Part shown: piece after piece, positions 1-64,000 of the stretch
How the letters are laid out: the number at the start of each line of letters is the position of its first letter
Numbering within the stretch: position 1 is the stretch's first letter
Virus record (IMG/VR): IMGVR_UViG_3300046820_001270
Span: 64,001 to 128,000 of that record
Source of the DNA: a virus
Lineage: Duplodnaviria; Caudoviricetes
Length of the DNA stretch: 64,000 nucleotides
Strand: one strand, 5' to 3'
Position numbers and translations under genes: made by a program
Notes under the pieces: generated by a model
Seen by the model: only the letters and a program-made list of their open reading frames with translations
Databases searched by the model: none
What the model was told of the DNA's origin: nothing

Positions 1-2
1 AT

Positions 3-863
3 GATGATGCTAATATAGTAAATAATAGATGGAATGTTATCAGAAGTATTGATATATTATATGGTGGTGAATTAGATGTTTTAAATATGGGATCATATAA
101 AACATCCGTATTTGTTGATGTAGATGCGTGGGCGGATGAATATGAATCAGATGGTACTACACTCACTAAAAAAAGTAGATATACATGGGTAAATAAGCCA
201 GTGTACAATACAGGTGATTTTAATTATCATACAAATGGTGAATCATTAGTATTGGGTAGTGATGGGACATTATTAAATTTAAATAATTTACAAATCGGTA
301 ACCCAATAGCGTCGGTTAATTTTACAGACGAAGACGGATTATCACCAAATTCATACGATGCAGATAGTTTTAGAACTCCACATAGACAATGGGGTAGTAC
401 AATAGAACAAGCACAATCAACTTTAACTAATACCCCATCGGAAGTATTAGATATAACATCAAAAACAGTTTCAGAAATAATGTTAAAAATAACATTAGAA
501 AATGGAGTTAGTTGGAATGAACCAAGAGATACAATTTACTTAATCCAAGCTGCAAATTCAAATGTTACTCATTTTGACAGATTAAATACGGTAGAAATTG
601 GAGATAAAATGGTTACTTATAATAAAACTACATTAGAATTATCAACTTTAGTAATTACAGGGATTGAAATAGTATATGATGAGATCATCGGATACAATAT
701 AAATATTCAACCATCGGATCTATTTTTAGTTGATGTAACTACCGATTTATTTGTGGTACAACATAATTATAGTTGTGACTTTTGCGGTTGGTACTCTTGT
801 GGTGATTATTTTTGTAGCTATAACTGTCCTGGATGTAATCAAGGACTTCCCCCTAAAGTTTAA
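3..863 (+). CDS. Hint (intein-like) domain protein with C-terminal six-cysteine peptide; 5'-truncated by window edge
   Basis: Frame open from position 3 (DDANIVNNRW...). Hint block-A-like HTNGESLVLGSDG...LQIGNPI from 228 and block-G-like VVQHN (CAT AAT 762-767), then 31 aa with 6 Cys. Confidence 0.7.
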   Translation, partial: DDANIVNNRWNVIRSIDILYGGELDVLNMGSYKTSVFVDVDAWADEYESDGTTLTKKSRYTWVNKPVYNTGDFNYHTNGESLVLGSDGTLLNLNNLQIGNPIASVNFTDEDGLSPNSYDADSFRTPHRQWGSTIEQAQSTLTNTPSEVLDITSKTVSEIMLKITLENGVSWNEPRDTIYLIQAANSNVTHFDRLNTVEIGDKMVTYNKTTLELSTLVITGIEIVYDEIIGYNINIQPSDLFLVDVTTDLFVVQHNYSCDFCGWYSCGDYFCSYNCPGCNQGLPPKV

Positions 864-890
864 ATTAAATATAAAATTAAATAAAAAATT

Positions 891-1034
891 ATGCAAGAAT
901 TACCTTTAACGAAATTAGAAAGACCAAATCAACACATTAAGGTTCAAATCAATTCACTTTCAACTGATTTAAAAAATAAAGTTAAAGTTGCGGTTCAAGA
1001 AGTTGTAACTAAGATTAAAGAAAAACATCTTTAA
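891..1034 (+). CDS. 47-aa hypothetical protein (not in ORF track)
   Basis: ATG 891 after A-rich leader, MQELPLTKLERP...KIKEKHL, TAA 1032-1034; fills the gap between co-oriented genes. Confidence 0.7.
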   Translation: MQELPLTKLERPNQHIKVQINSLSTDLKNKVKVAVQEVVTKIKEKHL

Positions 1035-1048
1035 TATATTGATGCATT

Positions 1049-1891
1049 ATGAAATTATTTGCATTTGGTGATAGCTGGACTGCCGGCCAAGGCTGTAATT
1101 TAAAAGTAGAGAATAGTTTTACCGATGAAAATGAACGAAAGATATATAGAAATAGTATGTCTTGGCCTAAATATTTATCCGAACATTTAAATGTAGATTT
1201 TGAAAATTTAAGTAAATCTGGATCATCCAATAAAGAAATTTTTGACACTATTATTGAAACCATCAAATCGAACATCATAAAAGATAATGATTTGGTGGTT
1301 ATTATGTGGAGTTCGTCGTTAAGAGATAATACTCCCTTTTTTCCAAATGGAGAATGTCACATTTGGGGCAAAACTCATATAGAAAACAAATGGAAATTTA
1401 ATTGGATTATAAACTCAATTAGAAATTCAAAAGGAGAGTTAAAACACGAATCTGATTTAAAATATAATCATTTTTTAAAATCTTATAAACAATTTTACAT
1501 TGATGACTTATATAACGATTCATACTATAACATAGTAAATCAAAATTACATTCTATTCATTCAAAAATTATTAGAATCGTATAATATTAATTATGTTTTT
1601 TGTGATGCGTTTGATTTTATGATCACTAAAAACATAAAGATTGATTTAGATAAAACACATTTTATTAATAAATCCAATTATTATAAATTTGGAGAAGTAA
1701 CAGCTAAAGACTTTTTAATTTCATTAGACCCAACTGATTCGGATTTATGGGAGGACTCTTCAAAATGGACAAATATATCCGGAAAACACCCAAATGCAAA
1801 AGGATATCAAAAAATATCTGATGAATTATACGATTTTATAATAAAATCAAATATTATAAAAAAGAACAAATCAATAATTAAAATGTTATAA
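1049..1891 (+). CDS. SGNH/GDSL hydrolase-family protein
   Basis: FGDSWT, NLSKSGSSN and C-terminal HPNAKG motifs. Confidence 0.8.
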   Translation: MKLFAFGDSWTAGQGCNLKVENSFTDENERKIYRNSMSWPKYLSEHLNVDFENLSKSGSSNKEIFDTIIETIKSNIIKDNDLVVIMWSSSLRDNTPFFPNGECHIWGKTHIENKWKFNWIINSIRNSKGELKHESDLKYNHFLKSYKQFYIDDLYNDSYYNIVNQNYILFIQKLLESYNINYVFCDAFDFMITKNIKIDLDKTHFINKSNYYKFGEVTAKDFLISLDPTDSDLWEDSSKWTNISGKHPNAKGYQKISDELYDFIIKSNIIKKNKSIIKML

Positions 1892-2436
1892 TGGAATTTT
1901 CAATAAATAAATTTTTTGACAAAGAAGAGTGTAATTCCATATTAGAATATGTGGATGGTATAGGTGTGCCATTTTCTTATAACCCAAACGAAACATGGGA
2001 TTGTAAAAGAATATATGATGAAAGTTTTAAAACGAATATTCTTAACAGATTAATATTGAATTACGAAAAAAATAAATTTAAATTATGGTTTGATTTAAAT
2101 GAGTTTGACATAAAAGATATTAATGTTAGTTTAACAAAATATTATGACGGTAGATGGTTAGATTTGCATTTAGACTCCACATCTCAATTCACATCTGTTA
2201 TAATATTAACAGATGAATTTGACGATGGTAGATTTGCATTGTCAAATACATATGAAGATATTAATAATACCGAAAAATATCATTTAGATATTGGACAATC
2301 AATATCATTTGACGGTAGTAAAATTTATCACGGAGTAATGCCAGTTAAAAAAGGTTTAAGATGTGCATTAAATATATGGACAACTAATACCGATTTTAAA
2401 TATAGACCTTTAAAAAATAATAAAAGTATTATATGA
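1891..2436 (+). CDS. 2OG-Fe(II) oxygenase (prolyl-4-hydroxylase-like)
   Basis: HLD ... YHGVMPV ... R facial triad and 2OG-binding Arg. Confidence 0.85.
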   Translation: MEFSINKFFDKEECNSILEYVDGIGVPFSYNPNETWDCKRIYDESFKTNILNRLILNYEKNKFKLWFDLNEFDIKDINVSLTKYYDGRWLDLHLDSTSQFTSVIILTDEFDDGRFALSNTYEDINNTEKYHLDIGQSISFDGSKIYHGVMPVKKGLRCALNIWTTNTDFKYRPLKNNKSII

Positions 2437-3086
2437 GAATAGCAATAGTGTGTAATGGTAGGAGCGGATCTAGCTCAATGATTAATTATATAAATTGTTG
2501 TTTGTTAAACGAATATAAAAAATATAACATTTTTTTTGAACCATTTAATTATCTGAACATCGACGCGTCCGGTAAACTAAAAGTAATTGATGAAATAGTA
2601 AATAAAAAAGATGTGTTATTGAAAACCTTCATAGATAATGATAATTATCCATATGAATCATTCGATAATATTGAACAATATTGGGAATGGGTATATTCAT
2701 TTTTTGATAAAATAATAGTATTAGAAAGAAAAAATAAAAGATTACAAGCGGAATCGTTAGTTTATCATATTAGAATATCTAAAAACAGAACTGTATCACC
2801 ACGTTGGCTTAAACCTAAATACTATGATTTAAACGAATTAGATGAACAACATATAATAGATTTAACAAAACATTTGGAATCTGAATCTTTAGTTTTAAAA
2901 TCAATTTCAAATAAAGGATACCCATTATTTTATTATGAGGATATATTTGTGGACAAAGATATTGAAACAATAAAACGTTTAAACGAATATTGTGAGATAG
3001 AGTATAATCAAATATGTATTGATGAATGGATTAATTCACCATATAAAAAAGTAAGAATAGAAACAAAATCTAATAAATTAATATGA
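2433..3086 (+). CDS. sulfotransferase-like protein
   Basis: N-terminal RSGSS 5'-phosphosulfate loop, EPF motif, LERKN, YYEDIF. Confidence 0.6.
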   Translation: MRIAIVCNGRSGSSSMINYINCCLLNEYKKYNIFFEPFNYLNIDASGKLKVIDEIVNKKDVLLKTFIDNDNYPYESFDNIEQYWEWVYSFFDKIIVLERKNKRLQAESLVYHIRISKNRTVSPRWLKPKYYDLNELDEQHIIDLTKHLESESLVLKSISNKGYPLFYYEDIFVDKDIETIKRLNEYCEIEYNQICIDEWINSPYKKVRIETKSNKLI

Positions 3087-3607
3087 AAATTTTAATAATC
3101 GCATTACCAAGAACAGGTTCTACAAGTTTAGGGGAACTGCAGACCAAAAAACACAATATAAAAAAATATTTATTTGAACCATTTAATCCAAAAAATACTG
3201 AAAGATATAATTCTAACGAAAGTAATGTTGTAGTTAAAACACTTGTATTTCAAATTTTAGAGGACATTAAAGAAGAAAATAGAATTGAATGGTTGATAAA
3301 TTTAACAAAAGAATTTGATGAGGTTATTTTATTGACAAGAAAAGATTTAGTAGCTTGTGGAGAAAGTTGGGCGTATTTAAATTATTTTCACGAAACAAAA
3401 AAGTTTATGTATTATGAGAATTATTTATGGAAATCAACTCCATATGATACATCAGCATATAATCAAATACTTTCATTTAATGAAGATTTAAAATTTATTT
3501 CCAAAAGTATAAATGTACCTATAACATATTATGAAGATATTTTTGACATAAACGGAGAAGGAAGATTAAGAAAAGGTAATAGAACAAATACATTAAATAT
3601 TATATAA
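3083..3607 (+). CDS. sulfotransferase-like protein (paralog of preceding gene)
   Basis: PRTGSTS loop, FEPFN, LTRKD, YYEDIF shared with upstream gene. Confidence 0.6.
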   Translation: MKILIIALPRTGSTSLGELQTKKHNIKKYLFEPFNPKNTERYNSNESNVVVKTLVFQILEDIKEENRIEWLINLTKEFDEVILLTRKDLVACGESWAYLNYFHETKKFMYYENYLWKSTPYDTSAYNQILSFNEDLKFISKSINVPITYYEDIFDINGEGRLRKGNRTNTLNII

Positions 3608-4671
3608 TGATTAATTTAAATGAATATGTTTGTACCGTACCGTTTACATCAATGGAAATACATGATGAATCATATTTTCTTTGTTGTGCTAGTTGGTTAA
3701 CAAAATACTTACCGAAAAATCAGCCAATGGATGGTATGTGGAATTCGGAAGAATCTATTGATATAAGAAAATCGGTAATGGATGGAACATATCGTAATTG
3801 TGATAAAACACAATGTCCATATCTGTCACAGTTAATTAACTTAAATAATAAGAGTTTAGGACCTATTAAACATATAAATGAATTACCCGAAGACATAAAA
3901 AAATATGTAAACGAACAAAATGGTATTATGGAAACTGGACCGAAAATAGTTCACATGTCATTTGATAGAAGTTGTAATTTAAAATGTCCATCATGTAGAA
4001 TAGAATCTATAATGGCAAATGGTGAAAAATTAGAAAAAATAGATATAACAATTGAAAAAATGGAGGAGTTATATTCCAACTCGATTGAAACAATTTATTG
4101 TTCTGGGACGGCGGATCCATTTGCTTCTAAATCGTATAGAAATTATCTTAAAAATTTTAATTTTAAAAAATATCCAAATTTAAAATATATTCATCTACAT
4201 ACAAATGCAACTTTATGGGATGAGAAAATGTGGGAAGAAATGAAAAATATACATCCATATGTTAAAACTTGTGAAATAAGTATAGATGCCGCGAGAAAAG
4301 AAACATATGAAAATGTAACTAGATTAGGTGGAAATTGGGATAAATTAATATCAAATTTAAAATTTATATCAACAATAAAAAGTTTAACAAGTGTTAAGTG
4401 TTCATTTGTTGTTCAACAAAGCAATTATACCGAAATGACTGAATTTTTAGAACTAATACATGATATTTTTGGTATGAAAACAAAAGTGTTTTTTGGTAAA
4501 ATAACAAATTGGGGAACTTTTAGTGATGGACAATATAAATTATTAAAAGTGTGGGACAATAGTCATCCCGAGTTTAATCTATTTTTAGAAGAGTTTAAAA
4601 AAGTGGCATTAAATCCATTTGTATTTCATAATATGTATGAATTATTGGACAATAAAAAGTCTTTAATATAA
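3607..4671 (+). CDS. radical SAM protein with N-terminal SPASM/twitch-like Cys cluster
   Basis: CNLKCPSC (CxxxCxxC), GTADPF, TNAT, SIDA; N-terminal C...CC...C...C. Confidence 0.9.
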   Translation: MINLNEYVCTVPFTSMEIHDESYFLCCASWLTKYLPKNQPMDGMWNSEESIDIRKSVMDGTYRNCDKTQCPYLSQLINLNNKSLGPIKHINELPEDIKKYVNEQNGIMETGPKIVHMSFDRSCNLKCPSCRIESIMANGEKLEKIDITIEKMEELYSNSIETIYCSGTADPFASKSYRNYLKNFNFKKYPNLKYIHLHTNATLWDEKMWEEMKNIHPYVKTCEISIDAARKETYENVTRLGGNWDKLISNLKFISTIKSLTSVKCSFVVQQSNYTEMTEFLELIHDIFGMKTKVFFGKITNWGTFSDGQYKLLKVWDNSHPEFNLFLEEFKKVALNPFVFHNMYELLDNKKSLI

Positions 4672-4707
4672 ATTGACATTTTAATATATTTTCATTATAT
4701 TATACCA

Positions 4708-7700
4708 ATGAAAATACTTGCACATACATGTTTTATCGGAGTCACAGGATATGCTAACCACGCAAAGTCCTTTTTTTGTGCTCTGAACAAATACCATACA
4801 GTTAAAGTTAGGAACTCAACAATCGGAAGTGGTTGGAAGGGGATGAATAACACACCTCACGATGATGAACCATATATCACCGATGAGATGAAGGATATGT
4901 TAATTCTACAAACCCTAATCAATGGTGATGGTAGTAGATCTCATTTACCTATGTATGGTTATAAGAATGATTTTAAACCTGATGTTCATATTGTATTGGT
5001 GGATATGAACAACTATTATTTTCACGAGAATTACGATGGATATAAGATAGCATATAACGTTTGGGAATCAACACGTTATCCGCAAGATTTCTTTAAAAGA
5101 TTAATGTACTTTGATGAAGTATGGGTACCAACACAATGGCAATTTGATTGTTTGGTTGAACAGGGTTATCCTAAGTCTAAAATATCAATAGTTCCTGAGG
5201 GAGTTGATGTGGGGACATTTAAACCATTAAGTAAGATACCAAAGAAGGACAAATTTAGGTTCTTACATTTTGGTAGATGGGATTATAGAAAAGGAACTAC
5301 AGAGGTTTTAAGGACATTTGGTGAGGTTTTTAAAGGTAGAACTGATGTTGAATTAATCGCGTCAGTTGAAAACCCATACGCGTATGACGGAATTAAAACA
5401 ACCGAAGAAAGAGTTAAGTACCATAATATTAACGACGAGAATATAAAGTTTATTAAGTTCACACCAAGAGAGGAATATGTGAAGTATCTACAAGAAGGTG
5501 ACGTGTTCGTTACTTGTGCCCGTAGTGAAGGGTGGAACTTACCGTTGATTGAATCGATGGCTTGCGGAACACCATCATTATATTCAAATTGGGGAGGTCA
5601 GTTAGAATTTGCGGAAGGTAACGGTGTTCCCGTTAAGATAGATGGTTTAAGACCCGCAAATGTAGAACATAAACATTTTCCTGGTGAATATTGTGAACCA
5701 GATTGGAAAGATTTGGGAGAACAAATGTTAAATGTAATGAATGATTATAAAAAGTTTAAATCATTCGCAATAGAAGAATCAAAAGAAATTCATATAGATT
5801 TCAATTGGGATAAAATAGCAAAAACAGCATCAAATATATTAATGGAAAAGAAAACAATTAGAGAAGATGATTTTTATAAATCAGGAAAATTCTACACAGA
5901 TGTAGATGTATTAGAAAATTTAGGAGACATTAAAGACTACCAAGGAGGAACACTTGAAGTGGCGAATAAGTTTGGTTGGCCAAGAGCAATATATCATGAG
6001 ATTTATAATTTAATGGATTACTATAAGCGTCCAAATAATGACAAAAGAATTTACGATGGTGATGTTGTTGTTGATTTAGGTGGGAATATAGGAATTTTTA
6101 ATAGATGGGCATATAGTCAAGGTGCGTCTAAAGTAATTTCATTTGAACCAGATAGAAGATATTTTGAACTATTATCTAAAAATGCAGATCCCCGTTCTAT
6201 TTTATATAATGGAGCCGTTGCCGACGAGGTTGGTGAGATGGTTCTTTCTGAAACAGGTCATCTCGGTGGATCTACATTACTTGAAACAGAAGAAATGACA
6301 AACACATACACAGTTAAAACATATACATTAAATTATTTGTTTGAAACTGGTGTAGTAAATAAAATAGATTTTTTAAAGATGGATATTGAAGGTGCCGAGC
6401 ATCATGCGTTTTTAGGAATATCAGATGAAAATTTATTAAAAGTTAGGAACATCTCAATGGAGTATCATCATAATTTATTGGGACACAATGTTGAACTGAG
6501 AGAAAGTTTAATTCAAAGAATGTCAAGATTAGGATTTAGTCATTATACTCTGTTTATGGGCGGAAACGATAATTTACAGATGTTATATTTTGAAAGAAAA
6601 GAAAAATCAATTAGAAAATCTAATATTCATTTTGTTGATGGTCCATTTGCTGAAGTGAACGAAGACGTGGAACATTTATACAATGTTCAATTTATTGATG
6701 GAGACACCGGTAAAATTGAATATGAAACGAATATCAAGAGTAATCATTGGACAAGAGCATCTAAAAAATATTATGTTAATTGGATTGTAAAAATTAAAGG
6801 TATTGATAATGATTTTTATAGAGAAGAGAAATTTAATCCACAAGGACAAAGAATTATGATTTGTTTTGAATCAAAATCGTTAGGTGATAGTTTAGCTTGG
6901 ATCCCATATGTAGAAGAATTTAGAGTTAAAAATAATTGCCAAGTTATTTGTTCAACATTTAAAAATGATTTATTTAAAGGACAATACCCTGAAATTGAGT
7001 TTGTTGAACCTGGAACGGGAGTTAATAATATATATGGTTTATTTAGATTGGGGTTATTTCAAGACGATGAAAGAAAAATAAAATATGATAAACACCCATC
7101 TAACCCAAGGGTAGAACCTTTAGGTAAAATGGCTTCAGACATATTAGGACTTGAATTTGAGGAGATAAGACCAAAATTACCAAAATTTAACAAAAAGAAA
7201 ACAAAGAGAGTTTGTATAGCCATACATTCAACTGCTCAGGCAAAATATTGGAATAATCCAATAGGATGGCAACAGGTTGTTACCCATTTAAAGAAAAAGG
7301 GATATGAAGTTAGATTATTATCAAGGGAAGAGGATGGTTATATGGGAAATAAAAATCCACAGGGTGTTAAACAACAAAAACCAGGACCGATTGAGAAAGT
7401 TATTGAAGTTCTAGAAGAATCTGAGTTGTTTATAGGTATTGGAAGTGGTTTAAGTTGGTTGGCATGGTCAGTAGGTGTACCATGTATTATTATATCGGGA
7501 TTTAGTGAAGAATATAGTGAACCTATGTCGGGAGTATCAAGACTTATTAATAAGGATGTGTGTCATGGATGTTGGAATGTATACGATTTTAATCCGGGGG
7601 ATTGGAATTGGTGCCCCGTTCATAAAGACACTAAACGACAATTCGAATGTTCAAAATCAATCAAAGGGGACGATGTAATAAAAGAAATCGAAAAACTTCT

Positions 7701-7710
7701 ACCAATTTAG
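4708..7710 (+). CDS. three-domain fusion: GT4 glycosyltransferase + FkbM-type methyltransferase + AAH/TibC-like autotransporter heptosyltransferase
   Basis: GT4 EGWNLPLIESMACG; FkbM DLGGNIG...FEP...KMDIEGAE; BAHT-like FESKSLGDSLAW...GIGSGLSWLAW and four-Cys CHGC...WCP...FEC. Confidence 0.85.
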   Translation: MKILAHTCFIGVTGYANHAKSFFCALNKYHTVKVRNSTIGSGWKGMNNTPHDDEPYITDEMKDMLILQTLINGDGSRSHLPMYGYKNDFKPDVHIVLVDMNNYYFHENYDGYKIAYNVWESTRYPQDFFKRLMYFDEVWVPTQWQFDCLVEQGYPKSKISIVPEGVDVGTFKPLSKIPKKDKFRFLHFGRWDYRKGTTEVLRTFGEVFKGRTDVELIASVENPYAYDGIKTTEERVKYHNINDENIKFIKFTPREEYVKYLQEGDVFVTCARSEGWNLPLIESMACGTPSLYSNWGGQLEFAEGNGVPVKIDGLRPANVEHKHFPGEYCEPDWKDLGEQMLNVMNDYKKFKSFAIEESKEIHIDFNWDKIAKTASNILMEKKTIREDDFYKSGKFYTDVDVLENLGDIKDYQGGTLEVANKFGWPRAIYHEIYNLMDYYKRPNNDKRIYDGDVVVDLGGNIGIFNRWAYSQGASKVISFEPDRRYFELLSKNADPRSILYNGAVADEVGEMVLSETGHLGGSTLLETEEMTNTYTVKTYTLNYLFETGVVNKIDFLKMDIEGAEHHAFLGISDENLLKVRNISMEYHHNLLGHNVELRESLIQRMSRLGFSHYTLFMGGNDNLQMLYFERKEKSIRKSNIHFVDGPFAEVNEDVEHLYNVQFIDGDTGKIEYETNIKSNHWTRASKKYYVNWIVKIKGIDNDFYREEKFNPQGQRIMICFESKSLGDSLAWIPYVEEFRVKNNCQVICSTFKNDLFKGQYPEIEFVEPGTGVNNIYGLFRLGLFQDDERKIKYDKHPSNPRVEPLGKMASDILGLEFEEIRPKLPKFNKKKTKRVCIAIHSTAQAKYWNNPIGWQQVVTHLKKKGYEVRLLSREEDGYMGNKNPQGVKQQKPGPIEKVIEVLEESELFIGIGSGLSWLAWSVGVPCIIISGFSEEYSEPMSGVSRLINKDVCHGCWNVYDFNPGDWNWCPVHKDTKRQFECSKSIKGDDVIKEIEKLLPI

Positions 7711-7742
7711 AGATATTTTTTATTTAATTTGAAAATTCAAAG

Positions 7743-7749
7743 TATTTAT
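7743..7749 (+). promoter_or_regulatory. putative late-promoter motif TATTTAT
   Basis: Upstream of tail fibre ATG 7772; same motif precedes about 14 virion-type genes. Confidence 0.5.
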
Positions 7750-7771
7750 ATGAGTATAACAATATAACCAT

Positions 7772-9670
7772 ATGAAAATATTTGACGCAAACATCTCGGG
7801 ATCCCTAAACGTATCGGGCGCAGCTCGTTTCTTCGGTGATCTTACGGTAGACGGAACAATAAATGCTGCGATTAGTGGTACATCCACAAACGCACTATCC
7901 CTAAACACAACGGGTTCTGCTCGTTTCGCTACCACAGGTAGTAACCTATTCACAGCAAACCAAACAATTAGCGGATCTATAATCCCATCTGTTAATAATG
8001 CTTACGATTTGGGTGATGCGACACATTGGTGGAAGGACATCTATGTATCTACAGGATCTATCTTTATTGGTGGTATAAAAGCTATCAGTACAAACACTGA
8101 TGGTACAATCCAAATAGGTACTCAAGTTGTACAAACTTCAGCAAGTTTAGCATCAGTTGGTCTACCAGTTCCTCCAACAGGTTCTGCAGGATCAAGTCAA
8201 AGTACATTAGTAGGTAGTCAAAATATTACAGGTAGTCAATCTATCACTGGTAGTATGTCAGTAAGTGGTAGTATGGTTGTAACAGGTTCTTTATTTATTA
8301 ACGGAACCTCATATACTGCGGCTTCTTCAGGAACTTCAGGAACTTCAGGAACTTCAGGTTCTTCAGGTTCTAGTGGATCTAACGGTTCATCAGGAACTTC
8401 AGGATCTAACGGAACAAATGGTTCTTCAGGAACTAGTGGTTCTAACGGTACTGACGGTTCTTCAGGTTCTAACGGAACAAATGGTTCTTCAGGAACTAGT
8501 GGATCTAACGGAACAAATGGTTCTTCAGGAACTAGTGGATCTAACGGAACAAATGGTTCTTCAGGTACTTCAGTAACCGTTTCAGGTACAAACAATGTAC
8601 TTGGTAAATTCAGTTCAGGAACTATGGTTAACTCAACAATAACTGACGATGGTACGACAGTTACTATTGGAGGTAATTTAACGGTTAATGGTACAACCAC
8701 TTCAGTCAATTCAAATACAGTTAATATTGGTGACAATATTTTAATTCTTAATTCAGATGAAGCGGGTGTTCCATCACAAAATGGTGGTATTGAAATTGAA
8801 AGAGGAACATCTACAAACGCAAGTTTAATATGGGACGAAACAACTGATGTGTGGGAAGTTGGTTTAGCGGGTGCTGAACTTGAAATTGCAACCATTAGTG
8901 GAACACAAACACTTACTAACAAAACAATAAATGGTTCACAATTAGTTGACTTGTCGGTTGCAAATGGTAAATTGACAAACTCATCAGTAACCGTTTCAGC
9001 AGGAACGGGTATGAGTGGAGGTGGTGCGGTATCATTAGGTGGTACTGTAACATTAACAAATGCGGGTGTAACGTCAATCACAACAAATACAGGTTTAAGT
9101 TCAAACGTAAGTGCGACAGGTGCGGTTACAATCACAAATACAATAACCAATAATAACCAATTAACCAATGGTGCTGGATATCTTACAACGGCTGTAACTT
9201 CAGCGGTTGGAGGTACGGGTGTTGGTGTGAGTTCGGGAACAGGAGCGGTTACATTCTCAATCGGTCAAGCGGTTGCAACATCATCAAACGTTCAATTTAA
9301 CTCATTGGGTGTAGGAACGGCAGGTCCTGGAACAACAGGTTTAATCAGAGCAACAAATGACGTTATCGCTTACTTCTCATCAGATGAGAGATTAAAGGAA
9401 AACTTTGAAAATATCCCTAATTCTTTAGATAAGTTAAAACAAATTAACGGTTATTCATTTGATTGGATCCCTATGGAAGGTATTCACGAAAATGAAGGTC
9501 ACGATATCGGTGTTAAAGCACAAGAAATTGAAGCTGTTTTACCTGAAATTGTTACAACAAGAGAAAACGGATATAAGGCGGTTAAATATGATAAATTAGT
9601 TGCTTTATTGATTGAAACAAATAAAGAATTATTAAATCGTATTGAAGCTTTAGAAGCTAAAATAAAATAA
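7772..9670 (+). CDS. tail fibre with C-terminal peptidase S74 intramolecular chaperone
   Basis: Gly/Ser/Thr-rich body; SSDERLKEN cleavage motif, IGVKAQEIE, VKYDKL and terminal coiled coil. Confidence 0.9.
   Translation: MKIFDANISGSLNVSGAARFFGDLTVDGTINAAISGTSTNALSLNTTGSARFATTGSNLFTANQTISGSIIPSVNNAYDLGDATHWWKDIYVSTGSIFIGGIKAISTNTDGTIQIGTQVVQTSASLASVGLPVPPTGSAGSSQSTLVGSQNITGSQSITGSMSVSGSMVVTGSLFINGTSYTAASSGTSGTSGTSGSSGSSGSNGSSGTSGSNGTNGSSGTSGSNGTDGSSGSNGTNGSSGTSGSNGTNGSSGTSGSNGTNGSSGTSVTVSGTNNVLGKFSSGTMVNSTITDDGTTVTIGGNLTVNGTTTSVNSNTVNIGDNILILNSDEAGVPSQNGGIEIERGTSTNASLIWDETTDVWEVGLAGAELEIATISGTQTLTNKTINGSQLVDLSVANGKLTNSSVTVSAGTGMSGGGAVSLGGTVTLTNAGVTSITTNTGLSSNVSATGAVTITNTITNNNQLTNGAGYLTTAVTSAVGGTGVGVSSGTGAVTFSIGQAVATSSNVQFNSLGVGTAGPGTTGLIRATNDVIAYFSSDERLKENFENIPNSLDKLKQINGYSFDWIPMEGIHENEGHDIGVKAQEIEAVLPEIVTTRENGYKAVKYDKLVALLIETNKELLNRIEALEAKIK
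8324..8566 (+). repeat. coding tandem repeat: 27 X-Y-Gly triplets (9-bp units, 36-bp higher-order unit)
   Basis: SSG/TSG/SNG/TNG triplets; two exact adjacent 36-bp copies ggaacaaatggttcttcaggaactagtggatctaac near 8474-8545. Confidence 0.95.
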
Positions 9671-9682
9671 TTATATTAATTG

Positions 9683-9721
9683 ATACTCACCATGTTATAA
9701 AAAAATATGGTGAGTATTTAT
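9683..9721 (+). terminator. hairpin after tail fibre, overlapping a TATTTAT motif
   Basis: atactcaccat (9683-9693) / atggtgagtat (9707-9717) perfect 11-bp inverted repeat; TATTTAT at 9715-9721. Confidence 0.5.
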
Positions 9722-9752
9722 AACATACGGATATTAAATTAAAAGATAGATT

Positions 9753-9968
9753 ATGGGCGTTTTACCAGCAACAGGGTCAGAAATTAGTATGGGAAGAATA
9801 GGTGCAGCATTAGGTGTTGTTCCAAATTCTACAACGCAAGTCGCATTGAATGCTCAACTCGGTACAGGTAGAAATAGAAACTCATCTGGTGTCGGAAGTA
9901 TTCCTAGTGGATCACAAACTGCAGAATCTGCAGGTTTTGGTAGTCTGATCACTCCAAATAACTATTAA
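9753..9968 (+). CDS. small Gly/Ser-rich probable virion (fibre-associated) protein
   Basis: MGVLPATGSEISMGRI N-terminus, late motif upstream, adjacent to fibre. Confidence 0.6.
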   Translation: MGVLPATGSEISMGRIGAALGVVPNSTTQVALNAQLGTGRNRNSSGVGSIPSGSQTAESAGFGSLITPNNY

Positions 9969-10004
9969 TTTTACATTTTCATATTTTTTTCTTATATTAT
10001 ACGT

Positions 10005-10448
10005 ATGAATATAACGTATAAAAAATATCCCTCAAAATACGAATTACAGTACGTTAAATGGAATGGAATTAACTTTGATAGAGAAAGATTAATTAACTTC
10101 ATTAAACGTCTTAAATTAACGTATTTTTTGTCATTTATACCCTATTACAGAAAGGAACATCAAATACTTACAGAAATATTAAACACATACGATAAAGTTC
10201 GTATTCAAGGTCTTTTAAATAATGATGAAGATATTTTAAGAAGATGTTTTATTGAAAAATGGGCAAGAATTGCGTCAACTGACATTTTATTAACAAATGT
10301 TTATTCAAGATCAACATTTACAACGATATTTAATTTACCAATCAAAGATTACCAACTACTTATGAAAAGAGTGGAAGAAATGGTTGAGGCCGGAAGAAAT
10401 TTAACATATCAAAGTATAATAATTACAGACAATACACCTGGAACATGA
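10005..10448 (+). CDS. hypothetical protein
   Basis: 147-aa ORF with ATGA overlap to next gene. Confidence 0.8.
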   Translation: MNITYKKYPSKYELQYVKWNGINFDRERLINFIKRLKLTYFLSFIPYYRKEHQILTEILNTYDKVRIQGLLNNDEDILRRCFIEKWARIASTDILLTNVYSRSTFTTIFNLPIKDYQLLMKRVEEMVEAGRNLTYQSIIITDNTPGT

Positions 10449-11080
10449 GTAAATCAATCAACAACAGTTCAATGTGGGAAATAAAACCACTTAAGTTATC
10501 AATATTAGTACCAACAAGAGATATGGTACATTCACAATTTTCATATAGTTTAACTCAATTATTTAACACAACGAGAGAGGCGGGAATTGATGTTTATTTA
10601 TTTTTTGATTCTAGTACAATATTATTAAATCAAAGAAATAATCTTATTAAGAAGGCAATGGAAGTAAAATCCGATTATGTTCTTTGGTTAGATAGTGATA
10701 TGATGTTCCCACCAACCACAGCATTACGTCTTTTAGAACACAATAAGGACATCGTCGCATGTAACTATATGAAACGTTCAAAGCCTCTTAAACCTGTTGC
10801 ATATAGGGATCTAAATGATTGGGATAGTTGGGTACCGATGGAAATACATGACGAACTTGTTAAAGTGGAGGGAGTAGGTATGGGATGTATGTTAATGAAA
10901 TTAGATATGTTCGATAAATTAGAAAAACCATATTTTGAGTTTAGATATAAAGAAGACACCGAAGATTACTTCGGAGAAGACTTTATTTTATTGGGTAAGT
11001 TAAGAGAATTAGGATATGAAGTGTTTATTGATACATACTTAAGTATGATGGTTAAACACGTCGGCAATTACGCCTTTTGA
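10445..11080 (+). CDS. GT-A fold (GT2-like) glycosyltransferase
   Basis: ILVPTR, LWLDSD (DxD), GMGCML, GEDF. Confidence 0.8.
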   Translation: MSKSINNSSMWEIKPLKLSILVPTRDMVHSQFSYSLTQLFNTTREAGIDVYLFFDSSTILLNQRNNLIKKAMEVKSDYVLWLDSDMMFPPTTALRLLEHNKDIVACNYMKRSKPLKPVAYRDLNDWDSWVPMEIHDELVKVEGVGMGCMLMKLDMFDKLEKPYFEFRYKEDTEDYFGEDFILLGKLRELGYEVFIDTYLSMMVKHVGNYAF

Positions 11081-12180
11081 TCCTTATCTATTATCAACAC
11101 AGTTATATTACCATTTTCATAAACACCAGGTCCATAATCATCAAGAGATACTCTCAATGCGTTGACCATGTTAAAATCATCCTGATTAAAGTTATCGGTA
11201 ACAAATACTTTAATATCAACATCATTAACATCTTCAAATTTCTTAGTTAAATTGTAACGAGTAGATCGTTGTTCCTTCTCAACATATTCCGTTGGGAACT
11301 CATCAATCTCAATCTTATCGAAGAATGGTTCTAATAATTCAATATGTTTGGTACTACTTAATTTAACACCAACAATTTTCTTAACGTATGTAAAGTTATC
11401 TGTTGTTTGATAATCCATCGCGTTAAACATTGGAATACTAATCCCCCATTTTCTTATAAAGTTTCTAATGGAATGAGCTTCAATTGTTCCACGTACATCT
11501 TTCATTTCATCACTGAACCTTGATGTCTGCGAAACAAAATGATAGGTAATTGCAGAATCACAAGTTTTTAATTCATACCCTTTTAGTTTCGCACGGATTA
11601 AAAAGTCATCATCTTCACAAAAACATGGAACAAAACTAAATCCATCAAAACCACCTAAGTCAATAAATGTTTTCTTATATGCCGACATAAAGAAGACCGC
11701 ACCATCATGTAGTGTATCAGTATCTTTCCATTTTTGAATGTAATTATCAAAATGAGTTTGATCAAAATTATCAAACCCACTACCCAAATCTAATAATACT
11801 TTACCAGGTCTTGAATGACCTTTAAAAATAGGAGGTTCAATTGTTGTGTAGGATAAGATCATATTCTCAGTTAATAGTCTTTCTATTGCCTCTAAGAAAC
11901 CTTCACCAATAACCATATCGTTATGGATAAGAACAATCTTTTCCGTATCAACAAGATCAATACCCGCGTTATATGTTTCTGAGAATGTTAAACGATCATC
12001 ATCGTGGAAGAAAGATAAGTTTTCATCTTCTAATGATTCTAACCATTCTTTAGTACCGTCACTTGATCCACCACTACTAATTACTAACGGTGCATCGGGA
12101 TATAACACACGTAATCTTTTATAACATTCCGTTGTTAGATCTAATTTATTATAGACAGCCAATACAAAGCTTATATTCAT
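11068..12180 (-). CDS. GT2 glycosyltransferase
   Basis: FVLAVYN, YNAG, HND, LGGFD...EDDD, YHFVS. Confidence 0.85.
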   Translation of the reverse strand: MNISFVLAVYNKLDLTTECYKRLRVLYPDAPLVISSGGSSDGTKEWLESLEDENLSFFHDDDRLTFSETYNAGIDLVDTEKIVLIHNDMVIGEGFLEAIERLLTENMILSYTTIEPPIFKGHSRPGKVLLDLGSGFDNFDQTHFDNYIQKWKDTDTLHDGAVFFMSAYKKTFIDLGGFDGFSFVPCFCEDDDFLIRAKLKGYELKTCDSAITYHFVSQTSRFSDEMKDVRGTIEAHSIRNFIRKWGISIPMFNAMDYQTTDNFTYVKKIVGVKLSSTKHIELLEPFFDKIEIDEFPTEYVEKEQRSTRYNLTKKFEDVNDVDIKVFVTDNFNQDDFNMVNALRVSLDDYGPGVYENGNITVLIIDKDQKA

Positions 12181-12216
12181 TTTATTTTATTTTATATGTA
12201 ATAACTTATTTATATT

Positions 12217-13002
12217 TTAAAATTTTAATACTTGTTTCCATAAATTAAAAATATCATCATTTGTTAAATTAGAAACTTCATGTAGTGTTTGATCACAACC
12301 AAAAAACTTGGTATTTGTATAAAAACATTCATCTTTTACTAAACATGCAACTTCACCAATCGATGAATGATATACTCTACCCACACTATCATACATTTCT
12401 TGTTTAGAATTGGTATAACCCACAAATTCAACATAAGGATGATTTTCATATTTTTTTATATTTTTATTATAATACCCATCCATCACAATTTTACCACAAA
12501 TATAAATTTTTGTACATCCGTCCTTCAACGCTCTTTCAATAGATTGATGAGTTTGTTTTCTTTCTTCCACCGTACCAATAACACCAGCAACTAAATCTAA
12601 TTCAGATTTTTCTTTTGATACTAACAATTCTTTAGGGTTTGGTATTGTAGTGTATGGACCATTATATCTTGAGTGATAGTTTCTATGTTCTTCATGACTA
12701 AAAACTAACGTATCCCAATAATTTGGTATGTCTGCAACCTCAAACCACCATTTTTCATGACAACATAATACAACACTTTTCACATTTGGTCTTTTTTCTA
12801 ATTTTAAAAAATGTGTTAATAAAATGTCATCTTTATCTAATTTTAAATTACTTAACTTATCTGATTTACATTTATTTAAATGAAAATCATGAGGACCATA
12901 AAAAATTGTCTTGACCCCTCTTTCGTTAAACATATTTGTTAAATTGATAAGAATAGTTGTTGACCCTCCTTCGGCCGAATATCCCGAAATAATTTTTACC
13001 AT
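12217..13002 (-). CDS. GT-B (GT4-like) glycosyltransferase, compact
   Basis: GGS N-terminal loop, IPNP, GTVEERK, FVGY. Confidence 0.55.
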   Translation of the reverse strand: MVKIISGYSAEGGSTTILINLTNMFNERGVKTIFYGPHDFHLNKCKSDKLSNLKLDKDDILLTHFLKLEKRPNVKSVVLCCHEKWWFEVADIPNYWDTLVFSHEEHRNYHSRYNGPYTTIPNPKELLVSKEKSELDLVAGVIGTVEERKQTHQSIERALKDGCTKIYICGKIVMDGYYNKNIKKYENHPYVEFVGYTNSKQEMYDSVGRVYHSSIGEVACLVKDECFYTNTKFFGCDQTLHEVSNLTNDDIFNLWKQVLKF

Positions 13003-13550
13003 ATTCTTTTTAAAATTGTTAAACCATTATTATTATAAAATCTTTCCGCAATAATCCAATGAGGATTATTATTCATAAATTCCTCAATTGCCGGCCATAA
13101 ACCAATAGTATCTCCATTCATACCACTAAATTCAAATGATGTAGTATCATGAAAAATAATGTATTTTCTTGATTTATTACCGTGTAATGTTAATTCACCT
13201 TTAACTTGTTTATATGTGTGATCGGTATCTAAAAATAATAAATCAGTTTCTTCAATTTCAATATCTAAAGTACTACCTAAAATAAAATTAAAGTCAATTT
13301 CATTTTTTTTACCAAGTTCAATTACGTCATTTACATTAATTCCCCAATTTTCTAATGGATCAATATCATAGGAAATTAATTTTTTAGGTAGACCCATCAT
13401 AAACGCAATCGTTGAAACTAACCATCTAACCCCCATTTCTGTTATATGATCACAATCTTCGGCATATTTTTTTAAAGTTGGTAAATGCTCATTAATATCT
13501 GATACCAAATTACACCTATATTCGTAGTTATCTATTAAATCTTGTGTCAT
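12996..13550 (-). CDS. class I SAM-dependent methyltransferase (Methyltransf_24-like)
   Basis: TEMGVR, DLLFLDTDHTY, IIFHDT. Confidence 0.8.
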   Translation of the reverse strand: MTQDLIDNYEYRCNLVSDINEHLPTLKKYAEDCDHITEMGVRWLVSTIAFMMGLPKKLISYDIDPLENWGINVNDVIELGKKNEIDFNFILGSTLDIEIEETDLLFLDTDHTYKQVKGELTLHGNKSRKYIIFHDTTSFEFSGMNGDTIGLWPAIEEFMNNNPHWIIAERFYNNNGLTILKRIW

Positions 13551-14161
13551 ACTTTATAATAATTTTCTTTTAAATCATTTTCATTCACATAATTTATTTT
13601 TTTCATAATTACTTGATAACCATTATGAACTATTTCTAAATATTTGTGATAACCATGATAGAACGCATCGGCACCTGTTTTAACTTGTAAGTATTGTTCT
13701 TGTTCAAGTCCACCACCATAATCATCGAATATAATATAACCATTATTTTTCAAACAGTAAAATGCATTTACCGCATCTTCTAAAACATATTTACACATAT
13801 GATTACCATCTATGTAAACAAAGTCTAAAAACTCTTTAGTTTCACCATTATGGTTAAATGTTTTAAAACTATCGGCAGATTCACCTAATTGATATGTTAC
13901 TTTATCTTTATATGGTTTAATGTTATTTTCAATGAATTCATTTGTATTAATATCCATAATGTAATGATGAGATCCTTCTTTTTTACAGAATTTATCTAAG
14001 ATATAAACTGATGAACCACCATATAGTGCACCAATTTCTAAACATACTCTTGGTTCATCACCATAGTTAGGCAAATAATGATCCCAAGAATCGACATGAT
14101 TTAAAAAGAAATAACGTTCTCCTTCTGGATATTTAAAATGTTCTGGATATTGATAACTCAT
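13547..14161 (-). CDS. class I SAM-dependent methyltransferase (Methyltransf_24-like)
   Basis: LEIGALYGGS, FVYIDGNH, GYIIFDDY. Confidence 0.85.
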   Translation of the reverse strand: MSYQYPEHFKYPEGERYFFLNHVDSWDHYLPNYGDEPRVCLEIGALYGGSSVYILDKFCKKEGSHHYIMDINTNEFIENNIKPYKDKVTYQLGESADSFKTFNHNGETKEFLDFVYIDGNHMCKYVLEDAVNAFYCLKNNGYIIFDDYGGGLEQEQYLQVKTGADAFYHGYHKYLEIVHNGYQVIMKKINYVNENDLKENYYKV

Positions 14162-14778
14162 AATGAATTGTATAAATTGTTTTGTTTTTCTTGACGTTCA
14201 ATTGTCTTATGGTGCTGAATACAATATTCTTCGTCATTCGGTAATGAAGAAAACTTTTGACCACCTATTATTCTTTCATGTACCTTACCATACCAAGTCA
14301 TACCTTTACGATATATTCGTCCTTGAGCATCGGGAAAATTAACCCACCCATTTTCATTAACTCTCCAACCCCATTTTTTTACATGTTCTTCCGTCAAACC
14401 GTTAACAGTATTAATACGAGGAACAAATATTAAATCTACCTTTGGATTTAATTCTAAAATCTCGTGAAGATTTTTAACCATATATTCACTAATCATTTCG
14501 TCAGCGTCTAATTGATAGATGTAATCACCGGTACAATACTCATTCAATTTATTTTTCCAATCGGCAAAGTTTCCTTCAAAACCAAAACCTCTCCATGTTT
14601 GTACATTCGGTTTAATATTGTATGGTAAAAGAAAATCTAATATTTCAGGATTACCGTTCTTCTGATCATATAAAATTACTATTTCATCATTGTATCTTTT
14701 ATGTTCCAATAAAAACGGAACTAATCTTTTTATTTCCTTTAGTTCATTACAAACCGTAATTGCAAAACTTATTTTCAT
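14158..14778 (-). CDS. GT2 glycosyltransferase
   Basis: FAITVCNE, NFADWKN, LDADE, VHERI. Confidence 0.85.
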   Translation of the reverse strand: MKISFAITVCNELKEIKRLVPFLLEHKRYNDEIVILYDQKNGNPEILDFLLPYNIKPNVQTWRGFGFEGNFADWKNKLNEYCTGDYIYQLDADEMISEYMVKNLHEILELNPKVDLIFVPRINTVNGLTEEHVKKWGWRVNENGWVNFPDAQGRIYRKGMTWYGKVHERIIGGQKFSSLPNDEEYCIQHHKTIERQEKQNNLYNSL

Positions 14779-14779
14779 A

Positions 14780-15022
14780 TTATGCTCTTTGTCCTCCGTT
14801 TATTCTTCCCGTTAATATATTTATTACTTCGTTGTCAATTTCTTCCACAATTTGTTCCGACATTAATCTTGTTAATTCTGCCTCAGCATCAATTGAGTAA
14901 ACAGTATTTAAATCATCAACCAACTCAGGTCTCCATTGAGCACGTAGTGTTCTAACGATATTCTGAATACCTTCCGATTGAATTGTTATCCCATGAAAAA
15001 ATCTAAACTCTCTAACTCCCAT
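14780..15022 (-). CDS. small protein: FRFFHG tag + fragment resembling T4 gp23-type major capsid protein
   Basis: Start moved to ATG 15022. RTLRAQWRPELVDDL...SIDAEAELTRLMSEQIVEEIDNEVI matches my recollection of gp23 R-x-LKA-x-W/Y-x-x-ELAQDL...DAEAEL...EI-x-x-EI-x-x-E. Confidence 0.7.
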   Translation of the reverse strand: MGVREFRFFHGITIQSEGIQNIVRTLRAQWRPELVDDLNTVYSIDAEAELTRLMSEQIVEEIDNEVINILTGRINGGQRA

Positions 15023-15023
15023 A

Positions 15024-15254
15024 TTATTCTCTTTCTCTTGCGAATAATTTAAATACTCTACCATTATCATTAAATGTCATTTCAGTATTACTCGTTGGAC
15101 TTAAACGAATACTACAATCATTTGGACCATGGGCAAAAACGACTGGTTCGTCATCACCAAATTGAAAACAAAATTCAACATTTGATGGTTCAAATGAGAC
15201 CGGAGTAAAACATAATGTAGGTGTTTCATCACCTTTAAAAAATTTGAAGTTCAT
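15024..15254 (-). CDS. hypothetical protein with N-terminal FKFFKG tag
   Basis: MNFKFFKG start; abuts neighbouring genes. Confidence 0.75.
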   Translation of the reverse strand: MNFKFFKGDETPTLCFTPVSFEPSNVEFCFQFGDDEPVVFAHGPNDCSIRLSPTSNTEMTFNDNGRVFKLFARERE

Positions 15255-16516
15255 TATTTAACTTTATTTAATTTAGGTAATATTAATTTAGTTTGTTGTG
15301 GAGCAGGTTGTACAACAACTAAGTATGGTTTTAAAATTTCTTGAAAACGTTCTTTCATTTTTTCTAAAGAAAAGTTTTCTGAGTTCTGATCTTTTAATAA
15401 AATACTATTTGATGAAAATCTTGAATAATCATCTCTAACTAATTTCATTACTTCCACTACTTCATTATAATTTGCGGTGAACCACTTAGATCCTTTAATT
15501 ATGAATTGATCAATTGCACTATCATCAACATCGGTTAATTTACCACCAATCATAATACTTTTATCTGTCGGTAAAAAATCTTTTTGTCCTGACCAATTGG
15601 ACGCAATTACTGGTTTACCTGACATTGTGAATTCCAATAACGGTCTACCAAATCCCTCACCTTTAGTAATTGATATCATTGACTTAATCTTTTTATGATT
15701 ATATAAATCATTCATTTCTTTATTTGTTAAATCACCAAACAATAAATAAATAGATGGAGGGTTAGGTGTCTCACCGACTATATCTTTAATTCTTTTAATA
15801 AACACCTCACGTTCTTTAATTGAGAAACTTGATGATGATGTTTTTAAAACTAAAGCGGGAGATTTTTCATCGTCTTTAAATGCTTCAACGAAACACTTAA
15901 TTAACATACCAATATCTTTTCTATCTTGACCTACGTTTCCCTTTAACCAATGACCAACAAATAAAAATGCGAAGTCTTCTTTAACATTTAATTTAAATTT
16001 AGGATTAATAGTATCGTTATAGATTTTAGTATCAACACCTTCAAATAACACTTCAATTGGTTTTGTTATTTTATATTGATTAGTTAATTCATTTGTTGTT
16101 TTATTTCTTTCATCATAAACTGTCGATAATAAAACATTTTTAGAAAAATTGGAAGTGGCAATTATTAAATCCATTTGATTACAACCGTCTATCCAATCCT
16201 TAGGTGCTACAGTTGTTTCAATTCCTGCGGTGATACCAATATTAAACTTACCATATCTTTTAAATTCATTCGGTACGGTTACTTGTATATAGATATCAGG
16301 TAAACCGTCAAATTTAGATACAATATTACTTTCAATCCATTTGTGGAATATGTTATCAGACTCTAATGCTGTCATTGGAGTATTTCCCCACATACAACTA
16401 TCAATCTTAATATCAAATAAATTCATTTGATAAAGTGCTTCTAATAAATCTCTTGAGTGTGAACCATATCCACTTCTTGTTTTAACTGGTCCTCTAAATA
16501 ATATTGTTGGTTTCAT
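15254..16516 (-). CDS. GT4 glycosyltransferase
   Basis: SGYG, GEGFGRPLLEF, NWSG; similar to N-terminal domain of 4708-7710. Confidence 0.85.
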   Translation of the reverse strand: MKPTILFRGPVKTRSGYGSHSRDLLEALYQMNLFDIKIDSCMWGNTPMTALESDNIFHKWIESNIVSKFDGLPDIYIQVTVPNEFKRYGKFNIGITAGIETTVAPKDWIDGCNQMDLIIATSNFSKNVLLSTVYDERNKTTNELTNQYKITKPIEVLFEGVDTKIYNDTINPKFKLNVKEDFAFLFVGHWLKGNVGQDRKDIGMLIKCFVEAFKDDEKSPALVLKTSSSSFSIKEREVFIKRIKDIVGETPNPPSIYLLFGDLTNKEMNDLYNHKKIKSMISITKGEGFGRPLLEFTMSGKPVIASNWSGQKDFLPTDKSIMIGGKLTDVDDSAIDQFIIKGSKWFTANYNEVVEVMKLVRDDYSRFSSNSILLKDQNSENFSLEKMKERFQEILKPYLVVVQPAPQQTKLILPKLNKVK

Positions 16517-17886
16517 TAAATTACTTTATATAAATTAAATCTTTCACGTGGTGTAAAATTCTTTATTGTTTTTTCTATTCCTTCACTCATAGAGTCACAC
16601 ATAACTTTTGACGATAAGTTATTGATTGCCCACTCTCTTCCTACTTGACCATTCTCTTTTCTTTTTTCTTTACCTAACAAATACATTTCATTAATTGCAT
16701 TAGCAACTTCATTATTATTAACTCTATCATCATAGATATACGGTGTCAATGGAGATCCGTTTATGTTTGTTGCTGCCGGCCATACAGGTTTAACCCACAC
16801 ACCATGATCTGGTTTAACAAGTGAATTACTTAAAGTTTCGATAACAATGTATTGGTCGGGAGTTAAAAATTTACCATCATACCCAAACCCACATTGGTCT
16901 TGTAAACCACCTGTTACACTTACAATGATGGGTGTTCCCGCCATCATACTTTCCGCCGTACCTAAACCAAATCCTTCATTATTTGCAATGTTAATCGTAC
17001 AATCGGCAATGTTATATAGTTTATTTAAGAGATCATTTTCAATTTTGGTCGTTGAAAAAACGATATCATAATTTGGACATACCTTATCTTTAACAGCGTA
17101 TAAGTCTGTACCATTATTATCGATAGGAGCGGTGTGCATAACCAATACACACTTTTTAGATTGTTCTTTACTTAATTTATCACAGAATAATTTAAATGAT
17201 TCTATAACGTCCGCAGGTTGTTTTCTACGAATATTTCTGTTATTAAAAAATAAAACAAAATCGTATTCTTTACCCTCAAATAAATCCTTTTTAACTTGAG
17301 TTAATTCTTTTTCATCTAATGGTTTAAAAATATTTTCATTAATACCGTGAGGAACATAACTAATTTGCCAATCTTCCAATGGTTTACGAATACCATCTTC
17401 AATCTTACCAACACGATTAACAATACCGTATGTCAATTTAGAAATACAACCTAACCAATCACAACTTTCATAGTAATCTTTATTGTATAATGGATCGGGT
17501 ACGTTATCCCAAATGTGATAATATAAAATTGGGACTTGTTGTCTTATCTCATGTTCAGAATCATATAACCATTGCCAATAGTGAGGATCAGTAAAATGTA
17601 AGATAGCATCTATTTTCATTTCGCTTAATATTTTCCTCAACATTACAATATCACCATATGAATTATATGGTATAATTTTTAATTCGGCATCAGGAACACC
17701 AGTTTTTTCTCTAATATCAGTATCAACATCCACAAATTTACCAGCTTCATTATGATTAATACCCGCACCTAATTGAACCCAATTAAAACGATCAACGGTA
17801 CCCATCACAAACTCTCTTGACATTGTGGCGATACCCGATGTCATTCGTAAATCGTCTGATAGTAATAATATTCTTGGTTTACCCAT
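16516..17886 (-). CDS. GT4 glycosyltransferase
   Basis: Start moved to ATG 17886; TSGIA, NRNIRRK, NEGFGLGTAESMMAGTP. Confidence 0.85.
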   Translation of the reverse strand: MGKPRILLLSDDLRMTSGIATMSREFVMGTVDRFNWVQLGAGINHNEAGKFVDVDTDIREKTGVPDAELKIIPYNSYGDIVMLRKILSEMKIDAILHFTDPHYWQWLYDSEHEIRQQVPILYYHIWDNVPDPLYNKDYYESCDWLGCISKLTYGIVNRVGKIEDGIRKPLEDWQISYVPHGINENIFKPLDEKELTQVKKDLFEGKEYDFVLFFNNRNIRRKQPADVIESFKLFCDKLSKEQSKKCVLVMHTAPIDNNGTDLYAVKDKVCPNYDIVFSTTKIENDLLNKLYNIADCTINIANNEGFGLGTAESMMAGTPIIVSVTGGLQDQCGFGYDGKFLTPDQYIVIETLSNSLVKPDHGVWVKPVWPAATNINGSPLTPYIYDDRVNNNEVANAINEMYLLGKEKRKENGQVGREWAINNLSSKVMCDSMSEGIEKTIKNFTPRERFNLYKVI

Positions 17887-17887
17887 A

Positions 17888-18085
17888 TTAATATTTTGAT
17901 CCACTCACAGCTAAATCTGTGTAGTTATTTATTTTGCTTCTAAATGATTCATCTTTAACATAAAGATCTAATGTACGATTAACTAACTTTTGTAGGTTAA
18001 TATTACCATCAATTGCATTTATTTTAAATTTTCTGTAAACGTCTTCCAATACATGGACACTCGTTAATTTTTTTTCTACTTTCAT
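17888..18085 (-). CDS. small protein, possible ribbon-helix-helix DNA-binding fold
   Basis: KLTSVHV strand then two helices (YRKFKINA, LQKLVNRTLDLY). Confidence 0.6.
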   Translation of the reverse strand: MKVEKKLTSVHVLEDVYRKFKINAIDGNINLQKLVNRTLDLYVKDESFRSKINNYTDLAVSGSKY

Positions 18086-18120
18086 ATTCAATTATATATT
18101 TAGATATATATTACTAAATT

Positions 18121-18149
18121 GAAAAAATATCGTCAATAAAGACGATATT
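18121..18149 (-). terminator. intrinsic terminator
   Basis: aatatcgtc/gacgatatt 9-bp stem, 6-nt loop, T-run on minus strand. Confidence 0.6.
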
Positions 18150-18175
18150 CTCAATTATCTATAATATTGACGATA

Positions 18176-18352
18176 CTATTGTTTGATTTGATTCAATTTC
18201 TCAACAATTGCGTCGACTATTAATTGTTGTTGATCAGGTAATGTACCGTTATTAGTTTGTTGATTAACTTGGTTTTCATCTAATGAAACGTTAATTTGTG
18301 TTGGTTCAGCTACTACTTGAGTAGTCTTGTTTTTTTTACATCCGCATCCCAT
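18176..18352 (-). CDS. 58-aa MGCGCKK protein (not in ORF track)
   Basis: ATG 18352 to TAG 18176, MGCGCKKNKTTQ...EKLNQIKQ; TATTTAT upstream and terminator downstream. Confidence 0.75.
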   Translation of the reverse strand: MGCGCKKNKTTQVVAEPTQINVSLDENQVNQQTNNGTLPDQQQLIVDAIVEKLNQIKQ

Positions 18353-18367
18353 AGTATTTCTTTTTTT

Positions 18368-18374
18368 ATAAATA
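18368..18374 (-). promoter_or_regulatory. putative late-promoter motif TATTTAT
   Basis: Upstream of ATG 18352 on minus strand. Confidence 0.45.
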
Positions 18375-18436
18375 TTTTGGTTTATTGTTTTTTATTTCTT
18401 ATATTTTAATAATACAAAAAATAAATTTAAATATCA

Positions 18437-19126
18437 ATGGATAAAGACTTTAAAATGGTGAAAAGTGTCTACACCTCAAACTACGACGCAATTACGAATA
18501 TAATGCACCTTTATAACATAGAAAGGTTTGATTTAGACTGTACATATTCTAAGGGTAGTTTTTGGAAAGACCTACCTGGACCCGTTTACAAGACAGATTT
18601 AATTCCATCAAACGATAGTGTAGTTGAGGCCAATTCTGAGAACTTACCGTTTGAGGATGGGTCAATGAGAACTATTATGTATGATCCTCCATTCGTTGTG
18701 GCGGGAGCATCCTATAAGAACAATAAAGAAGGTAGTTCAATCATTGCAAAACGATTTGAGGGGTATACTAACTATAAAGAATTAACTGACAATTATTACA
18801 ATACATTAAAGGAATTATATAGGGTATGTCAGAAAGGTGGGTATGTTGTAATGAAATGTCAGGACACCGTATCAGGGGGTAAGAATCACTTTACACATTG
18901 TCTTATTATGAACATGGCGATGGAGATTGGGTTTTATCCAAGAGATATGTTTATTTTACATAACAAGGTGAGGATCAATAGTTTCGGTACTAAATGGACT
19001 AAACAAGAACATGCAAGAAAATATCACAGTTACTATTGGGTGTTTGAGAAAGTTAAACCAAAGGTTAAATATGATTTTATTACTCCAATTATCGAACAGG
19101 GTTTTGAGGAGTCCCCAAATACATAG
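18437..19126 (+). CDS. amino-group (N6-adenine/N4-cytosine) DNA methyltransferase-like protein
   Basis: DCTYSKG motif-I-like segment followed by YDPPF motif IV. Confidence 0.7.
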   Translation: MDKDFKMVKSVYTSNYDAITNIMHLYNIERFDLDCTYSKGSFWKDLPGPVYKTDLIPSNDSVVEANSENLPFEDGSMRTIMYDPPFVVAGASYKNNKEGSSIIAKRFEGYTNYKELTDNYYNTLKELYRVCQKGGYVVMKCQDTVSGGKNHFTHCLIMNMAMEIGFYPRDMFILHNKVRINSFGTKWTKQEHARKYHSYYWVFEKVKPKVKYDFITPIIEQGFEESPNT

Positions 19127-19454
19127 CAACTTTGTCCCCCACCTTCCAACCATCACATGTGCCGGCAGGGAATTCAATAACATGATCGCCAATACCTGTG
19201 TAACGAGGTAGGGTCATACGATGAGAATCTTCAACGGGACAATTGGGATGAATACGGTTGATACGGTTATTGAGAATAAAAACAATATCAAGTGGTACGA
19301 GGCAATTCTTCATCCAAAACGAATGATGACCTTTACCCATCTTGAATACCATACAACCGTTTAGTTCTTCTCTACCCATCATACCTCTTTCAATATCCTC
19401 AGGTGTGGATAAGTATTCGGCGGTGAATGTTTTGTTATTAATGTGAACTGACAT
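19089..19454 (-). CDS. DUF192-family protein
   Basis: RGMMGR, FWMKNCLVPLDIVFI, VIEFPAG. Confidence 0.85.
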   Translation of the reverse strand: MSVHINNKTFTAEYLSTPEDIERGMMGREELNGCMVFKMGKGHHSFWMKNCLVPLDIVFILNNRINRIHPNCPVEDSHRMTLPRYTGIGDHVIEFPAGTCDGWKVGDKVAMYLGTPQNPVR

Positions 19455-19465
19455 AACTATAATTA

Positions 19466-19497
19466 TTTGGAATTATCAAAATATATCATTATATTTG
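19466..19497 (+). promoter_or_regulatory. Bacteroidota-type housekeeping promoter
   Basis: TTTG 19466-19469, 20-nt spacer, TATATTTG 19490-19497, ATG 19502. Confidence 0.75.
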
Positions 19498-19501
19498 AAC
19501 T

Positions 19502-19753
19502 ATGGAAAGTATATTTGGAAGTTTAATAGAATTTGACAGTCAGAAAGAACTGAATGAATACATGGAAAATTTGGACGTACTCAGTGCGACACAAATTATT
19601 GAAAAACAAATTGAATATGTTGCTTCACATGGTGGATTTACTATTGTTGAAAGTCACGTTTTATATAAATGTTTAATTAAATTAAAAGAAGATGCAAATA
19701 AGAATCAAAGAGATCATCTACATAATGATGATACTAACGGGGATATTGGTTGA
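19502..19753 (+). CDS. hypothetical protein
   Basis: 83-aa ORF right after promoter. Confidence 0.7.
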   Translation: MESIFGSLIEFDSQKELNEYMENLDVLSATQIIEKQIEYVASHGGFTIVESHVLYKCLIKLKEDANKNQRDHLHNDDTNGDIG

Positions 19754-19871
19754 GAAATACGGACTTAAAGGTGCGGATCCCGAATTGGTAAAATACTTTG
19801 GATGGGGTGTTATAAGTCTCGGTTCATTCAATTTAGTATTAGATTACATTAGAAAACCTAAAAAGAAATAA
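19692..19871 (+). CDS. 59-aa membrane protein (not in ORF track)
   Basis: MQIRIKEIIYIMMILTG...RKPKKK, two hydrophobic segments, ends 1 nt before next ATG. Confidence 0.55.
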   Translation: MQIRIKEIIYIMMILTGILVEKYGLKGADPELVKYFGWGVISLGSFNLVLDYIRKPKKK

Positions 19872-19872
19872 T

Positions 19873-20439
19873 ATGTCAAAGTTTACAAAAAAATGGCAGA
19901 AGGAATTTGAGAAAAGATATTCCACTGCGGTTCTCGAATTAAAAAATTTGGAGGCTGAATATAAAGAAATGAAGGATACAAATCCTGATGAATGGTCACT
20001 AAGTTTTATGACCCCAAAGGAAAGTGAAATTGATTTTGGAGTATTAGGTGATTATAGTATATACGATTACGGAGATAAAGTTGATATCAGATTTAATGGT
20101 AGTATCATTAGTGTTGATTTTTCAATAACAGAATTGAAAAAATTAATTGAATTAAGAAATGAATTGATAAAAGCAATTGATACATTCCAAAGACCAATAG
20201 TGAAAGAAAAAGTTGTTGTTGATACTGATAATTGCGATGATGAGGAAGACGCCGAAGAACAAGAATGGGAAATTAAAGCTGAAAGGTCATTAACCGAATC
20301 ATGGACATACACCGTAACGGCAATAAGTGCGTGTGAGGCTATAAAAATGTTAGAACAAGACGAAGATCAAGTAGGTATAAAACATAATGATGACAGTGAA
20401 TATTATGATTATGGTGATATAGAATACGAATCAATTTAA
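19873..20439 (+). CDS. hypothetical acidic protein
   Basis: 188-aa ORF in operon. Confidence 0.8.
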   Translation: MSKFTKKWQKEFEKRYSTAVLELKNLEAEYKEMKDTNPDEWSLSFMTPKESEIDFGVLGDYSIYDYGDKVDIRFNGSIISVDFSITELKKLIELRNELIKAIDTFQRPIVKEKVVVDTDNCDDEEDAEEQEWEIKAERSLTESWTYTVTAISACEAIKMLEQDEDQVGIKHNDDSEYYDYGDIEYESI

Positions 20440-20455
20440 TAATAAAAATAAAAAA

Positions 20456-20743
20456 ATGACAAAAAGAAATTACGAAAACGAACTTATGGAAGCAATCGCA
20501 CCATTTGTTGCCGATTACCAAGAATTCCCTCGTGGATTTGCTGAAACTGACAATCTTAATGATATTAACGAATGTCAAAAAATAGTGAATGAAATGTTAA
20601 GAGATTTTAATGTTTTTTATACTATTTCAGATAAAAAACAGGCCATCAAAGAAGAAAAAAATAGATGGGAACAAGGAAAAAACGCATGGTGTTATGGTAG
20701 ATACATAGCTAGATTAAACTATCTTAAAAATAATAAAAATTAA
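20456..20743 (+). CDS. hypothetical protein
   Basis: 95-aa ORF in operon. Confidence 0.75.
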   Translation: MTKRNYENELMEAIAPFVADYQEFPRGFAETDNLNDINECQKIVNEMLRDFNVFYTISDKKQAIKEEKNRWEQGKNAWCYGRYIARLNYLKNNKN

Positions 20744-20747
20744 TTAT

Positions 20748-21179
20748 ATGAGTCAAGTAAAATTTTCAACAGCAAAAGGGGATATGATTGCTGAGTTATA
20801 CGATAACGAAACCCCAATTACAGTCAATAACTTTAAAGAGTTAATTAGTAAAGGATTTTATAATGGATTAAACTTCCATAGAGTATTACCTAACTTTGTA
20901 ATTCAGGGAGGGTGTCCAAATGGAACAGGATCTGGTGGACCAGGTTATAACATTCCTTGTGAAGTAAATGCAGATAAACAATATCACGACAGAGGAGTTC
21001 TGTCAATGGCACATGCAGGAAGAAATACCGGTGGTTCACAGTTCTTTATTTGCCACAGTAGACAAGGAACACAACACTTAGATAAAAACCATACATGTTT
21101 TGGTAAAGTCATCGAAGGTTTAGATATAATTGATTCTATTCAACAAGGAGATAAAATTAATTCAATAGAAATTTTATAA
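20748..21179 (+). CDS. cyclophilin-type peptidyl-prolyl cis-trans isomerase
   Basis: FHRVLPNFVIQGG, LSMAHAG, GSQFFI, HLD, FGKV. Confidence 0.95.
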   Translation: MSQVKFSTAKGDMIAELYDNETPITVNNFKELISKGFYNGLNFHRVLPNFVIQGGCPNGTGSGGPGYNIPCEVNADKQYHDRGVLSMAHAGRNTGGSQFFICHSRQGTQHLDKNHTCFGKVIEGLDIIDSIQQGDKINSIEIL

Positions 21180-21373
21180 TGTTAAAGAATTATTACAAAG
21201 ACTTTTTTGTCTATAAGAAGAACCATCACTGGTATATTTTACCGGCTATCATATTTTATTATGATAAGCATTCAATTTATGATGACGGTAAAATGGCACC
21301 ATCATACGGTTTAACGGTTAGATGGTTACGTTATATGATTGGAATACAAATACAAAAGATAGATGAAAATTGA
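21179..21373 (+). CDS. hypothetical protein
   Basis: 64-aa ORF coupled to both neighbours. Confidence 0.65.
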   Translation: MLKNYYKDFFVYKKNHHWYILPAIIFYYDKHSIYDDGKMAPSYGLTVRWLRYMIGIQIQKIDEN

Positions 21374-21641
21374 ATTATACCCAACGACAATTGAAACATA
21401 CATGACTTGGCAAGAGGCTAATGATTATTGTGTTAAATTACAAGATGATTGGAGATTACCAACTAAAGAAGAGTTAATCTATATGTTTGACACAACCCCA
21501 AATGAATTTGGTAATTACGGATGTTGGGGAGAAAGACATAGTATATTTTATTCTTGGTCCATCGGTTTTAAAACTGGAAATGTGTATTTAAATTTAACTG
21601 AAAACAAAAATTATTTAAGACCGGTAAGAGATATAAAATGA
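21363..21641 (+). CDS. DUF1566/Lcl-like (C-type lectin fold) small protein
   Basis: TWQEANDYC, WRLPTKEEL, C-terminal LRPVR. Confidence 0.75.
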   Translation: MKIELYPTTIETYMTWQEANDYCVKLQDDWRLPTKEELIYMFDTTPNEFGNYGCWGERHSIFYSWSIGFKTGNVYLNLTENKNYLRPVRDIK

Positions 21642-22087
21642 TAGTAGATAAAACATATTGGGGTAGTGATTTACCATTACCTTTATCACCATCCGATAGA
21701 GATGTTGAAGTTTATAAAAATTATTTAAAAAAGGGGACAACTTTAATGTTAGGTTGTACTAAAAAGTTAATACCATTGAGTGATAGACAATTGGATATTG
21801 ACCCATGGTACAATGAAAACACAGTTATTAATGGAGATTGGGTAGATAACCAACATTTTTACAATAACATTATTATAGACGGTGGATTATGTTTCACTAA
21901 AAAATTGTGTGATGATATTGTGAAAATGGCGAGTAAAAATTGTGAAGTTTTTATATCAAGATCATTTAAACATAAATTAGACACGATGAAAATTGCGGAA
22001 TATTTCCCAAAGACATCCGACTTCAAAATTATACCAAAAGAAGTTGTAGTTTATGATGATTATTTTTTTTACATATGGAGATTTTAA
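21638..22087 (+). CDS. hypothetical protein, possibly degenerate SAM-methyltransferase fold
   Basis: LMLGCT, LDIDP, GDW, IIIDG pattern; coupled to next gene. Confidence 0.5.
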   Translation: MIVDKTYWGSDLPLPLSPSDRDVEVYKNYLKKGTTLMLGCTKKLIPLSDRQLDIDPWYNENTVINGDWVDNQHFYNNIIIDGGLCFTKKLCDDIVKMASKNCEVFISRSFKHKLDTMKIAEYFPKTSDFKIIPKEVVVYDDYFFYIWRF

Positions 22088-23118
22088 ATGACGAACAAAT
22101 AGATAAAGATGTTCTTAAGTTGTTAGAGATGTTTGAAACAACCCAATACAAAGAACATAAGATCAAACCTGAGATGATATCAGGACCAATCATTACACGA
22201 GACGATTTAAGGAACATGAAAATGGAGAAAGGACTTTACACAAGTAAATCGTCTGGATCCACTGGCGAACCTGTGAGCGTTGAGAAAACATATCAGGATA
22301 TGATATGGTCATTAGCAACAAACATTCGTGAAATCCGTTGGAGAAATTGGGACGTAACAAAGACTGTTGCGGTTATTAAAGCAACCCATAAAACAGATGA
22401 ACTTGATAGTTGGGGAATATCTAAACGTATAGAACCGGTACAAGGTAAAACCTACACAAATTCATATAAGACCATATCAGAATTACAGGAGTGGTTAGAA
22501 GAGGTAAACCCACATTATATTCAATGTATCCCATCAATACTTAAACAATTGAATGTTGCTAAGATTAGTAATTTTATTGATTGGAAAGGAACGGGGGAAT
22601 TAGGTGGAACAATGTATTCAACCGAAGAATGTGGAACAATTGCTATTTTGTGTCCTGAGAACCCACACGTATATCATGTGATGGAGAACATACATGTTGA
22701 GACGGACACAGATGGAGGTATTATAGTCACGTCAATGACTAACCCTTACATTAAACGATACAAACACGGAGATCATATTGAGATGGGGGAATGTACCTGT
22801 GGACGAACGATGCAAACAATAAAGGAAATTAAAGGTAGAACTCGTAATATGTTTACATTACCTAATGGTGATAAGAAATGGCCTCTATTAGGTTCACATC
22901 ATTACTATGAAAGATTTGGTATTAAACGATATAAAGCAACTCAAACATCTATTAATGAATTAACATTGGAGATAATTGCGGAACCATTAGAAGGAGAGGA
23001 AAGAGAATTAAAAGATTTGGTTTGTGAGTTTTTACAAACGGACATTAACATTACGATTAAATATGTGGATAACTTTCCAAACTATAAGTTTGAGGAGTTC
23101 GTGAGTTTAGTGAATTAA
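22075..23118 (+). CDS. phenylacetate-CoA ligase-like (PaaK/CapK) adenylate-forming enzyme
   Basis: TSKSSGSTGEP AMP loop, YSTEECG, IKRYKHGD, CTCGR, GR. Confidence 0.8.
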   Translation: MEILNDEQIDKDVLKLLEMFETTQYKEHKIKPEMISGPIITRDDLRNMKMEKGLYTSKSSGSTGEPVSVEKTYQDMIWSLATNIREIRWRNWDVTKTVAVIKATHKTDELDSWGISKRIEPVQGKTYTNSYKTISELQEWLEEVNPHYIQCIPSILKQLNVAKISNFIDWKGTGELGGTMYSTEECGTIAILCPENPHVYHVMENIHVETDTDGGIIVTSMTNPYIKRYKHGDHIEMGECTCGRTMQTIKEIKGRTRNMFTLPNGDKKWPLLGSHHYYERFGIKRYKATQTSINELTLEIIAEPLEGEERELKDLVCEFLQTDINITIKYVDNFPNYKFEEFVSLVN

Positions 23119-23120
23119 AA

Positions 23121-23152
23121 AACCCTGACGTTAGTTGTAAAAAATCAGGGTT
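23121..23152. terminator. hairpin between convergent genes
   Basis: aaccctga / tcagggtt inverted repeat. Confidence 0.45.
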
Positions 23153-23177
23153 AATTAGATAGTTGAAAATCAATTAC

Positions 23178-23303
23178 TTAGCGTCCTTGACCTCTGTAGT
23201 TTTTTTCAGTTCTATCGTGTTTGTTGTGAGTTTTTGTTGCTGAACCTTTTTTTCTCTTACCAAAAGAGACTTTGTTGTTACTAGCACTTTTTCCTTTTGC
23301 CAT
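23178..23303 (-). CDS. 41-aa basic peptide ending YRGQGR (not in ORF track)
   Basis: MAKGKSASNNKVSFGKRKKG...KNYRGQGR; TATTTAT at 23320-23326. Confidence 0.8.
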   Translation of the reverse strand: MAKGKSASNNKVSFGKRKKGSATKTHNKHDRTEKNYRGQGR

Positions 23304-23319
23304 AATTGTGTGTTTTTTA

Positions 23320-23326
23320 ATAAATA
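23320..23326 (-). promoter_or_regulatory. putative late-promoter motif TATTTAT
   Basis: Upstream of ATG 23303 on minus strand. Confidence 0.45.
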
Positions 23327-23374
23327 CACGTATATTCTAACTTTTTTCGTATATTTGACATCTAAACTTACTTT

Positions 23375-25300
23375 ATGGAAGAAATATTACTTTATCAACG
23401 ATACTCTTACGCGAAGATCACACCATATAAGAATTACTCTAAATTCCCAAGAGAGGTACAACCACATAGTGGAATACATAAACAATTATCGTATGATGAT
23501 GATTTTAGTACCATAACTCACTATTACGATGCGGAAGAAGGTATTGGATTAACTCCTTTATTAGATGGTACTAGAAAGAAAAACACAAGATACTTTTATT
23601 GGAAGGACGAACTTAAAGATATACCGGTCATAAAGTACGCATCTAAACATAAATTGGATGGTGGAATGGGAGTATTTTACACCACGAAAGATAGACACAT
23701 TAAGAAATATTATAACGAACCATTCAGTGATATATTAGTGGTTATTCTTGAGAGATCCATTATAAGAAGAGGAGATAAGGTCACCATAAAAACAAACAAA
23801 TATACAAAACACAGAGGTTTTAATTGTAAGTATTTTAAATCAAACAGATACACCACATCAGTTACTTTTGATATGGTTAAAGGTGATTTTTTAATTATCA
23901 ATGCAAGTTTTTTAGGTAAAAAGAAAAATAATCCTGTTTTTAGAAAAAATAGTTTTAACTATCTTATGAATTTCATAAAAAGTCCTGATGGACCATTTAG
24001 ATTTTTGAGAAATCACATGGGAAAAAATAATAGACTATATAAAGAATTATATTATGCGTTCGACGATAAACAGTTTAACCAAGCTCTTTATTCAGTATTC
24101 AATCGTATGATCACATATCCAACCGACGGAACATTATTTAGAGATTTATTTTATGACGAAGTAATGAGGTGGTTTATTAATACTAAGAAAATAAAAACAC
24201 CAAATGAATATAGGGATTTGATACTTAGATATTACCCAACTGAAAAGTATTTGAAAAAGAATGATAGGAAATTAGTTGCGTCAATATTAGATGTATTTCA
24301 AATCAAATCAAAAATAACAATTAAGTTATTACATGAAAAACCTAATGTAGATTTAAGGTCTCTAATTAAATTATGTTATTTATTTGGTGATCAATATCAA
24401 AAATATATCGGATCTATTAGTTTTGATATGTTTGGGATTATGAGTACAATTAATGACTTACCTTCATCTTCTTTAAGAATGATGGAAAGTACTTGTAATG
24501 ATTATAAAAATCATGGGTATGATATTAATGATATTGAGAAAGAAAATTTATTAAAAGTATTATTAAGTGAACCCGAAAGAGAAAGAGGAAATACTGTAAA
24601 TGAAAATTTTATGGGATTAGTTGTGGATCATTTTAGAATGTTAAATAGAATTAGAGAGTATGATCCTAATATTAGAATGAGAGCAAATAATAAAACTAAA
24701 TTTCATACTGAACATATGGAATTATCTAAAGTTATATCTCAAATTAAAAAGGGTTGGGTCATTCAATATTTTTATCCTGAGGAAACAATTAGACAAATAC
24801 AACAACCAATTAGTTGTGAGAAAAAAAGTGAGTTGTGGAAACACGATAGTGATGGTAGTAAAGAATTAATTACAATTGTACATGATGGTGATGTAATGAT
24901 TTATCCATATGTATTAACACGAGAGGAAGAATACATTGAGGAAGGTAAATTTATGCATCACTGTGTTGCATCATATGCTGAGACCGATACATCAATGATT
25001 GTTTCTTTACGAACTGAAAATCAACAAGATAGAGTTACATGTGAATTTCAAATATCAAGTGGTAAATTAATACAAGCAAAACATTTTTCAAATGCACAAC
25101 CACCAAAACATTATGAAGATGCGATAGATTGTGTGAGTGATTTGATTAGAATACACGCAAGATTTGGAACTCTTAATTGGTTAAAGAAAGACAGAGTTGC
25201 GATTAAAATAAATGGTGTTGAAATACCGGCGGAGAAAAGAGAACCAAGAAGATTGATAGATATTTTAGATTTAGATGATGCACTACCATTACCATTTTAA
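23375..25300 (+). CDS. large protein with C-terminal PcfJ-like domain
   Basis: EEGKFMHHCVASY ... SLR ... TCEF ... QAKHFSN. Confidence 0.7.
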   Translation: MEEILLYQRYSYAKITPYKNYSKFPREVQPHSGIHKQLSYDDDFSTITHYYDAEEGIGLTPLLDGTRKKNTRYFYWKDELKDIPVIKYASKHKLDGGMGVFYTTKDRHIKKYYNEPFSDILVVILERSIIRRGDKVTIKTNKYTKHRGFNCKYFKSNRYTTSVTFDMVKGDFLIINASFLGKKKNNPVFRKNSFNYLMNFIKSPDGPFRFLRNHMGKNNRLYKELYYAFDDKQFNQALYSVFNRMITYPTDGTLFRDLFYDEVMRWFINTKKIKTPNEYRDLILRYYPTEKYLKKNDRKLVASILDVFQIKSKITIKLLHEKPNVDLRSLIKLCYLFGDQYQKYIGSISFDMFGIMSTINDLPSSSLRMMESTCNDYKNHGYDINDIEKENLLKVLLSEPERERGNTVNENFMGLVVDHFRMLNRIREYDPNIRMRANNKTKFHTEHMELSKVISQIKKGWVIQYFYPEETIRQIQQPISCEKKSELWKHDSDGSKELITIVHDGDVMIYPYVLTREEEYIEEGKFMHHCVASYAETDTSMIVSLRTENQQDRVTCEFQISSGKLIQAKHFSNAQPPKHYEDAIDCVSDLIRIHARFGTLNWLKKDRVAIKINGVEIPAEKREPRRLIDILDLDDALPLPF

Positions 25301-25335
25301 CTACACATTTTCATTAAATCCATATATATTACTAT

Positions 25336-26751
25336 ATGGATTTATTATTTTCGTACTCCCAACAAAAGAAGGATAAGAATAGAAAGAGAGATGAGTCTAT
25401 TAGTCAATGTTTATTGAGATTACATAAACATAATGATGAGTTGACTTATGAAGGTATATTTGAATTTGATTACGATAGATATGGAAAAGAGCAACACATA
25501 ACTTTTGAACATAATTTAGTTGTTAATTTAATTAGTGGTGATGTGTTTATAAAATACAAAATTAAAAACAATTTAGACACAGATGTTAAGATGTTTAGAA
25601 ACACCGACAGGGAAAAGAAAAATGATTTTAAGTTATTGTTTGATTTAATTGAGAATGGTATTATACGTGGAGAAAAACGAAGAGGGTATTGGGGAGTGAA
25701 ATATGAGAGAGCGGTTGAAAAGATAAGTAATTTATTTGTGCAACACATATTACCAAATTTTAAGTCACAATTTTATAAAGAAAAGAATTACGATTTAAAA
25801 CCTTTTTATAACACTATCTATGATATGTTAGTTGATTATCATTTAGACATTAAAGGTATTAAAGGACATAACGCGGTATATTACGACATTCAAAATGATT
25901 ACCCAAAAAAGAAATGGTTAGATGAAAATGATAATAAATTTTTACCGGCAGTATTAGATTATTATGGAATTAAATCTAAGTATCTTATTAAAGAATTAAG
26001 TCAGAATGTTAGACAAATTCAAATCAGTACGTTAAATTATTTCTGTAAATTATTTGGAGATAATCATGTTGAGTACTTAAAGAAATTTATATGGGAAATA
26101 CATTGTTATGATACACCACCTAACAAAAAAATACATTATTTAAAGAATGATTCGGAAAAAGATTATTTAGTAAAAGTTATTAATGATTGGGAGATAGATA
26201 CAATTAAAACCGATTCATTAATCTATACATTAAACAAATTGTTTACAATTAGAGATCTATTAGAACAAAGAGGACTTAATCTTAAATTCAAAGCAAAGAG
26301 CGATAATGAATTTGACAATATAATGGAGATGTGGTCAGGATTAAAATTACACTTTGCACGTGGGTATAAAGTAAAATACCTTATATCGGAAGATTTTGTA
26401 AAAGAAATAGAAGAAGAAATTATAATTGGTGATGAAATATTCAAACCAAAGATATTACTTACCGAGGACGATTTTAGAATTGAGGGGTTTAATATGAAAA
26501 ATTGTATGTCCAAACAGTTTGCACATGGGGCCATTTACATATTCGTTTCATTACAACATAAGAGGAAAAGAATTAATCTACAATATCGAAAGGGTAATTT
26601 GATACAATCTTATGGTAAAGCAAATACCCCTGTCACTCAAATATTTGAAGACCCAACGAATATATTAACAGAAAGATTTAAGAAATACCCAACAATAGAA
26701 TGGAAGAAAGAAAAATATGACTTTCTAACTAATTCACAATCAATAAGTTAG
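25336..26751 (+). CDS. PcfJ-like domain protein (distant paralog of preceding gene)
   Basis: IEGFNMKNCM ... VSL ... QSYGKAN; shared YPKKKWL..ND.K / YPTEKYLKKNDRK segment. Confidence 0.65.
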   Translation: MDLLFSYSQQKKDKNRKRDESISQCLLRLHKHNDELTYEGIFEFDYDRYGKEQHITFEHNLVVNLISGDVFIKYKIKNNLDTDVKMFRNTDREKKNDFKLLFDLIENGIIRGEKRRGYWGVKYERAVEKISNLFVQHILPNFKSQFYKEKNYDLKPFYNTIYDMLVDYHLDIKGIKGHNAVYYDIQNDYPKKKWLDENDNKFLPAVLDYYGIKSKYLIKELSQNVRQIQISTLNYFCKLFGDNHVEYLKKFIWEIHCYDTPPNKKIHYLKNDSEKDYLVKVINDWEIDTIKTDSLIYTLNKLFTIRDLLEQRGLNLKFKAKSDNEFDNIMEMWSGLKLHFARGYKVKYLISEDFVKEIEEEIIIGDEIFKPKILLTEDDFRIEGFNMKNCMSKQFAHGAIYIFVSLQHKRKRINLQYRKGNLIQSYGKANTPVTQIFEDPTNILTERFKKYPTIEWKKEKYDFLTNSQSIS

Positions 26752-26817
26752 TATTTTTATTCACATTTGTTTTTTATTGCAAAAATAATTTGATATATTT
26801 GTATAAACATTTAAGAT

Positions 26818-26982
26818 ATGCAAGAAAAAGAATCAAAAACAAACACACACTTTTGGATTAGTTTAGTTAAATCTTTTTTTAGGATTTGTGCCGGTGTGGC
26901 TTTATTTGATGGATCATTAATGGAAGCAGGTGGTTTATTAATTATAGCCGAGGCTCTCGGTATCGCTGAAGAAATATTTTAA
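26818..26982 (+). CDS. 54-aa membrane protein (not in ORF track)
   Basis: MQEKESKTNTHFWISLVKS...AEALGIAEEIF; TATATTTG at 26794-26801. Confidence 0.7.
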   Translation: MQEKESKTNTHFWISLVKSFFRICAGVALFDGSLMEAGGLLIIAEALGIAEEIF

Positions 26983-26984
26983 TT

Positions 26985-27245
26985 ATGAAAACATTTAAAG
27001 ATTTAACATTTGAACCTCATCCATCTGGAACGGGTAAAATAGCAAGAATGGAATTCGGTAATCAACATGGAATAAGTGTTGTTCAAGGACATATATTTTT
27101 ACATGAAATCGATTTATTTGACATGGCGGAAATATTTAATGGAGAAGTTGTGACATCAACTAACATTATGGAGGCAACTGAAGAAGATATTACAAATAAA
27201 ATGATTGAATTACAAAAACAAGTAAATTATGGGAATATTAAATAA
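26985..27245 (+). CDS. hypothetical protein
   Basis: 86-aa ORF in operon. Confidence 0.75.
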   Translation: MKTFKDLTFEPHPSGTGKIARMEFGNQHGISVVQGHIFLHEIDLFDMAEIFNGEVVTSTNIMEATEEDITNKMIELQKQVNYGNIK

Positions 27246-27531
27246 ATCAGAAAATTGGTGGTTAAGATTATCATTAGTTTTATTTGCGTTAATTACGTTA
27301 GGATCGGCGTCAGTTATTAATAGAAGTGTAACTTCGGAAAAACAAATATTAACCGACAGTTTGAATTATTATAAATTACAAGTTGATAGTTTATATGACG
27401 AAAATTTCCAATTAAATCATCACAATGGTTTACAAGAATTGATGATTTATAATTTAAGTTCTGAAAATCCAAAATATAAAGATTTAGAAAAAGATTTAGA
27501 AAAAGAAAGAAATGGTAACAAATATGAATAA
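27229..27531 (+). CDS. hypothetical protein with N-terminal TM/signal segment
   Basis: WWLRLSLVLFALITLG followed by coiled coil. Confidence 0.7.
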   Translation: MGILNKSENWWLRLSLVLFALITLGSASVINRSVTSEKQILTDSLNYYKLQVDSLYDENFQLNHHNGLQELMIYNLSSENPKYKDLEKDLEKERNGNKYE

Positions 27532-27832
27532 GAAAGAAACAGAAATATTTTTAGGTGCGGGGAATAATATGGAGATGAAATCATCTCAATATGTTAATAC
27601 ACATCAAACATTACATTTAACCACACCCGAAAACGGAGCGATAAGTTTGAATGTTGAAATATCGGCAGATTTTAACACAATACCGCAAGAATATCATGAA
27701 GTATTTTTAAACATGATGTCAGCAAAATATTTAGGTAGAGTTTCATTTGGAGATAACCCATTCTCACAATGTCAACCTGTACCTAAAAGAAAATGGTATC
27801 AATTTTGGAAAAGTAAAACTTTAAGTATATGA
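27524..27832 (+). CDS. hypothetical protein
   Basis: ORF ending KWYQFWK; start likely ATG 27524. Confidence 0.7.
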   Translation: MNKKETEIFLGAGNNMEMKSSQYVNTHQTLHLTTPENGAISLNVEISADFNTIPQEYHEVFLNMMSAKYLGRVSFGDNPFSQCQPVPKRKWYQFWKSKTLSI

Positions 27833-27969
27833 TTTATTTTATTATTGGTATTATTGGAAGCATTTTGTGGATTGCTTATGAAATGTATACAGCACCCATG
27901 ATGGACGAAGATGGAAGAATTACTAAACCAGGTAATAAATTATCAGATCTATTTAAAAAGAAAATATGA
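27829..27969 (+). CDS. 46-aa membrane peptide (not in ORF track)
   Basis: MIYFIIGIIGSILWIAYEMYTAP..., ATGA overlap with upstream stop. Confidence 0.65.
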   Translation: MIYFIIGIIGSILWIAYEMYTAPMMDEDGRITKPGNKLSDLFKKKI

Positions 27970-27992
27970 TATTTATCATATAAACAACTAAT

Positions 27993-28394
27993 ATGGCATA
28001 TTCAGATAAAGTAATTGATCATTATTCTAACCCCAAAAACGTAGGAACATTAGACAAATCCAAATCAAACGTTGGTACTGGATTAGTGGGAGCACCTGAA
28101 TGTGGTGATGTTATGAGATTACAAATTGAAGTGGTAGATAACATTATAGTTGACGCTAAATTCAAAACCTTTGGATGTGGTTCAGCGATAGCTTCATCAT
28201 CGGTTGCAACAGAATGGTTAAAAGGTAAATCATTAGATGACGCAATAACAATTGATAATATGGATTTGGTAGAGGAACTAAACTTACCACCAGTTAAAAT
28301 ACATTGTAGTGTACTCGCAGAAGATGCGATTAAATCTGCGATAAATGATTACCGTGTTAAAAACGGTATGGATGAATTAGTATTTAAACATTAG
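27993..28394 (+). CDS. iscU: Fe-S cluster scaffold IscU
   Basis: YSDKVIDH, APECGD, FKTFGCGSAIASSS, LPPVKIHCSVLA. Confidence 0.95.
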   Translation: MAYSDKVIDHYSNPKNVGTLDKSKSNVGTGLVGAPECGDVMRLQIEVVDNIIVDAKFKTFGCGSAIASSSVATEWLKGKSLDDAITIDNMDLVEELNLPPVKIHCSVLAEDAIKSAINDYRVKNGMDELVFKH

Positions 28395-28395
28395 T

Positions 28396-28728
28396 ATGAT
28401 TACAATATCAGAAAAGGCTTTAAGTCATTTATTTGAATTAATGGTTAGTGAAGGTTTAACTACCGATACTCACCATCTTCGTGTTGGCGTTAAAGGAGGA
28501 GGGTGTAGTGGTTTATCTTACGTAATGGACTTCGATGACACAACAGAAGAATTTGATGAAGTTATCCAACTTGATGGAGGTTTAAAGGTTGTAATTGATA
28601 GAAAATCAGTTCTTTATCTATATGGTACTGAATTAGATTATTCCGACGGACTAAATGGAAAAGGATTCCAATGGGGTAATCCAAATGCAAGTCGGACTTG
28701 TGGATGTGGAGAAAGTTTTGCTCTCTAA
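28396..28728 (+). CDS. iscA: Fe-S cluster carrier IscA/HesB family
   Basis: GGGCSGLSY and terminal CGCGESF. Confidence 0.95.
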   Translation: MITISEKALSHLFELMVSEGLTTDTHHLRVGVKGGGCSGLSYVMDFDDTTEEFDEVIQLDGGLKVVIDRKSVLYLYGTELDYSDGLNGKGFQWGNPNASRTCGCGESFAL

Positions 28729-28763
28729 TTTTTATTTTACATTTATTTTTATTATATTTTACT

Positions 28764-28961
28764 ATGGAACAAATAATAGGTGACTACAAACAATTTGTGG
28801 TATTGGAAAGAACAGTATTAGATGAGTTACTTAAACGTGCTGACGAATTAAGTGAAATGAGTGATGCGTATAGTGGTGTTAGGGCCACCGAAATTAGAAA
28901 TGTTGTGAATTTCATTAAAGAAAATAACATTTATAATAAGGATTTTAAAATTAAAAGTTAA
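28764..28961 (+). CDS. hypothetical protein
   Basis: Start likely ATG 28764 (MEQIIG). Confidence 0.6.
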   Translation: MEQIIGDYKQFVVLERTVLDELLKRADELSEMSDAYSGVRATEIRNVVNFIKENNIYNKDFKIKS

Positions 28962-29060
28962 ATAATATGCAAATGTTAATTATATTAGGATATGTTGGAT
29001 TTGCAACACTATCCGTTTTTTCGTTTATTAATATTATTAGACAAATTAATAAAATACCAA

Positions 29061-29750
29061 ATGAAAAAGATTAAACATCCTTTGGTTAATGGGGTAGTTA
29101 AAGAAATTGTTCCACGAATATATTGTGTCATAGTTGATGATGATTATGATCGAGCAATGTTGTTCTGTCGTTATCAAGAGTTCTATGAATCACCATATAA
29201 AAAATTCAGAGGGAAACCATTCACGTGGATGGAGTATATGAGATTCTATAAAGACGCTTGGAAGAAAGATGTGTTTACATATCCTGAAGATTGGTCTGGT
29301 TATAACATACCAAGTAATATAATGGATAAAGCAAATAATGTTTTCCACAAACAAACCGAGTATGATGAAATCATGAACGATATCTATTTTTATTGTGCGA
29401 TCGATTCACAAAATAAAAATGAGGGAACAAGATGTGATTGGTATTTGATTGGAGCAAGTTCTAAAGATAAAGGAACTATGAATCACGAAATTGCTCACGG
29501 GTTATATTATACCAACAAAGTATATAAAAAGATGGTTGATATATTAATCGGTAATATTAAACCAACTCACTACGATAAGTTGAAAAAGAAACTCATTAAG
29601 ATGGGTTATGTTGATGATAAGAAGATTATTGATGATGAGATCCAAGCATTCATGTCGACAGGTTTATATAATGGATTGGACACAAAAGAACTAAAAGTGT
29701 ACGAAAAGGAGTTTAAAAACAATTTTAAAAAGTTTAACAATGTTACTTAG
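29061..29750 (+). CDS. hypothetical protein with HExxH motif (possible Zn metallopeptidase fold)
   Basis: HEIAH and downstream DEIQAF; start likely ATG 29061. Confidence 0.6.
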   Translation: MKKIKHPLVNGVVKEIVPRIYCVIVDDDYDRAMLFCRYQEFYESPYKKFRGKPFTWMEYMRFYKDAWKKDVFTYPEDWSGYNIPSNIMDKANNVFHKQTEYDEIMNDIYFYCAIDSQNKNEGTRCDWYLIGASSKDKGTMNHEIAHGLYYTNKVYKKMVDILIGNIKPTHYDKLKKKLIKMGYVDDKKIIDDEIQAFMSTGLYNGLDTKELKVYEKEFKNNFKKFNNVT

Positions 29751-29883
29751 TTATTTAGTTGGATTCGGTTGTAGTTTTATATTGGCGGCGGTTGTCTCAT
29801 TCTTTTGGGTGAGGGGAATTGACCATATGAAAGAAAATCACCCCGATTACGAAGGTGAGGACTTTTTTGATAGAAATAATTGA
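29740..29883 (+). CDS. 47-aa membrane peptide (not in ORF track)
   Basis: MLLSYLVGFG...HPDYEGEDFFDRNN. Confidence 0.6.
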   Translation: MLLSYLVGFGCSFILAAVVSFFWVRGIDHMKENHPDYEGEDFFDRNN

Positions 29884-29893
29884 TAAATTGGGA

Positions 29894-29900
29894 TATTTAT
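29894..29900 (+). promoter_or_regulatory. putative late-promoter motif TATTTAT
   Basis: 6 nt before ATG 29907. Confidence 0.5.
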
Positions 29901-29906
29901 ATTGAT

Positions 29907-31373
29907 ATGAAGAAAAGAACCCTTAAAGAAGAAATAGAAAGAATACGTACCATAACATATGGTAAAAATGTTTTATTTGAGAATGATTTCCTAAATACAT
30001 TAATACAAGGAGATGACGACGATAATGTAAAACCATATGACGATCCCGAAAAGGCGGATTTAGTTGACGATAACGTAAGGAAATTCCTAAACGATTTAAA
30101 ATCAATTGATCATGAGTTATCTGAGCAAAAATTCGGTAGTATGGAATTTCAAAAAGAGGTTGAATTGGTTCAAATTGGATTAGTTCTATTAGGATATGAA
30201 TTACCAGTTCACGGTGTTGATGGGTATTTCGGTCCTGAAACGGCAGTTGCGGTTAGAAAATACAAGACGGATAATAATATTTTATCGGAATCTTCATCAC
30301 CATATAAAGGTGGTGGAAACATAACAGTTAATAGTGATATTGACAATAATATCGACGAAAGATTACAGGATAAAATTGAATCTATCGCATCTGAATATGG
30401 TAAACCATTTAGAATTAAATCAGGTTATAGGGATCCTAAAAGAAATGATATAGCTGGTGGTGCAAGTGATTCGGCTCATCTTAGACATAACGCAGTTGAT
30501 ATCGGATTACAAGACGAATCAATTGAAAATACATTAAAATTTATTGCAATTGCGTCTAAAAATGGTATTGGTGGTATTGGTGTTTATGGTCCGGGTAGTA
30601 TACACATAGACTTAGAAGGTCGTAGATCTTGGGGACCAACTTTTAAACGAGCTTCCGTTCCTTCTTGGGCTGAATCGACTATTCAAGATCATTTAAATAG
30701 TAAAATAGATACTGGATATGTGTCTAATTATGACTCAAGTTCAGATAGTCCATCGTCAGATGGTGTAAATGAAACCATCTCAACAGAAATGATACAATCT
30801 ATATCGTCTAAATTAGAAACTAGGGGGGTGACTAAAGATGAATTAGAAAAATTAGTTGATAAAGTTAGTACTGGCGGTGGTGATATTTTCACCGACTTAG
30901 ACTTAACAAATGAAGAAGATTATAAAATATACGCGAAAATTTGTGAATTGTATTTAAAAACGAGACAACCTAATCCATTGGGAATTACGGGTACAATGTT
31001 GGCAGATGGTGCTAAATCGGCATTTATTAAACATAGTAAATACGTACCACCAGAATTAGCATTGGCTCAATTGGCGGCTGAAGGTGGAGTAGGTGATCCT
31101 AATGTTAATAACAAACCAGTAAGAACTAAAAACCCTTATAATATTGCAAACATGGACGACGGTTCAATAAGAACCTATTCAACAATACAAACGGCGATTG
31201 ATGCATATTTTGACCTAATCTCTCGTAATTATTTAGGTAAAGGAAAAACATCTAACGATTTGATTTACAACTTTGTAAATCATGAAAATCAAAGATATGC
31301 AAAAGAAGAGGATTATGAAGATGTTGTAACATCAATTGCAAAACAAGTAAAAAAAATAGCAAATACTATTTAA
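29907..31373 (+). CDS. multidomain peptidoglycan hydrolase: PG-binding + M15A peptidase + glucosaminidase-like domain
   Basis: VQIGL...VDGYFGPET; GYR...SAH...AVDI...IHID; LALAQLAAE...NPYNI...YA. Confidence 0.8.
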   Translation: MKKRTLKEEIERIRTITYGKNVLFENDFLNTLIQGDDDDNVKPYDDPEKADLVDDNVRKFLNDLKSIDHELSEQKFGSMEFQKEVELVQIGLVLLGYELPVHGVDGYFGPETAVAVRKYKTDNNILSESSSPYKGGGNITVNSDIDNNIDERLQDKIESIASEYGKPFRIKSGYRDPKRNDIAGGASDSAHLRHNAVDIGLQDESIENTLKFIAIASKNGIGGIGVYGPGSIHIDLEGRRSWGPTFKRASVPSWAESTIQDHLNSKIDTGYVSNYDSSSDSPSSDGVNETISTEMIQSISSKLETRGVTKDELEKLVDKVSTGGGDIFTDLDLTNEEDYKIYAKICELYLKTRQPNPLGITGTMLADGAKSAFIKHSKYVPPELALAQLAAEGGVGDPNVNNKPVRTKNPYNIANMDDGSIRTYSTIQTAIDAYFDLISRNYLGKGKTSNDLIYNFVNHENQRYAKEEDYEDVVTSIAKQVKKIANTI

Positions 31374-31396
31374 AATATTTTGATTTATTAAAAAAG

Positions 31397-31427
31397 AAGT
31401 TTAGATTTACACTCTAAACTTTTTTTT
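31397..31427 (+). terminator. intrinsic terminator
   Basis: aagtttaga / tctaaactt stem plus T-run. Confidence 0.65.
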
Positions 31428-31814
31428 ATGCCAAATGAAATTTGTATTATCTGCGGAAAACAAACTACCATTGATGTAAACACACATATCGATTTAAGAT
31501 ATGGTTATGTTGAAGGTGCTGGTCAATGTTGTAAACAATGTTATGATAAAACTTACGGACCATCTGAAGATTATGTCAGTACCGTAATGAGAAATCGAAC
31601 AACACTTATCACAATCTCGGCCGAAGACATTTTAAACACATCAAACGATCAAGAACTTGGAGCTAAGGTTAGACAAAAGTATTGGGAGATTACGGGAGAA
31701 ACACCTGAACCACAAATGATATGTAGTCATTGTGGACAAGACACGTCTGAGATTGATTATGATTACTTAGTCAATACAGATCATTTAGAATGTGTACTTA
31801 AAATGAATCCATAA
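31428..31814 (+). CDS. hypothetical protein with CxxC motifs
   Basis: CIICG, CKQC, CSHCG. Confidence 0.7.
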   Translation: MPNEICIICGKQTTIDVNTHIDLRYGYVEGAGQCCKQCYDKTYGPSEDYVSTVMRNRTTLITISAEDILNTSNDQELGAKVRQKYWEITGETPEPQMICSHCGQDTSEIDYDYLVNTDHLECVLKMNP

Positions 31815-32275
31815 TGAATATATTTTATTTAGACAAATCACCGACTAAGTGTGCACAATATCATAATGATAAACATGTCGTTAAAATGATATTGGAAACT
31901 GCCCAATTACTTTGTGGATCTCATTGGGCAACGGGAGGTCAAGCACAATATAAATTATCCCACGTTAATCATCCATCTGCAAAATGGGTGAGAGAAGATC
32001 TACATAACTACATATGGTTATGTGAACTTGGTATCCACCTTTGTTATGAATATACCCACAGATATGGGAAGACACATAAGTCCTATGATGTGATCTTGTG
32101 GTGTTGTGATAACCACCCTAAAATACCCGATATTAAATTTACCCCACCACCAATGGCTATGCCTGACGAGTATAGAGGGGTGAATACTATACAATCTTAT
32201 AGAAATTACTATATGGGTGAGAAAAGATTGTTCTGCACTTGGAAGAATAGAGACATCCCAAGTTGGTTTAATTAA
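31814..32275 (+). CDS. pyrimidine-dimer DNA glycosylase (DenV/Pyr_excise)-like protein
   Basis: MNIFYLD...DKHVVKMILE.AQLL, NHPSAKW, EYTHRYGKTH, YRNYY. Confidence 0.75.
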   Translation: MNIFYLDKSPTKCAQYHNDKHVVKMILETAQLLCGSHWATGGQAQYKLSHVNHPSAKWVREDLHNYIWLCELGIHLCYEYTHRYGKTHKSYDVILWCCDNHPKIPDIKFTPPPMAMPDEYRGVNTIQSYRNYYMGEKRLFCTWKNRDIPSWFN

Positions 32276-32286
32276 TATAATCGGAG

Positions 32287-32293
32287 TATTTAT
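32287..32293 (+). promoter_or_regulatory. putative late-promoter motif TATTTAT
   Basis: Upstream of ATG 32316. Confidence 0.5.
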
Positions 32294-32315
32294 ATAGACA
32301 TAGAAGTATACTCAA

Positions 32316-33551
32316 ATGAAAGAAATATCAAAGAAAGACTTATTAGTTCAATTAAGAGAACAAGGTGAAGTGGATGAGTTCGCTTATTCTAAAAAAGGAA
32401 CACAGGACACATCTAATAAACTTGCGGCGTTCAGACCTATTTTTAGAGATGGGAATAATACAGATATACCTGATGGATGGGAACTTAAAAAGTTAAATAC
32501 AATTGAAGACCCTAACACAGGTATAAAGAGAAAGGAACTTGTTCCTGGTAGTGAACGTATTTGGATCCCGTTGGATGGTATGGAATTGGAGGCTTTTAAA
32601 GAGGCAAACCAAGAATGGTTAGATAGTTTAGCGGATCAATATGGAATGGAACCTGAATTGGTGGCAGCTAAAAAAGTTAAAGATCAACCAAGAAGTGGTA
32701 AGGCGGGAACAACATATCAACATTCAGGTAATATTAAACCAGCAACTACTAAAATTAAAATAGAACTTAATCGTACAGTTGAAGAATACTTAGGTAATCC
32801 TGAAGTATCGGCTCGTTTAGAAAGATTGAGTATCCCTGAGATTAAATCAAGAGATAGAAAACATTTAAATAGATATGGTAGAGTAGATAATGATCAAATC
32901 AATTATCAAACACATACGTTCAATTCATACTTATCGTCAACTCAGTTTTTAAAGTTCGTAACAGCGAGAATTAGTGGTAAGAAATTAGAAGATGAATATA
33001 AATCATATCATTTGGCTCGTCAGTTTAACCAACAATACATGAATTGGGAAGAGACCAAGAAGAATAGCCAACAATATTTGGGTAAAACCCCGTCATATAT
33101 GTTGGACGCTTATGGTTTTGATGAGGCAAATTTGGATGTAACGGTTAGAATGGACTTATCAATTAAAGGACAACTACTTGATAATCAATATCTTTGGACT
33201 GTTAGATTTAAAACTAAATTCGGTAGAAAACTTAAGGAAGACAGATGGGTTAATAATGGTTTGGAATTAGATAGAGATGAAACAATTAGAAAGACCGCAG
33301 AATTGGAACCAGGAACTGAATTTAACGATAAAATGACGGTTATGGATAGTTTACCTATCAAGACCGCACTTATCGAAGCATTGGACGAATTAAAGGACAT
33401 GATTATGACCCAATTCAAACCAGTTGAGATGTTGAAGAAAGCTAACGTTAAACAATACGATATTACCAAGAAAAATAACGTTAATGAAAGTGTTAATGTA
33501 GCAAAACAAGTTATTAATAAAATTAATGATATAAAGAAACCAAAAAAATAA
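32316..33551 (+). CDS. hypothetical protein, probable virion-internal
   Basis: 411-aa ORF, late motif, LRE near N-terminus and VNE near C-terminus. Confidence 0.8.
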   Translation: MKEISKKDLLVQLREQGEVDEFAYSKKGTQDTSNKLAAFRPIFRDGNNTDIPDGWELKKLNTIEDPNTGIKRKELVPGSERIWIPLDGMELEAFKEANQEWLDSLADQYGMEPELVAAKKVKDQPRSGKAGTTYQHSGNIKPATTKIKIELNRTVEEYLGNPEVSARLERLSIPEIKSRDRKHLNRYGRVDNDQINYQTHTFNSYLSSTQFLKFVTARISGKKLEDEYKSYHLARQFNQQYMNWEETKKNSQQYLGKTPSYMLDAYGFDEANLDVTVRMDLSIKGQLLDNQYLWTVRFKTKFGRKLKEDRWVNNGLELDRDETIRKTAELEPGTEFNDKMTVMDSLPIKTALIEALDELKDMIMTQFKPVEMLKKANVKQYDITKKNNVNESVNVAKQVINKINDIKKPKK

Positions 33552-33606
33552 AGAGCCCCTCCCTGGATAGTATCCTTGGATTGACACACGTACGTGTTTC
33601 GCCCTG

Positions 33607-33635
33607 ATCCCCACATTTCTGTGGGGATTTTTTTT
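33607..33635 (+). terminator. intrinsic terminator
   Basis: atccccac / gtggggat stem, 6-nt loop, T-run. Confidence 0.8.
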
Positions 33636-33687
33636 GTACGAATTTTTATTTGTCATTATATTTTGTTATATTTTATTTAATAAATAA

Positions 33688-34503
33688 ATGATAATTAAAA
33701 TGATAAACATTGATACCACATTAATTCACAAAGAAAACTTATTCAATCAATTAGAAGACTCCCTAATTGAAAAGGAAAGTTTTAGTGATCAATATGAAAG
33801 AGTTAGAAAGAAAAGAATATGGGAACAAGAAGAATCTACAGTAAATATTTTAAAAAAATTTATTAATAATGAAATTGACTTATCTGATAAGGAAATTTGG
33901 GATAGTTTAAGGAGTGGAATTTGCAGATATTCTGAACAAAATGATTTAGAACCAATTCAATTTGTTAAAACTTTAATAATAGAATATTATAAAAATATTG
34001 TATCGGCAAAATCACTAATATTAAGTTTAGGTAAGGACCCATCAAGACAAAATCTTTCAGAAGAATTACAAGAACAAACTTGGAAAGAAAATGGAATTAC
34101 TTTAAAAAAATTAACACAGAGTGGTAAAAAAAGTTTACATATTTATAATGGAGAGTGGGTTAAAGGAAAAGATTTAGTAGAAAACGATAAAGGATTAGCC
34201 ACGAAGGCAATGGACTTTAAAGTAGTTAGTTCGTTATATAACATAGTAACATATAATAAATATAATAAATGGATTGGTGGTTCTACTAAAGATGTTTTTA
34301 ATGATGTAAATAAAACCATTGAAGATTTTAATTCAATTAAAAATAATGATACAAAATTATTAATTATTTTAGATGGAAAATATTGGGACGATGGATGTAG
34401 AAATTCTTTAATGAGATATAATAATAAAATGTTAATGATTACTTGTACTGACGATTGTGGATGTCAAGAAGTTATTGATTTTATAGGAATAAAAAAAGAT
34501 TAA
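33688..34503 (+). CDS. putative type II restriction endonuclease (PD-(D/E)xK-like)
   Basis: KAMDF...NKYNK..GG...D...IILDG.YW; directly upstream of a methyltransferase. Confidence 0.5.
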   Translation: MIIKMINIDTTLIHKENLFNQLEDSLIEKESFSDQYERVRKKRIWEQEESTVNILKKFINNEIDLSDKEIWDSLRSGICRYSEQNDLEPIQFVKTLIIEYYKNIVSAKSLILSLGKDPSRQNLSEELQEQTWKENGITLKKLTQSGKKSLHIYNGEWVKGKDLVENDKGLATKAMDFKVVSSLYNIVTYNKYNKWIGGSTKDVFNDVNKTIEDFNSIKNNDTKLLIILDGKYWDDGCRNSLMRYNNKMLMITCTDDCGCQEVIDFIGIKKD

Positions 34504-34506
34504 TTA

Positions 34507-35361
34507 ATGATAGAAAGTAATAAAATATACAATGAAAGTTGTTTAGAAACCATGTCAAAAATGGATAATGAATCTATTGATTTGGTACTAACATCACCAC
34601 CTTATGATGATTTAAGAACTTATAATAAATTCGTTACTGGTAATAAAACTGAATTTAACGGATACTCATTTCCATTTGAAGATATTGCTAAGGAATTATA
34701 TCGTATAACCAAACCAGGTGGAGTAGTAGTTTGGGTTGTTGGAGACGCAACAAATAAAGGATCAGAAACGGGAACGTCATTCAGGCAAGCTTTATTTTTT
34801 AAAGAATGTGGATTTGATTTATATGATACTATGATATATCAAAAAACAGGTACACCTTTTCCTCAGAAAGATAGGTACAATCAAATTTTTGAATATATGT
34901 TTGTATTTTCTAAAGGAAAACCAAAAACGTTTAATCCTGTTATGAAGAAAAATGTAACAGCGGGTGCTGTGAGAAATAGTAGAAAATTTAGAAATGCTGA
35001 AGGTGAAATGATTCCTGGTTTTAATGGAAAACCAGTAAATGAATGGGGGGTTGAGAATAATATTTGGGTAATAAGAAACGGTATGTATAAATCTAGTAAA
35101 GATATAGTAGCATTTGAACACCCTGCAATATTTCCCGAAGAATTAGCATTAAAACACATTATAAGTTGGACGACAGAAAATGACTTAGTTTATGATCCTT
35201 TTATGGGTAGTGGAACCACAGCTAAATGTTCAATTCAATTAAATAGAAATTGGATTGGTTCTGAAATTGATAATGATTATTATGAATTGATAAAAAAAAG
35301 AATGTTAAATGTTTCAAATGAAATGATAGATACTTTTATAACTAGAAAAGATTTAAAATAA
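34507..35361 (+). CDS. beta-class N4-cytosine/N6-adenine DNA methyltransferase
   Basis: TSPPY, HPAIFP, DPFMGSGTT, GSEI. Confidence 0.92.
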   Translation: MIESNKIYNESCLETMSKMDNESIDLVLTSPPYDDLRTYNKFVTGNKTEFNGYSFPFEDIAKELYRITKPGGVVVWVVGDATNKGSETGTSFRQALFFKECGFDLYDTMIYQKTGTPFPQKDRYNQIFEYMFVFSKGKPKTFNPVMKKNVTAGAVRNSRKFRNAEGEMIPGFNGKPVNEWGVENNIWVIRNGMYKSSKDIVAFEHPAIFPEELALKHIISWTTENDLVYDPFMGSGTTAKCSIQLNRNWIGSEIDNDYYELIKKRMLNVSNEMIDTFITRKDLK

Positions 35362-35362
35362 T

Positions 35363-35393
35363 TTTGTATATTCAAAAACATTTCATATCTTTG
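35363..35393 (+). promoter_or_regulatory. Bacteroidota-type promoter
   Basis: TTTG 35363-35366, 19-nt spacer, TATCTTTG 35386-35393. Confidence 0.75.
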
Positions 35394-35398
35394 TTGGT

Positions 35399-35812
35399 AT
35401 GAATATATTACTAATAATTTTTATAATATTGGTTTGGGTAACCTCATCTGTATATGTGATGTATTATCATAATAAACATTACACATTAGGTTTGGATATG
35501 GTAATAGGTGCAATATTGTTAGGTCCAATATTGGCTTTAATAGTAGGAAAGGATGTTGAAGAGAAGAAGAAATATTATGGGGTAATGGAACAGGAGAGTA
35601 ATAATAGACATAGAGGATGGTTTAGAACAATGGGGGAAATTAATAGACAACGAATGACAAGTTTTGGTAGATCCATTCCACCTCCACCACCGATATCACG
35701 AATTGCCCAAGCACAATCAGAGAGAGATGAAGCAGTTAGGTCGGCAATAGAAAGAATAGATAAAAATAAATTAAAAGACTTCAAATTTTTGAGGAGTAAT
35801 GTTAAAGATTGA
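35399..35812 (+). CDS. membrane protein with C-terminal FKFLRS tag
   Basis: Two TM segments, PPPPP stretch, ends KDFKFLRSNVKD. Confidence 0.75.
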   Translation: MNILLIIFIILVWVTSSVYVMYYHNKHYTLGLDMVIGAILLGPILALIVGKDVEEKKKYYGVMEQESNNRHRGWFRTMGEINRQRMTSFGRSIPPPPPISRIAQAQSERDEAVRSAIERIDKNKLKDFKFLRSNVKD

Positions 35813-36452
35813 TAACGATAGAAAAGTATGGGTGACTTCGGACACACACTATTCACACACAAACATATGTCGTGGAATAACTAATTGGAGATTGCCTAAT
35901 GGTGATGTACCAGAGAAACAAACACGCCCATTTGAAACATTGGATAAGATGAATGCGTCAATTGTAAACAACATCAATGAGGTTGTTGGTCAGGATGATG
36001 TGTTGATACATTTTGGCGACTGGTCATTTGGTGGATTTGAAACTATTGAAGAACTTCGTAATAGAATATGGTGTAAAGAAATACATTTAATTTATGGGAA
36101 TCATGACCACCATCTGGTTAACAATAGAGATAACTGTCAGAAACTATTCACATCAACACAATGGTTCTTACAATTGAACTATATGGGTGAGACAATGGAA
36201 TGTATGCACTTTCCTATCCTGTCATGGAATGGACTGGGTAAGGGTCGTATACACCTTCACGGACATTCTCACCTCCCCAATGAAAAGAAAATATCATTTA
36301 GAAGAATGGATGTTGGTATGGATGGACACCCTGAATTTAGACCTTATGATTTACATAGGGAGATAATGAATCCAATGAAGAAACAACCAATAGGTTCTGA
36401 ACTTGGAGCTGACGAACATCATATTGATAAATTGAAAAATGTTGTAGGATAA
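35799..36452 (+). CDS. calcineurin-like metallophosphoesterase
   Basis: SDTH, GD, GNHD, HFP, HGHSH. Confidence 0.9.
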   Translation: MLKIDNDRKVWVTSDTHYSHTNICRGITNWRLPNGDVPEKQTRPFETLDKMNASIVNNINEVVGQDDVLIHFGDWSFGGFETIEELRNRIWCKEIHLIYGNHDHHLVNNRDNCQKLFTSTQWFLQLNYMGETMECMHFPILSWNGLGKGRIHLHGHSHLPNEKKISFRRMDVGMDGHPEFRPYDLHREIMNPMKKQPIGSELGADEHHIDKLKNVVG

Positions 36453-36487
36453 TTTTTTTATATCATAATTTTTATTTATATTATACC

Positions 36488-36730
36488 ATGACTTTAGAAG
36501 AAATAATTGAAATGTTTCCTGAAGAGGAGTTCTTAACCGCAGATGGTTTTGATAGTGCTATCGTTGGCGTTGAACCAAATAGTATGAGATTAGTATATAA
36601 TCGTGATAAGATGATTGGTATACTAATTGCGGATGAGGAGATGGAAGAGATTGATGCAATAGAGTATTTGGAATATAATACTTGGAACGCTTATGTCGGT
36701 GAGAAGACACCAATTTTTATTGAAATTTAA
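36488..36730 (+). CDS. conserved-looking phage hypothetical protein
   Basis: ADGFDSAIVG...VY...AIEYLEYN...AYVGEKTPIF. Confidence 0.75.
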   Translation: MTLEEIIEMFPEEEFLTADGFDSAIVGVEPNSMRLVYNRDKMIGILIADEEMEEIDAIEYLEYNTWNAYVGEKTPIFIEI

Positions 36731-36740
36731 AACAAAGTAT

Positions 36741-37022
36741 ATGGAACTATTTGGAATTATTTTATTGAGTGTCGGTCTTGTCTCAGGAGGGATTTTTTTA
36801 TGGATGGAGATAGGTATAACAAACGATAGACTACGATGGTTAGAAGAAAGATTAACCAAGTTAGAAAAGGATGCGGTTAAGATTACATTTACCCCAAAAC
36901 CAAATCCAAAAAAATTTGATGGAGTTAAAAGTGAAGAACCGTTTGTTAAAACTAGAACCAAACGCAAACCCAAATCAGTAAAAGATTGGGAAGATAATTA
37001 TGATTTAGGAGGACACGAATAA
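36741..37022 (+). CDS. hypothetical protein with N-terminal TM
   Basis: Start likely ATG 36741 (MELFGIIL). Confidence 0.65.
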   Translation: MELFGIILLSVGLVSGGIFLWMEIGITNDRLRWLEERLTKLEKDAVKITFTPKPNPKKFDGVKSEEPFVKTRTKRKPKSVKDWEDNYDLGGHE

Positions 37023-37048
37023 TGACCATTTTTGTTATATTTAATAAT

Positions 37049-37147
37049 ATGACAAAAAAACAAATTAAAGCCAAAAGTAGACTTAAAATGGGTAAGAAAA
37101 CCCGAAACCAAATGCAAAAAAAGGGAGTTCATATGAAGAAATCCTAA
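37049..37147 (+). CDS. 32-aa highly basic peptide (not in ORF track)
   Basis: MTKKQIKAKSRLKMGKKTRNQMQKKGVHMKKS. Confidence 0.45.
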   Translation: MTKKQIKAKSRLKMGKKTRNQMQKKGVHMKKS

Positions 37148-37154
37148 TCCAAAG

Positions 37155-37161
37155 TATTTAT
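37155..37161 (+). promoter_or_regulatory. putative late-promoter motif TATTTAT
   Basis: Upstream of ATG 37176. Confidence 0.5.
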
Positions 37162-37175
37162 ATAAAAAGAAGATT

Positions 37176-37388
37176 ATGTCAAAAGTAGTAAAGATTAAAC
37201 AATCTGATATTGAAACTATCGTTGAAAATATCATTTCAGATAAAATGGACCAAGAGAACTCAATTGCGAAAGAAGAGGAAGTGTCTGAAAATCAAGGAGG
37301 TGGAGAACAATTCATGGTTGCCAAAAGTGAAGATGGAAAGTACGCCGTGATCAATATCAAGACAGGTGAAGTATTAGGAATGAAATAA
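37176..37388 (+). CDS. small probable virion-internal protein
   Basis: MSKVVKIKQSDIETIVE N-terminus, late motif. Confidence 0.7.
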   Translation: MSKVVKIKQSDIETIVENIISDKMDQENSIAKEEEVSENQGGGEQFMVAKSEDGKYAVINIKTGEVLGMK

Positions 37389-37389
37389 G

Positions 37390-37409
37390 TTATCCACATA
37401 TTATACACA
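37390..37409 (+). promoter_or_regulatory. two tandem DnaA-box consensus matches
   Basis: TTATCCACA 37390-37398 and TTATACACA 37401-37409, intergenic. Confidence 0.4.
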
Positions 37410-37414
37410 TTTAG

Positions 37415-37443
37415 AACCCCAAAAAATATTTTGGGGTTTTTTT
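37415..37443 (+). terminator. intrinsic terminator
   Basis: aaccccaaaa / ttttggggtt stem plus T-run. Confidence 0.8.
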
Positions 37444-37452
37444 ATTATTTTC

Positions 37453-37484
37453 TTTGATATTCTAAAATATATTTTATATCTTTG
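37453..37484 (+). promoter_or_regulatory. Bacteroidota-type promoter
   Basis: TTTG 37453-37456, 20-nt spacer, TATCTTTG 37477-37484. Confidence 0.75.
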
Positions 37485-37488
37485 TCGA

Positions 37489-37809
37489 ATGAGTTATATT
37501 ATAGGTAGTAAGTGTGTTAGTTGTATTGATGGAGCATGTCTAAAAGTGTGTCCTGTCGATTGTATTAACGGTCCGATCCATCCCGATGGGATGGGTAAAG
37601 AGTCTCTTGGAATGACTGATGAAGAGAAGGTGGGTAAACAGCTATATATTAACCCTGACGTGTGTATTGACTGTGGTGCGTGCGTTCCTGAGTGTCCTGT
37701 GGATGCCATCCACCCAACGGAAGTATGGGCAATAAAGGAAGGTGAGTTGGAATATGTCAATAAGAATTACGAATTTTACGGACAAACTTATAAACCTAGA
37801 ACAAAATGA
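37489..37809 (+). CDS. dicluster ferredoxin (FdxA-like)
   Basis: CVSCIDGACLKVCPVDC and CIDCGACVPECPVDAI. Confidence 0.92.
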   Translation: MSYIIGSKCVSCIDGACLKVCPVDCINGPIHPDGMGKESLGMTDEEKVGKQLYINPDVCIDCGACVPECPVDAIHPTEVWAIKEGELEYVNKNYEFYGQTYKPRTK

Positions 37810-37994
37810 AACTACTAACTTACTACAAAGGGCCAGAGATATTCTGGTTCCGGATCTTTGGGTATGGATTATCCTTTAGATCCTTTAAACACGGATTTGT
37901 ACCATTTTCAATAAGATATGGATATCGCAAAACATTTAAACTTTTCGGTTATCGAATTGAAATTTTAAAAAGAGACAAATGGCAAAGAGGATAA
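37806..37994 (+). CDS. hypothetical protein
   Basis: 62-aa aromatic-rich ORF, ATGA coupling. Confidence 0.6.
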   Translation: MKLLTYYKGPEIFWFRIFGYGLSFRSFKHGFVPFSIRYGYRKTFKLFGYRIEILKRDKWQRG

Positions 37995-38113
37995 TCCAAA
38001 AAAAAATACTATATTACGAAACATTATTGACCGAAACAAAAGGATTTCTTAGGAGATTACAAATAAAGTTTTGGATGTACAATGAAAAGTGTAAATTAAA
38101 AAAATACAAATAA
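37979..38113 (+). CDS. 44-aa hypothetical protein (not in ORF track)
   Basis: MAKRIIQKK...KLKKYK; TAA overlaps next ATG at 38113. Confidence 0.55.
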   Translation: MAKRIIQKKILYYETLLTETKGFLRRLQIKFWMYNEKCKLKKYK

Positions 38114-38364
38114 TGATTTTTATTTTAATCTATATCGTGGGATTTATCCTAACACTTACATTCCTTAAACTATATGGGAAGAAGATAGGATTTGATTATG
38201 ATCCACCACATGAAGGAGATTATGATGATTGGGAAGACAATGCACAAGCATATACTTTCTTTTCATTCTTTTGGATTGCATTTGTTCCAATGGCATCAAT
38301 TGTTGGATTGATTAGAGGTTTATATAAATTTACTCAATGGTTTTTAAAATACCCAAACGTTTAA
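38113..38364 (+). CDS. small membrane protein
   Basis: Two hydrophobic segments. Confidence 0.7.
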   Translation: MIFILIYIVGFILTLTFLKLYGKKIGFDYDPPHEGDYDDWEDNAQAYTFFSFFWIAFVPMASIVGLIRGLYKFTQWFLKYPNV

Positions 38365-38365
38365 T

Positions 38366-38569
38366 ATGACAATACTATTAATATACTGGATACTAACAAC
38401 AATATACGGAGTGTATTGGTTAGTTAAACACCCATCAGATAGAAGATGCGAGGATGAAAATGAATTTACATTATTGGAAGTTGTTGCTAAAACTGTTCCG
38501 GCGGCGATGATAGCTTGGGCGATCGTCCCAATGCTGTTATTAAATAAAGTTAAATTTAAAAGAAGATAA
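38366..38569 (+). CDS. small membrane protein
   Basis: Two hydrophobic segments. Confidence 0.65.
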   Translation: MTILLIYWILTTIYGVYWLVKHPSDRRCEDENEFTLLEVVAKTVPAAMIAWAIVPMLLLNKVKFKRR

Positions 38570-38570
38570 T

Positions 38571-38720
38571 ATGAAAAAATACGAATACTTAGCGAGACCT
38601 TTACTAACACAAGATCATTTAAATACATTAGGTCAAGATGGGTGGGACTTAGTTTGTGTAAATCAAAACATATACATCTTTAAAAGAGAGATAGTTGAAC
38701 CTAAAACTAAAAAGAAATAA
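38571..38720 (+). CDS. 49-aa DUF4177-like protein (not in ORF track)
   Basis: KYEY...LNTLGQDGWDLV...YIFKR. Confidence 0.7.
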   Translation: MKKYEYLARPLLTQDHLNTLGQDGWDLVCVNQNIYIFKREIVEPKTKKK

Positions 38721-38721
38721 T

Positions 38722-38967
38722 ATGGCAAAGGCAACATTAGAGTTTAATTTAGATGATCATGATGATGTGAAGGCACATTTAAGATGTGTTAAATCTACAA
38801 GTATGGCAATTGCATTATGGGAAATTACCCATAACACAAAGAAAGGATTAGAGTGGTCGATGGAAGGAAAAGAGATTGACAAATACGACGCATTGGAATT
38901 GGTATATGAAAAGATATATGAAATCTTAAACGATCATAACATTAAAACGGATGAATTAATTGATTAA
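38722..38967 (+). CDS. hypothetical protein
   Basis: Start ATG 38722 (MAKATLEFNL). Confidence 0.75.
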   Translation: MAKATLEFNLDDHDDVKAHLRCVKSTSMAIALWEITHNTKKGLEWSMEGKEIDKYDALELVYEKIYEILNDHNIKTDELID

Positions 38968-39018
38968 ATTTGGAATTACAAAAAAAAGTATTTATATTTT
39001 AGAATAAAACAATACACC

Positions 39019-40047
39019 ATGTCAAGAATTAAAGAGTTAAGAACCAACGAAGATTACAATTTAAATATTGTTTCTATTTTAGAAATGTTTAGTCCTGAGG
39101 GTAAATCAAAATATACGGAGACATTACTTCGTATGATGAAGAATACTCCTAATTTGAAAGAACACACTAAAGAAATTAAGTTAGTTCTTATGGAGAAGTT
39201 TCCATTCATGGAGAAGAGTAAGTTAGATATAATGAGCGACGTTCAAATAATGTTGATTTATAAATTTATTGATGGGTTCTTTAATTTCGAAGACTTACAG
39301 AAATATAGAAAGTTTTGTGAATACAACGAAAGAAATTTAATTGAAGAAAATGATTTAACAAAATACAAATCATTCGATCAGATGATTGCTGCGATGGGTG
39401 TTGCAGAGATGAAAGCGGAAGAGAAAGAATTAGAAACACAAGTAATTAAAATACACGAAGATAGTCAGTGGTTATTAATTAGACCATTAACATTTAAATC
39501 ATCTTGTAAGTACGGTGCAAATACTAAATGGTGTACCACTACTGAACATAATCCTGAATACTATAACAAGTATGCTAAAAGAGGAGTGTTAGTTTATTGT
39601 GTTAATAAGAAGAACGGTTATAAAGTTGCGGCGTTTTATTCATTAGATAAGAATGAACCTGAATTTTCATATTGGAATCAAAAAGATACCCGTATCGATT
39701 CAACTGATTCACAATTACCATTAGAATTGATTGGTTTTATTCGTGATTATGTTAAAGACCCTAAGGTAAAATCTAATTGGTCTATGTTAGATAGTAATGA
39801 TAGAAAAAAAGAATCAGGTGGTAGAAAAAGTGCAATTAGTGAGAGAGTAGCATCTGCGGTAAGAAGAGCACAAGAAGAGATTGAAGTACGAGAACCAATG
39901 GTTATGGAAGAATCTGTAATGGAACAACCTGAATTACCATTTTATGATCAAAGAAGTGATGAAACGGAAGAACCTGAAAGTTCAATTGATAGAATGCAAT
40001 GGATATCAACAATTCAAACTACAAACGATGGCGATAGACGCGGTTAA
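39019..40047 (+). CDS. hypothetical protein with SCKYGANTKWC motif
   Basis: 342-aa ORF; promoter-like TTTG...TATATTTT upstream. Confidence 0.8.
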   Translation: MSRIKELRTNEDYNLNIVSILEMFSPEGKSKYTETLLRMMKNTPNLKEHTKEIKLVLMEKFPFMEKSKLDIMSDVQIMLIYKFIDGFFNFEDLQKYRKFCEYNERNLIEENDLTKYKSFDQMIAAMGVAEMKAEEKELETQVIKIHEDSQWLLIRPLTFKSSCKYGANTKWCTTTEHNPEYYNKYAKRGVLVYCVNKKNGYKVAAFYSLDKNEPEFSYWNQKDTRIDSTDSQLPLELIGFIRDYVKDPKVKSNWSMLDSNDRKKESGGRKSAISERVASAVRRAQEEIEVREPMVMEESVMEQPELPFYDQRSDETEEPESSIDRMQWISTIQTTNDGDRRG

Positions 40048-40237
40048 GATTGATAAATTACAACAGAAATTAAAAAAACTCAAGGAGGATCTCCACTATT
40101 GGGAAGTGGAGTTCCAACCTTCGGGTAATATGGGTAAATGGGGTCGAAGTGTTCGTTTAAATAGTTTAAATGAAAAGATTGAAAAGACCCAATCTAAAAT
40201 AATGATTGAAATGAAAAAAGGATATTATGGAGAATAA
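40028..40237 (+). CDS. hypothetical coiled-coil protein
   Basis: Start likely ATG 40028. Confidence 0.65.
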   Translation: MAIDAVKIDKLQQKLKKLKEDLHYWEVEFQPSGNMGKWGRSVRLNSLNEKIEKTQSKIMIEMKKGYYGE

Positions 40238-40424
40238 AAATAAACCATCTAAATTAAAAAGAACAATACAAATTGGGTTTTTTACATTTATCGGAGCTTC
40301 GATAATTGGATACATGTTTTACCCAATTATAACCGGAATATTTGATATATTATTTGTTTGGTTTGTTTTCAAATGGTTAAAAAAAAGAGGGGTCATAGTT
40401 AATTTTCATAAAAAGAATAAATAA
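40227..40424 (+). CDS. small membrane protein
   Basis: Hydrophobic core. Confidence 0.65.
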   Translation: MENKNKPSKLKRTIQIGFFTFIGASIIGYMFYPIITGIFDILFVWFVFKWLKKRGVIVNFHKKNK

Positions 40425-40428
40425 ACGA

Positions 40429-40435
40429 TATTTAT
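40429..40435 (+). promoter_or_regulatory. putative late-promoter motif TATTTAT
   Basis: 5 nt before ATG 40441. Confidence 0.5.
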
Positions 40436-40440
40436 AGACT

Positions 40441-40686
40441 ATGAAGGTTATTTTAACAGAAAGTCAATATACTCGTTTAATTGAAACCCAAAGTGAGGGT
40501 GAATGGGATAGTCAAAAGTTATATGAAAGGGAAAAAGTGGTTAAATTACTTAAAAAAGGACCTAAATACATAAGGGAATATATTAAAAAATTACCTCATA
40601 TTGAGGTACAAAATGACGAGGGAGACGTTAAAATAGCTACTCGTATACCTCAAACCATCCATCAATATTTATTTGGGAATTTCTAA
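40441..40686 (+). CDS. small probable virion-internal protein
   Basis: MKVILTESQYTRLIE N-terminus. Confidence 0.75.
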   Translation: MKVILTESQYTRLIETQSEGEWDSQKLYEREKVVKLLKKGPKYIREYIKKLPHIEVQNDEGDVKIATRIPQTIHQYLFGNF

Positions 40687-40702
40687 AATATTTTAAAAAA
40701 TA

Positions 40703-40734
40703 TTTGGAATATTCAAAAACCCCCCATATCTTTG
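40703..40734 (+). promoter_or_regulatory. Bacteroidota-type promoter
   Basis: TTTG 40703-40706, 20-nt spacer, TATCTTTG 40727-40734. Confidence 0.75.
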
Positions 40735-40751
40735 TACCCTAAATTAAAAAT

Positions 40752-41150
40752 ATGGGTAAAAAAACAGTACGTCTTAGTCCTTATGTGTTCCCTGGATTAA
40801 AACTCACACAAAAAGAAAGAGAAGGTCTTAAAAATTCTCAAAGGTCATTAAGATACAAAATGTCTAAAGATGAGATCTTAGAAATCATTGCCGAAGAATG
40901 TTCAATCAAAGTAAGTGATATCGCTTCTAAAACAAGAAAGACAGAAGTGGTTAATGGTCGTTTTATTTTCTGTGGTGTTATGAAAGAATACTTTGGATAC
41001 TCATTAAAAAAGATCGGCGAATTTGTTGGGGGTAGAGATCATACAACTATTATTCATTCAATTAGAGAATATAAAAATAGATATCAAAACGAAGAACATT
41101 ATCGTTATATGGTAAACAACATTTATAACAAAATAGGTTTAACAAAATAA
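40752..41150 (+). CDS. stand-alone DnaA domain IV (Bac_DnaA_C) DNA-binding protein
   Basis: SKTRKTEVVNGR...YSLKKIGEFVGGRDHTTIIHSIR; no AAA+ domain. Confidence 0.85.
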   Translation: MGKKTVRLSPYVFPGLKLTQKEREGLKNSQRSLRYKMSKDEILEIIAEECSIKVSDIASKTRKTEVVNGRFIFCGVMKEYFGYSLKKIGEFVGGRDHTTIIHSIREYKNRYQNEEHYRYMVNNIYNKIGLTK

Positions 41151-41151
41151 T

Positions 41152-41697
41152 ATGAAAACATTAATCATACATCCTGAGGATTCGAGCACATCCTTTCTTG
41201 ATATTGTATATGCTCCTATCGAAAATAAAACAGTAATAACAGGTGGAATTAGTAAATCTGAAGTCCAACAATTAATCCGTGAACATGATCGAGTGATGAT
41301 GATGGGACACGGCAGTCCTGGTGGATTGTTTAATGTTGGTCGGTTCACTAATTGTGGTGCTTATGTCATAGATCAGCAAATGGTACCACTATTAAAAGAG
41401 AAAGACAATAGTGTATTCATATGGTGTAATGCTGACAAATTTGTTGAGGTATTTGGATTGAAAGGTTTTTATTCGGGAATGTTCATCAGCGAAGTAGGTG
41501 AGGCAAATTATTGTGGTTTACCCGGTATGAGTCAAGAAGTTGTTGACGAATCTAATTATGGATTTTGTAATATTATTGCAAAATATATTAATGACGATAA
41601 AGAACTTATTCATGAAAATGTTAAGAAAGAATATGGTCTTATTGCAGAACAAAATCCAGTTGCATTTTACAACAACAATCGTTTATATAAATTTTAA
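41152..41697 (+). CDS. hypothetical protein
   Basis: MMGHGSPGGL, IWCNAD (His/Cys pair, possibly caspase-like fold). Confidence 0.7.
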   Translation: MKTLIIHPEDSSTSFLDIVYAPIENKTVITGGISKSEVQQLIREHDRVMMMGHGSPGGLFNVGRFTNCGAYVIDQQMVPLLKEKDNSVFIWCNADKFVEVFGLKGFYSGMFISEVGEANYCGLPGMSQEVVDESNYGFCNIIAKYINDDKELIHENVKKEYGLIAEQNPVAFYNNNRLYKF

Positions 41698-41707
41698 AAA
41701 TAAAAAA

Positions 41708-43018
41708 ATGAAAAATAATTACATGTCGTTTATTAAAAATTTTATGTTAATAACATTATTAACATTTGTAGTATCATGTACTAAAAAAGATATTACGGTT
41801 CCTGAACCAGTTGCGGTACAACCAGCACCAATTGAAGTAACGGACACCCAAAGTCTTAAATTATCTAAAGGACCATTACTTTATAATGAGTTTGTTGAGG
41901 AGATTAGAGTAGAAGATTATTTATCAAAACCAGCAATTGGAAGTAAATTAATTGTTCCGGTTATTGTTATTGATTGGATACCAACTGAAAATAATGTAGT
42001 GTTGCAATCTGTTAAAAATAGTCTTAAAGATTATGGAGATAAAGTAGTTAACGATTTAAATGAAACTGACATTTATAATTGGATGACAAATAACAATTAT
42101 AAAACAAAGTACTCAATCGAAGAAGGATCTAAATTTAGAGGATATAGTAATCCAACGGCAACACCCTATGTTGGTATTCAAGTTGTTAAACATTATAAAG
42201 TACATAAATGGGATTTAGTTAATAGTCCATTAAATGGTAGAAAACAACCAAACTATAAACAAATCTTTGACATGATTAAATTACAAGATTTAGTTGAACA
42301 AAATGGAGTTAAAGAAGTTTGGATTAACTATCCATATTATGTCGATGGATTAATAGTTGAGGAATCTAATATGTCTTCACCAAGAATAAAAAATGAGGGA
42401 TCATCTGCGGATGTATCTAATAGTTATCACATCACGACTGATTTACCCATCTACGATAAAACTTATGTTGTTTATGGTAATGCTGCGGATAGATGGTTTG
42501 CAGAAATGATACATTGTCGTGGACATCAAATTGAAGCTCAAATGGCGAAATTAAACAAAACTTTTTTTTGGAATGATTTTGTTGGATATAAAAGAGATGG
42601 AACCGCATATAAGCAAGAAGGTAGAGCAGGATCCACACATTTTACACCTAATTCAAACGGTGATTATGATTACAATAACCCAACATCAGTTTTATCTGAT
42701 ATCGGTGATTGGAAACCTGATAGAAGTGGAGTTAAAAAAATGGTTAACAACTCAACATGGGTTGGAGAAAGAAAAAATATGCCGTATCCGATTGTATCAA
42801 TACCAAAACATCAAAAATGGAATCAATTAATGAGACAAGGTGTTGGTGGAGACCCACAAAGTGCGTGGATCATATATTGGTATCAATCAATACCAAGTAC
42901 AACTCAAATAAAATACACAGACACAACAACCAAAACAATTAGAACGGTTGAAAATTGGTGGGATTTATTTTACAATTGGGAAAACGCGTTAAGGACAAAT
43001 AAAAATTTATACAAATAA
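41708..43018 (+). CDS. putative lipoprotein
   Basis: Start likely ATG 41708; lipobox-like LLTFVVSC-TKKD. Confidence 0.7.
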   Translation: MKNNYMSFIKNFMLITLLTFVVSCTKKDITVPEPVAVQPAPIEVTDTQSLKLSKGPLLYNEFVEEIRVEDYLSKPAIGSKLIVPVIVIDWIPTENNVVLQSVKNSLKDYGDKVVNDLNETDIYNWMTNNNYKTKYSIEEGSKFRGYSNPTATPYVGIQVVKHYKVHKWDLVNSPLNGRKQPNYKQIFDMIKLQDLVEQNGVKEVWINYPYYVDGLIVEESNMSSPRIKNEGSSADVSNSYHITTDLPIYDKTYVVYGNAADRWFAEMIHCRGHQIEAQMAKLNKTFFWNDFVGYKRDGTAYKQEGRAGSTHFTPNSNGDYDYNNPTSVLSDIGDWKPDRSGVKKMVNNSTWVGERKNMPYPIVSIPKHQKWNQLMRQGVGGDPQSAWIIYWYQSIPSTTQIKYTDTTTKTIRTVENWWDLFYNWENALRTNKNLYK

Positions 43019-43019
43019 T

Positions 43020-43250
43020 ATGAATAGATACAACTGTTTATTAATTTTACCTGAAGGTACTAAAGATATAACAATATTAGCGGATACGGTACATCCTGAT
43101 TCGACATGTGCAACAAGATTTCAAAAAAAAGTTGAGGTAATAGGTCTTTATGGGACACCTGAAACATCTTTTCAATTAGTGAGTCAATATCCAACAGATA
43201 AATTTGTTATTGAATCTATTGATTACAATGTAATAGATAACGATGAATAA
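43020..43250 (+). CDS. hypothetical protein
   Basis: 76-aa ORF in operon. Confidence 0.65.
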   Translation: MNRYNCLLILPEGTKDITILADTVHPDSTCATRFQKKVEVIGLYGTPETSFQLVSQYPTDKFVIESIDYNVIDNDE

Positions 43251-44640
43251 AATTTTATTTACATTAACTTTATTTGTATTTGTTAGTTGTTCTAAAACGG
43301 CACCAATAATTAAAGAGGTCGTTAATAATCCAATTGATAATAAACCAATTACCACATCACAATTTCAAGGTTATAAAGTACAACCATTTAATAAAAAAGA
43401 TGAAGTTAAATATTGGAGAGATTGTGGTGTGATGTGGGATATAATTGCCGATAAATTTTTGGTTAAAATAGATGGAAAAATTGGTTCATATTTTTTACCA
43501 CAAATAACAGTTGGAGATTTTAATAATGATGGTTGGATCGATATTTTTAATCCAGGTACTGGTTTATTTAAAAATGAAGTTGTAGATAATGTTGGTTGGT
43601 TAATTTGGAATACAACAACTAAAACATTTGATAACAAAAATCTGTTTAATGATAAGACATTAAAATCATTTGGTGGTAATCAAAGAAGAAGTGTTACTTT
43701 AGATTTAAATAAAGATGGATATAGTGATGTTGTCATATTCGATAGTGGAGACGATGTTCCATTGCCAGGAACCATTCCCGAATTACAACCAATAAGAATT
43801 GTTTTGTCAGATGGGAATGGAGGATATTCATTAAATAATATTCAAACTACAAGTACAATACTTTATAATCATTCTGGTGATATTGGAGATTTAAATAATG
43901 ACGGTTATCCCGATTTAGTTTCAGCAACGGGAGGATCACTTTTCATTTCATGGGGAATACCCAATTACCCATATTTTTCAACAAACGTAACGTTATTTGA
44001 TTTATGGAAAAAAACTGATAATGGATTTGGTGAATGGTTTAGAGAAGCCTCAGGTCAAGTTTATAATGTTACAATTGGAGATGTCGATAAGGATGGAAAC
44101 GAAGATATGATTTTGGGTTGTAATGAAATGAAATATCCATCAGCTTATAATTTAAGTGGGTTTGATTTTACAACTAAAATTATACTAAATCAAGGTAGAG
44201 GAGAATTTAGTAAAAGAAGTTTAATTAATTTACCCTATTATACAAAAGACGTTCAAAATTTCTTAGCAAACGATTTTAGAATTGTGGATATTAATAACGA
44301 CGGTCTGAATGATATAATATCAACGGGTAGTGTGAATTATGATGATTGGTCAATTTATACTTATATGCAAACCTCCAAAAATTCATTCTCAATCGATACA
44401 AGTAAATTTATTTATACGATAAACACCAATCGTAAATCAAATTCAATAGGATTATCTTGGAAACCTTGGTTAATATATTATGATTTTAATGGAGACGGTA
44501 AGAAAGATATATCATATATAGATGCTCACGATTTTTGGAATAACTCACTTAAAAGAAAAACTATATTCATTAGGAAAGGAAATAACTTTGAAGAAGAGGA
44601 TTTTTACAAATATGACAATTACATAAACAAACTTAAATAA
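43243..44640 (+). CDS. lipoprotein with FG-GAP/VCBS beta-propeller repeats
   Basis: LFVFVSC-SK; six DxNxDGxxD-type loops. Confidence 0.85.
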   Translation: MNKILFTLTLFVFVSCSKTAPIIKEVVNNPIDNKPITTSQFQGYKVQPFNKKDEVKYWRDCGVMWDIIADKFLVKIDGKIGSYFLPQITVGDFNNDGWIDIFNPGTGLFKNEVVDNVGWLIWNTTTKTFDNKNLFNDKTLKSFGGNQRRSVTLDLNKDGYSDVVIFDSGDDVPLPGTIPELQPIRIVLSDGNGGYSLNNIQTTSTILYNHSGDIGDLNNDGYPDLVSATGGSLFISWGIPNYPYFSTNVTLFDLWKKTDNGFGEWFREASGQVYNVTIGDVDKDGNEDMILGCNEMKYPSAYNLSGFDFTTKIILNQGRGEFSKRSLINLPYYTKDVQNFLANDFRIVDINNDGLNDIISTGSVNYDDWSIYTYMQTSKNSFSIDTSKFIYTINTNRKSNSIGLSWKPWLIYYDFNGDGKKDISYIDAHDFWNNSLKRKTIFIRKGNNFEEEDFYKYDNYINKLK

Positions 44641-44987
44641 TGGATTATAGTAAAATATTTTTAGGTGTTATATTTGGACTAATGGGTCAAGTTGGGACAT
44701 TTATACAATTACAGGGATCATATAAGTACGGTTGGTATGAAAAATACACATGGATGGTCATATTGGCAAGTGTCCCACTTGGTTGGTTATATATTAAATC
44801 CGTAAATTATTTCATTGCAGGGTTCGGTGGTCAGATATGGCCAAGTCGTCTACTTGGATTTTCAGTGGGGATTATAGTTTTTACACTAATGAGCCATTAT
44901 CTATTTAAAGAACCGTTAGATCTTAAAAACGGAATTTGTCTATTATTAGGGTTTAGTATATTAATGATCCAGTTATTTGTTAAATAG
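44640..44987 (+). CDS. small multi-pass membrane protein (DMT/SMR-like)
   Basis: Four hydrophobic helices, FKEPL before last helix. Confidence 0.65.
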   Translation: MDYSKIFLGVIFGLMGQVGTFIQLQGSYKYGWYEKYTWMVILASVPLGWLYIKSVNYFIAGFGGQIWPSRLLGFSVGIIVFTLMSHYLFKEPLDLKNGICLLLGFSILMIQLFVK

Positions 44988-45032
44988 CCGTAAAAATATC
45001 TAAAATTTATGATACATATCGTAGAATTAGAA

Positions 45033-45039
45033 TATTTAT
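45033..45039 (+). promoter_or_regulatory. putative late-promoter motif TATTTAT
   Basis: Upstream of ATG 45044. Confidence 0.5.
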
Positions 45040-45043
45040 GTTT

Positions 45044-47977
45044 ATGGCAATTACAAACAAAATCAAATACGTAAGCGGTAACACCATTCATAATGGTTCA
45101 ATTACCAATAATAACGTCGCCTTAGGTGTAGATATGGATCTAGATTATGGCGAAACAATCAATACAGGATATTGGGCGGGAGTTAATCCATCCAATAATG
45201 GTTATACCATTTATTATCTTGACGGTACCAATCAACCAAGAATTATGTCGGCAGATGACGACAATGCTCTTATCTTCTTCGCCAACGAATTTGGTGCTTC
45301 AAATGTAACAACCGTAACGGACGCATTACTATACTTCAAAGATAATGCGGGTTATTTCATAACCAACCGTAAAGTTGAATCAATCACAACCTCAGGGATG
45401 ACTTTAATGTACGACCCAGGTTTGGTTCAATCATATCCTAAGTCAGGAACTACAATGAGTAACTTGGGTAGTGTAGGTTTAGGTAATAATGGTCCAGCAA
45501 TGTACTTGTCAGGAACAACTTACAATTCTGAAAAGGGCGGTTCTTTACTTTACTCTAATACGGGTAACACCTTTTCTGAGGCCGCAACAACTGAATTTTT
45601 AACTGATTTCACATATAATATTTGGTTTAAGGCAACAGCATTTGAAACAAATAACATTTTGATGTCACGTGGATATGGTTTATGTAAATTGTCTTTAGGT
45701 AAAAGTCTTGATAACCCAACACTTAGTAGAGTAGAATTTTATGATAACAACACATCGTTAGATATGTATTCGGTAAGTGGTTATACAATTGGACTTGACA
45801 CTTGGACTAACGTTACTGTTAAACATATTGAAGGAACCTCAACACAAGTTTTTGTAAATGGAGCGCTAGTTCTCTCGGACACAACAACAACTAATTTATA
45901 TAACGAAAATATTAGTGATCTTTTTATCGGTGGTGAACGTGGTAGTAATGGTAATGGATTTACTGGTTACATAGGACACGTTGCTTATTATGATAGGGCA
46001 TTAAGTGTTTCTGAGATTGGGAAGAACTACAACGCTTTACGTGATAGATACTACGGTGCATCGGGCGGTGAATCATTCTTTATAATGGCACAAATGCCGG
46101 GTAGTAATAACTTCGGTTATGTTATATTAGAAGCAACAACAGGAACGGCATCTGAAGTAATAGATACAGGTTTAGACCGTGATATATATTATCAAGATGA
46201 AATACTTCAAGTAAATCACGGAGGTTATTCATTATTATTTGGAAATGATGATACCGGTGATAAAAAGGTATTATTCATTGACGCTTTTGGTACTCTTGTT
46301 GATACGTTTGATTTCCCTAATACCAACTGGAATTCTAGTCGTGCTAGTGGTTTTGTAAATATATTTACCGATAATGCGGGTGGTGTAATGAAGTTTTTTG
46401 ACGGAACATCAGTTGGAACATATACTTGGGACCCAAGTTCTGAAGAGGCCAATTTTAACAATAACTGGGATCCGACATCGATAGATAAAACGTTTGCAAT
46501 TTACACAAGAAACACCAATACGAATGTGGTAACTTGGAAACTTGCAAATGCTCAGACAGGTGTTGTAAACTTGAGATCGTACAATGATGCTGATTTTACT
46601 ACTGAACCGATAATTTACACTAGTGGGAATTATGTGATTCTACCATTCCAAGATGATAATACTTTACTACACAGTAGTTTGGAGGTTTATGGTACTGATG
46701 GAACATTAAAACATACACAAAGTTTAACCGGATTAACGTTAAATAGTTGGAATGCTCGAACTTTTGGAACCGGAAAATTCTCAATACTTTATACGAATAA
46801 TAGTGACGAAGATGTCGATTATCATTTATATGCATACATCGAATCCACAAATTCATTTATATCGACAACTCACGCAAGAGGAGCTAATTATCGTAATAAT
46901 GATGTATATTCAGAATCTATAGATTACGTAAGTGAAAACACTAATTGCGAAAGTGTTCATTATGTGTTCCGTTCTGATAGTACCCATAATAATAATGATT
47001 TAAATTATTACGATTACATCGATTACGTTTCCTTATTTGAGGGAGAAAGTAATTTTATAACTAGTGTTTTCGCCAATAATACATCTAAGGGAATAGCCAG
47101 AGAAGGTGATACCACCAAATATTATAATGATCTTGTTAATACTGGTGACAATAAATTAAAATCTATGTTGATTACTCCGTCAGGATTTACATACACAGAA
47201 ATAGTTACGGATGTTACAACGGTTACCTATATTAGTCAAGATTTATTAAATAATGATATACTATATTTATTATATCTTAATGATGTAAACAACGAATATC
47301 ACTATTACGTAATAAATGGTACAACAGGTGCAATAAGAGACACATTAACACATACAACCGTAAATGATTGGAATGATTGGTATAATACAGAATTTGATAC
47401 ATTATACATTAAAAACGTCGACACGGCAGAAGCTTGGTATATGTGTAGAAGTCAATATGAATTTGCACAAACAACAAATTATGAAAGTGACACAAATGCT
47501 AGTGATTTTTACAATGAAGATGGTTGGACTGAAGAACCTGTTTTAGTAATGTATAATGGAGACACCGATGGTAAGTGTAGAGTATTGACACCTGATGGGA
47601 TTTCAGATGAGTTTACATTACCATTGTCTACACAATGGGGATATGATTTAGTACTTGGTAAATCCTTTTTCACTTGGAGATATCATAATGCTGATGGTTT
47701 TCCATCAATGAGAATATACGATTTTAGTGGAAATATACTTAATGATTATGTTAGTCCTTTCTCGGTAGATGTAAATGGGAATTTCCACCAATATGGAACA
47801 ATTGGTAATTTGGCTTATGTTGTTGCGGGTGAAGGATGTCCTGATAATCAATGTGGAACATTGGTACCGACAATCCTTAATACAGACGGAACAACGTCAT
47901 CTCGAACAATATTCTATAATAACATTGGTAGCTACTACACATCGGCAACTGACTACTTCTGGTGGGATAACTGCTAA
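45044..47977 (+). CDS. large LamG/concanavalin-A-like domain protein, probable virion appendage
   Basis: FTYNIWFK...WTNVTV...QVFVNG...FIG...FTGYIGHVAYYDRALSVSEI.KNYN; beta-rich C-terminal part. Confidence 0.8.
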   Translation: MAITNKIKYVSGNTIHNGSITNNNVALGVDMDLDYGETINTGYWAGVNPSNNGYTIYYLDGTNQPRIMSADDDNALIFFANEFGASNVTTVTDALLYFKDNAGYFITNRKVESITTSGMTLMYDPGLVQSYPKSGTTMSNLGSVGLGNNGPAMYLSGTTYNSEKGGSLLYSNTGNTFSEAATTEFLTDFTYNIWFKATAFETNNILMSRGYGLCKLSLGKSLDNPTLSRVEFYDNNTSLDMYSVSGYTIGLDTWTNVTVKHIEGTSTQVFVNGALVLSDTTTTNLYNENISDLFIGGERGSNGNGFTGYIGHVAYYDRALSVSEIGKNYNALRDRYYGASGGESFFIMAQMPGSNNFGYVILEATTGTASEVIDTGLDRDIYYQDEILQVNHGGYSLLFGNDDTGDKKVLFIDAFGTLVDTFDFPNTNWNSSRASGFVNIFTDNAGGVMKFFDGTSVGTYTWDPSSEEANFNNNWDPTSIDKTFAIYTRNTNTNVVTWKLANAQTGVVNLRSYNDADFTTEPIIYTSGNYVILPFQDDNTLLHSSLEVYGTDGTLKHTQSLTGLTLNSWNARTFGTGKFSILYTNNSDEDVDYHLYAYIESTNSFISTTHARGANYRNNDVYSESIDYVSENTNCESVHYVFRSDSTHNNNDLNYYDYIDYVSLFEGESNFITSVFANNTSKGIAREGDTTKYYNDLVNTGDNKLKSMLITPSGFTYTEIVTDVTTVTYISQDLLNNDILYLLYLNDVNNEYHYYVINGTTGAIRDTLTHTTVNDWNDWYNTEFDTLYIKNVDTAEAWYMCRSQYEFAQTTNYESDTNASDFYNEDGWTEEPVLVMYNGDTDGKCRVLTPDGISDEFTLPLSTQWGYDLVLGKSFFTWRYHNADGFPSMRIYDFSGNILNDYVSPFSVDVNGNFHQYGTIGNLAYVVAGEGCPDNQCGTLVPTILNTDGTTSSRTIFYNNIGSYYTSATDYFWWDNC

Positions 47978-48023
47978 TAGGTAGATAAATAAATAAATAA
48001 AACAAATTAAATAAAAATAAAAG

Positions 48024-48302
48024 ATGCAATATAATATTAAAATAACCGTAACTAAGGGGTTAGTTGATGTTGAAAAAAGAACTAAAGTAAAAACTATAGA
48101 TAAATTTTTGGTTAATAAGGATTTCCCAAATGTGGCAACAGTTAAAGAAATCAAAGATTTCGGAAAAACAATTCAAATCAAAAATTACACTGACGAGGAG
48201 ATTAACGGAGCGGTTCTAATGTTAGAAGATAAAGTGGCAATTGACGATAATGAATCAGTTAAACAACACGCCAACATCAATTACGTTATTAACTTAAAAT
48301 AA
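48024..48302 (+). CDS. hypothetical protein
   Basis: 92-aa ORF followed by terminator. Confidence 0.7.
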   Translation: MQYNIKITVTKGLVDVEKRTKVKTIDKFLVNKDFPNVATVKEIKDFGKTIQIKNYTDEEINGAVLMLEDKVAIDDNESVKQHANINYVINLK

Positions 48303-48329
48303 GATATAATAAAAATATCATTATACAAT

Positions 48330-48357
48330 ATGGGTAATAGAAATATTACCCATTTTT
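48330..48357 (+). terminator. intrinsic terminator
   Basis: atgggtaata-GAAA-tattacccat, 10-bp stem plus T-run. Confidence 0.8.
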
Positions 48358-48393
48358 GTTTGTAATATCCAAACAATTTCTTATATTAGATAT

Positions 48394-48750
48394 ATGTTTA
48401 AACAAGGAGACAAATACATACATTTCACCAAATATGGTGGAGTAAATAAAGGTGAGGTTGAATGGTATGGACCAACAATGAATTACGATTATGAAAATGA
48501 GGTAGTTTATGTTTCATACTATATTAAATCAACGGTTGGACATATCATATCCATAGATGGAAGTGATGGTAGAGTTTATAAAATAAACGAAGAGATGGAT
48601 CCCGAAACACTTAGAATGTTAAAGAATTCAACTGATGTAATGGATGAATTAAAGAATAGAAAATCCGTTAATATTGAGAAACCAATAGAACCATTAAGTG
48701 AATCATTAGTAAAAAAGATAAATAAACAAATAGATGAGAGAAGCTTTTGA
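48394..48750 (+). CDS. hypothetical protein
   Basis: 118-aa ORF after promoter-like TTTG...TATATTAG. Confidence 0.75.
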   Translation: MFKQGDKYIHFTKYGGVNKGEVEWYGPTMNYDYENEVVYVSYYIKSTVGHIISIDGSDGRVYKINEEMDPETLRMLKNSTDVMDELKNRKSVNIEKPIEPLSESLVKKINKQIDERSF

Positions 48751-48754
48751 TGTA

Positions 48755-48847
48755 ATGAGTGAACACCCATTCCTTACTCTTTTCTTGGGATTTGTGTTGA
48801 TGGTGGTGGTAAGTGAAATAACCGAGATATTTAAGAGAAAGGAGTAA
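48755..48847 (+). CDS. 30-aa membrane peptide (not in ORF track)
   Basis: MSEHPFLTLFLGFVLMVVVSEITEIFKRKE. Confidence 0.55.
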   Translation: MSEHPFLTLFLGFVLMVVVSEITEIFKRKE

Positions 48848-48848
48848 C

Positions 48849-49211
48849 ATGAAAACATTTTTATTTTTCCGCGGATTCGTAGAGAGTCCTTTATTGGATA
48901 TTGATTGGGAAGAAATCAATAGAAGAATGAATACCAATATAATACCAATAACGACATATCCAACTTGGACAGGGACGACTTATACTCCGACATGGGTTGT
49001 AAATCCGGGTTATATTACGTATACACAACCAAATTATTTAGCAACAACCGGTACATTTATAAATCCATATAATAATACCACAACAACTGCAACTAGTTTT
49101 AGTTTGACAACATCAAACCCAAATGGAATAACATATACCACAACAAGAAATGCAGGAACTTTAACAACAGGAACAGATTTATATTCAAGTAGTAGTTTTA
49201 AATTACAATAA
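48849..49211 (+). CDS. Thr-rich low-complexity protein with N-terminal FLFFRG tag
   Basis: MKTFLFFRG start; T/Y/P-rich tail. Confidence 0.7.
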   Translation: MKTFLFFRGFVESPLLDIDWEEINRRMNTNIIPITTYPTWTGTTYTPTWVVNPGYITYTQPNYLATTGTFINPYNNTTTTATSFSLTTSNPNGITYTTTRNAGTLTTGTDLYSSSSFKLQ

Positions 49212-50039
49212 ATGAAAAAAATAATTAATTTTACACCAACAGGTACTCAAACTACTCGTGAAAATTCATATGCACCATTATTACCAAATGAAATAATTGA
49301 AGAGGTTCATGAGGCAAATGAATTAGGTATTTCGATTGTTCATTTACACGCAAGAGATGAAGAAACATTAAAGAATACATATAAGAAAGAAGTTTACACT
49401 AAAATTATCGAGGGAATAAAAAAACATTGTCCTGAATTATTAATTTGTGTTTCATTAACAGGTAGAAACTTTCCTGAGTTAGAAAAAAGAACTGAGGTTC
49501 TACAACTACATCCCGATATGGGATCATTAACGATGTCATCATTAAACTTCCCAACAGGTGCGTCGGTTAATGAACCAAATATGATTTTATCATTAATTAA
49601 TGAAATGGAAAAGTATGGAGTTAATCCTGAGATAGAATGTTTTGATTCTGGTATGTTAAACTATACAAATTATTTAATATCAAAAAACATATTAAAAGGT
49701 CCACATTACATCAATGTGATATTGGGGAACATATACAATTCACAATCTGATATTCATACAATTGCATCAATTAAATCTTCATTACCTAAAAACTCTAAAG
49801 TTTGTTTTGGTGGTATTGGTTCGCAACAATTGAGAAGTAATGTTTATGGGTTACTTGAAGCAGATGGAGTTAGAATTGGTTTAGAAGATAACTTATATTA
49901 TAAAGATAAAGAGAAGGCAACCAACACACAATTATTAAAAAGAATTCATAACATTATGAATGACATGGAATTAGAAATTTTATCATCAAAAGAATTAAGA
50001 GATTTAGGATATGGAAACAAAAATATTAGTATTAGGTAA
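49212..50039 (+). CDS. beta-keto acid cleavage enzyme (BKACE/Kce, DUF849 family)
   Basis: TPTG, IVHLHARD, EIECFDSG, RIGLEDN. Confidence 0.9.
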   Translation: MKKIINFTPTGTQTTRENSYAPLLPNEIIEEVHEANELGISIVHLHARDEETLKNTYKKEVYTKIIEGIKKHCPELLICVSLTGRNFPELEKRTEVLQLHPDMGSLTMSSLNFPTGASVNEPNMILSLINEMEKYGVNPEIECFDSGMLNYTNYLISKNILKGPHYINVILGNIYNSQSDIHTIASIKSSLPKNSKVCFGGIGSQQLRSNVYGLLEADGVRIGLEDNLYYKDKEKATNTQLLKRIHNIMNDMELEILSSKELRDLGYGNKNISIR

Positions 50040-50682
50040 GGGAGATAATGTTATCACAATGATATTAGATAATCTATATTCTTACTCTATAGATAGATTA
50101 TTATATTTTGGTAAAGATATTGTTGTGTATAATAATTTAGATTTACCAATTTTAAATTCATTTGACCATGGCAAATTCAATATAGAAGTTTTAAATGAGG
50201 TTAATGTAGATGACTTTAATTTATATATATTAGGAATTTACCAACCTAAAAATAAAATTAAAATTATAGAATCGTTAAATCCTGATAAAAATAAATTCAT
50301 TAATGTTATTCATAAAGGAGAAGATATTTCATATACAAGTACACTTGGTTATGGATTATTAATTAATTCTAAAGTATCAATTGCAGCACATACGACAATC
50401 GGTAATTTTGTTTCAATAAACAGACATGTATCAATCGGTCATCACACAACTATCGGAGACTTCACCTCAATAAATCCAGGTGTCAATATTGCCGGTAATG
50501 TAACTATAGGTAAAGGTTGTCAAATAGGTATCGGTGCAAACATACTTGACGGAATCACAATAGGAGATAACACGGTAATAGGTGCGGGTTCATTAGTCAC
50601 CAAAGACATTCCAAATAATGTGGTTGCCTATGGTAGCCCTTGTAAAATAATAAATCATCAATATGAAACACAATCCATATAA
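50011..50682 (+). CDS. PglD/NeuD-like hexapeptide-repeat acetyltransferase
   Basis: IGHHTTIG, IGIGA, IGAGSLVTKDIP, GSPCK. Confidence 0.9.
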   Translation: METKILVLGKGDNVITMILDNLYSYSIDRLLYFGKDIVVYNNLDLPILNSFDHGKFNIEVLNEVNVDDFNLYILGIYQPKNKIKIIESLNPDKNKFINVIHKGEDISYTSTLGYGLLINSKVSIAAHTTIGNFVSINRHVSIGHHTTIGDFTSINPGVNIAGNVTIGKGCQIGIGANILDGITIGDNTVIGAGSLVTKDIPNNVVAYGSPCKIINHQYETQSI

Positions 50683-51259
50683 AATAGTTGAAATGTTTGA
50701 GGAGGAGATTGCGGAATATACTGGATCCCCTTACGCAATTGCGTTAGATAATTGTACTGATGCATTATTTCTGTGTTGTGTATATTCAAAGGTAACAGAA
50801 GTAACTATTCCTAAAAAAACGTATCTATCGGTACCACAAGCGATTATGTCTTCAGGTGGTAAAGTAATATTTGAGGATACGGAATGGAAAGGTCTTTATG
50901 AGTTAAAACCATATAAGATATATGATTCGGCAAGAAGATTTACAAGTGGTATGTACATACCAAATAGTTTTATGTGTCTTTCTTTTCATCCTAAAAAAAT
51001 ATTACAAATGAGAAAAGGTGGTATGATATTGACAGATAATGAAGATGCTTATAAATGGTTTAAAAAGGCTAGACACGAGGGGAGAGATGAAATACCATAT
51101 ACACAAGATAATATTAAGTTTTTAGGTTGGAATATGTATATGACACCACCAGATGCTGCCGATGGATTATGGTTGATGTCATCAATGCCAAAACATAACG
51201 AGGATACAATTGAAAATTACCCTGACTTAACAAAAAATGATTTATTCAATAAATTTTAA
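50663..51259 (+). CDS. short DegT/DnrJ/EryC1/StrS PLP aminotransferase-like protein
   Basis: FEEEIAEY, NCTDAL, DSA, SFHPKK (PLP Lys), GGMILTD; only 198 aa. Confidence 0.8.
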   Translation: MKHNPYKIVEMFEEEIAEYTGSPYAIALDNCTDALFLCCVYSKVTEVTIPKKTYLSVPQAIMSSGGKVIFEDTEWKGLYELKPYKIYDSARRFTSGMYIPNSFMCLSFHPKKILQMRKGGMILTDNEDAYKWFKKARHEGRDEIPYTQDNIKFLGWNMYMTPPDAADGLWLMSSMPKHNEDTIENYPDLTKNDLFNKF

Positions 51260-52222
51260 ATGATGGAGGATTTAATACTTATAACCGCATATTGCGAAAC
51301 TGAAAAACAAGAAGAGGCATTAAATAGATGTATTGATTCGGTAAGTAAACTCGGATTTCACATTTTACTAATATCTCATTCACATATACCAACATACATA
51401 CAAAAAAAATGTAATTATTATTTTTACGATTATAATAATGACGTTAGTGAGGATCATAATTTATTAGGACATTTTACTTTTAACTTTGATAATAAAAAAA
51501 TAAATTCTAGATTCTTTATTAAAAAATTTTACGGGTTTGCAATATATAGAATGTTTTCAATTGCTAGTCAAATAGCCACAAATTTTGGATATGATAATCT
51601 ACATCATATTGAATATGATTGTGAATTGTTGGATGAAAATTTAATCTTTGAAAATAAAGAAAATCTTAAAAAGTATGATTCAGTAATTTGTACTGACACT
51701 GGCGATAAAAACGGGTGGTTATATGGTTCATTTAAGTCATTCAAAGTTAAATCATTACCAGATAAATTTAAAAATTACGACAGAGATTTTATTGAATCTG
51801 AAATGAAAAATTTAACTAAAACACATTTAGAATTTTTAACAAAAAAATTATTTATTGATGGAGGAAAAACTTTATTTAAAAATGAACCACCTAAGGATAA
51901 GTTTAAAAAGGGAAATATATCCGAACATAGGTATCTACATTTTACACTTTATTTTGACCCTGAAAATGGAACATTGAATATTTTTTATAATGCAATTAAC
52001 TTAAAAAAATCGGAAGAAATAACTGTAATTGTAAATAGAGAAAAGGTAATTAATTTAATAACAAAACCTGGATTTTGGACTACAAGAGAACTGGGTAATT
52101 TTAATCAAATAACACACGTCAGAGTGGATAATAATAAAAAAGTTATTTATGAAATTGCATTTGACGACGATTTTAGAGAAATATTCAAAATAAAATCATA
52201 TATTACCGATAATGATAAATAA
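51260..52222 (+). CDS. hypothetical protein, possibly GT-A-like
   Basis: LISH, YDYNN, HIEYD motif; end of sugar-modification operon. Confidence 0.6.
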   Translation: MMEDLILITAYCETEKQEEALNRCIDSVSKLGFHILLISHSHIPTYIQKKCNYYFYDYNNDVSEDHNLLGHFTFNFDNKKINSRFFIKKFYGFAIYRMFSIASQIATNFGYDNLHHIEYDCELLDENLIFENKENLKKYDSVICTDTGDKNGWLYGSFKSFKVKSLPDKFKNYDRDFIESEMKNLTKTHLEFLTKKLFIDGGKTLFKNEPPKDKFKKGNISEHRYLHFTLYFDPENGTLNIFYNAINLKKSEEITVIVNREKVINLITKPGFWTTRELGNFNQITHVRVDNNKKVIYEIAFDDDFREIFKIKSYITDNDK

Positions 52223-52724
52223 ATTCAAATTTTTCAGAGGGTATATTGGAACGTTAGATATAATGGACGGACAAACATATGCAACAGCATCGTTATATTA
52301 CCCAAGATTAGATTCCAATAATGAAATGGAAAGATATTATGCTGAACATTTCCGAAGTCCTACTTATGGATCTCATATGGAAATGATTAGAGAAAATAGA
52401 CGTTTTGAACAAATGCGTAATCATGGAAGGATTTCACATGAACAATACATGAGAAATAGAGATATGTTGATTGAACAAGAAAGAATAAGAAGATTAGGAA
52501 TGATAAATCATTCAAGAGAAACCGATGAACGAATTAGATTGTTTCAAGCAACAACAACCATAACGGTGAATCCAACACTATGGACTAAAGTTAAAATATT
52601 CGGAACACGAGTTAAATTATTCTTCAAAGAATGTTTTAGACAAGAACCAATTGGTTTAATTTTTGTGACTTTATTGAGTTGTCTGATAACATTCGTCGGG
52701 ATTGCAAAATTATTTGGAGCATGA
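52212..52724 (+). CDS. FKFFRG-tagged hypothetical protein with C-terminal TM
   Basis: MINKFKFFRG. Confidence 0.75.
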   Translation: MINKFKFFRGYIGTLDIMDGQTYATASLYYPRLDSNNEMERYYAEHFRSPTYGSHMEMIRENRRFEQMRNHGRISHEQYMRNRDMLIEQERIRRLGMINHSRETDERIRLFQATTTITVNPTLWTKVKIFGTRVKLFFKECFRQEPIGLIFVTLLSCLITFVGIAKLFGA

Positions 52725-52999
52725 TAGGAAAATTCAAATTTTTTAGTTCCAATGAAAAAATAACAATGAGATTTAGTCCTCATTGTTGTTATGACAATGC
52801 AAAATATATTCTTGAAAGTTTAATTAGTACTGATGAATGGGAAACAACAGTATTCCCAAAAGAATATCCACATGATCGAGGAACTTGGAGAATTCTTTAT
52901 ATTCAACAAAGAGAAAATAATTATCATTCTGTTGTTTGTTGGGTACCAAGAAATCCAGGATACATAACCGAAAGATTTTTAGTTAATATAGATTTATGA
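52721..52999 (+). CDS. FKFF-tagged hypothetical protein
   Basis: Start ATG 52721 (ATGA overlap), MIGKFKFFSS. Confidence 0.7.
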   Translation: MIGKFKFFSSNEKITMRFSPHCCYDNAKYILESLISTDEWETTVFPKEYPHDRGTWRILYIQQRENNYHSVVCWVPRNPGYITERFLVNIDL

Positions 53000-53331
53000 T
53001 TAGAAACTTTAAATTTTTAACGGATAATGATACCAATGAATTAGAATTCGGAGGATTTGTTCATGATCTTCATGACGGATTTGCAAGTTGGATGTGGACA
53101 GGAAGAGACTATTTAGATAGAGACCCAAATTGGGTGGAAGAAGTAATGACCACCACAAGTATTAGAACTTTTTTAATGAACTTTCCTGAACAAATGATAG
53201 TACCAATATTATCTATAACGGGAGATAATATAACGATGACAATAGATAATGACCACGATCCGTGGCCTTTTAATATATTAGGAGGAACACCACTTCGTAT
53301 AACCTTTTTAAGATGGATACCAGAAGTTTAA
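52996..53331 (+). CDS. FKFL-tagged hypothetical protein
   Basis: MIRNFKFLTD. Confidence 0.75.
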   Translation: MIRNFKFLTDNDTNELEFGGFVHDLHDGFASWMWTGRDYLDRDPNWVEEVMTTTSIRTFLMNFPEQMIVPILSITGDNITMTIDNDHDPWPFNILGGTPLRITFLRWIPEV

Positions 53332-53332
53332 A

Positions 53333-53339
53333 TATTTAT
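53333..53339 (+). promoter_or_regulatory. putative late-promoter motif TATTTAT
   Basis: 4 nt before ATG 53344. Confidence 0.5.
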
Positions 53340-53343
53340 TAAT

Positions 53344-53466
53344 ATGAGTTCAAAATTTTTTACTAACCCACAACAATCTAAGATAGATAAAGGGGCAAAG
53401 AAACCAGCAACAACTAAACCAGTCAAAACCAATACCCAAATTAAGAAGACGGGAAGAGGTAAATAG
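53344..53466 (+). CDS. 40-aa basic peptide (not in ORF track)
   Basis: MSSKFFTNPQQ...IKKTGRGK. Confidence 0.65.
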   Translation: MSSKFFTNPQQSKIDKGAKKPATTKPVKTNTQIKKTGRGK

Positions 53467-53468
53467 GA

Positions 53469-53475
53469 TATTTAT
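53469..53475 (+). promoter_or_regulatory. putative late-promoter motif TATTTAT
   Basis: 5 nt before ATG 53481. Confidence 0.5.
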
Positions 53476-53480
53476 ATCTA

Positions 53481-54296
53481 ATGAGTGGATTAACAACAAT
53501 TAAATTAAGTAGTGAAGACCTTAAGAAAGAACAAGAACGCCAACGAAAAAGAGGTAGATTGATCTTTAATACCTTTAAAAAAGGTAAGGTTAAGGTTGTA
53601 ATTGGTCGATATGATGAAGACGGAACAGTTCCTGACATTATATTTCAATATCAAATACATGACGCACACTTTAGATCAATTGTAGATTACACTAACGGAG
53701 AAGTAATCTGTGTAATGGATTGTTATTATGATGATATAGATATTCTTAATGAAGACGGTAGTGAAATAACAGAAAAATTACCTCTTTGGTTAGTTTCGGA
53801 AATTGAGAACAAAATTGAAGATAAGTTTGGTGGTTTTAACATCGAACTCCGTTATATGCAACAATCAGACGGGAAAGGAAAGAAAAGTTTGGTTAATGAA
53901 GATGTAAGTGAACATCAGAAAATGATCAACAAGGTTAGGGTAATATATAAAGCACACAGAAACGGACATTATGATTTTAAGTACGGTCCTCAAAAAGACG
54001 AAATAAAACACGTAAGTTGGGTACTCCCACCTAAATTTAGTATTAAAATAAAAGAATATAGTCAAGAAGACAGTGAAAGATTTGGTTATGAAAATTACCC
54101 TATTTTGACGTTGAACACAGAAACTATTAATTTTATTACAGAAGACGGTAAACCTATTCAGAGTGGAGAGAAAATGGTCATTGGTTCAAAAATAACGAGT
54201 ATCTTTAAGAAACATAGAATAACCGTATATTGGACAGGAAATAAGAATACAACGGACGATTACACACAGATAGATATTACCCCAAAATCAAAATAA
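53481..54296 (+). CDS. repeat-domain family protein A (2 domain copies)
   Basis: RGRLIFNTFKKG and KVRVIYKAHRNG, linker LVNE. Confidence 0.8.
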   Translation: MSGLTTIKLSSEDLKKEQERQRKRGRLIFNTFKKGKVKVVIGRYDEDGTVPDIIFQYQIHDAHFRSIVDYTNGEVICVMDCYYDDIDILNEDGSEITEKLPLWLVSEIENKIEDKFGGFNIELRYMQQSDGKGKKSLVNEDVSEHQKMINKVRVIYKAHRNGHYDFKYGPQKDEIKHVSWVLPPKFSIKIKEYSQEDSERFGYENYPILTLNTETINFITEDGKPIQSGEKMVIGSKITSIFKKHRITVYWTGNKNTTDDYTQIDITPKSK

Positions 54297-54297
54297 A

Positions 54298-54329
54298 TTT
54301 GGATATTCCAAATGGGGGTTGTATATTTG
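54298..54329 (+). promoter_or_regulatory. Bacteroidota-type promoter
   Basis: TTTG 54298-54301, 20-nt spacer, TATATTTG 54322-54329. Confidence 0.75.
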
Positions 54330-54333
54330 TTTC

Positions 54334-54510
54334 ATGAAAGTAAAAATAACAGTAAAATACCATATTGAAATTGGTAATGAAGTCATTGAGTGTGAATCAC
54401 TTGAACAGGCTGAACGTAAATTAAAACACATCTCAGAGGTTGAGAGATATCTTATCAAAACCGAATTAAAGGGAGATCAAATCGTTGCTCAGTATTTAAT
54501 AGGTCAATAA
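54334..54510 (+). CDS. hypothetical protein
   Basis: Start ATG 54334 just after promoter. Confidence 0.65.
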   Translation: MKVKITVKYHIEIGNEVIECESLEQAERKLKHISEVERYLIKTELKGDQIVAQYLIGQ

Positions 54511-54512
54511 GG

Positions 54513-54519
54513 TATTTAT
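54513..54519 (+). promoter_or_regulatory. putative late-promoter motif TATTTAT
   Basis: Upstream of HNH gene. Confidence 0.4.
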
Positions 54520-54524
54520 TATGA

Positions 54525-54848
54525 ATGAACAGAAAAGAGTATAGGAGACTATTACAGGACCCCAAATGGAAGATCAAGGCTTCCTTCATCAGGAAGAGAG
54601 ATAACCACTCCTGCGTCAGATGTGGGAAGAAATCACATAGATTACAGGTTCATCACACCAAATATGAAGATGGTTTAATGCCGTGGGAGTATGATAATGA
54701 TACGTTAGAGTCGTTATGTTCGGGTTGTCATAAGAAAGAACATAACATTAAACCTAAAAGGAGATTTACCCCGAGAAAGAAGAAAGAACCCAAATTACAA
54801 ACAAGGGTGATTAAGATTAAACCAATTGACGATAACTCTTGGAGTTAG
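54525..54848 (+). CDS. HNH endonuclease
   Basis: RDNHSCVRCG...LQVHH...LESLCSGCHKKEH. Confidence 0.88.
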   Translation: MNRKEYRRLLQDPKWKIKASFIRKRDNHSCVRCGKKSHRLQVHHTKYEDGLMPWEYDNDTLESLCSGCHKKEHNIKPKRRFTPRKKKEPKLQTRVIKIKPIDDNSWS

Positions 54849-54849
54849 A

Positions 54850-54856
54850 TATTTAT
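54850..54856 (+). promoter_or_regulatory. putative late-promoter motif TATTTAT
   Basis: 5 nt before ATG 54862. Confidence 0.5.
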
Positions 54857-54861
54857 ATACA

Positions 54862-55587
54862 ATGAAGTTCATAGATTTAATAAAAGAAGACGAATATACA
54901 AGACAATACAAGAAAGCTCATACTATCTATAAAGCACTTAGAAAGGGTAAAGCAACTGTTTCGGTAAATGTAGCTTATACCGAAAGAAATGGAATTGAAT
55001 TACACACATTTGAATACATGTTACCAAAAGAGAATTATATAATAAATGTTACTAATTTGTATGGAAGTACCACGACACATATTCGTTGTGAAAAAATGGT
55101 AATAATCGGTAAAAAAATACCAATTATGGACACATTGATTATTGGTGCGGTTAGTAAAAGATTTTCAAAGGATTTTGGAATTGATTTAATTATTAATGAT
55201 GTTGAATATACTGAGGAAGGTGTTAGAAATGATGGTTTATTAAAAGAAGAACCAAACGAACGTGAATTGGAAATAGAAAAAGTTAAAACCAAAACAAAGA
55301 CTGTTTATAAGGCACTTAAAAAAGGAACTTTAAATGTTCGTTATGCACATGGACAACCGGATGTGAAATTTAAATATGAATTACCTGACGAATATAGAAT
55401 AAAAGTATTAGGGAGTACGACAGAAGGATTTAAATCATACATCAAATTAACATGTAATCATGTTAAAATTGAAACATTAGATGGTATTGAACGTGACGAC
55501 AACCAAAAATTTGGGATAGGTTTTCCGGCAATTAAACACAAATTCGGTTCTTTTGATATTGAAATGGATTGTCTTTTTGGTAGTTAA
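54862..55587 (+). CDS. repeat-domain family protein B (2 domain copies)
   Basis: Start ATG 54862 MKFIDLIKE; KAHTIYKALRKG, KTKTVYKALKKG, linker LLKE. Confidence 0.8.
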   Translation: MKFIDLIKEDEYTRQYKKAHTIYKALRKGKATVSVNVAYTERNGIELHTFEYMLPKENYIINVTNLYGSTTTHIRCEKMVIIGKKIPIMDTLIIGAVSKRFSKDFGIDLIINDVEYTEEGVRNDGLLKEEPNERELEIEKVKTKTKTVYKALKKGTLNVRYAHGQPDVKFKYELPDEYRIKVLGSTTEGFKSYIKLTCNHVKIETLDGIERDDNQKFGIGFPAIKHKFGSFDIEMDCLFGS

Positions 55588-55687
55588 CAATTCTTGTTTG
55601 GTTTTACCCAAATAAACTTTATGATGTCCAAAAAATTATTTAAATTAATAGTACTTATTTAAGATTAGACAAATACAATTATACATT

Positions 55688-55924
55688 ATGGATATTAATG
55701 AATTATATGAAAGATATATGACGGCGTATAAAATAGAAATCAGGGAATGTGAAACACCATATAGTGTTGATCTATTAAGAGATATAGATATGTTAGAAAA
55801 TTTAACTATCGATGAGTTTAAAGACAAATTAAAAAACCCAACGTTTAATAATAAATGGGGTGATGAGCCAAACAATTCAAGTAACTTTATGTACAACTGG
55901 ATTAGGGATAAGAGCGGTAAATAG
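55688..55924 (+). CDS. hypothetical protein
   Basis: 78-aa ORF. Confidence 0.6.
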   Translation: MDINELYERYMTAYKIEIRECETPYSVDLLRDIDMLENLTIDEFKDKLKNPTFNNKWGDEPNNSSNFMYNWIRDKSGK

Positions 55925-55927
55925 TTT

Positions 55928-57160
55928 TTATAATTTAACCCAAGTTCCGTTATGTTTTAAACGAAATTTTGTTGCTCTAAGAATAATGTTCAACCCAAAG
56001 TTGTTAAATTTTTTCTTAACAATATTAAGAATGTCCATTTTAATTGTTTGAATATTATTTAAATTTGGGTTTTCGTCACAGTTAATTTTAATTGATGGTA
56101 TTAAAACTTTGACATTGTAATTATTTTCAAATGGATCTGTCTCAACAATATATACATCACCTAAATCATAATCAAATGTGTATTTTTGTGGGTCAGTTGC
56201 ACCTCGATAAAATAATCTTATTGCATCAACCTCCATTGTTACCTTACCTTTCTTTAAAGCTTTAAAAACAGTTGGTGCTTTTTTAACAAGTGTTTCATGT
56301 TCGTTCTCATTCTCTTCTTTTACAATATGAGTTTCAGTATTTTTAAATGCATCTTTGTATTTGGTGAATATCATATCACAATTAGAATCAAAATTAATAA
56401 ATCTCATTTTAATTTTATGGCGAAACGATTCTAACAATTCAATTTGAACTGCACCATTTTTTGCTTTGAAATCGTATTCAATCTTTACATCTTCAATCGG
56501 AATAAAAAATGATACGGGTCGATTAAAAATGTTATTAAAATCTAATCTTATTCTAAATTTTTTTGGTAATTCGTAATCAGCAACAACCACAACCTGTTCT
56601 CCGTTATTAAATATTGGAGGTACTTTAACTTTAACTTTTCCTTTTCTAAAACTTTTGTAAACTAATTTGGACTTATTAATTATTCTTTGTTTTTCTTGTT
56701 CATCATCAACACTTTCATCAATCATATTTTCATATGCACTTGGAACGTTATGTTTTTTTCTAATACTAAATCTAATTTGTTCACCTTCGTCGAATGTACC
56801 CTTTAATGAATTATTAAATTTACGAGCAAGTTTTCTTAATATATCTTCTCTAATATCAATATCATCAGCAAGAGAAGGATATCTTTCACAGTTTATAGTT
56901 ATACCTGTTATTATCACTTCATAAGCTAACATTTGATTTCCTGACGTTAGATGATATGTGGTAGGTAGTTCATATGTGATAACAACATCTTTATCATCAA
57001 TTATTTCAAATCCAGTCCAAAATGGAACCATATCGGGGAGTAGATTACCAATCTTAAAACCACCTGTTCTTAGTGTCTTATACATAAGTTTAACCTTACG
57101 AGACACCTTACGGTAATCGTCACTTAACTCAGCTTCCCCCAAAATATCCACAAATTTCAT
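55928..57160 (-). CDS. repeat-domain family protein C (3 domain copies)
   Basis: MKFVDILGE; KVKLMYKTLRTG, KSKLVYKSFRKG, KAPTVFKALKKG; linkers MIDE, IVKE. Confidence 0.85.
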   Translation of the reverse strand: MKFVDILGEAELSDDYRKVSRKVKLMYKTLRTGGFKIGNLLPDMVPFWTGFEIIDDKDVVITYELPTTYHLTSGNQMLAYEVIITGITINCERYPSLADDIDIREDILRKLARKFNNSLKGTFDEGEQIRFSIRKKHNVPSAYENMIDESVDDEQEKQRIINKSKLVYKSFRKGKVKVKVPPIFNNGEQVVVVADYELPKKFRIRLDFNNIFNRPVSFFIPIEDVKIEYDFKAKNGAVQIELLESFRHKIKMRFINFDSNCDMIFTKYKDAFKNTETHIVKEENENEHETLVKKAPTVFKALKKGKVTMEVDAIRLFYRGATDPQKYTFDYDLGDVYIVETDPFENNYNVKVLIPSIKINCDENPNLNNIQTIKMDILNIVKKKFNNFGLNIILRATKFRLKHNGTWVKL

Positions 57161-57166
57161 ATCTTT

Positions 57167-57173
57167 ATAAATA
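57167..57173 (-). promoter_or_regulatory. putative late-promoter motif TATTTAT
   Basis: 6 nt before ATG 57160 on minus strand. Confidence 0.5.
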
Positions 57174-57185
57174 TACCTGAAATTG

Positions 57186-57217
57186 TTTGGATATTATACT
57201 AAAAACTCTTATATTTG
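57186..57217 (+). promoter_or_regulatory. Bacteroidota-type promoter
   Basis: TTTG 57186-57189, 20-nt spacer, TATATTTG 57210-57217. Confidence 0.75.
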
Positions 57218-57235
57218 GGTATAAAACTATATATT

Positions 57236-57544
57236 ATGGCAATTGCAAAGAAAGCGGCTAAGAAAGCTGTACCAAAAGTGGTGGAACAACCAAAACAAAT
57301 CGTTTTAACCCAAGATCAGTATGATCAATTGGTTGGTTTTAAATGGGAGGTTAATTCAATTTCACATGAAATTAAAAGTGTTGTGGTTGATGATGATAAG
57401 AATGTTAGAGAGATTTCTTTTGATCTTGGAACTTTACAAGTTAGACTTAATAAACTATATGATGATCTAACTAAAATATCTGATGATGTTGATCCAGACC
57501 CATACGTTTGGGAAGATGATGACAACGATGATGATAACAATTAA
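57236..57544 (+). CDS. hypothetical protein (basic N-terminus, acidic C-terminus)
   Basis: Start ATG 57236 MAIAKKAAKK. Confidence 0.75.
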   Translation: MAIAKKAAKKAVPKVVEQPKQIVLTQDQYDQLVGFKWEVNSISHEIKSVVVDDDKNVREISFDLGTLQVRLNKLYDDLTKISDDVDPDPYVWEDDDNDDDNN

Positions 57545-57547
57545 GTT

Positions 57548-57874
57548 ATGCGTGATTTCAAATTTCTTGCCAAAAACGATATATCAAGTTATAACGGACA
57601 AATGTCTCGTGAGGCTATTGACTATCTATATGATTATAACAATCGTGTAAGGAGTCATGAGAGGACCACAACGATTGCGACATATAAAATGGTGGATTAT
57701 ACCTATGGTGATGGTGATATTGTTGCAGGAACCGTCAATGCATATCCATTAAATGCTTCGAATATAAGAATCACTTTTAGAATAAGAAACGGAGAGATTA
57801 CATCACACACCATAGATATTGACTATTGGAATACGATGGGACAATTAGTAAATGCATTAAGGAGGGAAGATTAG
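57548..57874 (+). CDS. FKFL-tagged hypothetical protein
   Basis: MRDFKFLAK. Confidence 0.75.
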   Translation: MRDFKFLAKNDISSYNGQMSREAIDYLYDYNNRVRSHERTTTIATYKMVDYTYGDGDIVAGTVNAYPLNASNIRITFRIRNGEITSHTIDIDYWNTMGQLVNALRRED

Positions 57875-58347
57875 AGATTAGTTGGTCTTCCCGCACCTCT
57901 ATATGCCGAAATATACTTTGGTTCATTTAAACTACTAACCTTTACACCTTCGTATCTATTTGATGCGTGAACAAATAAAGACTCACCAATATAAGTTCCA
58001 CAGTGCCATCTACTTGGTGATTGTCTACTCCTAAAAAATAATAGATCACCAACCTGTAAACTATCCTTCTTAATTCGCGGAGTTGTTTCCCACTGCAACG
58101 AACAAGTATTCTCAATATTAATTTTAAAAACATCCTGAGCCAATCTTTTATTGAACTGAGAACAATCAATACCTTTCTCCGTTGATCCCCCTAACCTATA
58201 TGGTTTACGTAACCAATTGATTACAAATGTATTGAGAGTACTATCAACGGCAAAACGAGGGATTGAATCTAAATAAACCTTTTTAGTTTGTGATGTTCCT
58301 AATATTGAGATGAACATCAATAATGTAATAATTAAAAATTTCTTCAT
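57871..58347 (-). CDS. secreted NlpC/P60 (C40) cell-wall peptidase
   Basis: Signal peptide; PYRLGG...GIDCS; GDLLFF; HCG.YIG...FVHAS. Confidence 0.92.
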   Translation of the reverse strand: MKKFLIITLLMFISILGTSQTKKVYLDSIPRFAVDSTLNTFVINWLRKPYRLGGSTEKGIDCSQFNKRLAQDVFKINIENTCSLQWETTPRIKKDSLQVGDLLFFRSRQSPSRWHCGTYIGESLFVHASNRYEGVKVSSLNEPKYISAYRGAGRPTNL

Positions 58348-58393
58348 AACTTATATTATACATAAAATATTTGAGAATAGAAAGGTAGGGGTA

Positions 58394-58425
58394 TTTAATA
58401 TATTCACAAAAATATTGTATATTTG
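58394..58425 (+). promoter_or_regulatory. Bacteroidota-type promoter (near-copy of 59236-59266)
   Basis: TTTA 58394-58397, 20-nt spacer, TATATTTG 58418-58425. Confidence 0.65.
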
Positions 58426-58452
58426 TTGTTGGGAATATTAAAAAATTATAAT

Positions 58453-59214
58453 ATGATGTATTTTAAAAAAATTGAAATAAATAATTTAAAAATTGTAGCA
58501 CCATTAAAATGTGGAACAAGATGGTTACATGAAAAATCGGAAAAATCATCATACATAAACATTGAAGATTTAAAGGAGGAAACGGATAGTGAAACTATAT
58601 TTTTATATAGAGAACCTAAAGATCATTTAATATCGGCATTACAAACAGATTATATATTAAATGAATGTGATTTAAATAAAACTTTAAATGATTTATTAAA
58701 TAATAGATCGACACATTGGCGTGGAGATATGTACGAATATACTCACATGGATTGGTGTTATAATAAGTTTAAAATGGTTAACTATTTGAATATTTGCGAT
58801 TTAATAGGTGATTACGATTTTGATAAAAAAAAATATGATTTCTCTAAAGAACCATATCTTTTTACGAAAGAAATGGTGTTAGATTTGGTACCGATTGACG
58901 TTAAAGAAGAATTATTTAAAATGGCGGACAATAATGAATATTGGTTAAAACAAATTCAAGAAAAAAATGATAAAATTGCCTCAAAAATTGTATTGGATAA
59001 ACTAAACGATACTATATTGGAAAATCAAAAAATAGATAAACTAAATCATATTATGTTGGAGTATCAAAAAGTAGATAAAAAAAATATATTTGATCTTGAA
59101 TCCGTAGTTTTAAATAAAGAATCAATAATTTTAAATTACGAATCGGTAATAAAAAAAAATTACATAATCATGGAAGATTATCGTAAAAATTATGTAAAAA
59201 AATCTTTATTATAG
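58453..59214 (+). CDS. sulfotransferase-like N-terminus plus coiled-coil C-terminus
   Basis: PLKCGT loop, YREP...LISA, THW; start likely ATG 58453. Confidence 0.5.
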   Translation: MMYFKKIEINNLKIVAPLKCGTRWLHEKSEKSSYINIEDLKEETDSETIFLYREPKDHLISALQTDYILNECDLNKTLNDLLNNRSTHWRGDMYEYTHMDWCYNKFKMVNYLNICDLIGDYDFDKKKYDFSKEPYLFTKEMVLDLVPIDVKEELFKMADNNEYWLKQIQEKNDKIASKIVLDKLNDTILENQKIDKLNHIMLEYQKVDKKNIFDLESVVLNKESIILNYESVIKKNYIIMEDYRKNYVKKSLL

Positions 59215-59235
59215 ATTATTAAAAAATAGAGATAT

Positions 59236-59266
59236 TTTGTATATTCACAAAGATATTGTATATTTG
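59236..59266 (+). promoter_or_regulatory. Bacteroidota-type promoter
   Basis: TTTG 59236-59239, 19-nt spacer, TATATTTG 59259-59266. Confidence 0.8.
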
Positions 59267-59268
59267 TT

Positions 59269-59817
59269 ATGATGAATCAATTATTCACTTTTTTCCACGG
59301 GATAACTAAGAAAAGTAGGGTTAATACTATTATCACTAATAATAGATTAAGAAGATTACCCAATAGTCAAGTGCCGACTTGTGAAGGATATGATACACCA
59401 GAACTTCGTAGTATATTCTTACAGGGGTGGAGAGCATGTGAAAGAGGTGAGGAAATATATAATAATCCATACGGTCATTTAGAAAATCTACTATATTCAC
59501 TACATAATGCGTGGGAAAGAGGTTATTTTGAATGTTATAACACAAGAAGAACTAATCCATATGTGGCACAAACGAGAGAATTTATTACTGATATGTTTCG
59601 TGATGCACAAACACACGGATTTTGTGCAGGAGTACAAAACACCCGATTAGAATTACATTATGAAGGGGACATGGATGAATTATCCGTTAGGTCGATGTTG
59701 GATGAGTTAATATATAGATATAGAACTTGTGTTTCATTTAGCGATTTTACATTAAATAATATGGAAGATTATTTAAATGAACATTTAAGTGGAACATCAA
59801 CAATAAGATTAGCATGA
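59269..59817 (+). CDS. FTFFHG-tagged protein: Rmf/CrpP-like module + shared C-terminal module
   Basis: QGWRA...NNPY...AWERGY; C-terminal 66 aa has 43 identities to 61713-62054 (hand alignment). Confidence 0.75.
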   Translation: MMNQLFTFFHGITKKSRVNTIITNNRLRRLPNSQVPTCEGYDTPELRSIFLQGWRACERGEEIYNNPYGHLENLLYSLHNAWERGYFECYNTRRTNPYVAQTREFITDMFRDAQTHGFCAGVQNTRLELHYEGDMDELSVRSMLDELIYRYRTCVSFSDFTLNNMEDYLNEHLSGTSTIRLA

Positions 59818-60275
59818 CCGATGCTCAAATAGTAATATCAGTAATTTTTGCTGTGATATTTTTCGTAATTCTTATCTTTAATGTGGTTTCATACCCAAAC
59901 GTGAAATTATATAAAAAGAAATATAATGAGTTGGAACGCGGTGTGTATAAATATGAACCAGCAGAACATAGCGAATCAAATTATTTTTATCTATACAGTT
60001 ATGATATTACTACCTTAACATTTACTCGCACCGATGTTAACATCATATTCTTTCTTGATGGTGATATAAAACTAACAGATAATTTATACATACACAAAAG
60101 TCATTTGTTTATGTCGTTTGTTAAATGGTATTATTGGAGAAAGTTTCAAAAGTTAAAAGATGAGTTGGTTGAGACATATAATATTAGAAATCAAAGAGGT
60201 CGTTATGAACAATCCCATCAGGAACGATATATGAAACAACAGAACAAATTAGATTTTAAATTTTTTAGAGGATGA
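59814..60275 (+). CDS. membrane-anchored protein with C-terminal FKFFRG tag
   Basis: N-terminal TM; ends KLDFKFFRG. Confidence 0.75.
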   Translation: MTDAQIVISVIFAVIFFVILIFNVVSYPNVKLYKKKYNELERGVYKYEPAEHSESNYFYLYSYDITTLTFTRTDVNIIFFLDGDIKLTDNLYIHKSHLFMSFVKWYYWRKFQKLKDELVETYNIRNQRGRYEQSHQERYMKQQNKLDFKFFRG

Positions 60276-60715
60276 TAAAACATTTCAAATTTTTTGAGGG
60301 TCCCGCAAAAAAACAAAGAGTGTTCACAGACTTCATGGATGCGTTGGATGACTATTTTCTCGGTGATATTCCATTAGCTACACACGTGCAAAGAGGACAA
60401 CGAAGAGAAGTACCAGGCCCACGACTTAAACCATTTACATTAAATTTGTTTGCGGAAGTGTTAGGTAGAATACCAACATTTTCAATGGCATTTGAATCAT
60501 CTGATCTTAATACTTATGAAACACTTCGTGGAACAACAATAGGACAATTAACAAGTGGTGAATTAGGTATTCCTTGGTGTTTCACGGAATTACATATAAC
60601 AAGAATATCCGATAATTCACACGTATCAATACATTATGATAATGTAGATGAGATGGATAGAAGAGGATTAATATTTGACCCACAAGATGCAGTAACAATC
60701 TGTTATAAACCGTAA
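60272..60715 (+). CDS. FKFFEG-tagged hypothetical protein
   Basis: MIKHFKFFEG. Confidence 0.75.
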   Translation: MIKHFKFFEGPAKKQRVFTDFMDALDDYFLGDIPLATHVQRGQRREVPGPRLKPFTLNLFAEVLGRIPTFSMAFESSDLNTYETLRGTTIGQLTSGELGIPWCFTELHITRISDNSHVSIHYDNVDEMDRRGLIFDPQDAVTICYKP

Positions 60716-60719
60716 TGAT

Positions 60720-61010
60720 ATGGCAAAAGAATTAAAAGTTCCTGGTGAATATCAAAGTAGAACACCAAGAAGTAAACAAAACATATTCCCAAAACAAAAA
60801 CAAACTATGAATAGAGAATACACCGAACAGGATTACAAAAACTATATGAAAGTAGTTGAACACGTTATTTGGGAAACCGAAGAAAAATTAAAGTCATATG
60901 AAAAAAATAAAAAAATATTCAGTTTAACATTTGAGCAGTGGGTTCAATGGCAAAACAATGTAATAAGTTTAGATGACATTAAAATAGATAGTGATGATAA
61001 AACCATTTAA
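60720..61010 (+). CDS. hypothetical protein
   Basis: 96-aa ORF in operon. Confidence 0.7.
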   Translation: MAKELKVPGEYQSRTPRSKQNIFPKQKQTMNREYTEQDYKNYMKVVEHVIWETEEKLKSYEKNKKIFSLTFEQWVQWQNNVISLDDIKIDSDDKTI

Positions 61011-61464
61011 ATTTTTTGAAGGTAGAATAAAAAGGTTGTATCATTATAACACTCCGTACATACCACTGCTACGAACTCCGCCAGGTAGTTATTACGATAG
61101 AACAATTAATCCAGATTTGTATGGTGGAGTAAGATTGAGTGAGTTATCAGATAGAGTTCAACAAATAGTGAGAAGTCCAGAATATATACCAGCAGGTTAT
61201 GTTCAAGTGCCAATAACAGAACAACAAAGATATAATAATATGGTTATTCGTTATGTCAGAAGTTTTATGAGAGGAAATACAAATTGGAGAGGATATGAAG
61301 AAGCTTGGATAGATGAAAGAAATGAATATGTAAGATTAAAGATATTGGGTGGTATTAATATCGGTGGGATGATGCATATTACTTATGAAATAACAACACA
61401 CCACACAACGTCACAAAGATATCGTGTAAGTGTCCCATTAGTTAATTTACAAAGAAGAGGATAA
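60994..61464 (+). CDS. FKFFEG-tagged hypothetical protein
   Basis: MIKPFKFFEGRIKRLYHY. Confidence 0.75.
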   Translation: MIKPFKFFEGRIKRLYHYNTPYIPLLRTPPGSYYDRTINPDLYGGVRLSELSDRVQQIVRSPEYIPAGYVQVPITEQQRYNNMVIRYVRSFMRGNTNWRGYEEAWIDERNEYVRLKILGGINIGGMMHITYEITTHHTTSQRYRVSVPLVNLQRRG

Positions 61465-61465
61465 T

Positions 61466-61729
61466 ATGGCAAAAGCAAGAAAGATTTTATCAAACACAAT
61501 AAGTGAATTGTTAAAAGAAACATCGTTGGAAACAAGAATTAAAATGTCGTGTTGGTTTATAATTAACAATCTTATTCATGAATCAGGCGCAAGAGAAGAA
61601 GCTGCGTGGGATGAAACAAATCCAAAAGACATTGAGATGATGAAACTATTGGATGATAAAACAAAAGAACTAACGGAAACAATATTAAGAAACATTAAAG
61701 AGTGGGAAGAAGATGGTAAACCAATTTAA
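61466..61729 (+). CDS. hypothetical protein
   Basis: 87-aa ORF ending WEEDGKPI. Confidence 0.7.
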   Translation: MAKARKILSNTISELLKETSLETRIKMSCWFIINNLIHESGAREEAAWDETNPKDIEMMKLLDDKTKELTETILRNIKEWEEDGKPI

Positions 61730-62054
61730 ATTTTTTGAGGGGAGACCAAAAAGATTATATCACTACGACCTATTGGTTGGAGGTATACCTGTTGAGGTAA
61801 TAACTTCAAACGAACCACCAACACATTTTTTTTCTAGTCCCACACAACATCTTGGTTTTTATGTGGGAGTTCAAAATACACAATTAGAATTAATTTACGA
61901 TGGTGACATGGACGAATTATCCGTTATGGCAATGGTAGATGAATTAAAATATAGATACGCAAATTATGTTTCAATAAATGAACAGGTAATTGGATTTATG
62001 GAAGATTTTTTAAATGAACATTTAGATGGAACATCCACAATAAGATACGCATGA
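61713..62054 (+). CDS. FKFFEG-tagged protein with shared C-terminal module
   Basis: MVNQFKFFEGRPKRLYHY; C-terminal module homologous to 59269-59817. Confidence 0.8.
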   Translation: MVNQFKFFEGRPKRLYHYDLLVGGIPVEVITSNEPPTHFFSSPTQHLGFYVGVQNTQLELIYDGDMDELSVMAMVDELKYRYANYVSINEQVIGFMEDFLNEHLDGTSTIRYA

Positions 62055-62587
62055 TGAAACCTTTTAAACTACTTAACGGATACACATATAGTGATGAGTA
62101 TACATTACCAGTACGAATAGATCCACCATATGGAATATCGAATCGTCATTGGAATATGTTGCCACAAGATTTAAGAGGTGGAGAACGAGAAGATATGTTA
62201 CTTTATATTGAAGGATGGGAAGCGTCGGCACGTGCTGATTACAATAATCCATATCCCGACCAACTAAGAGGTGAGGTGTGGAATAGAGGATGGCACGCGT
62301 GGTTTGAACGTCGTAATGGAGAAACACATACTGAAAGGGATATGGAACACTATCACGCAGATAGAGAATTTTTCAATAGAAGAACAAGAGTGTATACTGA
62401 AAGGGATATGGAATACTATCACACAGAAGAGTTTTTGTTCTTTGATGTGTCCGAAGAAAGATACGACCCTATTTGGCCGCAACCATATAAAGTTATGTTG
62501 TTTAGAAGTATTGAAGAAGGGAACACAGTGGAAGGACAAACAATTTATCCAGACCACTATATGTATAATTTTCCTGATGTAATTTAA
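62051..62587 (+). CDS. FKLLNG-tagged protein with Rmf/CrpP-like module and internal duplication
   Basis: EGWEA...NNPY...VWNRGW; TERDMExYH twice. Confidence 0.75.
   Translation: MMKPFKLLNGYTYSDEYTLPVRIDPPYGISNRHWNMLPQDLRGGEREDMLLYIEGWEASARADYNNPYPDQLRGEVWNRGWHAWFERRNGETHTERDMEHYHADREFFNRRTRVYTERDMEYYHTEEFLFFDVSEERYDPIWPQPYKVMLFRSIEEGNTVEGQTIYPDHYMYNFPDVI
62329..62427 (+). repeat. 33-bp direct repeat, 2 mismatches, 66-bp period
   Basis: tactgaaagggatatggaa(c/t)actatcac(g/a)caga at 62329 and 62395. Confidence 0.9.
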
Positions 62588-62606
62588 AATAAAAAACAAA
62601 TAACCT

Positions 62607-62801
62607 ATGAAAACAGCAATGCAAGAATTAATGGAATGGCTTGATGATTCAATACCAGAAACAATTAAAGAAAAATATCTTGAAAAAGAAAAAGAGCAGA
62701 TAATAGATGCTTATGATAAAGGAGGTGATGTAAATGATGATTTACAACCATTATATGGAACACCTGAAGAATACTACAAAACCTATAACCAAAACAATTA
62801 A
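62607..62801 (+). CDS. hypothetical protein
   Basis: MKTAMQELMEWL...KEKEQIIDAY. Confidence 0.75.
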   Translation: MKTAMQELMEWLDDSIPETIKEKYLEKEKEQIIDAYDKGGDVNDDLQPLYGTPEEYYKTYNQNN

Positions 62802-62802
62802 T

Positions 62803-62967
62803 ATGAGATTAAACGTAGAACTATTCGCATTTGACTTCTACCGAGTAGGAAGAAGTTGGATTTCTTTTTTAGAAATTAATTATGGTCACCCATTATTTTA
62901 TATAGAATGGGGACAAGGTATGAAAATACAAATCAGTTTCTTATTTGGATTACTTAAAAATTATTAA
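62803..62967 (+). CDS. hypothetical protein
   Basis: Start ATG 62803. Confidence 0.6.
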   Translation: MRLNVELFAFDFYRVGRSWISFLEINYGHPLFYIEWGQGMKIQISFLFGLLKNY

Positions 62968-62968
62968 T

Positions 62969-63160
62969 ATGAATACAGTTTATTTTCAACCAGAAGGTAT
63001 TAAACCCGAATACTGCGAAATTGGTATGATTCACGAAACAGACAAAGAACATATTTGGTATTTAAATGAGCCTTGTAAAATATTGATAAGTGAGGTTAAA
63101 ATTATACCAAAAGAAAATGTATTTTATGATGTGAAAAATAAATCATATAAAATAAAATAA
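62969..63160 (+). CDS. hypothetical protein
   Basis: Start ATG 62969. Confidence 0.65.
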   Translation: MNTVYFQPEGIKPEYCEIGMIHETDKEHIWYLNEPCKILISEVKIIPKENVFYDVKNKSYKIK

Positions 63161-63161
63161 T

Positions 63162-63392
63162 ATGAAATTTGAAGAAGCGGAAGAAAAATCATTAACTGTA
63201 AAATGGGAAATCGGAACTTGCTCACAAGGAGAAAAATGTTGGTGTAGAACAATTAAACCAATTGAACCCATACTTTTTGATGACGGGGGTCAAGATGAAT
63301 ATTGGATAGTTGGATCTGGTGAGCTACATAAAAATATTGCGGAGTATTTTGTTGAACTTCATAATAAAAATATTGAAAACAAAATTAAATAA
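63162..63392 (+). CDS. hypothetical protein
   Basis: 76-aa ORF with C...CWC. Confidence 0.7.
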   Translation: MKFEEAEEKSLTVKWEIGTCSQGEKCWCRTIKPIEPILFDDGGQDEYWIVGSGELHKNIAEYFVELHNKNIENKIK

Positions 63393-63393
63393 T

Positions 63394-63573
63394 ATGAAAT
63401 TTAGAAAAACACTCACAGATAAACGTCTTGAAGAATTATCTGATAAGGTAAGAAGAGGAACCCCAATCTTAATGAGTGAGGCGATTGAGGTAGTGGAATA
63501 TCAAGAGATGTTAAAGAAGAATAAACTACCTTTCACAGATAGAATGCTTAATTTCTTTAAAATAAAAAAATAA
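63394..63573 (+). CDS. hypothetical protein
   Basis: Start ATG 63394. Confidence 0.65.
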   Translation: MKFRKTLTDKRLEELSDKVRRGTPILMSEAIEVVEYQEMLKKNKLPFTDRMLNFFKIKK

Positions 63574-63574
63574 T

Positions 63575-63784
63575 ATGAAAACAACATATATAGACAGAGA
63601 TAGTAAATTATCTGTTCATAATGGTTTTAACTTTAATGGTAAAATAATAGACTTAATTAAAATATTAAATGGTGTTGTTAAAGAACACGGTGAAGATACG
63701 ACTTGTGGAATAGAAGTTATGAGTAGTTTTCCTCATCGTCATAGCACTAATATTGTTTTAACAAATAAAACATTAAACGTATAA
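63575..63784 (+). CDS. hypothetical protein
   Basis: 69-aa ORF in operon. Confidence 0.6.
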   Translation: MKTTYIDRDSKLSVHNGFNFNGKIIDLIKILNGVVKEHGEDTTCGIEVMSSFPHRHSTNIVLTNKTLNV

Positions 63785-63785
63785 T

Positions 63786-63980
63786 ATGAATATCTTTGCA
63801 AACCCAAACGATTTATTAAAACACTTATCCTTCTGGCATAACAAAACAGATGACGAGTGTGTTGAAATGGCAACAGGTGAATTTGGTGTTGATGCTGAAC
63901 GAGCATTAATTAATATACTTGAAAGAGATTTCTGTACCAACATTAATAATAATGTAATTGAAAAATTAAAAACATTATGA
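63786..63980 (+). CDS. hypothetical protein
   Basis: 64-aa ORF; next ORF starts at 63977 and runs off the window. Confidence 0.6.
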   Translation: MNIFANPNDLLKHLSFWHNKTDDECVEMATGEFGVDAERALINILERDFCTNINNNVIEKLKTL

Positions 63981-64000
63981 CACCAAGAGAAAGAAGATAT

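Follow-up and report, generated by a model that had tools for sequence, protein, structure and literature searches.

A phage ATP-grasp protein with a nucleophile-less Hint domain and a six-cysteine tail as a candidate self-processing enzyme-peptide fusion

Hint domains are known as splicing elements, hedgehog processing domains and toxin-releasing peptidases. The 64,000-nucleotide stretch of phage DNA analysed here (the window) opens with the 3' part of a gene (1..863, + strand) in which a Hint-like region has lost the nucleophile of its first position, retains the terminal His-Asn and is followed by a short cysteine-rich tail, raising the question of what such a domain can still do and what becomes of the tail. 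An earlier note on this DNA had proposed an autoprocessing precursor, the N-terminal part of which lies outside the window. This part could be recovered upstream on contig L089, which is identical to the window across all 6863 compared bases: the gene (L089:6001-7515; 1515 nt) starts 651 nt before window position 1 and encodes a protein of 504 residues, P0083, from an uncultured phage of 334 kb. Translation of window 3-863 (+ strand) reproduces the sequence quoted previously and corresponds to the last 286 residues, i.e. fragment P0001, residues 219-504 of P0083. The complete protein joins an ATP-dependent ligase, a nucleophile-less Hint domain (hereafter Hint*) and a six-cysteine tail in a single chain. 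Since the N-terminal half is an ATP-grasp ligase, the notion of a plain precursor gives way to that of an enzyme-peptide fusion, while the autoprocessing part of the proposal remains plausible insofar as only the C-terminal Hint chemistry is left.

The family to which P0083 belongs was analysed as 166 full-length relatives (column counts), a 70-sequence alignment (A7) and 49 representatives (architectures). It spans at least 557 protein clusters and at least 277 IMG/VR loci on contigs of up to about 334 kb, with distant members at 20-30% identity. Searches with the fragment and the full protein against Pfam, PHROG and PDB sequences gave nothing meaningful, the layout was not found in domain libraries, and among 50,697 deposited phage genomes tblastn with the fragment returned no match; the long relative P0009 matched deposited phage genomes through its terminal Hint only, and blastn of window 1-8000 among cultured phages recovered a methyltransferase match only. 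Scans of 185,579 prokaryote species genomes, with a sensitivity confined to a few conserved peptide patterns, detected no relative, and the architecture was not found described in the literature on ATP-grasp with Hint in phages and on Hint-released Cys-rich peptides.

Residues 1 to approximately 285 are predicted to adopt a circularly permuted, glutathionylspermidine-synthetase-like ATP-grasp amide ligase fold, the last strands and linker of which lie in the window (3..227, + strand; P0083 residues 219-293, with R232, G239, L242 and Y293 invariant), as delineated by AlphaFold2/Foldseek and conservation. The AlphaFold2 model of the N-terminal 250 residues of an ortholog (pLDDT 92) matches YjfC/YgiC, glutathione synthetases and glutathionylspermidine synthetase in the PDB (7uk6, 7uk8, 2hgs, 1m0w and 2io7; Foldseek E 3e-5 to 1e-2) with TM-scores by query of 0.41-0.48 and an identity of about 10%, and the AFDB clusters matching this domain are named glutathionylspermidine synthase or ATP-grasp. 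Pfam gave nothing above threshold for the domain, the sub-threshold matches being RimK (best E 0.0067, 6 of 47 members) and CP_ATPgrasp_1, and a PDB profile search with it found nothing. It is better conserved than the rest of the protein, with D9, E21-x-N23, R114, K176, K203 and R232 invariant or at least 96% conserved. Reading equivalence from the motif, the catalytic-looking residues appear intact, i.e. D9, the 'LEINTN' Mg motif E21-x-N23, R114, D124, K176, K203 and R232, and the N-terminal position of the ExN Mg motif fits the permuted order of glutathionylspermidine synthetase, YgiC/YjfC and eukaryotic glutathione synthetase, the best structural matches. Known permuted ATP-grasp ligases attach an amine to the C-terminal carboxylate of peptides that contain Cys; YgiC and YjfC, according to PMC12568646, which cites Pederick et al. 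2023, are peptide-spermidine ligases. In contrast to these enzymes, the P0083 domain is much smaller (~285 residues) and seems to need a separate subunit of 47 residues.

The gene of this putative subunit, recognised through synteny and complex prediction, lies 27 nt downstream of the P0083 gene (891..1034, + strand). Its products share the motif ERP..IK..K.K..IKxKHL with invariant K43, H46 and L47, and a homolog is located 11-38 nt downstream of the ligase gene in 53 of 58 distinct loci by the strict motif and in all 25 well-flanked loci by BLASTP. The predicted complex with P0083 scores 0.87 vs 0.44 for the best control, a mark that 58 of 80 solved complexes attained, as did 2 of 110 mismatched pairs; at least 86% of contacts are shared between runs, and the partner has a pLDDT of at least 79. 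In the models it touches, through its residues 5-47, the ATP-grasp domain (P0083 residues 6-35, 122-143 and 224-255) and Hint residues 345-441, placed at residues alternating with the invariant D9 and R232. With this location among the neighbours of D9 and R232, the partner looks like a structural subunit and is uninformative on the substrate. A second conserved neighbour (L089:5591-5878) encodes a 95-residue Cys protein, for which the ESM Atlas returned viral hypothetical clusters only and no family assignment was found. At the distant loci L004, L006 and L007 only these two small genes remain adjacent, accompanied by neither halogenase nor radical SAM genes. We note that the island around P0083 holds many glycosyltransferase and fibre genes, together with a flavin Trp-halogenase, several 2OG-Fe(II) oxygenases and a radical SAM enzyme.

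Hint* extends from His294 to Asn473 (228..767, + strand), as delimited by hhalign, Foldseek and column counts, and its start, HTNGESLVLGSDG, begins at nt 228, i.e. His76 of the fragment and His294 of P0083. Of the profile comparisons suggested in the earlier note, the direct ones gave nothing, as P0001 and P0083 match none of the Pfam Hint models PF01079, PF07591, PF14890, PF13403 and PF14623 at E up to 10, and these models recognise only the extra C-terminal Hints of long relatives. A 52-sequence family profile (fragment residues 77-256), in contrast, aligns to 11 bona fide Hints with a probability of 97.6% (E 3.7e-12); these references were taken from the family's own long members and match Pfam PT-HINT and Intein_splicing directly. 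An AlphaFold2 model (pLDDT 85.4) furthermore retrieves the hedgehog Hint 1at0, the bacterial intein-like (BIL) domain 2lwy, 2in0 and many inteins (Foldseek E 1e-6 to 1e-4; TM by target up to 0.78). Hence, the region assigned previously is a true Hint fold rather than a chance resemblance.

Its catalytic residues have been lost selectively. Position 1, normally Cys or Ser, is His in 138 of 166 relatives, in agreement with the missing N-terminal nucleophile reported before, and the block-B Thr/His is gone as well, the column aligned to the block-B His containing Ser (83), Asp (25) or Asn (12 of the 166). The block-G pair His472-Asn473 (762..767, + strand), i.e. the penultimate His and terminal Asn that are the hallmark of asparagine lyases, is by contrast found in 164 and 165 of the 166 relatives, respectively, and both residues are invariant in A7, a conservation pattern that indicates very strong selection. 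This pair represents the proposed Asn cyclisation site, with Asn473/Tyr474 as the putative scissile bond. The +1 residue, Tyr in P0083, varies across the family (S, A, D, N, P, Y, I, V or F) and is mostly non-nucleophilic, block F:4 is N, S, D, T or A and never reads as Cys, and G:5 is Met or Gln. Class 1 intein or hedgehog autoprocessing is thus rejected owing to His at position 1 and the absent block-B Thr-x-x-His; class 2, in which a +1 Cys attacks directly, owing to the variable +1 position with no required Cys; and class 3 owing to the absent Trp(B:12)-Cys(F:4)-Thr(G:5) triad that defines it (PMC4031507, PMC2807308). With all three signatures missing, splicing is excluded, as the earlier note had held before the class 2 and class 3 residues were checked, and C-terminal cleavage is the sole Hint chemistry left.

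Two known systems resemble this arrangement. Type A BILs share the Hint fold, the C-terminal His-Asn and the lack of a +1 nucleophile, with 2lwy among the top fold matches, and in these domains cleavage products outweigh splicing and Asn cyclisation releases the downstream fragment (PMC4031507); however, they start with Cys and form an N-terminal thioester, whereas Hint* has His1, no block-B His and a fusion to ATP-grasp. The PT-HINT domains (PF07591) of polymorphic toxins likewise sit directly before variable C-terminal cargo, which they are thought to release (PMC3482391), and the real C-terminal Hints of long family members match PF07591. P0083 differs in its phage context and in that Hint* does not match PF07591, domains for secretion or trafficking are missing, the cargo has no toxin fold and an immunity gene is not recognisable. 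Membership in the polymorphic toxins was consequently rejected: the N-terminus is an ATP-grasp domain, the cargo a Cys peptide of 31 residues, and the neighbours are the predicted 47-residue body binder and the 95-residue Cys protein.

The tail, YSCDFCGWYSCGDYFCSYNCPGCNQGLPPKV, comprises the 31 residues Y474-V504 (nt 768-860), followed by the stop codon at 861-863 (768..863 in total, + strand), as established by direct count and alignments. The count returns the 6 Cys, 4 Tyr and 1 Trp given in the earlier note, arranged in an aromatic-rich C-x2-C-x4-C-x4-C-x3-C-x2-C pattern with Lys as the penultimate residue. Across the family the cysteines of the framework are conserved at 96-99%, with partial conservation of Gly485 and the aromatic positions; of 166 relatives, 115 have W and 40 have Y at position 481, and aromatics make up 18% of residues. 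The remaining positions change approximately 3.5-fold faster than the body (dN/dS 0.29 vs 0.10 for ATP-grasp and 0.08 for Hint*, the latter as constrained as the ligase), with an identity at non-Cys positions of 56%, compared to 86% in ATP-grasp and 82% in Hint*. The ortholog alignment proposed previously hence reveals fixed cysteines separated by fast-changing residues, unlike an invariant zinc finger. The value of 0.29 denotes relaxed or fast evolution; being an aggregate below 1 it provides no evidence of positive selection, and diversifying selection is not demonstrated. The number of cysteines is even in 161 of 162 tails (6, 8, 10, 12, 14 or 16), which fits pairwise disulfides better than Cys4 metal sites, and together with the variation in tail length this weakens the zinc-finger reading. 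AlphaFold2 assigns the tail a pLDDT below 40 (52-sequence alignment), which means that the model does not pack it against the body. A query of the ESM Atlas with the 31 residues returned no usable match.

What follows the His-Asn is modular. The cargo has a length of 23 to about 137 residues and contains 6-16 Cys; among the 49 representatives, the Cys tail is succeeded in six by a canonical Cys1...His-Asn Hint, and in eight by an S74 self-cleaving chaperone that starts directly after '...K|SD'. Cutting by these bracketing self-cleaving modules would recreate the usual free, Lys-containing C-terminus of the Cys segment. P0033, the sole representative without the His-Asn (Tyr-Ser instead), also lacks the Cys tail. 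Three further members (P0010, P0058 and P0062) have no Cys tail but a linker of 2-7 residues and then one or two real Hints, so peptide release cannot be the purpose there.

Combining these data, we propose that P0083 may operate as a self-processing enzyme-peptide fusion of a jumbo phage. Asn473 would cyclise to a succinimide, as in type A BILs, pretoxin HINT and other asparagine peptide lyases, thereby cutting the Asn473/Tyr474 bond and freeing a six-Cys, aromatic-rich peptide of 31 residues (about 3.4 kDa). We infer cleavage at HN/Y from conservation and architecture, and it is favoured since the C-terminal catalytic pair is the only one kept while the other catalytic Hint residues have drifted, and since P0033 without the His-Asn is also without the Cys tail. 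An argument against cleavage is that inteins normally couple Asn cyclisation to preceding steps, which Hint* has lost, and that C-terminal cleavage without this coupling can be slow. The freed peptide would most likely fold with three disulfides outside the reducing cytoplasm; as P0083 has no signal peptide, their formation would have to await lysis or rely on a dedicated oxidase. The ligase, presumably working in complex with the 47-residue product of the next gene, would then probably act on the peptide. By analogy to the structural relatives, which couple Cys-containing peptides through the C-terminal carboxylate to an amine, the most plausible site is the conserved Lys-hydrophobic carboxyl end of the peptide. 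What ties the ligase chemically to the tail is the fusion itself and nothing further. We regard the sequence of Asn473 cyclisation, peptide release and subsequent ligase action as evenly balanced between right and wrong.

Alternatively, the tail may never be released and instead belong to the ligase as a built-in Cys-rich module for metal binding or redox chemistry, e.g. with one Zn on the two outer CxxC pairs. The Hint would then be a domesticated scaffold without catalysis, in which the His-Asn is needed for folding or has some other role. We consider this possible, if doubtful. The dead N-terminal catalytic centre agrees with such a scaffold, and cleavage of P0083 itself is an inference; yet the His-Asn is essentially invariant where every other catalytic Hint residue has drifted, and in P0033 it disappears together with the tail. 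Similarly, a Cys framework kept at 96-99%, the semi-conserved Gly485 and aromatics and a dN/dS of 0.29, i.e. purifying selection overall, are what an integral module predicts, whereas tail lengths between 23 and about 137 residues, Cys numbers (6-16) that are even instead of following multiples of four, the self-cleaving modules that replace or come after the tail, and a model that leaves it undocked on the body (pLDDT <40, 52-sequence alignment) are difficult to reconcile with it.

A pathway resembling those of RiPPs appears unlikely. Here, the tail would be a core peptide tailored by the neighbouring flavin Trp-halogenase, 2OG-Fe(II) oxygenases and radical SAM enzyme before or after Hint release, with ATP-grasp as recognition or maturase domain, and the tail does show suitable features, as six Cys in about 30 residues recall SCIFF/ranthipeptide precursors and a Trp or Tyr is conserved at position 481 among 18% aromatics. 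Halogenase homologs are present in 22 and 2OG oxygenase homologs in 24 of the 25 well-flanked loci, but these loci stem from related phages with general synteny, rendering co-occurrence weak evidence, and L004, L006 and L007 keep the two small neighbours only. The enzymes may equally tailor sugars or virion proteins, given the glycosyltransferases and fibre genes of the island. A homolog of the radical SAM gene (window 3607-4671) occurs in 5 of the 25 loci, is absent from L001 and L003 and stands beside a tail-less member in L005; a radical SAM/SPASM maturase was therefore rejected as a conserved partner, and the thioether-constrained peptide of the earlier note loses ground, the nearby enzyme being unlikely to be part of the system. 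We find it barely credible that Hint* and tail are a functionless relic of an old BIL or intein insertion in a plain ATP-grasp ligase of a virion or glycan tailoring island. Real mini-Hints do insert at the corresponding C-terminus in relatives, in some cases as a tandem pair, suggestive of a mobile element, and ATP-grasp is the best conserved part, but a relic would not be expected to retain His-Asn and six Cys at 96-99%, a dN/dS of 0.08 equal in constraint to the ligase, presence in at least 557 protein clusters and at least 277 IMG/VR loci, and a predicted 47-residue partner touching both ATP-grasp and Hint residues 345-441.

If Asn473 does release the peptide, the family would represent a widespread Hint lineage that has been pared down to C-terminal asparagine lyase activity alone and is permanently coupled to an ATP-dependent ligase and a variable Cys-framework peptide. 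Should cleavage and ligase action both occur, they would constitute a new route to small constrained peptides that requires neither leader peptide nor separate protease, possibly a novel class of peptide effectors or virion decorations made by phages, and a compact pair of enzyme and self-cleaving tag for protein engineering. The P0083 cassette furthermore provides two small, ubiquitous phage ORFs with a function that can be tested.

The long members extend the comparison to further systems. By flanking a small cargo with a His-Asn-ending Hint and a Cys-starting Hint they resemble the BIL-flanked ubiquitin-like proteins (BUBL) of Tetrahymena and engineered peptide cyclisation by SICLOPPS, and BIL2 (6y75, 6tmm) is a top fold match; in BUBL the flanked cargo is conjugated through its C-terminus without ATP (PMC8616854). 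P0083, however, has no downstream Hint, the upstream Hint is without Cys1, and conjugation or cyclisation in family members is hypothetical. A highly speculative extension, which we hold to be improbable, is that cleavage by Hint* exposes an alpha-amine, while ATP-grasp and its 47-residue subunit activate the Lys-hydrophobic C-terminal carboxylate as an acyl phosphate. This carboxylate would be joined to the newly formed N-terminus, which yields a cyclotide-like product, cyclised head to tail and with three disulfides, or to an amine of a polyamine, the virion or a host target. In long members the Cys1 Hint behind the cargo would provide this activation in thioester form, as a natural counterpart of SICLOPPS/BUBL, and the whole would be a phage machine for backbone-modified knotted peptides. 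The eight representatives with a module directly behind the Cys tail are reminiscent of the S74 chaperones of phage tail fibres and endosialidases, sharing the motif 'K|SDxxxKxN...GVIAQEL...', and one member has a weak precomputed Pfam Peptidase_S74 match; P0083 itself, unlike these, carries no such module. The sole S74 domain of the window belongs to a separate collagen-like fibre gene at 7772-9670.

The gene at window positions 3-863 (+) is best read as encoding a nucleophile-less Hint domain placed to cut off a Cys-framework peptide, and we give self-cleavage with peptide release roughly an even chance. By direct translation, identical in every residue to that of the earlier note, the reading frame is open and crosses the 5' window edge. 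The Hint domain with His at position 1, here Hint*, begins with HTNGESLVLGSDG from nt 228 (+) and closes with His-Asn at nt 762-767 (+), followed after nt 767 (+) by the 31-residue tail YSCDFCGWYSCGDYFCSYNCPGCNQGLPPKV (6 Cys, 4 Tyr and 1 Trp by residue count) and a stop codon at 861-863 (+). A HMMER search of 1.84 billion representative proteins returned 67 relatives of this fragment, mostly of ~500 aa, in which residues ~220-500 are the aligned part. When the closest full-length relative served as query in a word-indexed search, at least 557 clusters, none of them named, were retrieved at E ≤1e-5, and among these the C-terminus of the 504-aa protein P0083 is the window fragment, letter for letter. 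Over 6863 compared bases its contig, L089 (334,429 bp), shows no difference from the window, and it places the start of the gene 651 nt upstream of window position 1, so that the N-terminal part, already expected to lie outside the window, is recovered in P0083. The 122-nt intergenic stretch before the gene (L089:5879-6000) is extremely AT-rich, with repeated TATATA/AAATTA, and may be a phage promoter.

IMG/VR adds at least 277 loci, the longest of their contigs reaching 333 kb. As neither the deposited phage genomes searched nor the 185,579 prokaryote species genomes scanned by pattern yielded a member, we take this to be a family of uncultured large phages. The window itself has a G+C content of ~30% and carries phage genes, among them those for numerous glycosyltransferases, a peptidase resembling endolysins and a collagen-like tail fibre that bears an S74 chaperone.

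Three independent lines identify the middle region as a Hint domain, as the earlier note had proposed for about 228-767, though curated HMMs gave no Hint match for either the fragment or full P0083. Some relatives reach ~640-765 aa, the extra length being a canonical Hint after the Cys tail, which starts with C-F-x-x-G-T, ends with I-L-V-H-N-K-K and matches Pfam PT-HINT and Intein_splicing. Compared with a profile of such real Hints, the family profile over the equivalent of nt 228-767 scores 97.6% probability (E 3.7e-12), aligning block by block from the first strand through the terminal His-Asn. Finally, the AlphaFold2 model of the window fragment (pLDDT 85.4, and >90 across most of Hint*) matches the hedgehog Hint 1at0, the Clostridium BIL 2lwy, Tetrahymena BIL2 and dozens of inteins, with E 1e-6 to 1e-4 and TM by target up to 0.78.

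The chemistry left to this domain was judged from 166 full-length relatives. Position 1 is His in the window copy, as previously noted, and in 138/166 relatives, Cys, Ser and Thr being absent from the five commonest residues there; a conserved Tyr directly precedes it in 152/166. Ser, Asp or Asn occupies the column aligned to the block-B His, block F:4 is N/S/D/T/A and G:5 is Met or Gln. With intein classes and the type A BIL mechanism defined as in PMC4031507, the class 3 route is rejected, F:4 being without the class 3 Cys and G:5 without Thr; the class 2 route is likewise out, given a +1 residue that varies among S, A, D, N, P, Y, I, V and F and is Tyr in the window. The canonical ending holds across the family, with His472 kept in 164/166 and Asn473 in 165/166, though distant members are only 20-30% identical. 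Since position 1, the block-B His and the class 2/3 residues are lost but His472-Asn473 is kept, C-terminal cleavage at Asn473|Tyr474 is the sole reaction still plausible, and we infer that it may occur. BILs with a C-terminal His-Asn and no +1 nucleophile yield mainly cleavage products via Asn cyclisation (PMC4031507). A functionless relic, against which this retention may be set, is the least probable account.

In the tail of the same 166 relatives, conservation is 96-99% for five Cys columns, and the sixth Cys is off by one position between members; Gly485 is semi-conserved, as are the aromatics at positions 478, 481 and 487, and 143/162 tails have Lys/Arg in the last four residues. The residues between the Cys change fast: pairs that share 86% identity in the ATP-grasp half share 82% in the Hint and only 56% at tail positions other than Cys, and dN/dS across 13 phylogenetically disjoint pairs comes to 0.10 in the ATP-grasp, 0.08 in the Hint and 0.29 at non-Cys tail positions. 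The tail thus evolves faster than the rest of the protein around a fixed Cys framework, at a dN/dS that does not show positive selection. Tails span 23 to ~137 residues with 6-16 Cys in 49 representatives (50% clustering), and the Cys number is even in 161/162, which speaks for disulfide pairs rather than Cys4 metal sites. In AF2 the tail stays unmodelled (pLDDT <40). Taken together, identity, dN/dS, length range, even Cys counts and pLDDT argue against an invariant integral zinc finger, one of the outcomes that the earlier note had named as fatal to its proposal.

What follows the tail bears on release from both sides. Among the 49 representatives (P0026 and P0052 corrected by eye), the protein ends with the Cys tail in 32; in six the tail precedes a real Hint with Cys1, which has only KK or KKF as its C-extein, and in eight an S74-type self-cleaving chaperone begins directly after '...K|SD'. 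Each add-on makes its cut at its own N-terminus, which would restore a tail ending near Lys, as in the short forms. The sole representative lacking His-Asn, P0033, also lacks the Cys tail. Against simple peptide release speak P0010, P0058 and P0062, which lack a Cys tail and have one or two real Hints immediately after His-Asn. An uncleaved tail serving as an integral Cys module is the foremost rival, though we consider it clearly less probable than release. Unlikely, yet ahead of the relic, is a RiPP-like elaboration by tailoring enzymes: in 25 well-flanked loci a Trp-halogenase homolog occurs in 22 and 2OG oxygenases in 24, a radical SAM gene in only five, and such co-occurrence is weak evidence because these are related phages. 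In the distant loci L004, L006 and L007 only two small genes, encoding 47-aa and 95-aa proteins, are still adjacent. The halogenase/oxygenase linkage and the conserved tail Trp/Tyr may reflect peptide halogenation or hydroxylation, or mere synteny.

Beyond the Hint that the earlier note proposed to release a peptide, the gene joins ligase, Hint and peptide in one fusion, has a dedicated small subunit and belongs to a cassette widespread in uncultured jumbo phages; no description of a ligase-Hint-Cys peptide architecture was found in Pfam, PHROGs or the literature searched. Structural matches to the AF2 model of an ortholog's first 250 residues (pLDDT 92) are E. coli YjfC/YgiC, glutathionylspermidine synthetase and the glutathione synthetases of human, yeast and plant (E 3e-5 to 1e-2), as well as AFDB clusters with those names. 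Pfam gave only sub-threshold RimK matches. An E-x-N motif ('LEINTN') lies at the extreme N-terminus, fitting a permuted order, and is invariant or nearly so, as are D9, R114, D124, K176, K203 and R232. To our knowledge, all these relatives couple an amine to the C-terminal carboxylate of peptides that contain Cys, from which a similar ligase action of P0083 may be guessed. YgiC and YjfC are described as peptide-spermidine ligases (Pederick et al. 2023, as cited in PMC12568646).

In every locus examined, a 43-52-aa ORF with the pattern ERP..IK..P.S..K.K..AFQ.VV..IKxKHL lies 11-38 nt downstream (window copy 891-1034); a strict motif recovers it in 53/58 distinct loci, the rest having divergent copies, and BLASTP in 25/25 well-flanked loci. 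Its predicted complex with P0083 scores 0.87 vs 0.44 for the best control, a mark reached by 58/80 solved complexes and 2/110 mismatched pairs, counts that are approximate as our own alignments were used. Contact agreement between runs is at least 86% and partner pLDDT at least 79. The modelled partner spans the ATP-grasp sheet (6-35, 122-143, 224-255), contacting residues that alternate with invariant D9 and R232, and reaches the Hint (345-441); we read it as a structural subunit, not a substrate. Just upstream of the gene, 24/25 well-flanked loci encode a 95-110-aa protein with C-x2-C...C-x2-C-G-C-P...N-P-C-P (L089:5591-5878 in the window's genome), to which family searches gave no assignment; two distant loci have it on the downstream side.

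Several further features surround the cassette. A flavin Trp-halogenase homolog and several 2OG-Fe(II) oxygenases lie near it (window 1049-4671, L089:3232-5589 and the 25 loci). P0062 (L005:430-2727), in which Hint* precedes two tandem canonical Hints with no Cys tail, neighbours radical SAM/SPASM and B12-radical SAM genes. Many otherwise unrelated island proteins (window 1049-3607; L001/L003/L004 neighbours) carry basic-then-hydrophobic C-terminal tags such as ...KNKSIIKML, ...NNKSII, ...KSNKLI, ...KNKKSII and ...NNKTLL, and loosely similar endings occur in the Cys tail (…PPKV), in the C-exteins of inserted Hints (KK, KKF) and in the 47-aa protein (…KEKHL). Window 4708-7710 encodes a 1000-aa fusion of GT4 glycosyltransferase, FkbM methyltransferase and GT9 heptosyltransferase-like parts, with syntenic relatives that are sometimes two ~900-aa genes. 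The 632-aa tail-fibre-like protein at window 7772-9670 combines collagen triple-helix repeats with a Peptidase_S74 intramolecular chaperone at its C-terminus; some relatives of the ligase-Hint gene have a module of this kind behind their Cys tail. At window 43243-47977, a 465-aa FG-GAP repeat protein and a 979-aa LamG/concanavalin-like protein may be virion adhesins.

What the first reader, a model, noticed from the sequence alone, without database searches (positions are those of the whole stretch)
4708..7710. Phage-encoded AAH/TibC-type protein heptosyltransferase fused to GT4 and FkbM domains
Seen: a 1000-aa protein with GT4, FkbM methyltransferase and a C-terminal domain carrying FESKSLGD, GIGSGLSWL and a four-Cys C-x2-C-x13-C-x11-C cluster. 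Established: AAH/TibC (BAHT family) are iron-containing enzymes that O-heptosylate Ser residues in repeats of the autotransporter adhesins AIDA-I and TibA. Inference: a single-polypeptide assembly line that attaches, extends and O-methylates a glycan on virion proteins. No heptose biosynthesis genes are visible in this window, so the donor is host-derived, encoded elsewhere or a different sugar.
Basis: partly seen in the sequence, partly recalled or inferred. Interest (0 to 1): 0.75.

Follow-up and report, generated by a model that had tools for sequence, protein, structure and literature searches.

The report
Phage three-enzyme fibre sugar-coating protein
A 334-kb uncultured lake phage encodes one 1000-residue protein that joins two sugar-adding enzymes and a methyl-adding enzyme; its last part is a true relative of the bacterial adhesin-glycosylating enzymes TibC/Aah, and it most likely sugar-coats the serine-rich, collagen-like tail fibre encoded next door, though no experiment has tested this.

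Summary
ORF 4708-7710 (+) encodes a 1000-aa protein with three parts:
- GT4 glycosyltransferase, about residues 1-385.
- FkbM methyltransferase, 445-616.
- A C-terminal TibC/Aah-type (BAHT) domain, 641-1000. It scores 281 bits on NCBIfam TIGR04414 (cut-off 200) and E=1.6e-55 to TibC. The AF2 model has TM 0.89 to 4RAP against about 0.5 to LPS heptosyltransferases.

The catalytic Asp, the phosphate and sugar contacts and all four metal-binding Cys are kept.

The domain nevertheless belongs to a separate, well-supported branch. This branch replaces TibC's adenine-contacting Arg-286 with an aliphatic residue. It also has a 3-residue shorter 'thumb' and a 2-residue shorter Cys finger.

This branch, and no sampled autotransporter-type locus, sits beside proline-free Gly-Ser/Thr repeat proteins. 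I found such a neighbour in 54 of 84 phage loci and 17 of 21 bacterial loci. Here the partner is the tail fibre at 7772-9670.

In a complete 335-kb relative the GT4-FkbM and BAHT parts are separate neighbouring genes, so the fusion links them functionally.

The sugar is unproven. The window has no heptose genes and three near-complete relatives have no gmhA, but HldE/HldD-like genes follow the BAHT gene in several other phages.

I found no paper on phage BAHTs. This scan has already noted the same theme on other DNA, in at least 132 genomes.

The parts
4708..7710 (+). Whole ORF: 1000-aa GT4-FkbM-BAHT fusion protein (P0001)
   Evidence: The same protein is called as a gene on JGI contig Ga0451736_0000008 (334,429 bp) at 102418-105420.
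4708..5862 (+). GT4 (GT-B, retaining-type) glycosyltransferase domain, residues about 1-385. It carries the GRWDYRKG motif and E-x7-E at 274-282.
   Evidence: Pfam PF00534/PF13692/PF20706 and PHROG 2170. It is 70% identical to the GT4 module of a two-domain GT4-BAHT protein, P0116. The motifs can be read.
6040..6555 (+). FkbM-family SAM-dependent methyltransferase domain, residues about 445-616, with SAM motif VVDLGGNIG at 454-462
   Evidence: PF05050, 57.8 bits; TIGR01444, 81 bits; PHROG 8156, E=2e-23.
6628..7707 (+). BAHT (TibC/Aah-like) protein O-glycosyltransferase domain, residues 641-1000: N-terminal beta-barrel, GT-B catalytic core and Cys finger
   Evidence: TIGR04414, 281 bits; TibC, E=1.6e-55; AF2 pLDDT 96.3; Foldseek TM 0.89 to 4rap.
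6886..6888 (+). Codon of Asp-727, the equivalent of TibC catalytic base Asp-110 (in FESKSLGD)
   Evidence: Alignment with TibC. This position is D in 121 of 121 homologues.
7228..7251 (+). STAQAKYW motif, carrying Thr-842 and Lys-846 (TibC Thr-226 and Lys-230, the beta-phosphate contacts)
7333..7350 (+). DGYMGN: the shortened 'thumb' segment. Tip residues Tyr-878/Met-879 stand in place of TibC Phe-265/Val-266.
   Evidence: The segment is modelled as a loop, not a hairpin.
7399..7401 (+). Codon of Val-898, at the position of TibC Arg-286 (the adenine N1 contact). This is the main departure from Aah/TibC.
   Evidence: The position is aliphatic (a few Thr/Ala) throughout the phage/methanotroph branch. 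It is Arg in 41 of 43 autotransporter-type sequences.
7561..7650 (+). Four-Cys finger, Cys-952/955/969/981 (TibC Cys-339/342/358/370), with spacing x2, x13, x11
7772..9670 (+). Probable substrate: a 632-aa tail fibre that starts 61 nt after the enzyme gene's stop. The mature part is 33% Ser+Thr, the most Ser/Thr-rich ORF in the window.
   Evidence: Pfam Collagen + Peptidase_S74; tail-fibre PHROGs; composition.
8330..8572 (+). Proline-free collagen-like run: 27 Gly-X-Y triplets built only from Ser, Thr, Asn and one Asp, encoded by tandem DNA repeats
9380..9553 (+). Peptidase_S74 intramolecular chaperone domain of the fibre. The SDERLKE self-cleavage motif starts at residue 537.
10445..17904 (.). 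Adjacent glycan-tailoring island on both strands: an Anp1/GT2-like gene, two GT2 genes, a Methyltransf_24 gene and two GT1/GT4 genes. It probably supplies further steps of the same glycan.

Best explanation
The gene encodes a cytoplasmic, three-activity glycosylation enzyme of a giant freshwater phage.

Shown: the C-terminal domain is a structurally complete member of the TibC/Aah (BAHT) family of protein O-glycosyltransferases. It belongs to a distinct branch which, in phages and in bacteria alike, is genetically tied to proline-free Gly-Ser/Thr-X repeat (collagen-like) proteins.

Inferred:
- During late infection the BAHT domain puts the first sugar on Ser/Thr hydroxyls of the fibre encoded immediately downstream. 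It uses Asp-727 as the base and a nucleotide-activated sugar held by Thr-842, Lys-846 and Trp-917.
- The GT4 domain adds a second sugar.
- The FkbM domain O-methylates the glycan, probably as a cap.
- The neighbouring GT/MT island may elaborate the glycan further.
- The donor is most likely an ADP-heptose-type sugar taken from the host. This is the weakest step.
- The likely benefit is stabilising and shielding a proline-free triple helix, and tuning what the fibre surface presents.
For: Family and fold:
- TIGR04414 scores 281 bits against a cut-off of 200. TibC matches at E=1.6e-55. The AF2 model has pLDDT 96.3, and Foldseek gives TM 0.87-0.89 to 4rap/4rb4 against about 0.5 for LPS GT9 enzymes.
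- The functional residues named in PMC4358343 are Asp-110, Thr-226, Lys-230, Trp-305, Cys-339/342/358/370 and Phe-368. All are conserved here and in 120-121 of 121 homologues.

Linkage to the fibre:
- Of 84 IMG/VR loci, 54 have a Pro-free GXY ORF within 8 kb and 40 have one within 500 bp. In 35 of these it lies directly downstream on the same strand, 48-71 bp away. The 64-kb window has only one such ORF, and it is that neighbour.
- 17 of 21 bacterial loci of the same branch (methanotrophs, Polaromonas) have a secreted GTS-repeat protein within 160 bp, in other gene orders. None of about 45 autotransporter-type loci do.
- The two branches separate at 100% SH-aLRT.

The three domains working together:
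- In a complete 335-kb relative, GT4+FkbM form a 911-aa protein. BAHT is in a separate 707-aa protein just before the fibre.
- GT4-BAHT two-domain forms exist.
- Cultured Microcystis phage Mel-JY01 has the same domain order beside a Ser-rich structural protein.

Donor:
- Genes whose best NCBIfam hits are the HldE kinase domain, the HldE adenylyltransferase domain and the ADP-heptose 6-epimerase lie right after the BAHT gene in loci L006/L008 and L054. They also occur elsewhere in the 335-kb relative.

Precedents:
- Chlorovirus A064R is a viral GT-GT-methyltransferase that builds and methyl-caps a capsid glycan (PMC9614988).
Against: - There are no biochemical data for any member of this branch.
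- TibC Arg-286 contacts adenine N1, and its Ala mutant loses activity. It is Val here and aliphatic, occasionally Thr/Ala, across the branch, so ADP specificity cannot be assumed.
- No GmhA, GmhB, HldE or HldD homologue lies in the window. No gmhA was found in three 97-100% complete relatives. The HldE/HldD-like hits elsewhere are all below NCBIfam cut-offs. The closest relative's nucleotidyltransferase looks more like TagD.
- Linkage is not universal. 30 of 84 phage loci show no GXY ORF within 8 kb, though at least four of these are cut short. Mel-JY01's neighbour is Ser-rich but not GXY.
- Many of the loci are related phages, so the counts are not independent events.
- The acceptor residues could lie in non-collagen parts of the fibre.
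Confidence: 0.55

Rival explanations
1. The enzyme and the mechanism are the same, but the first sugar is not a heptose or is not ADP-activated. This BAHT branch would have switched donor, for example to a hexose, or to a sugar built by the phage's own island upstream of the window.
For: Arg-286, the residue said to explain ADP specificity in TibC, is lost throughout the branch. Position 300, which sets heptose stereoselectivity, is Gly or Ser. Branch-specific changes sit next to the phosphate-binding motif (Q224 to H840). The window has no heptose genes and complete relatives have no gmhA.
Against: The heptose O4 contact Trp-305 and the phosphate contacts are invariant. Genes best matching HldE and HldD sit directly behind BAHT genes of this branch in several phages. 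LPS heptosyltransferases of GT9 bind ADP without an equivalent Arg (own knowledge, not tested).
Confidence: 0.35
2. The enzyme glycosylates a different acceptor: another virion protein, a host envelope protein, or a host glycolipid (for example to block superinfection). Its position beside the fibre would reflect only a general 'host-recognition' gene neighbourhood.
For: 30 of 84 related loci lack a GXY neighbour. The gene lies in a large patchwork island of tailoring enzymes. Phage glycosyltransferases that alter host surfaces are well known (own knowledge).
Against: The pairing with Gly-Ser/Thr repeat proteins is kept in at least five different gene arrangements, in both phages and bacteria, and is absent from the sister branch. 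BAHTs are soluble protein-modifying enzymes, and no membrane segment or signal peptide is evident in the sequence. The fibre is the most Ser/Thr-rich ORF in 64 kb.
Confidence: 0.15
3. The BAHT domain is a catalytically dead scaffold or fibre-binding module, and only GT4 and FkbM are active.
For: Arg-286 is lost, and R286A cripples TibC.
Against: The catalytic Asp, Thr/Lys/Trp and all four Cys are invariant over 121 homologues and about 70 tree rows at 40-65% identity. That is the pattern expected of an active enzyme under purifying selection.
Confidence: 0.04

Closest known systems
TibC (ETEC H10407; PDB 4RAP/4RB4) and Aah: bacterial autotransporter heptosyltransferases (BAHT family, NCBIfam TIGR04414, CAZy GT9)
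   Same: The fold is the same end to end: beta-barrel, GT-B core and four-Cys finger, with TM 0.89 and 33% identity. The catalytic Asp, the Thr/Lys phosphate contacts and the Trp sugar contact match. The gene is placed directly before a repetitive, Ser-rich surface-protein gene.
   Different: - It is the C-terminal third of a 1000-aa fusion in a phage.
- It belongs to a sister branch (100% SH-aLRT).
- Arg-286 becomes Val. The thumb is 3 residues shorter and has no modelled hairpin. The Cys finger is 2 residues shorter. Q224H, D256S and F355W are branch signatures.
- The partner is a collagen-like fibre, not a beta-helical autotransporter.
- The dodecamer, the iron and the ADP-heptose donor are untested.
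Stand-alone BAHT homologues of methanotrophs and Polaromonas, next to secreted or lipoprotein (Gly-Thr-Ser)n proteins (uncharacterised; loci L092-L115)
   Same: They belong to the same branch at 43-48% identity. They share the aliphatic residue at 286 and the same short S.EG..YMGN thumb segment. They are likewise paired with proline-free GXY repeats.
   Different: They are single-domain 375-440 aa proteins on bacterial chromosomes. Their partners are small exported proteins, not fibres. None carries fused GT4 or FkbM.
Chlorovirus PBCV-1 A064R (two glycosyltransferase domains plus a methyltransferase)
   Same: It is a single virus-encoded polypeptide with two sugar-transferring domains and one methyltransferase. 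It builds and methyl-caps a glycan on a virion protein (PMC9614988).
   Different: The folds and order are unrelated (GT-A-like rhamnosyltransferases, MT last). It extends an existing N-glycan rather than priming O-glycosylation. The host is a eukaryotic alga.
BclA of the Bacillus anthracis exosporium
   Same: It is a trimeric collagen-like repeat region of variable length that is densely O-glycosylated. Its terminal sugar, anthrose, is O-methylated (PMC10050317 and PMC6222408).
   Different: The repeats contain Pro, and the glycosyltransferases are not BAHTs. It is a spore surface protein, not a virion protein.
Microcystis phage Mel-JY01 protein WWT39291 (PP395634, annotated 'methyltransferase FkbM')
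   Same: It has the same GT4...FkbM-BAHT order, at 45% and 36% identity over the two halves. Its TIGR04414 score is 317 bits. It has the same short thumb and an aliphatic residue at 286. It lies next to a Ser-rich structural protein, and the phage is cultured.
   Different: It is 1226 aa, with an extra insert of about 250 residues. Its neighbour has no GXY run. The host is a cyanobacterium.

Membership tests
BAHT (TibC/Aah) protein O-heptosyltransferases | Scores above the curated cut-off of the equivalog model TIGR04414 over its full length | tested here: met
   281 bits against a cut-off of 200, covering model positions 28-374 of 374.
BAHT (TibC/Aah) protein O-heptosyltransferases | Protomer fold: N-terminal beta-barrel plus a GT-B catalytic domain with an atypical N-lobe | tested here: met
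   AF2 pLDDT 96.3. Foldseek TM 0.87-0.89 and rmsd 2.6-2.9 over about 372 columns to 4rap/4rb4. The next-best hits are GT9 LPS enzymes at TM about 0.5.
BAHT (TibC/Aah) protein O-heptosyltransferases | Catalytic base Asp-110 and the donor contacts Thr-226, Lys-230 and Trp-305 | tested here: met
   The equivalents are D727, T842, K846 and W917. They are conserved in 120-121 of 121 homologues.
BAHT (TibC/Aah) protein O-heptosyltransferases | Arg-286 contacting adenine N1, the stated basis of ADP-sugar specificity | tested here: not met
   It is Val-898 here. It is I/V/L/M (a few T/A) in the whole phage/methanotroph branch and Arg in 41 of 43 autotransporter-type sequences.
BAHT (TibC/Aah) protein O-heptosyltransferases | Four-Cys 'iron finger' (Cys-339/342/358/370) | tested here: met
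   Cys-952/955/969/981 are present and invariant in homologues, with the middle spacer x13 instead of x15. The identity of the metal cannot be tested here.
BAHT (TibC/Aah) protein O-heptosyltransferases | Beta-hairpin thumb with a hydrophobic tip (Phe-265/Val-266) that links dimers into the dodecamer | tested here: inconclusive
   The segment is 16 residues rather than 19, the tip is Tyr-878/Met-879 (nearly invariant YMGN), and the model shows a loop with no strands.
BAHT (TibC/Aah) protein O-heptosyltransferases | Dodecameric ring assembly | not testable with these tools
   This needs SEC-MALS or cryo-EM.
BAHT (TibC/Aah) protein O-heptosyltransferases | Partner gene is an AIDA-type autotransporter adhesin | tested here: not met
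   The neighbour is a collagen-like fibre with a Peptidase_S74 domain. E. coli Aah, TibC and EhaJ sit before AIDA-I, TibA and EhaJ.
BAHT (TibC/Aah) protein O-heptosyltransferases | Uses ADP-glycero-manno-heptose as the donor | not testable with these tools
   Only indirect evidence exists. HldE/HldD-like genes lie beside relatives' BAHT genes. None lie in the window, and complete relatives have no gmhA.
GT4 glycosyltransferases (Pfam Glycos_transf_1) | Domain score above the gathering cut-off, plus the E-x7-E motif | tested here: met
   PF00534 scores 48 bits against 26.4. E274-x7-E282 is present.
FkbM-family methyltransferases | Domain score above the cut-off, plus the glycine-rich SAM motif | tested here: met
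   PF05050 scores 57.8 bits against 22.7, and TIGR01444 scores 81 bits against 37.7. VVDLGGNIG lies at 454-462.

The most novel reading that the evidence does not exclude
This enzyme stands for an undescribed BAHT subfamily, widespread in large phages and present in some Proteobacteria. Its dedicated substrates would be proline-free (Gly-Ser/Thr-X)n collagen-like helices, with the attached and often methyl-capped glycans taking the place of proline/hydroxyproline in stabilising and shielding the triple helix. The subfamily recognises its nucleotide-sugar differently from TibC and may use another donor.
Probability: 0.45. Interest if true: 0.75.

Novelty: new variant of a known kind. Interest (0 to 1): 0.6.

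Why it matters
BAHTs are known only as partners of virulence autotransporters in Proteobacteria. This finding places the fold in a second setting that appears to be much larger. The full-library search gave 1475 clusters at 50% identity, and at least 547 IMG/VR stretches encode a relative, most of them as multi-domain fusions in big phages.

If the fibre is the substrate, three things follow:
- Tail-fibre O-glycosylation would be a common, phage-encoded trait of large freshwater phages. That bears on host recognition, on resistance to proteases and grazers, and on how fibre genes should be read in metagenomes.
- It would explain how collagen-like helices without proline can be stable.
- The fused and split forms of GT4, FkbM and BAHT give a ready-made dissection of a three-step pathway, and a cultured phage (Microcystis phage Mel-JY01) carries an orthologous enzyme for direct tests.

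Tried and rejected
- **Homodimer prediction.** I folded two copies of the BAHT domain (residues 640-1000, alignment A2). The result was no verdict, so it says nothing either way about oligomerisation.
- **Whole-genome search of the window's own 334-kb contig for heptose genes.** This was not possible: no genome is held, and the JGI record cannot be searched. A word look-up with a relative's HldE-like kinase found look-alikes only in other genomes. That is inconclusive at the expected identity of about 60%.
- **Nucleotide search against GenBank phages.** Megablast of window 40-60 kb found no match.
- **PHROGs.** No family covers the BAHT domain.
- **Promoter and terminator scan around the gene.** The number of promoter-like sites equals the shuffled expectation, so the good-looking TTGACA-17-TATATT at 4673-4701 carries no weight.
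- **N-terminal domain of the common 707-aa BAHT proteins.** It shows no similarity to this protein's GT4 domain.
- **Literature.** Searches on phage plus TibC/heptosyltransferase, collagen-like fibre glycosylation, and Mel-JY01 found no description of phage BAHTs.
- **Generic LPS heptosyltransferase.** I considered and rejected this because of the TM gap (0.89 against 0.5) and the Cys finger.
- **Prophage or bacterial origin of the window.** I rejected this because the contig's relatives are CheckV-complete viral genomes of 324-336 kb and the neighbourhood encodes a fibre and an endolysin.
Full report
**What is there.** The window comes from a 334,429-bp JGI metagenome contig, where this gene lies at 102418-105420. 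ORF 4708-7710 (+) encodes exactly 1000 residues.
- FESKSLGD at 720-727
- GIGSGLSWL at 910-918
- C-x2-C-x13-C-x11-C at 952-981

Profile searches give three domains:
- A GT4 glycosyltransferase, about residues 1-385. PF00534 scores 48 bits against a cut-off of 26.4, and PHROG 2170 gives E=4e-37. The GRWDYRKG and E-x7-E motifs are present.
- An FkbM methyltransferase, 445-616. PF05050 scores 57.8 bits and TIGR01444 scores 81 bits. The SAM motif is VVDLGGNIG.
- A C-terminal domain that passes NCBIfam's equivalog model for Aah/TibC. TIGR04414 scores 281 bits against a cut-off of 200, full length.

Against the PDB the only strong sequence match is TibC (4rap/4rb4), at E=1.6e-55 over residues 656-997.

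**Is it really TibC-like rather than a generic GT9?** I built a 65-row alignment of diverse homologues and folded the domain. The model has pLDDT 96.3 and pTM 0.92. Foldseek against the PDB puts all TibC chains on top, at E about 1e-38, TM 0.87-0.89 and rmsd 2.6-2.9 over about 372 columns. The next hits are LPS heptosyltransferases (WaaC, WaaF, 3tov) at TM about 0.5.

Using the TibC paper (PMC4358343) and a TibC sequence fetched from an ETEC genome, I mapped the functional residues:

| TibC residue | Role | Here |
|---|---|---|
| Asp-110 | catalytic base | D727 |
| Thr-226, Lys-230 | beta-phosphate contacts | T842, K846 |
| Trp-305 | heptose O4 contact | W917 |
| Phe-368 | hydrophobic cluster at the thumb contact | F979 |
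| Cys-339/342/358/370 | metal-binding finger | C952/955/969/981 |

All are conserved in 120-121 of 121 metagenomic homologues.

**Where it departs from Aah/TibC**:
- Arg-286, which contacts adenine N1 and whose Ala mutant is inactive, is Val-898.
- The thumb is three residues shorter, with tip Tyr-Met instead of Phe-Val, and is modelled as a loop.
- The Cys finger is two residues shorter.
- Q224, D256 and F355 are replaced by His, Ser and Trp.

These characters co-vary with phylogeny. In a 117-row tree a branch with 100% SH-aLRT separates two groups:
- 43 autotransporter-type sequences (E. coli TibC, Aah and EhaJ; Burkholderiaceae; Selenomonadales). 41 have Arg-286 and all have the 19-residue thumb.
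- 74 sequences comprising all 51 viral rows, the window, and a bacterial subclade of methanotrophs, Polaromonas and relatives. Almost all have an aliphatic residue at 286 (a few Thr/Ala) and the 16-residue thumb; two long-branch outliers depart, one of them keeping the longer thumb.

The domain is therefore a family member by model score and by fold, but it belongs to a distinct subfamily.

**The neighbour and the likely substrate.**
- The next gene (7772-9670) starts 61 nt downstream. It encodes a 632-aa tail fibre.
- The fibre has a Pfam Collagen domain and a Peptidase_S74 self-cleaving chaperone, and it hits many tail-fibre PHROGs.
- It contains 27 uninterrupted Gly-X-Y triplets made only of Ser, Thr, Asn and one Asp, encoded by tandem repeats.
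- Its mature part is 33% Ser+Thr, the highest of 53 ORFs in the window.

I tested whether this pairing is more than local chance.
- In 84 IMG/VR loci encoding relatives, 54 have a proline-free GXY ORF within 8 kb and 40 have one within 500 bp. In 35 it lies directly downstream on the same strand. Five show other arrangements.
- At least four of the 30 'negatives' are cut off just after the gene.
- A scan of bacterial genomes found stand-alone BAHTs of the same branch in Methylobacter, Methylomicrobium, Polaromonas and others. 17 of 21 such loci have a small signal-peptide or lipoprotein (Gly-Thr-Ser)n protein within 160 bp, either upstream on the same strand or downstream on the opposite strand.
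- None of the roughly 45 autotransporter-type loci has one. Many of those sit before 1200-2200-aa Ser/Thr/Gly-rich proteins instead.

The pairing thus survives several rearrangements and the phage-bacterium divide. That is the best available evidence that Gly-Ser/Thr repeats are what this branch modifies. It is still correlation, and many of the loci are related to each other.

**Do the three domains work together?**
- The GT4 module is 70% identical to that of two-domain GT4-BAHT proteins.
- A CheckV-complete 335,630-bp relative (L016) has the modules split. Its order is: a stand-alone 376-aa BAHT, a 911-aa GT4+FkbM protein, a small methyltransferase, a 707-aa BAHT protein, and then the collagen/S74 fibre.
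- The window and its 85-86% relatives carry the compact fusion.
- Cultured Microcystis phage Mel-JY01 has the same order in a 1226-aa protein annotated only as 'methyltransferase FkbM', next to a Ser-rich structural protein.
- Other fusion partners of the BAHT domain are class-I methyltransferases, GT2, DUF3431 and tandem GT9 copies.

Split-versus-fused genes argue for one pathway: prime (BAHT), extend (GT4), methylate (FkbM). The adjacent island of GT2/GT4/methyltransferase genes (10445-17904) could add further steps. This order of reactions is inference.

**The donor sugar.**
- In the window, tblastn with E. coli GmhA, GmhB, HldE and HldD finds nothing.
- The gmhA model finds nothing in ten relatives' records, three of them 97-100% complete.
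- On the other hand, genes best matching the HldE kinase domain (115-129 bits), the HldE adenylyltransferase domain (93-94 bits) and the ADP-heptose 6-epimerase (190 bits) lie directly behind the BAHT gene in L006/L008 and L054. They also occur elsewhere in the 335-kb relative. All are below the curated cut-offs.
- The closest relative's small nucleotidyltransferase looks more like TagD.

With Arg-286 lost, I put a heptose-type donor at roughly even odds. I could not search the window's own full genome.

**Abundance and prior knowledge.**
- The word-indexed search found 3606 proteins at E<=1e-3. Several carry JGI's automatic name 'autotransporter strand-loop-strand O-heptosyltransferase'.
- The exhaustive search found 1475 clusters at 50% identity, 742 of them at E<=1e-30, with lengths of 373-2033 aa among the 150 best listed.
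- IMG/VR holds at least 547 encoding stretches.
- PHROGs has no family for the domain.
- I found no paper that describes a phage BAHT or a BAHT acting on collagen-like repeats.
- The nearest functional precedents are chlorovirus A064R, a GT-GT-methyltransferase acting on a capsid glycan (PMC9614988), and the glycosylated collagen-like region of BclA (PMC10050317).
- This scan's own notes already record the same theme in at least 132 genomes. I re-tested its main claims independently here, and they held. One note's description of the domain as 'thumbless' is better stated here as a shortened thumb with a conserved YMGN tip.

**Verdict.** The finding is a new variant of a known enzyme family in a new biological setting. 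The family assignment is secure. The fibre as substrate is likely. The sugar, the metal and the oligomeric state remain open.

Noticed in passing
L016:242-2442 (IMG/VR 3300042391_000634, 335,630 bp): In the complete relative, a second, stand-alone 376-aa BAHT gene directly follows the radical-SAM gene. That radical-SAM gene corresponds to window 3607-4671. So some phages carry two BAHT copies, one tied to the radical-SAM/tailoring operon and one tied to the fibre.
   Followed up: partly
L006:5131-6272 and L054:6512-8057: HldE-adenylyltransferase-like, HldE-kinase-like and HldD-epimerase-like genes sit immediately downstream of BAHT genes in other phage lineages. No gmhA or gmhB is detected in those loci. 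This looks like a partial ADP-heptose-type cassette that presumably draws on host intermediates.
   Followed up: partly
L093:6917-7777, L095:6784-7773, L092:9124-9429, L115:9163-10056: Methanotroph and Polaromonas genomes encode small exported or lipoprotein (Gly-Thr-Ser)n proteins next to stand-alone BAHTs. Some have duplicated Cys-containing C-terminal modules. They are candidate bacterial collagen-like glycoproteins of unknown role.
   Followed up: partly
L001:739-2298 (-) (Microcystis phage Mel-JY01, PP395634): A 519-aa 'hypothetical protein' consists almost wholly of Pro/Glu/Val/Leu repeats (units such as PEVPRVPLVPELPPVPEEPLV). It lies about 2.5 kb upstream of the phage's GT4-FkbM-BAHT gene.
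   Followed up: no
P0005, P0006, P0007 (metagenome proteins, 924-1147 aa): These proteins carry three GT9/BAHT-like stretches in tandem. One also has a Methyltransf_24 domain. They may be multi-BAHT 'assembly lines'.
   Followed up: no
L124, L139, L145, L151, L155, L161, L168 (Selenomonadales and other bacterial loci): Autotransporter-type BAHTs (Arg-286 and the long thumb are kept) lie directly before 1150-2230-aa ORFs with about 40% Ser/Thr/Gly, in Negativicutes and uncultured Proteobacteria. These ORFs are probable heptosylated adhesins outside the Enterobacteria and Burkholderia.
   Followed up: no
window:9753-10448: Two small ORFs (71 and 147 aa) lie between the fibre and the next glycosyltransferase. 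They have no Pfam or PHROG hit. The 147-aa ORF is conserved in position in L003 and L016.
   Followed up: no

Follow-up and report, generated by a model that had tools for sequence, protein, structure and literature searches.

A short terminal FKF[F/L] peptide tag on unrelated small proteins of giant lake phages infecting Bacteroidota

Dozens of unrelated small non-late proteins have one peptide in common in an uncultured clade of giant lake phages infecting Bacteroidota. As a short linear tag, the motif M-(I)-[K/R]-[P/D/E]-F-K-F-[F/L]-x-[G/K] lies within six residues of the protein end and is maintained by selection on amino acids, not on a DNA site; no earlier description of an FKF[F/L] tag was found. 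We infer a docking or addressing role for the tag, and we see about an even chance that a single conserved partner in the cytoplasm reads it, as a signal for docking or for degradation.

The window analyzed here is a stretch of 64,000 nucleotides (positions 64,001 to 128,000 of IMG/VR record IMGVR_UViG_3300046820_001270), and it was compared with relatives that include the 335-kb genome G001. An earlier note on this DNA had described the same short tag on about 14 small-protein termini; all 14 are present at their coordinates in the window, and the pattern is larger than first noted. The strict form F[KR]F[FL] is N-terminal in the genes starting at 15254 and 15022 (both minus strand), 52212, 52721, 52996, 57548, 60272, 60994 and 61713, one-residue or conservative variants open the genes at 48849 (FLFF), 59269 (FTFF) and 62051 (FKLL), and the tag is C-terminal at 35399–35812 and 59814–60275. 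The carriers in the window are:

14780–15022, minus strand: tagged gene, 80 aa, MGVREFRFFHG, tag at 14996–15007; major capsid protein fragment as body.
15024–15254, minus strand: tagged gene, 76 aa, MNFKFFKG, tag codons at 15237–15248; the G001 ortholog is 95% identical.
35399–35812, plus strand: predicted membrane protein with two hydrophobic N-terminal segments (by eye), ending KDFKFLRSNVKD-stop; C-terminal tag at 35780–35791.
48849–49211, plus strand: tagged gene, 120 aa, MKTFLFFRG, variant FLFF at 48858–48869; Thr-rich tail; heads a sugar-modification operon.
52212–52724, plus strand: tagged gene, 170 aa, MINKFKFFRG, tag at 52224–52235; hydrophobic C-terminal segment, a predicted membrane tail-anchor (by eye).
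52721–52999, plus strand: tagged gene, 92 aa, MIGKFKFFSS, tag at 52733–52744.
52996–53331, plus strand: tagged gene, 111 aa, MIRNFKFLTD, tag at 53008–53019; tag, variable-length acidic linker and folded body (alignment A1).
57548–57874, plus strand: tagged gene, 108 aa, MRDFKFLAK, tag at 57557–57568.
59269–59817, plus strand: tagged gene, 182 aa, MMNQLFTFFHG, variant FTFF at 59284–59295; first of an array.
59814–60275, plus strand: protein predicted (by eye) to be anchored in the membrane at its N-terminus, ending KLDFKFFRG-stop; C-terminal tag at 60255–60266.
60272–60715, plus strand: tagged gene, 147 aa, MIKHFKFFEG, tag at 60284–60295; not in G001.
60994–61464, plus strand: tagged gene, 156 aa, MIKPFKFFEG, tag at 61006–61017.
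61713–62054, plus strand: tagged gene, 113 aa, MVNQFKFFEG, tag at 61725–61736; relatives in five IMG/VR contigs.
62051–62587, plus strand: tagged gene, 178 aa, MMKPFKLLNG, variant FKLL at 62063–62074.

The terminal position of the motif exceeds chance in both genomes. Residues 2–7 make up 3.2% of positions in the window and hold 8 of its 13 strict matches (binomial p 1.3e-9), and 17 of 26 strict matches in G001 are at N-terminal positions (binomial p 1.3e-21). When residues 2–13 of every protein were shuffled, the window had on average 0.2 carriers and at most 3 (8 observed), and G001 had 0.55 and at most 4 (17 observed), so tagged termini are far commoner than in shuffled AT-rich ORFs and AT-rich composition does not explain the pattern. 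No internal copies above chance were found. The first position of the core is Phe in 139/139 tags and the third in 133/139, and the fourth is F or L; Gln precedes the core in 11/139 (8%) and Glu follows it in 10/139.

Across the phage clade (∼17 IMG/VR contigs), 139 distinct proteins are tagged, and their bodies form 38 groups unrelated by BLAST; carriers of the window and G001 alone fall into 22 BLASTP-unrelated groups, which bears out the proposal that the bodies are mostly unrelated. The tag is present on about 5–6% of genes in these Bacteroidota jumbo phages. Its carriers are fast-evolving accessory proteins, and no tag was found on housekeeping or structural proteins. Capsid-protein fragments occur in two carriers: the body of 14780–15022 matches Pfam Gp23 (E 4.8e-12) and is 49% identical to residues 349–405 of a relative's own capsid protein, so that the capsid fragment listed earlier among the cargoes is a true one. 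The Rmf-like modules listed with it have only a weak likeness to that family (Pfam RMF E = 0.86). The 59269 gene has modules in common with 61713 and with the G001 gene at 16740.

Retention of the tag is high where bodies are homologous. Of the 174 ORFs with homology to a tagged body, the strict tag is kept in 154 and a one-residue variant in seven; the other 13 for the most part are truncated, start at a non-ATG codon, have FVFF or are the capsid protein itself. A global profile search with the 52996 family gave 68 representatives at ≤50% identity, 53 of them with the strict tag. In the 52212 family, alignment A2 shows F5, K6, F7 and F8 to be invariant and the hydrophobic segment at the C-terminus to be conserved; orthologs of the 48849 gene have FLFF or FVFF, and the C-terminal ending of the 59814 gene is conserved in G001, L002, L004 and L142. 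The tag is unchanged across phages with 75–100% capsid-protein identity, and relatives that lack tag arrays still have one or two tagged copies. This invariance, even in phages without arrays, fits a conserved partner; because such phages still hold tagged genes, no phage gene was found that tracks the presence of the arrays.

As had been proposed from synonymous codon variation, selection acts at the level of the peptide. Synonymous differences at the Phe and Lys codons of the tag (26.5% and 23.6%) match those at conserved Phe and Lys of the bodies (24.9% and 22.2%), and codon usage at the tag is that of the genome. The string TTYAAATTTTT occurs nine times in the window vs. 3.1 expected, and all nine copies read FKF[FL] in a real ORF; G001 copies away from the gene arrays lie on the antisense strand, between genes or out of frame and occur at about the control rate. 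The string thus rises above background only in frame and is not kept regardless of frame.

Either end of a protein can carry the tag. At least six families have the tag at the C-terminus, 1–6 residues before the stop, and most of these are predicted to be membrane-anchored at the N-terminus. Where membrane anchors are predicted (anchors and topology were judged by eye, from hydrophobic stretches and the charges beside them), the tag is at the end opposite the anchor, and the family with a predicted tail-anchor has it at the N-terminus. AlphaFold2 models of two families, both built from shallow alignments of 7–8 rows, place the tag on a predicted disordered tail of 26–28 residues: residues 1–26 of the 52996 family have pLDDT < 50 (body 82–89), as do residues 1–28 of the second family. 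Linker length differs among members of one family (alignment A1). Together with the many unrelated bodies, these results support a terminal, modular tag on a flexible tail.

Promoter motifs, together with short contigs of one RNA library that may contain DNA, are the basis for statements on timing. None of the 31 tagged genes has the late motif TATTTAT[AT] within 45 nt, vs. 17% of all G001 genes. The matches to TTTG-N19-TAnnTTTG, a consensus that we take to be the Bacteroidota promoter type, are:

35363–35393, plus strand: Bacteroidota-type promoter match that heads 35399, 6 nt upstream.
57186–57217, plus strand: Bacteroidota-type promoter match that heads the 57236–57874 operon, which includes the 57548 gene; 19 nt upstream.
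59236–59266, plus strand: Bacteroidota-type promoter match (TTTG-N19-TAnnTTTG) 3 nt upstream of the ATG of the 59269–62587 array.

The suggestion that most carriers are under host-type promoters holds for 8 of the 14 in the window, which are in units headed by such promoters, and does not extend to the rest: the operon of two of them starts with a late-type motif, and that of the other four has no recognized promoter. The gene at 15254 (minus strand) belongs to a glycosyltransferase operon whose head, at 18352 (minus strand), has a late-type motif. Because two carriers sit in an operon of this kind, the description 'not late' is not universal.

Two rival readings do not require a binding partner. 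In one, the tag has no peptide function and is the leftover of duplication or recombination at a common 5′ cassette, homogenized by gene conversion; the indels that separate the window from G001 and break exactly after tags, the tandem arrays with modules in common, and the C-terminal tags that directly precede an N-terminally tagged gene are all in its favor. It is nonetheless unlikely, since gene conversion would homogenize nucleotides, whereas synonymous sites of the tag differ as they do elsewhere, and the tag is kept at ≤50% identity while the adjoining linker varies in length and sequence; C-terminal tags are also found away from tagged neighbors. In the other reading, the nascent peptide or A/U-rich mRNA tunes initiation, early elongation or stop-start coupling where mRNAs have no Shine–Dalgarno sequence or no leader. 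Promoter matches that end 3–6 nt from the ATG would indeed leave very short leaders, the start of a tagged gene often overlaps the preceding stop (ATGA), and the phage clade encodes ribosomal protein bS21 (PMC9723584). The same overlaps, however, occur at untagged genes of the same arrays, the tag is under no extra nucleotide constraint, conservative F-to-L changes fall on non-wobble bases and the distance from C-terminal tag to stop is not fixed (1–6 residues), which makes a translation element distinctly improbable.

One conceivable destination for the peptide itself is the capsid. The T4 protease cleaves at an [I/L/V]-x-E site. The phage resembles T4 in its gp23-type capsid protein and gp21-type prohead protease, and the T-even capsid-targeting sequence is likewise N-terminal, about 10 residues long and the only part common to otherwise diverse small internal proteins (PMC3012670); the capsid-protein fragments in two carriers also suit proteins that are loaded into the prohead and injected with the DNA. 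This is very unlikely to be the role of FKFF, because the same phage has two separate classes of leaders like the capsid-targeting sequence, which end in [I/L/V]-x-E and have the late motif within 45 nt of 13/14 genes, against none of the 31 tagged genes. The tag lacks a conserved protease site ([I/L]-x-E), Glu after the core being as infrequent as given above, several of its units are headed by host-type promoters instead of late ones, and it is also found at C-termini and on some carriers with predicted membrane anchors. Those anchored carriers weigh as well against an amphipathic membrane-targeting end that would hold the carriers at the inner membrane face, as in MinD, FtsA and MreB. Aromatic and Lys composition, function at either terminus and tolerance of F-to-L changes would agree with lipid binding, but such binding would not demand a four-residue core with three near-invariant positions, and a helix is absent from both AlphaFold2 models (low confidence there), so that we regard membrane targeting as highly doubtful. 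Sliding-clamp binding, by which the carriers would ride on the DNA clamp of the host or phage, or compete for it, is the least plausible. β-clamp and PCNA motifs of 5–6 residues resemble the tag in being short, with hydrophobic anchor positions, and in lying on disordered N- or C-terminal tails, where one pocket serves many unrelated clients (PMC11139829). The canonical motif is Q-aliphatic-x-[L/M]-[F/L] or a six-residue form (PMC11139829), whereas Gln is rare before the core here and Phe occupies the aliphatic and [L/M] places. The carriers are accessory proteins and not replication or repair enzymes, none of the phage's replication proteins is tagged, and three Pfam models did not recognize a clamp gene in G001.

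In the reading that we favor, one conserved cytoplasmic partner, which could be a hub of the host or a core protein of the phage, would grip the exposed tail by its three aromatic or hydrophobic side chains and treat all carriers as a single class. The carriers might thereby be gathered at one place, a recruitment variant that we hold tentatively. Encapsulin cargo-loading peptides offer a parallel, as a short peptide at the protein's end, joined by a flexible linker, brings unrelated cargo to an HK97-fold shell; unlike that case, the timing evidence is against a shell as the destination and some carriers have predicted membrane anchors. Alternatively, and with lower probability, the carriers may be fed to an energy-dependent protease that would switch their functions off on schedule. 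The tags of AAA+ proteases (ssrA, the N- and C-terminal motifs of ClpX, and the initiation tails of FtsH and Lon) are terminal, work from either end and need an unstructured tail, and they would serve soluble and membrane proteins alike; the FKFF tag resembles them in lying at either end and, in the two families modeled, on a predicted disordered tail. To our knowledge, the FKFF sequence matches no known degron class, and we know of no phage that marks some 25 of its own proteins with a degradation tag. The tag as encoded does not fit a ClpS-type N-degron, in which the aromatic residue or Leu must be residue 1: its Phe is residue 3–6 after Met, and the motif is also found near C-termini. An RiPP-type leader, which would call for a short precursor holding a small core peptide and for its own maturase gene close by, does not fit either: carriers are 70–190 aa long, two families have predicted folded bodies, and no neighboring enzyme is common across the arrays.

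The tag also marks sites of gene gain and loss. Gene-content differences between relatives have their breakpoints exactly at tags; the indel by which the window and G001 differ at the 60272 gene has its break immediately after the tag, and G001 has an extra tagged gene at the 35399–35812 junction. In T-even phages, the common coding sequence of the capsid-targeting peptide coincides with variable gene content. Here, as a side effect, a tag-coding repeat of ∼25 nt marks the breakpoints at which bodies are gained, lost or swapped between relatives.

All 14 protein termini at which the earlier note had placed an FKF[F/L]-type tag (12 N-terminal and two C-terminal) were confirmed to carry it. In the window, counted on a simple gene set, 8 of the 13 strict F[KR]F[FL] matches fall at residues 2–7, which make up 3.2% of positions (p = 1.3e-9), and in G001, a relative from IMG/VR, 17 of 26 do so (p = 1.3e-21). 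When residues 2–13 of all proteins were shuffled, the mean number of carriers, as tagged proteins are called here, was 0.2 for the window and 0.55 for G001, against 8 and 17 observed, so the enrichment that had been proposed held. FKFF was the commonest N-terminal four-residue word in the window and G001 alike in an unbiased word count, and internal copies of the motif are, by our own estimate, about as frequent as composition predicts. No tag was found on structural, replication or other housekeeping proteins.

G001, reached through a protein of the tagged array, is a record of 335,630 bp rated complete, with 75–97% nucleotide identity to the window. Among its products are a T4-type major capsid protein and a gp21-type prohead protease, and its head module includes a ribosomal protein gene:

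G001 122155-122346 (L012:8155-8346, L012 being a stretch of G001), reverse strand, ribosomal protein bS21 (Pfam E 7e-12), between the portal and prohead-protease genes

A reverse-strand bS21 gene within the head module is the hallmark of bS21-encoding freshwater Bacteroidetes phages (Chen et al., 2022; PMC9723584), and thus the gene and its placement in G001 put this phage with the bS21 phage clades of that study. Near-identical DNA occurs in lake metagenomes of 19 studies. The window itself, with a G+C content of 28–37% and a high coding density, holds tail-fibre, glycosyltransferase and sugar-modification genes and no tRNA genes. Megablast of the window against cultured phages gave no match, and the closest cultured relative is Flavobacterium phage immuto, at 40% capsid-protein identity.

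The consensus of the tag is M-(I)-[K/R]-[P/D/E]-F-K-F-[F/L]-x-[G/K], with the first Phe at residue 3–6; position 2 of the tag accepts R, N, V, L and T, and the three hydrophobic positions hardly vary. In both modelled families the tag sits on a tail with predicted disorder, and the linker behind it varies in length. In the family of gene 52996 (window genes are named by their start coordinates, with a trailing minus for the reverse strand), ~8–40 residues, mostly acidic, separate the tag from the first conserved motif of the body, and AlphaFold2, run on a shallow alignment of 7–8 rows, gave a pLDDT below 50 at residues 1–26 and of 82–89 in the body. The model of a second family, from an equally shallow alignment (7–8 rows), stayed below 50 at residues 1–28. 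C-terminal tags stand 1–6 residues from the end in at least six families, most of which have a hydrophobic N-terminal segment that is, as read by eye, a predicted membrane anchor; the 52212 family has a C-terminal hydrophobic segment and an N-terminal tag. Thus, in the anchored families the tag occupies the end away from the predicted anchor, and the charges flanking the hydrophobic segments suggest that this end would face the cytoplasm.

The tag is a terminal peptide selected at the amino-acid level. All nine window copies of TTYAAATTTTT are in frame and read FKF[F/L]; G001 copies that lie beyond the arrays are on the antisense strand, between genes or in another frame, and occur at about the control rate. 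Tag Phe codons are split TTT/TTC 99/40 and 92/41, and Lys codons AAA/AAG 108/27, in a genome where TTC supplies 20% of Phe codons and AAG 20% of Lys codons, and the F or L of the fourth position is spelled by six codons. Among same-residue pairs in families defined by their bodies, the codon differs at 26.5% (F) and 23.6% (K) of tag sites, and at 24.9% and 22.2% of conserved F and K sites in the body. Since synonymous differences are about as common in the tag as in the body, the nucleotides are under no constraint other than that of the encoded amino acid, and this also speaks against gene conversion. A DNA or RNA site is rejected on the basis of the reading frame and the synonymous sites, and the same evidence supports the view of the earlier note that selection acts on the peptide. 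A strict tag is present in 154 of 174 ORFs homologous to tagged bodies and a near variant in seven; most of the other 13 are ORFs that are truncated, lack an ATG start, carry an FVFF variant or encode the capsid protein itself.

The tag is also invariant across diverged relatives. G001 encodes ~26 carriers, mostly in one block that reaches beyond the end of the window, and arrays turned up in ~17 contigs when IMG/VR was scanned for the exact pattern and the ORFs were checked; the densest pack 12 tagged genes into 5.8 kb, 12 into 10 kb and 15 into 15 kb. With the tag removed, the 139 distinct carriers pooled from these sources form 38 single-linkage BLASTP groups. A profile search of a 1.8-billion-protein library with the 52996 body returned 68 representatives at ≤50% mutual identity, of which 53 start with the strict tag, the rest being mostly one-residue variants (for example FNFL, FIFL, FDFF or WKFF) or fragments. 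Two distant members of this family were traced to contigs, and both contigs again hold tagged genes: four adjacent ones in 1.3 kb, and, in a contig of 32 kb, four more dispersed among untagged genes together with a protein that has a hydrophobic N-terminal segment and a C-terminal tag. Relatives at ~75% capsid identity have just one or two carriers each, and the tag DNA string is not enriched in three of them (250–290 kb). Because such array-less relatives still keep one or two tagged genes, a partner search by gene presence and absence was dropped. Neither carriers nor the DNA string exceed background in immuto, and G002, another relative, lacks homologs of the tagged bodies, the capsid protein excepted. 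A scan of bacterial and archaeal genomes returned 120 loci with the tag DNA string, all of them single, chance-like matches, with zero arrays.

The carriers are many unrelated accessory proteins, none directly behind the late motif TATTTAT[AT]. As had been noticed from the sequence, one cargo is a capsid fragment: the 15022 protein (14780-15022, reverse strand) is 49% identical to residues 349–405 of the phage's own capsid protein. Another carrier family (G001 12980-13453) has a conserved N-terminal capsid segment (RR..A.D.V.VQ) that may correspond to the Gol region of T4, which binds EF-Tu (PMC3014915). The likeness to Rmf that had also been suggested is weak (E = 0.86), and Pfam and PHROGs scans of the carriers gave just the capsid fragment and weak matches. 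For the 52996-family body, PDB Foldseek, the VIA wide search and the ESM Atlas returned nothing above noise, and the other carrier bodies had no family or fold match. Two very large proteins of the global library contain repeated matches to the middle of the 52996-family body, 11 in P0053 (1443 aa) and seven in P0058 (928 aa); this body may descend from a repeat domain of large proteins or be similar to one.

The late motif lies 5–31 nt upstream of the starts of head, tail-fibre and related genes. Within 45 nt it precedes 0 of 31 tagged genes in the window and G001, compared with 17% of all G001 genes. Genes 15254- and 15022- are in a glycosyltransferase operon that has the late motif at its head. 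The window also contains seven matches to TTTG-N19-20-TAnnTTTG, which we take to be the Bacteroidota housekeeping promoter consensus, each ending 3–19 nt before a start codon:

19466-19497, host-type promoter match
35363-35393, host-type promoter match
37453-37484, host-type promoter match
40703-40734, host-type promoter match
54298-54329, host-type promoter match
57186-57217, host-type promoter match
59236-59266, host-type promoter match

At this spacing, mRNA leaders would be very short or absent. Matches end 3–19 nt upstream of the starts of 35399, 57236 and 59269, units that together account for 8 of the 14 window carriers; the claim that most carriers are under host-type promoters thus stands for those eight. 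No recognised promoter was found for the 48849-53331 operon.

Changes in gene content repeatedly break at the tag. In the comparison of the window with G001, the two remain homologous across the C-terminal tag of 59814, the following start codon and the tag that opens the next gene, and homology ends right after this second tag; 60272 and 60720, which extend up to the next tag at 61006, are present in the window and absent from G001. G001 carries one more tagged gene at 35780, where the difference again starts directly past the tag. A related strain lacks 49217-52220, a 3-kb block of BKACE, acetyltransferase, aminotransferase and 320-aa protein genes, with the junction 4 nt upstream of the 52212 tag; this contig comes from a single RNA run of short contigs and related strains, which is uninformative on level, strand and timing. 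Carriers also share modules in differing orders.

The same phages have two other N-terminal leaders that recur on several proteins, MK[L/F]xD[I/L][I/L]xE and [ILV]3-[S/T]-E-x-Q-[L/Y]:

Window 40441-40686, 54862-55587, 55928-57160 (-), genes with an N-terminal leader
G001 15550, 18951, 21498, 42494-48152, 59156, genes with an N-terminal leader

Both include an [I/L/V]-x-E motif, presumably the T4 prohead-protease site, and the late motif lies within 45 nt of 13 of 14 leader-class genes; both are candidate T4-like capsid-targeting, protease-cleaved leaders. In G002, the second class has grown to at least 12 genes. The FKF[F/L] tag has no [I/L/V]-x-E-type site and is thus a third class, distinct from these two; the missing site and the placement of the other leaders behind the late motif speak strongly against a T4-type capsid signal as its identity.

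Selection at the amino-acid level, the position on a tail, the unrelated carriers, the invariance of the tag and the breakpoints together suggest that one conserved reader treats the carriers as a class. Such a reader would either recruit them to a hub or feed them to an energy-dependent protease, and either recruitment or degradation would fit a tag that requires a free end, a long unstructured tail and a mixture of soluble and predicted-anchored carriers. The tag does not match the canonical clamp motif, and no phage clamp gene was detected in G001 with Pfam PF02916, PF09116 or PF02768. Tentatively, and with somewhat less than even confidence, we propose a phage-run address system in which one host or phage reader of the FKF[F/L] end sets the location or lifetime of ~25 fast-evolving, non-late effectors per genome as one class, the tag-coding repeat serving as a joint for plugging in effector bodies. 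Shared terminal tags as such are already known, examples being T4 capsid-targeting sequences, clamp-binding motifs and degradation tags. For this motif, no description was found in the literature: a full-text search for FKFF and phage returned no paper, and the genome paper of the clade (PMC9723584) does not mention the motif. If the address system is real, terminal peptides, including the two capsid-leader classes, would sort a large share of the phage proteome; if one reader serves all carriers, its discovery would assign dozens of orphan families of abundant freshwater Bacteroidota phages a function, or at the least a site of action. The tag might also serve to steer or destabilise proteins in Bacteroidota, and it offers a model of gene turnover in which an invariant tag is retained while effector bodies are swapped at it.

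Some late genes of the window consist of two or three copies of a ~120-aa module:

53481-54296, 54862-55587, 55928-57160 (-), late genes of ~120-aa modules

Acidic linkers follow LVNE, LLKE, MIDE or IVKE and connect the modules, each of which opens with a [Y/F]-K-x-[L/F]-[R/K]-x-G segment; these genes look like protease-cut polyproteins.
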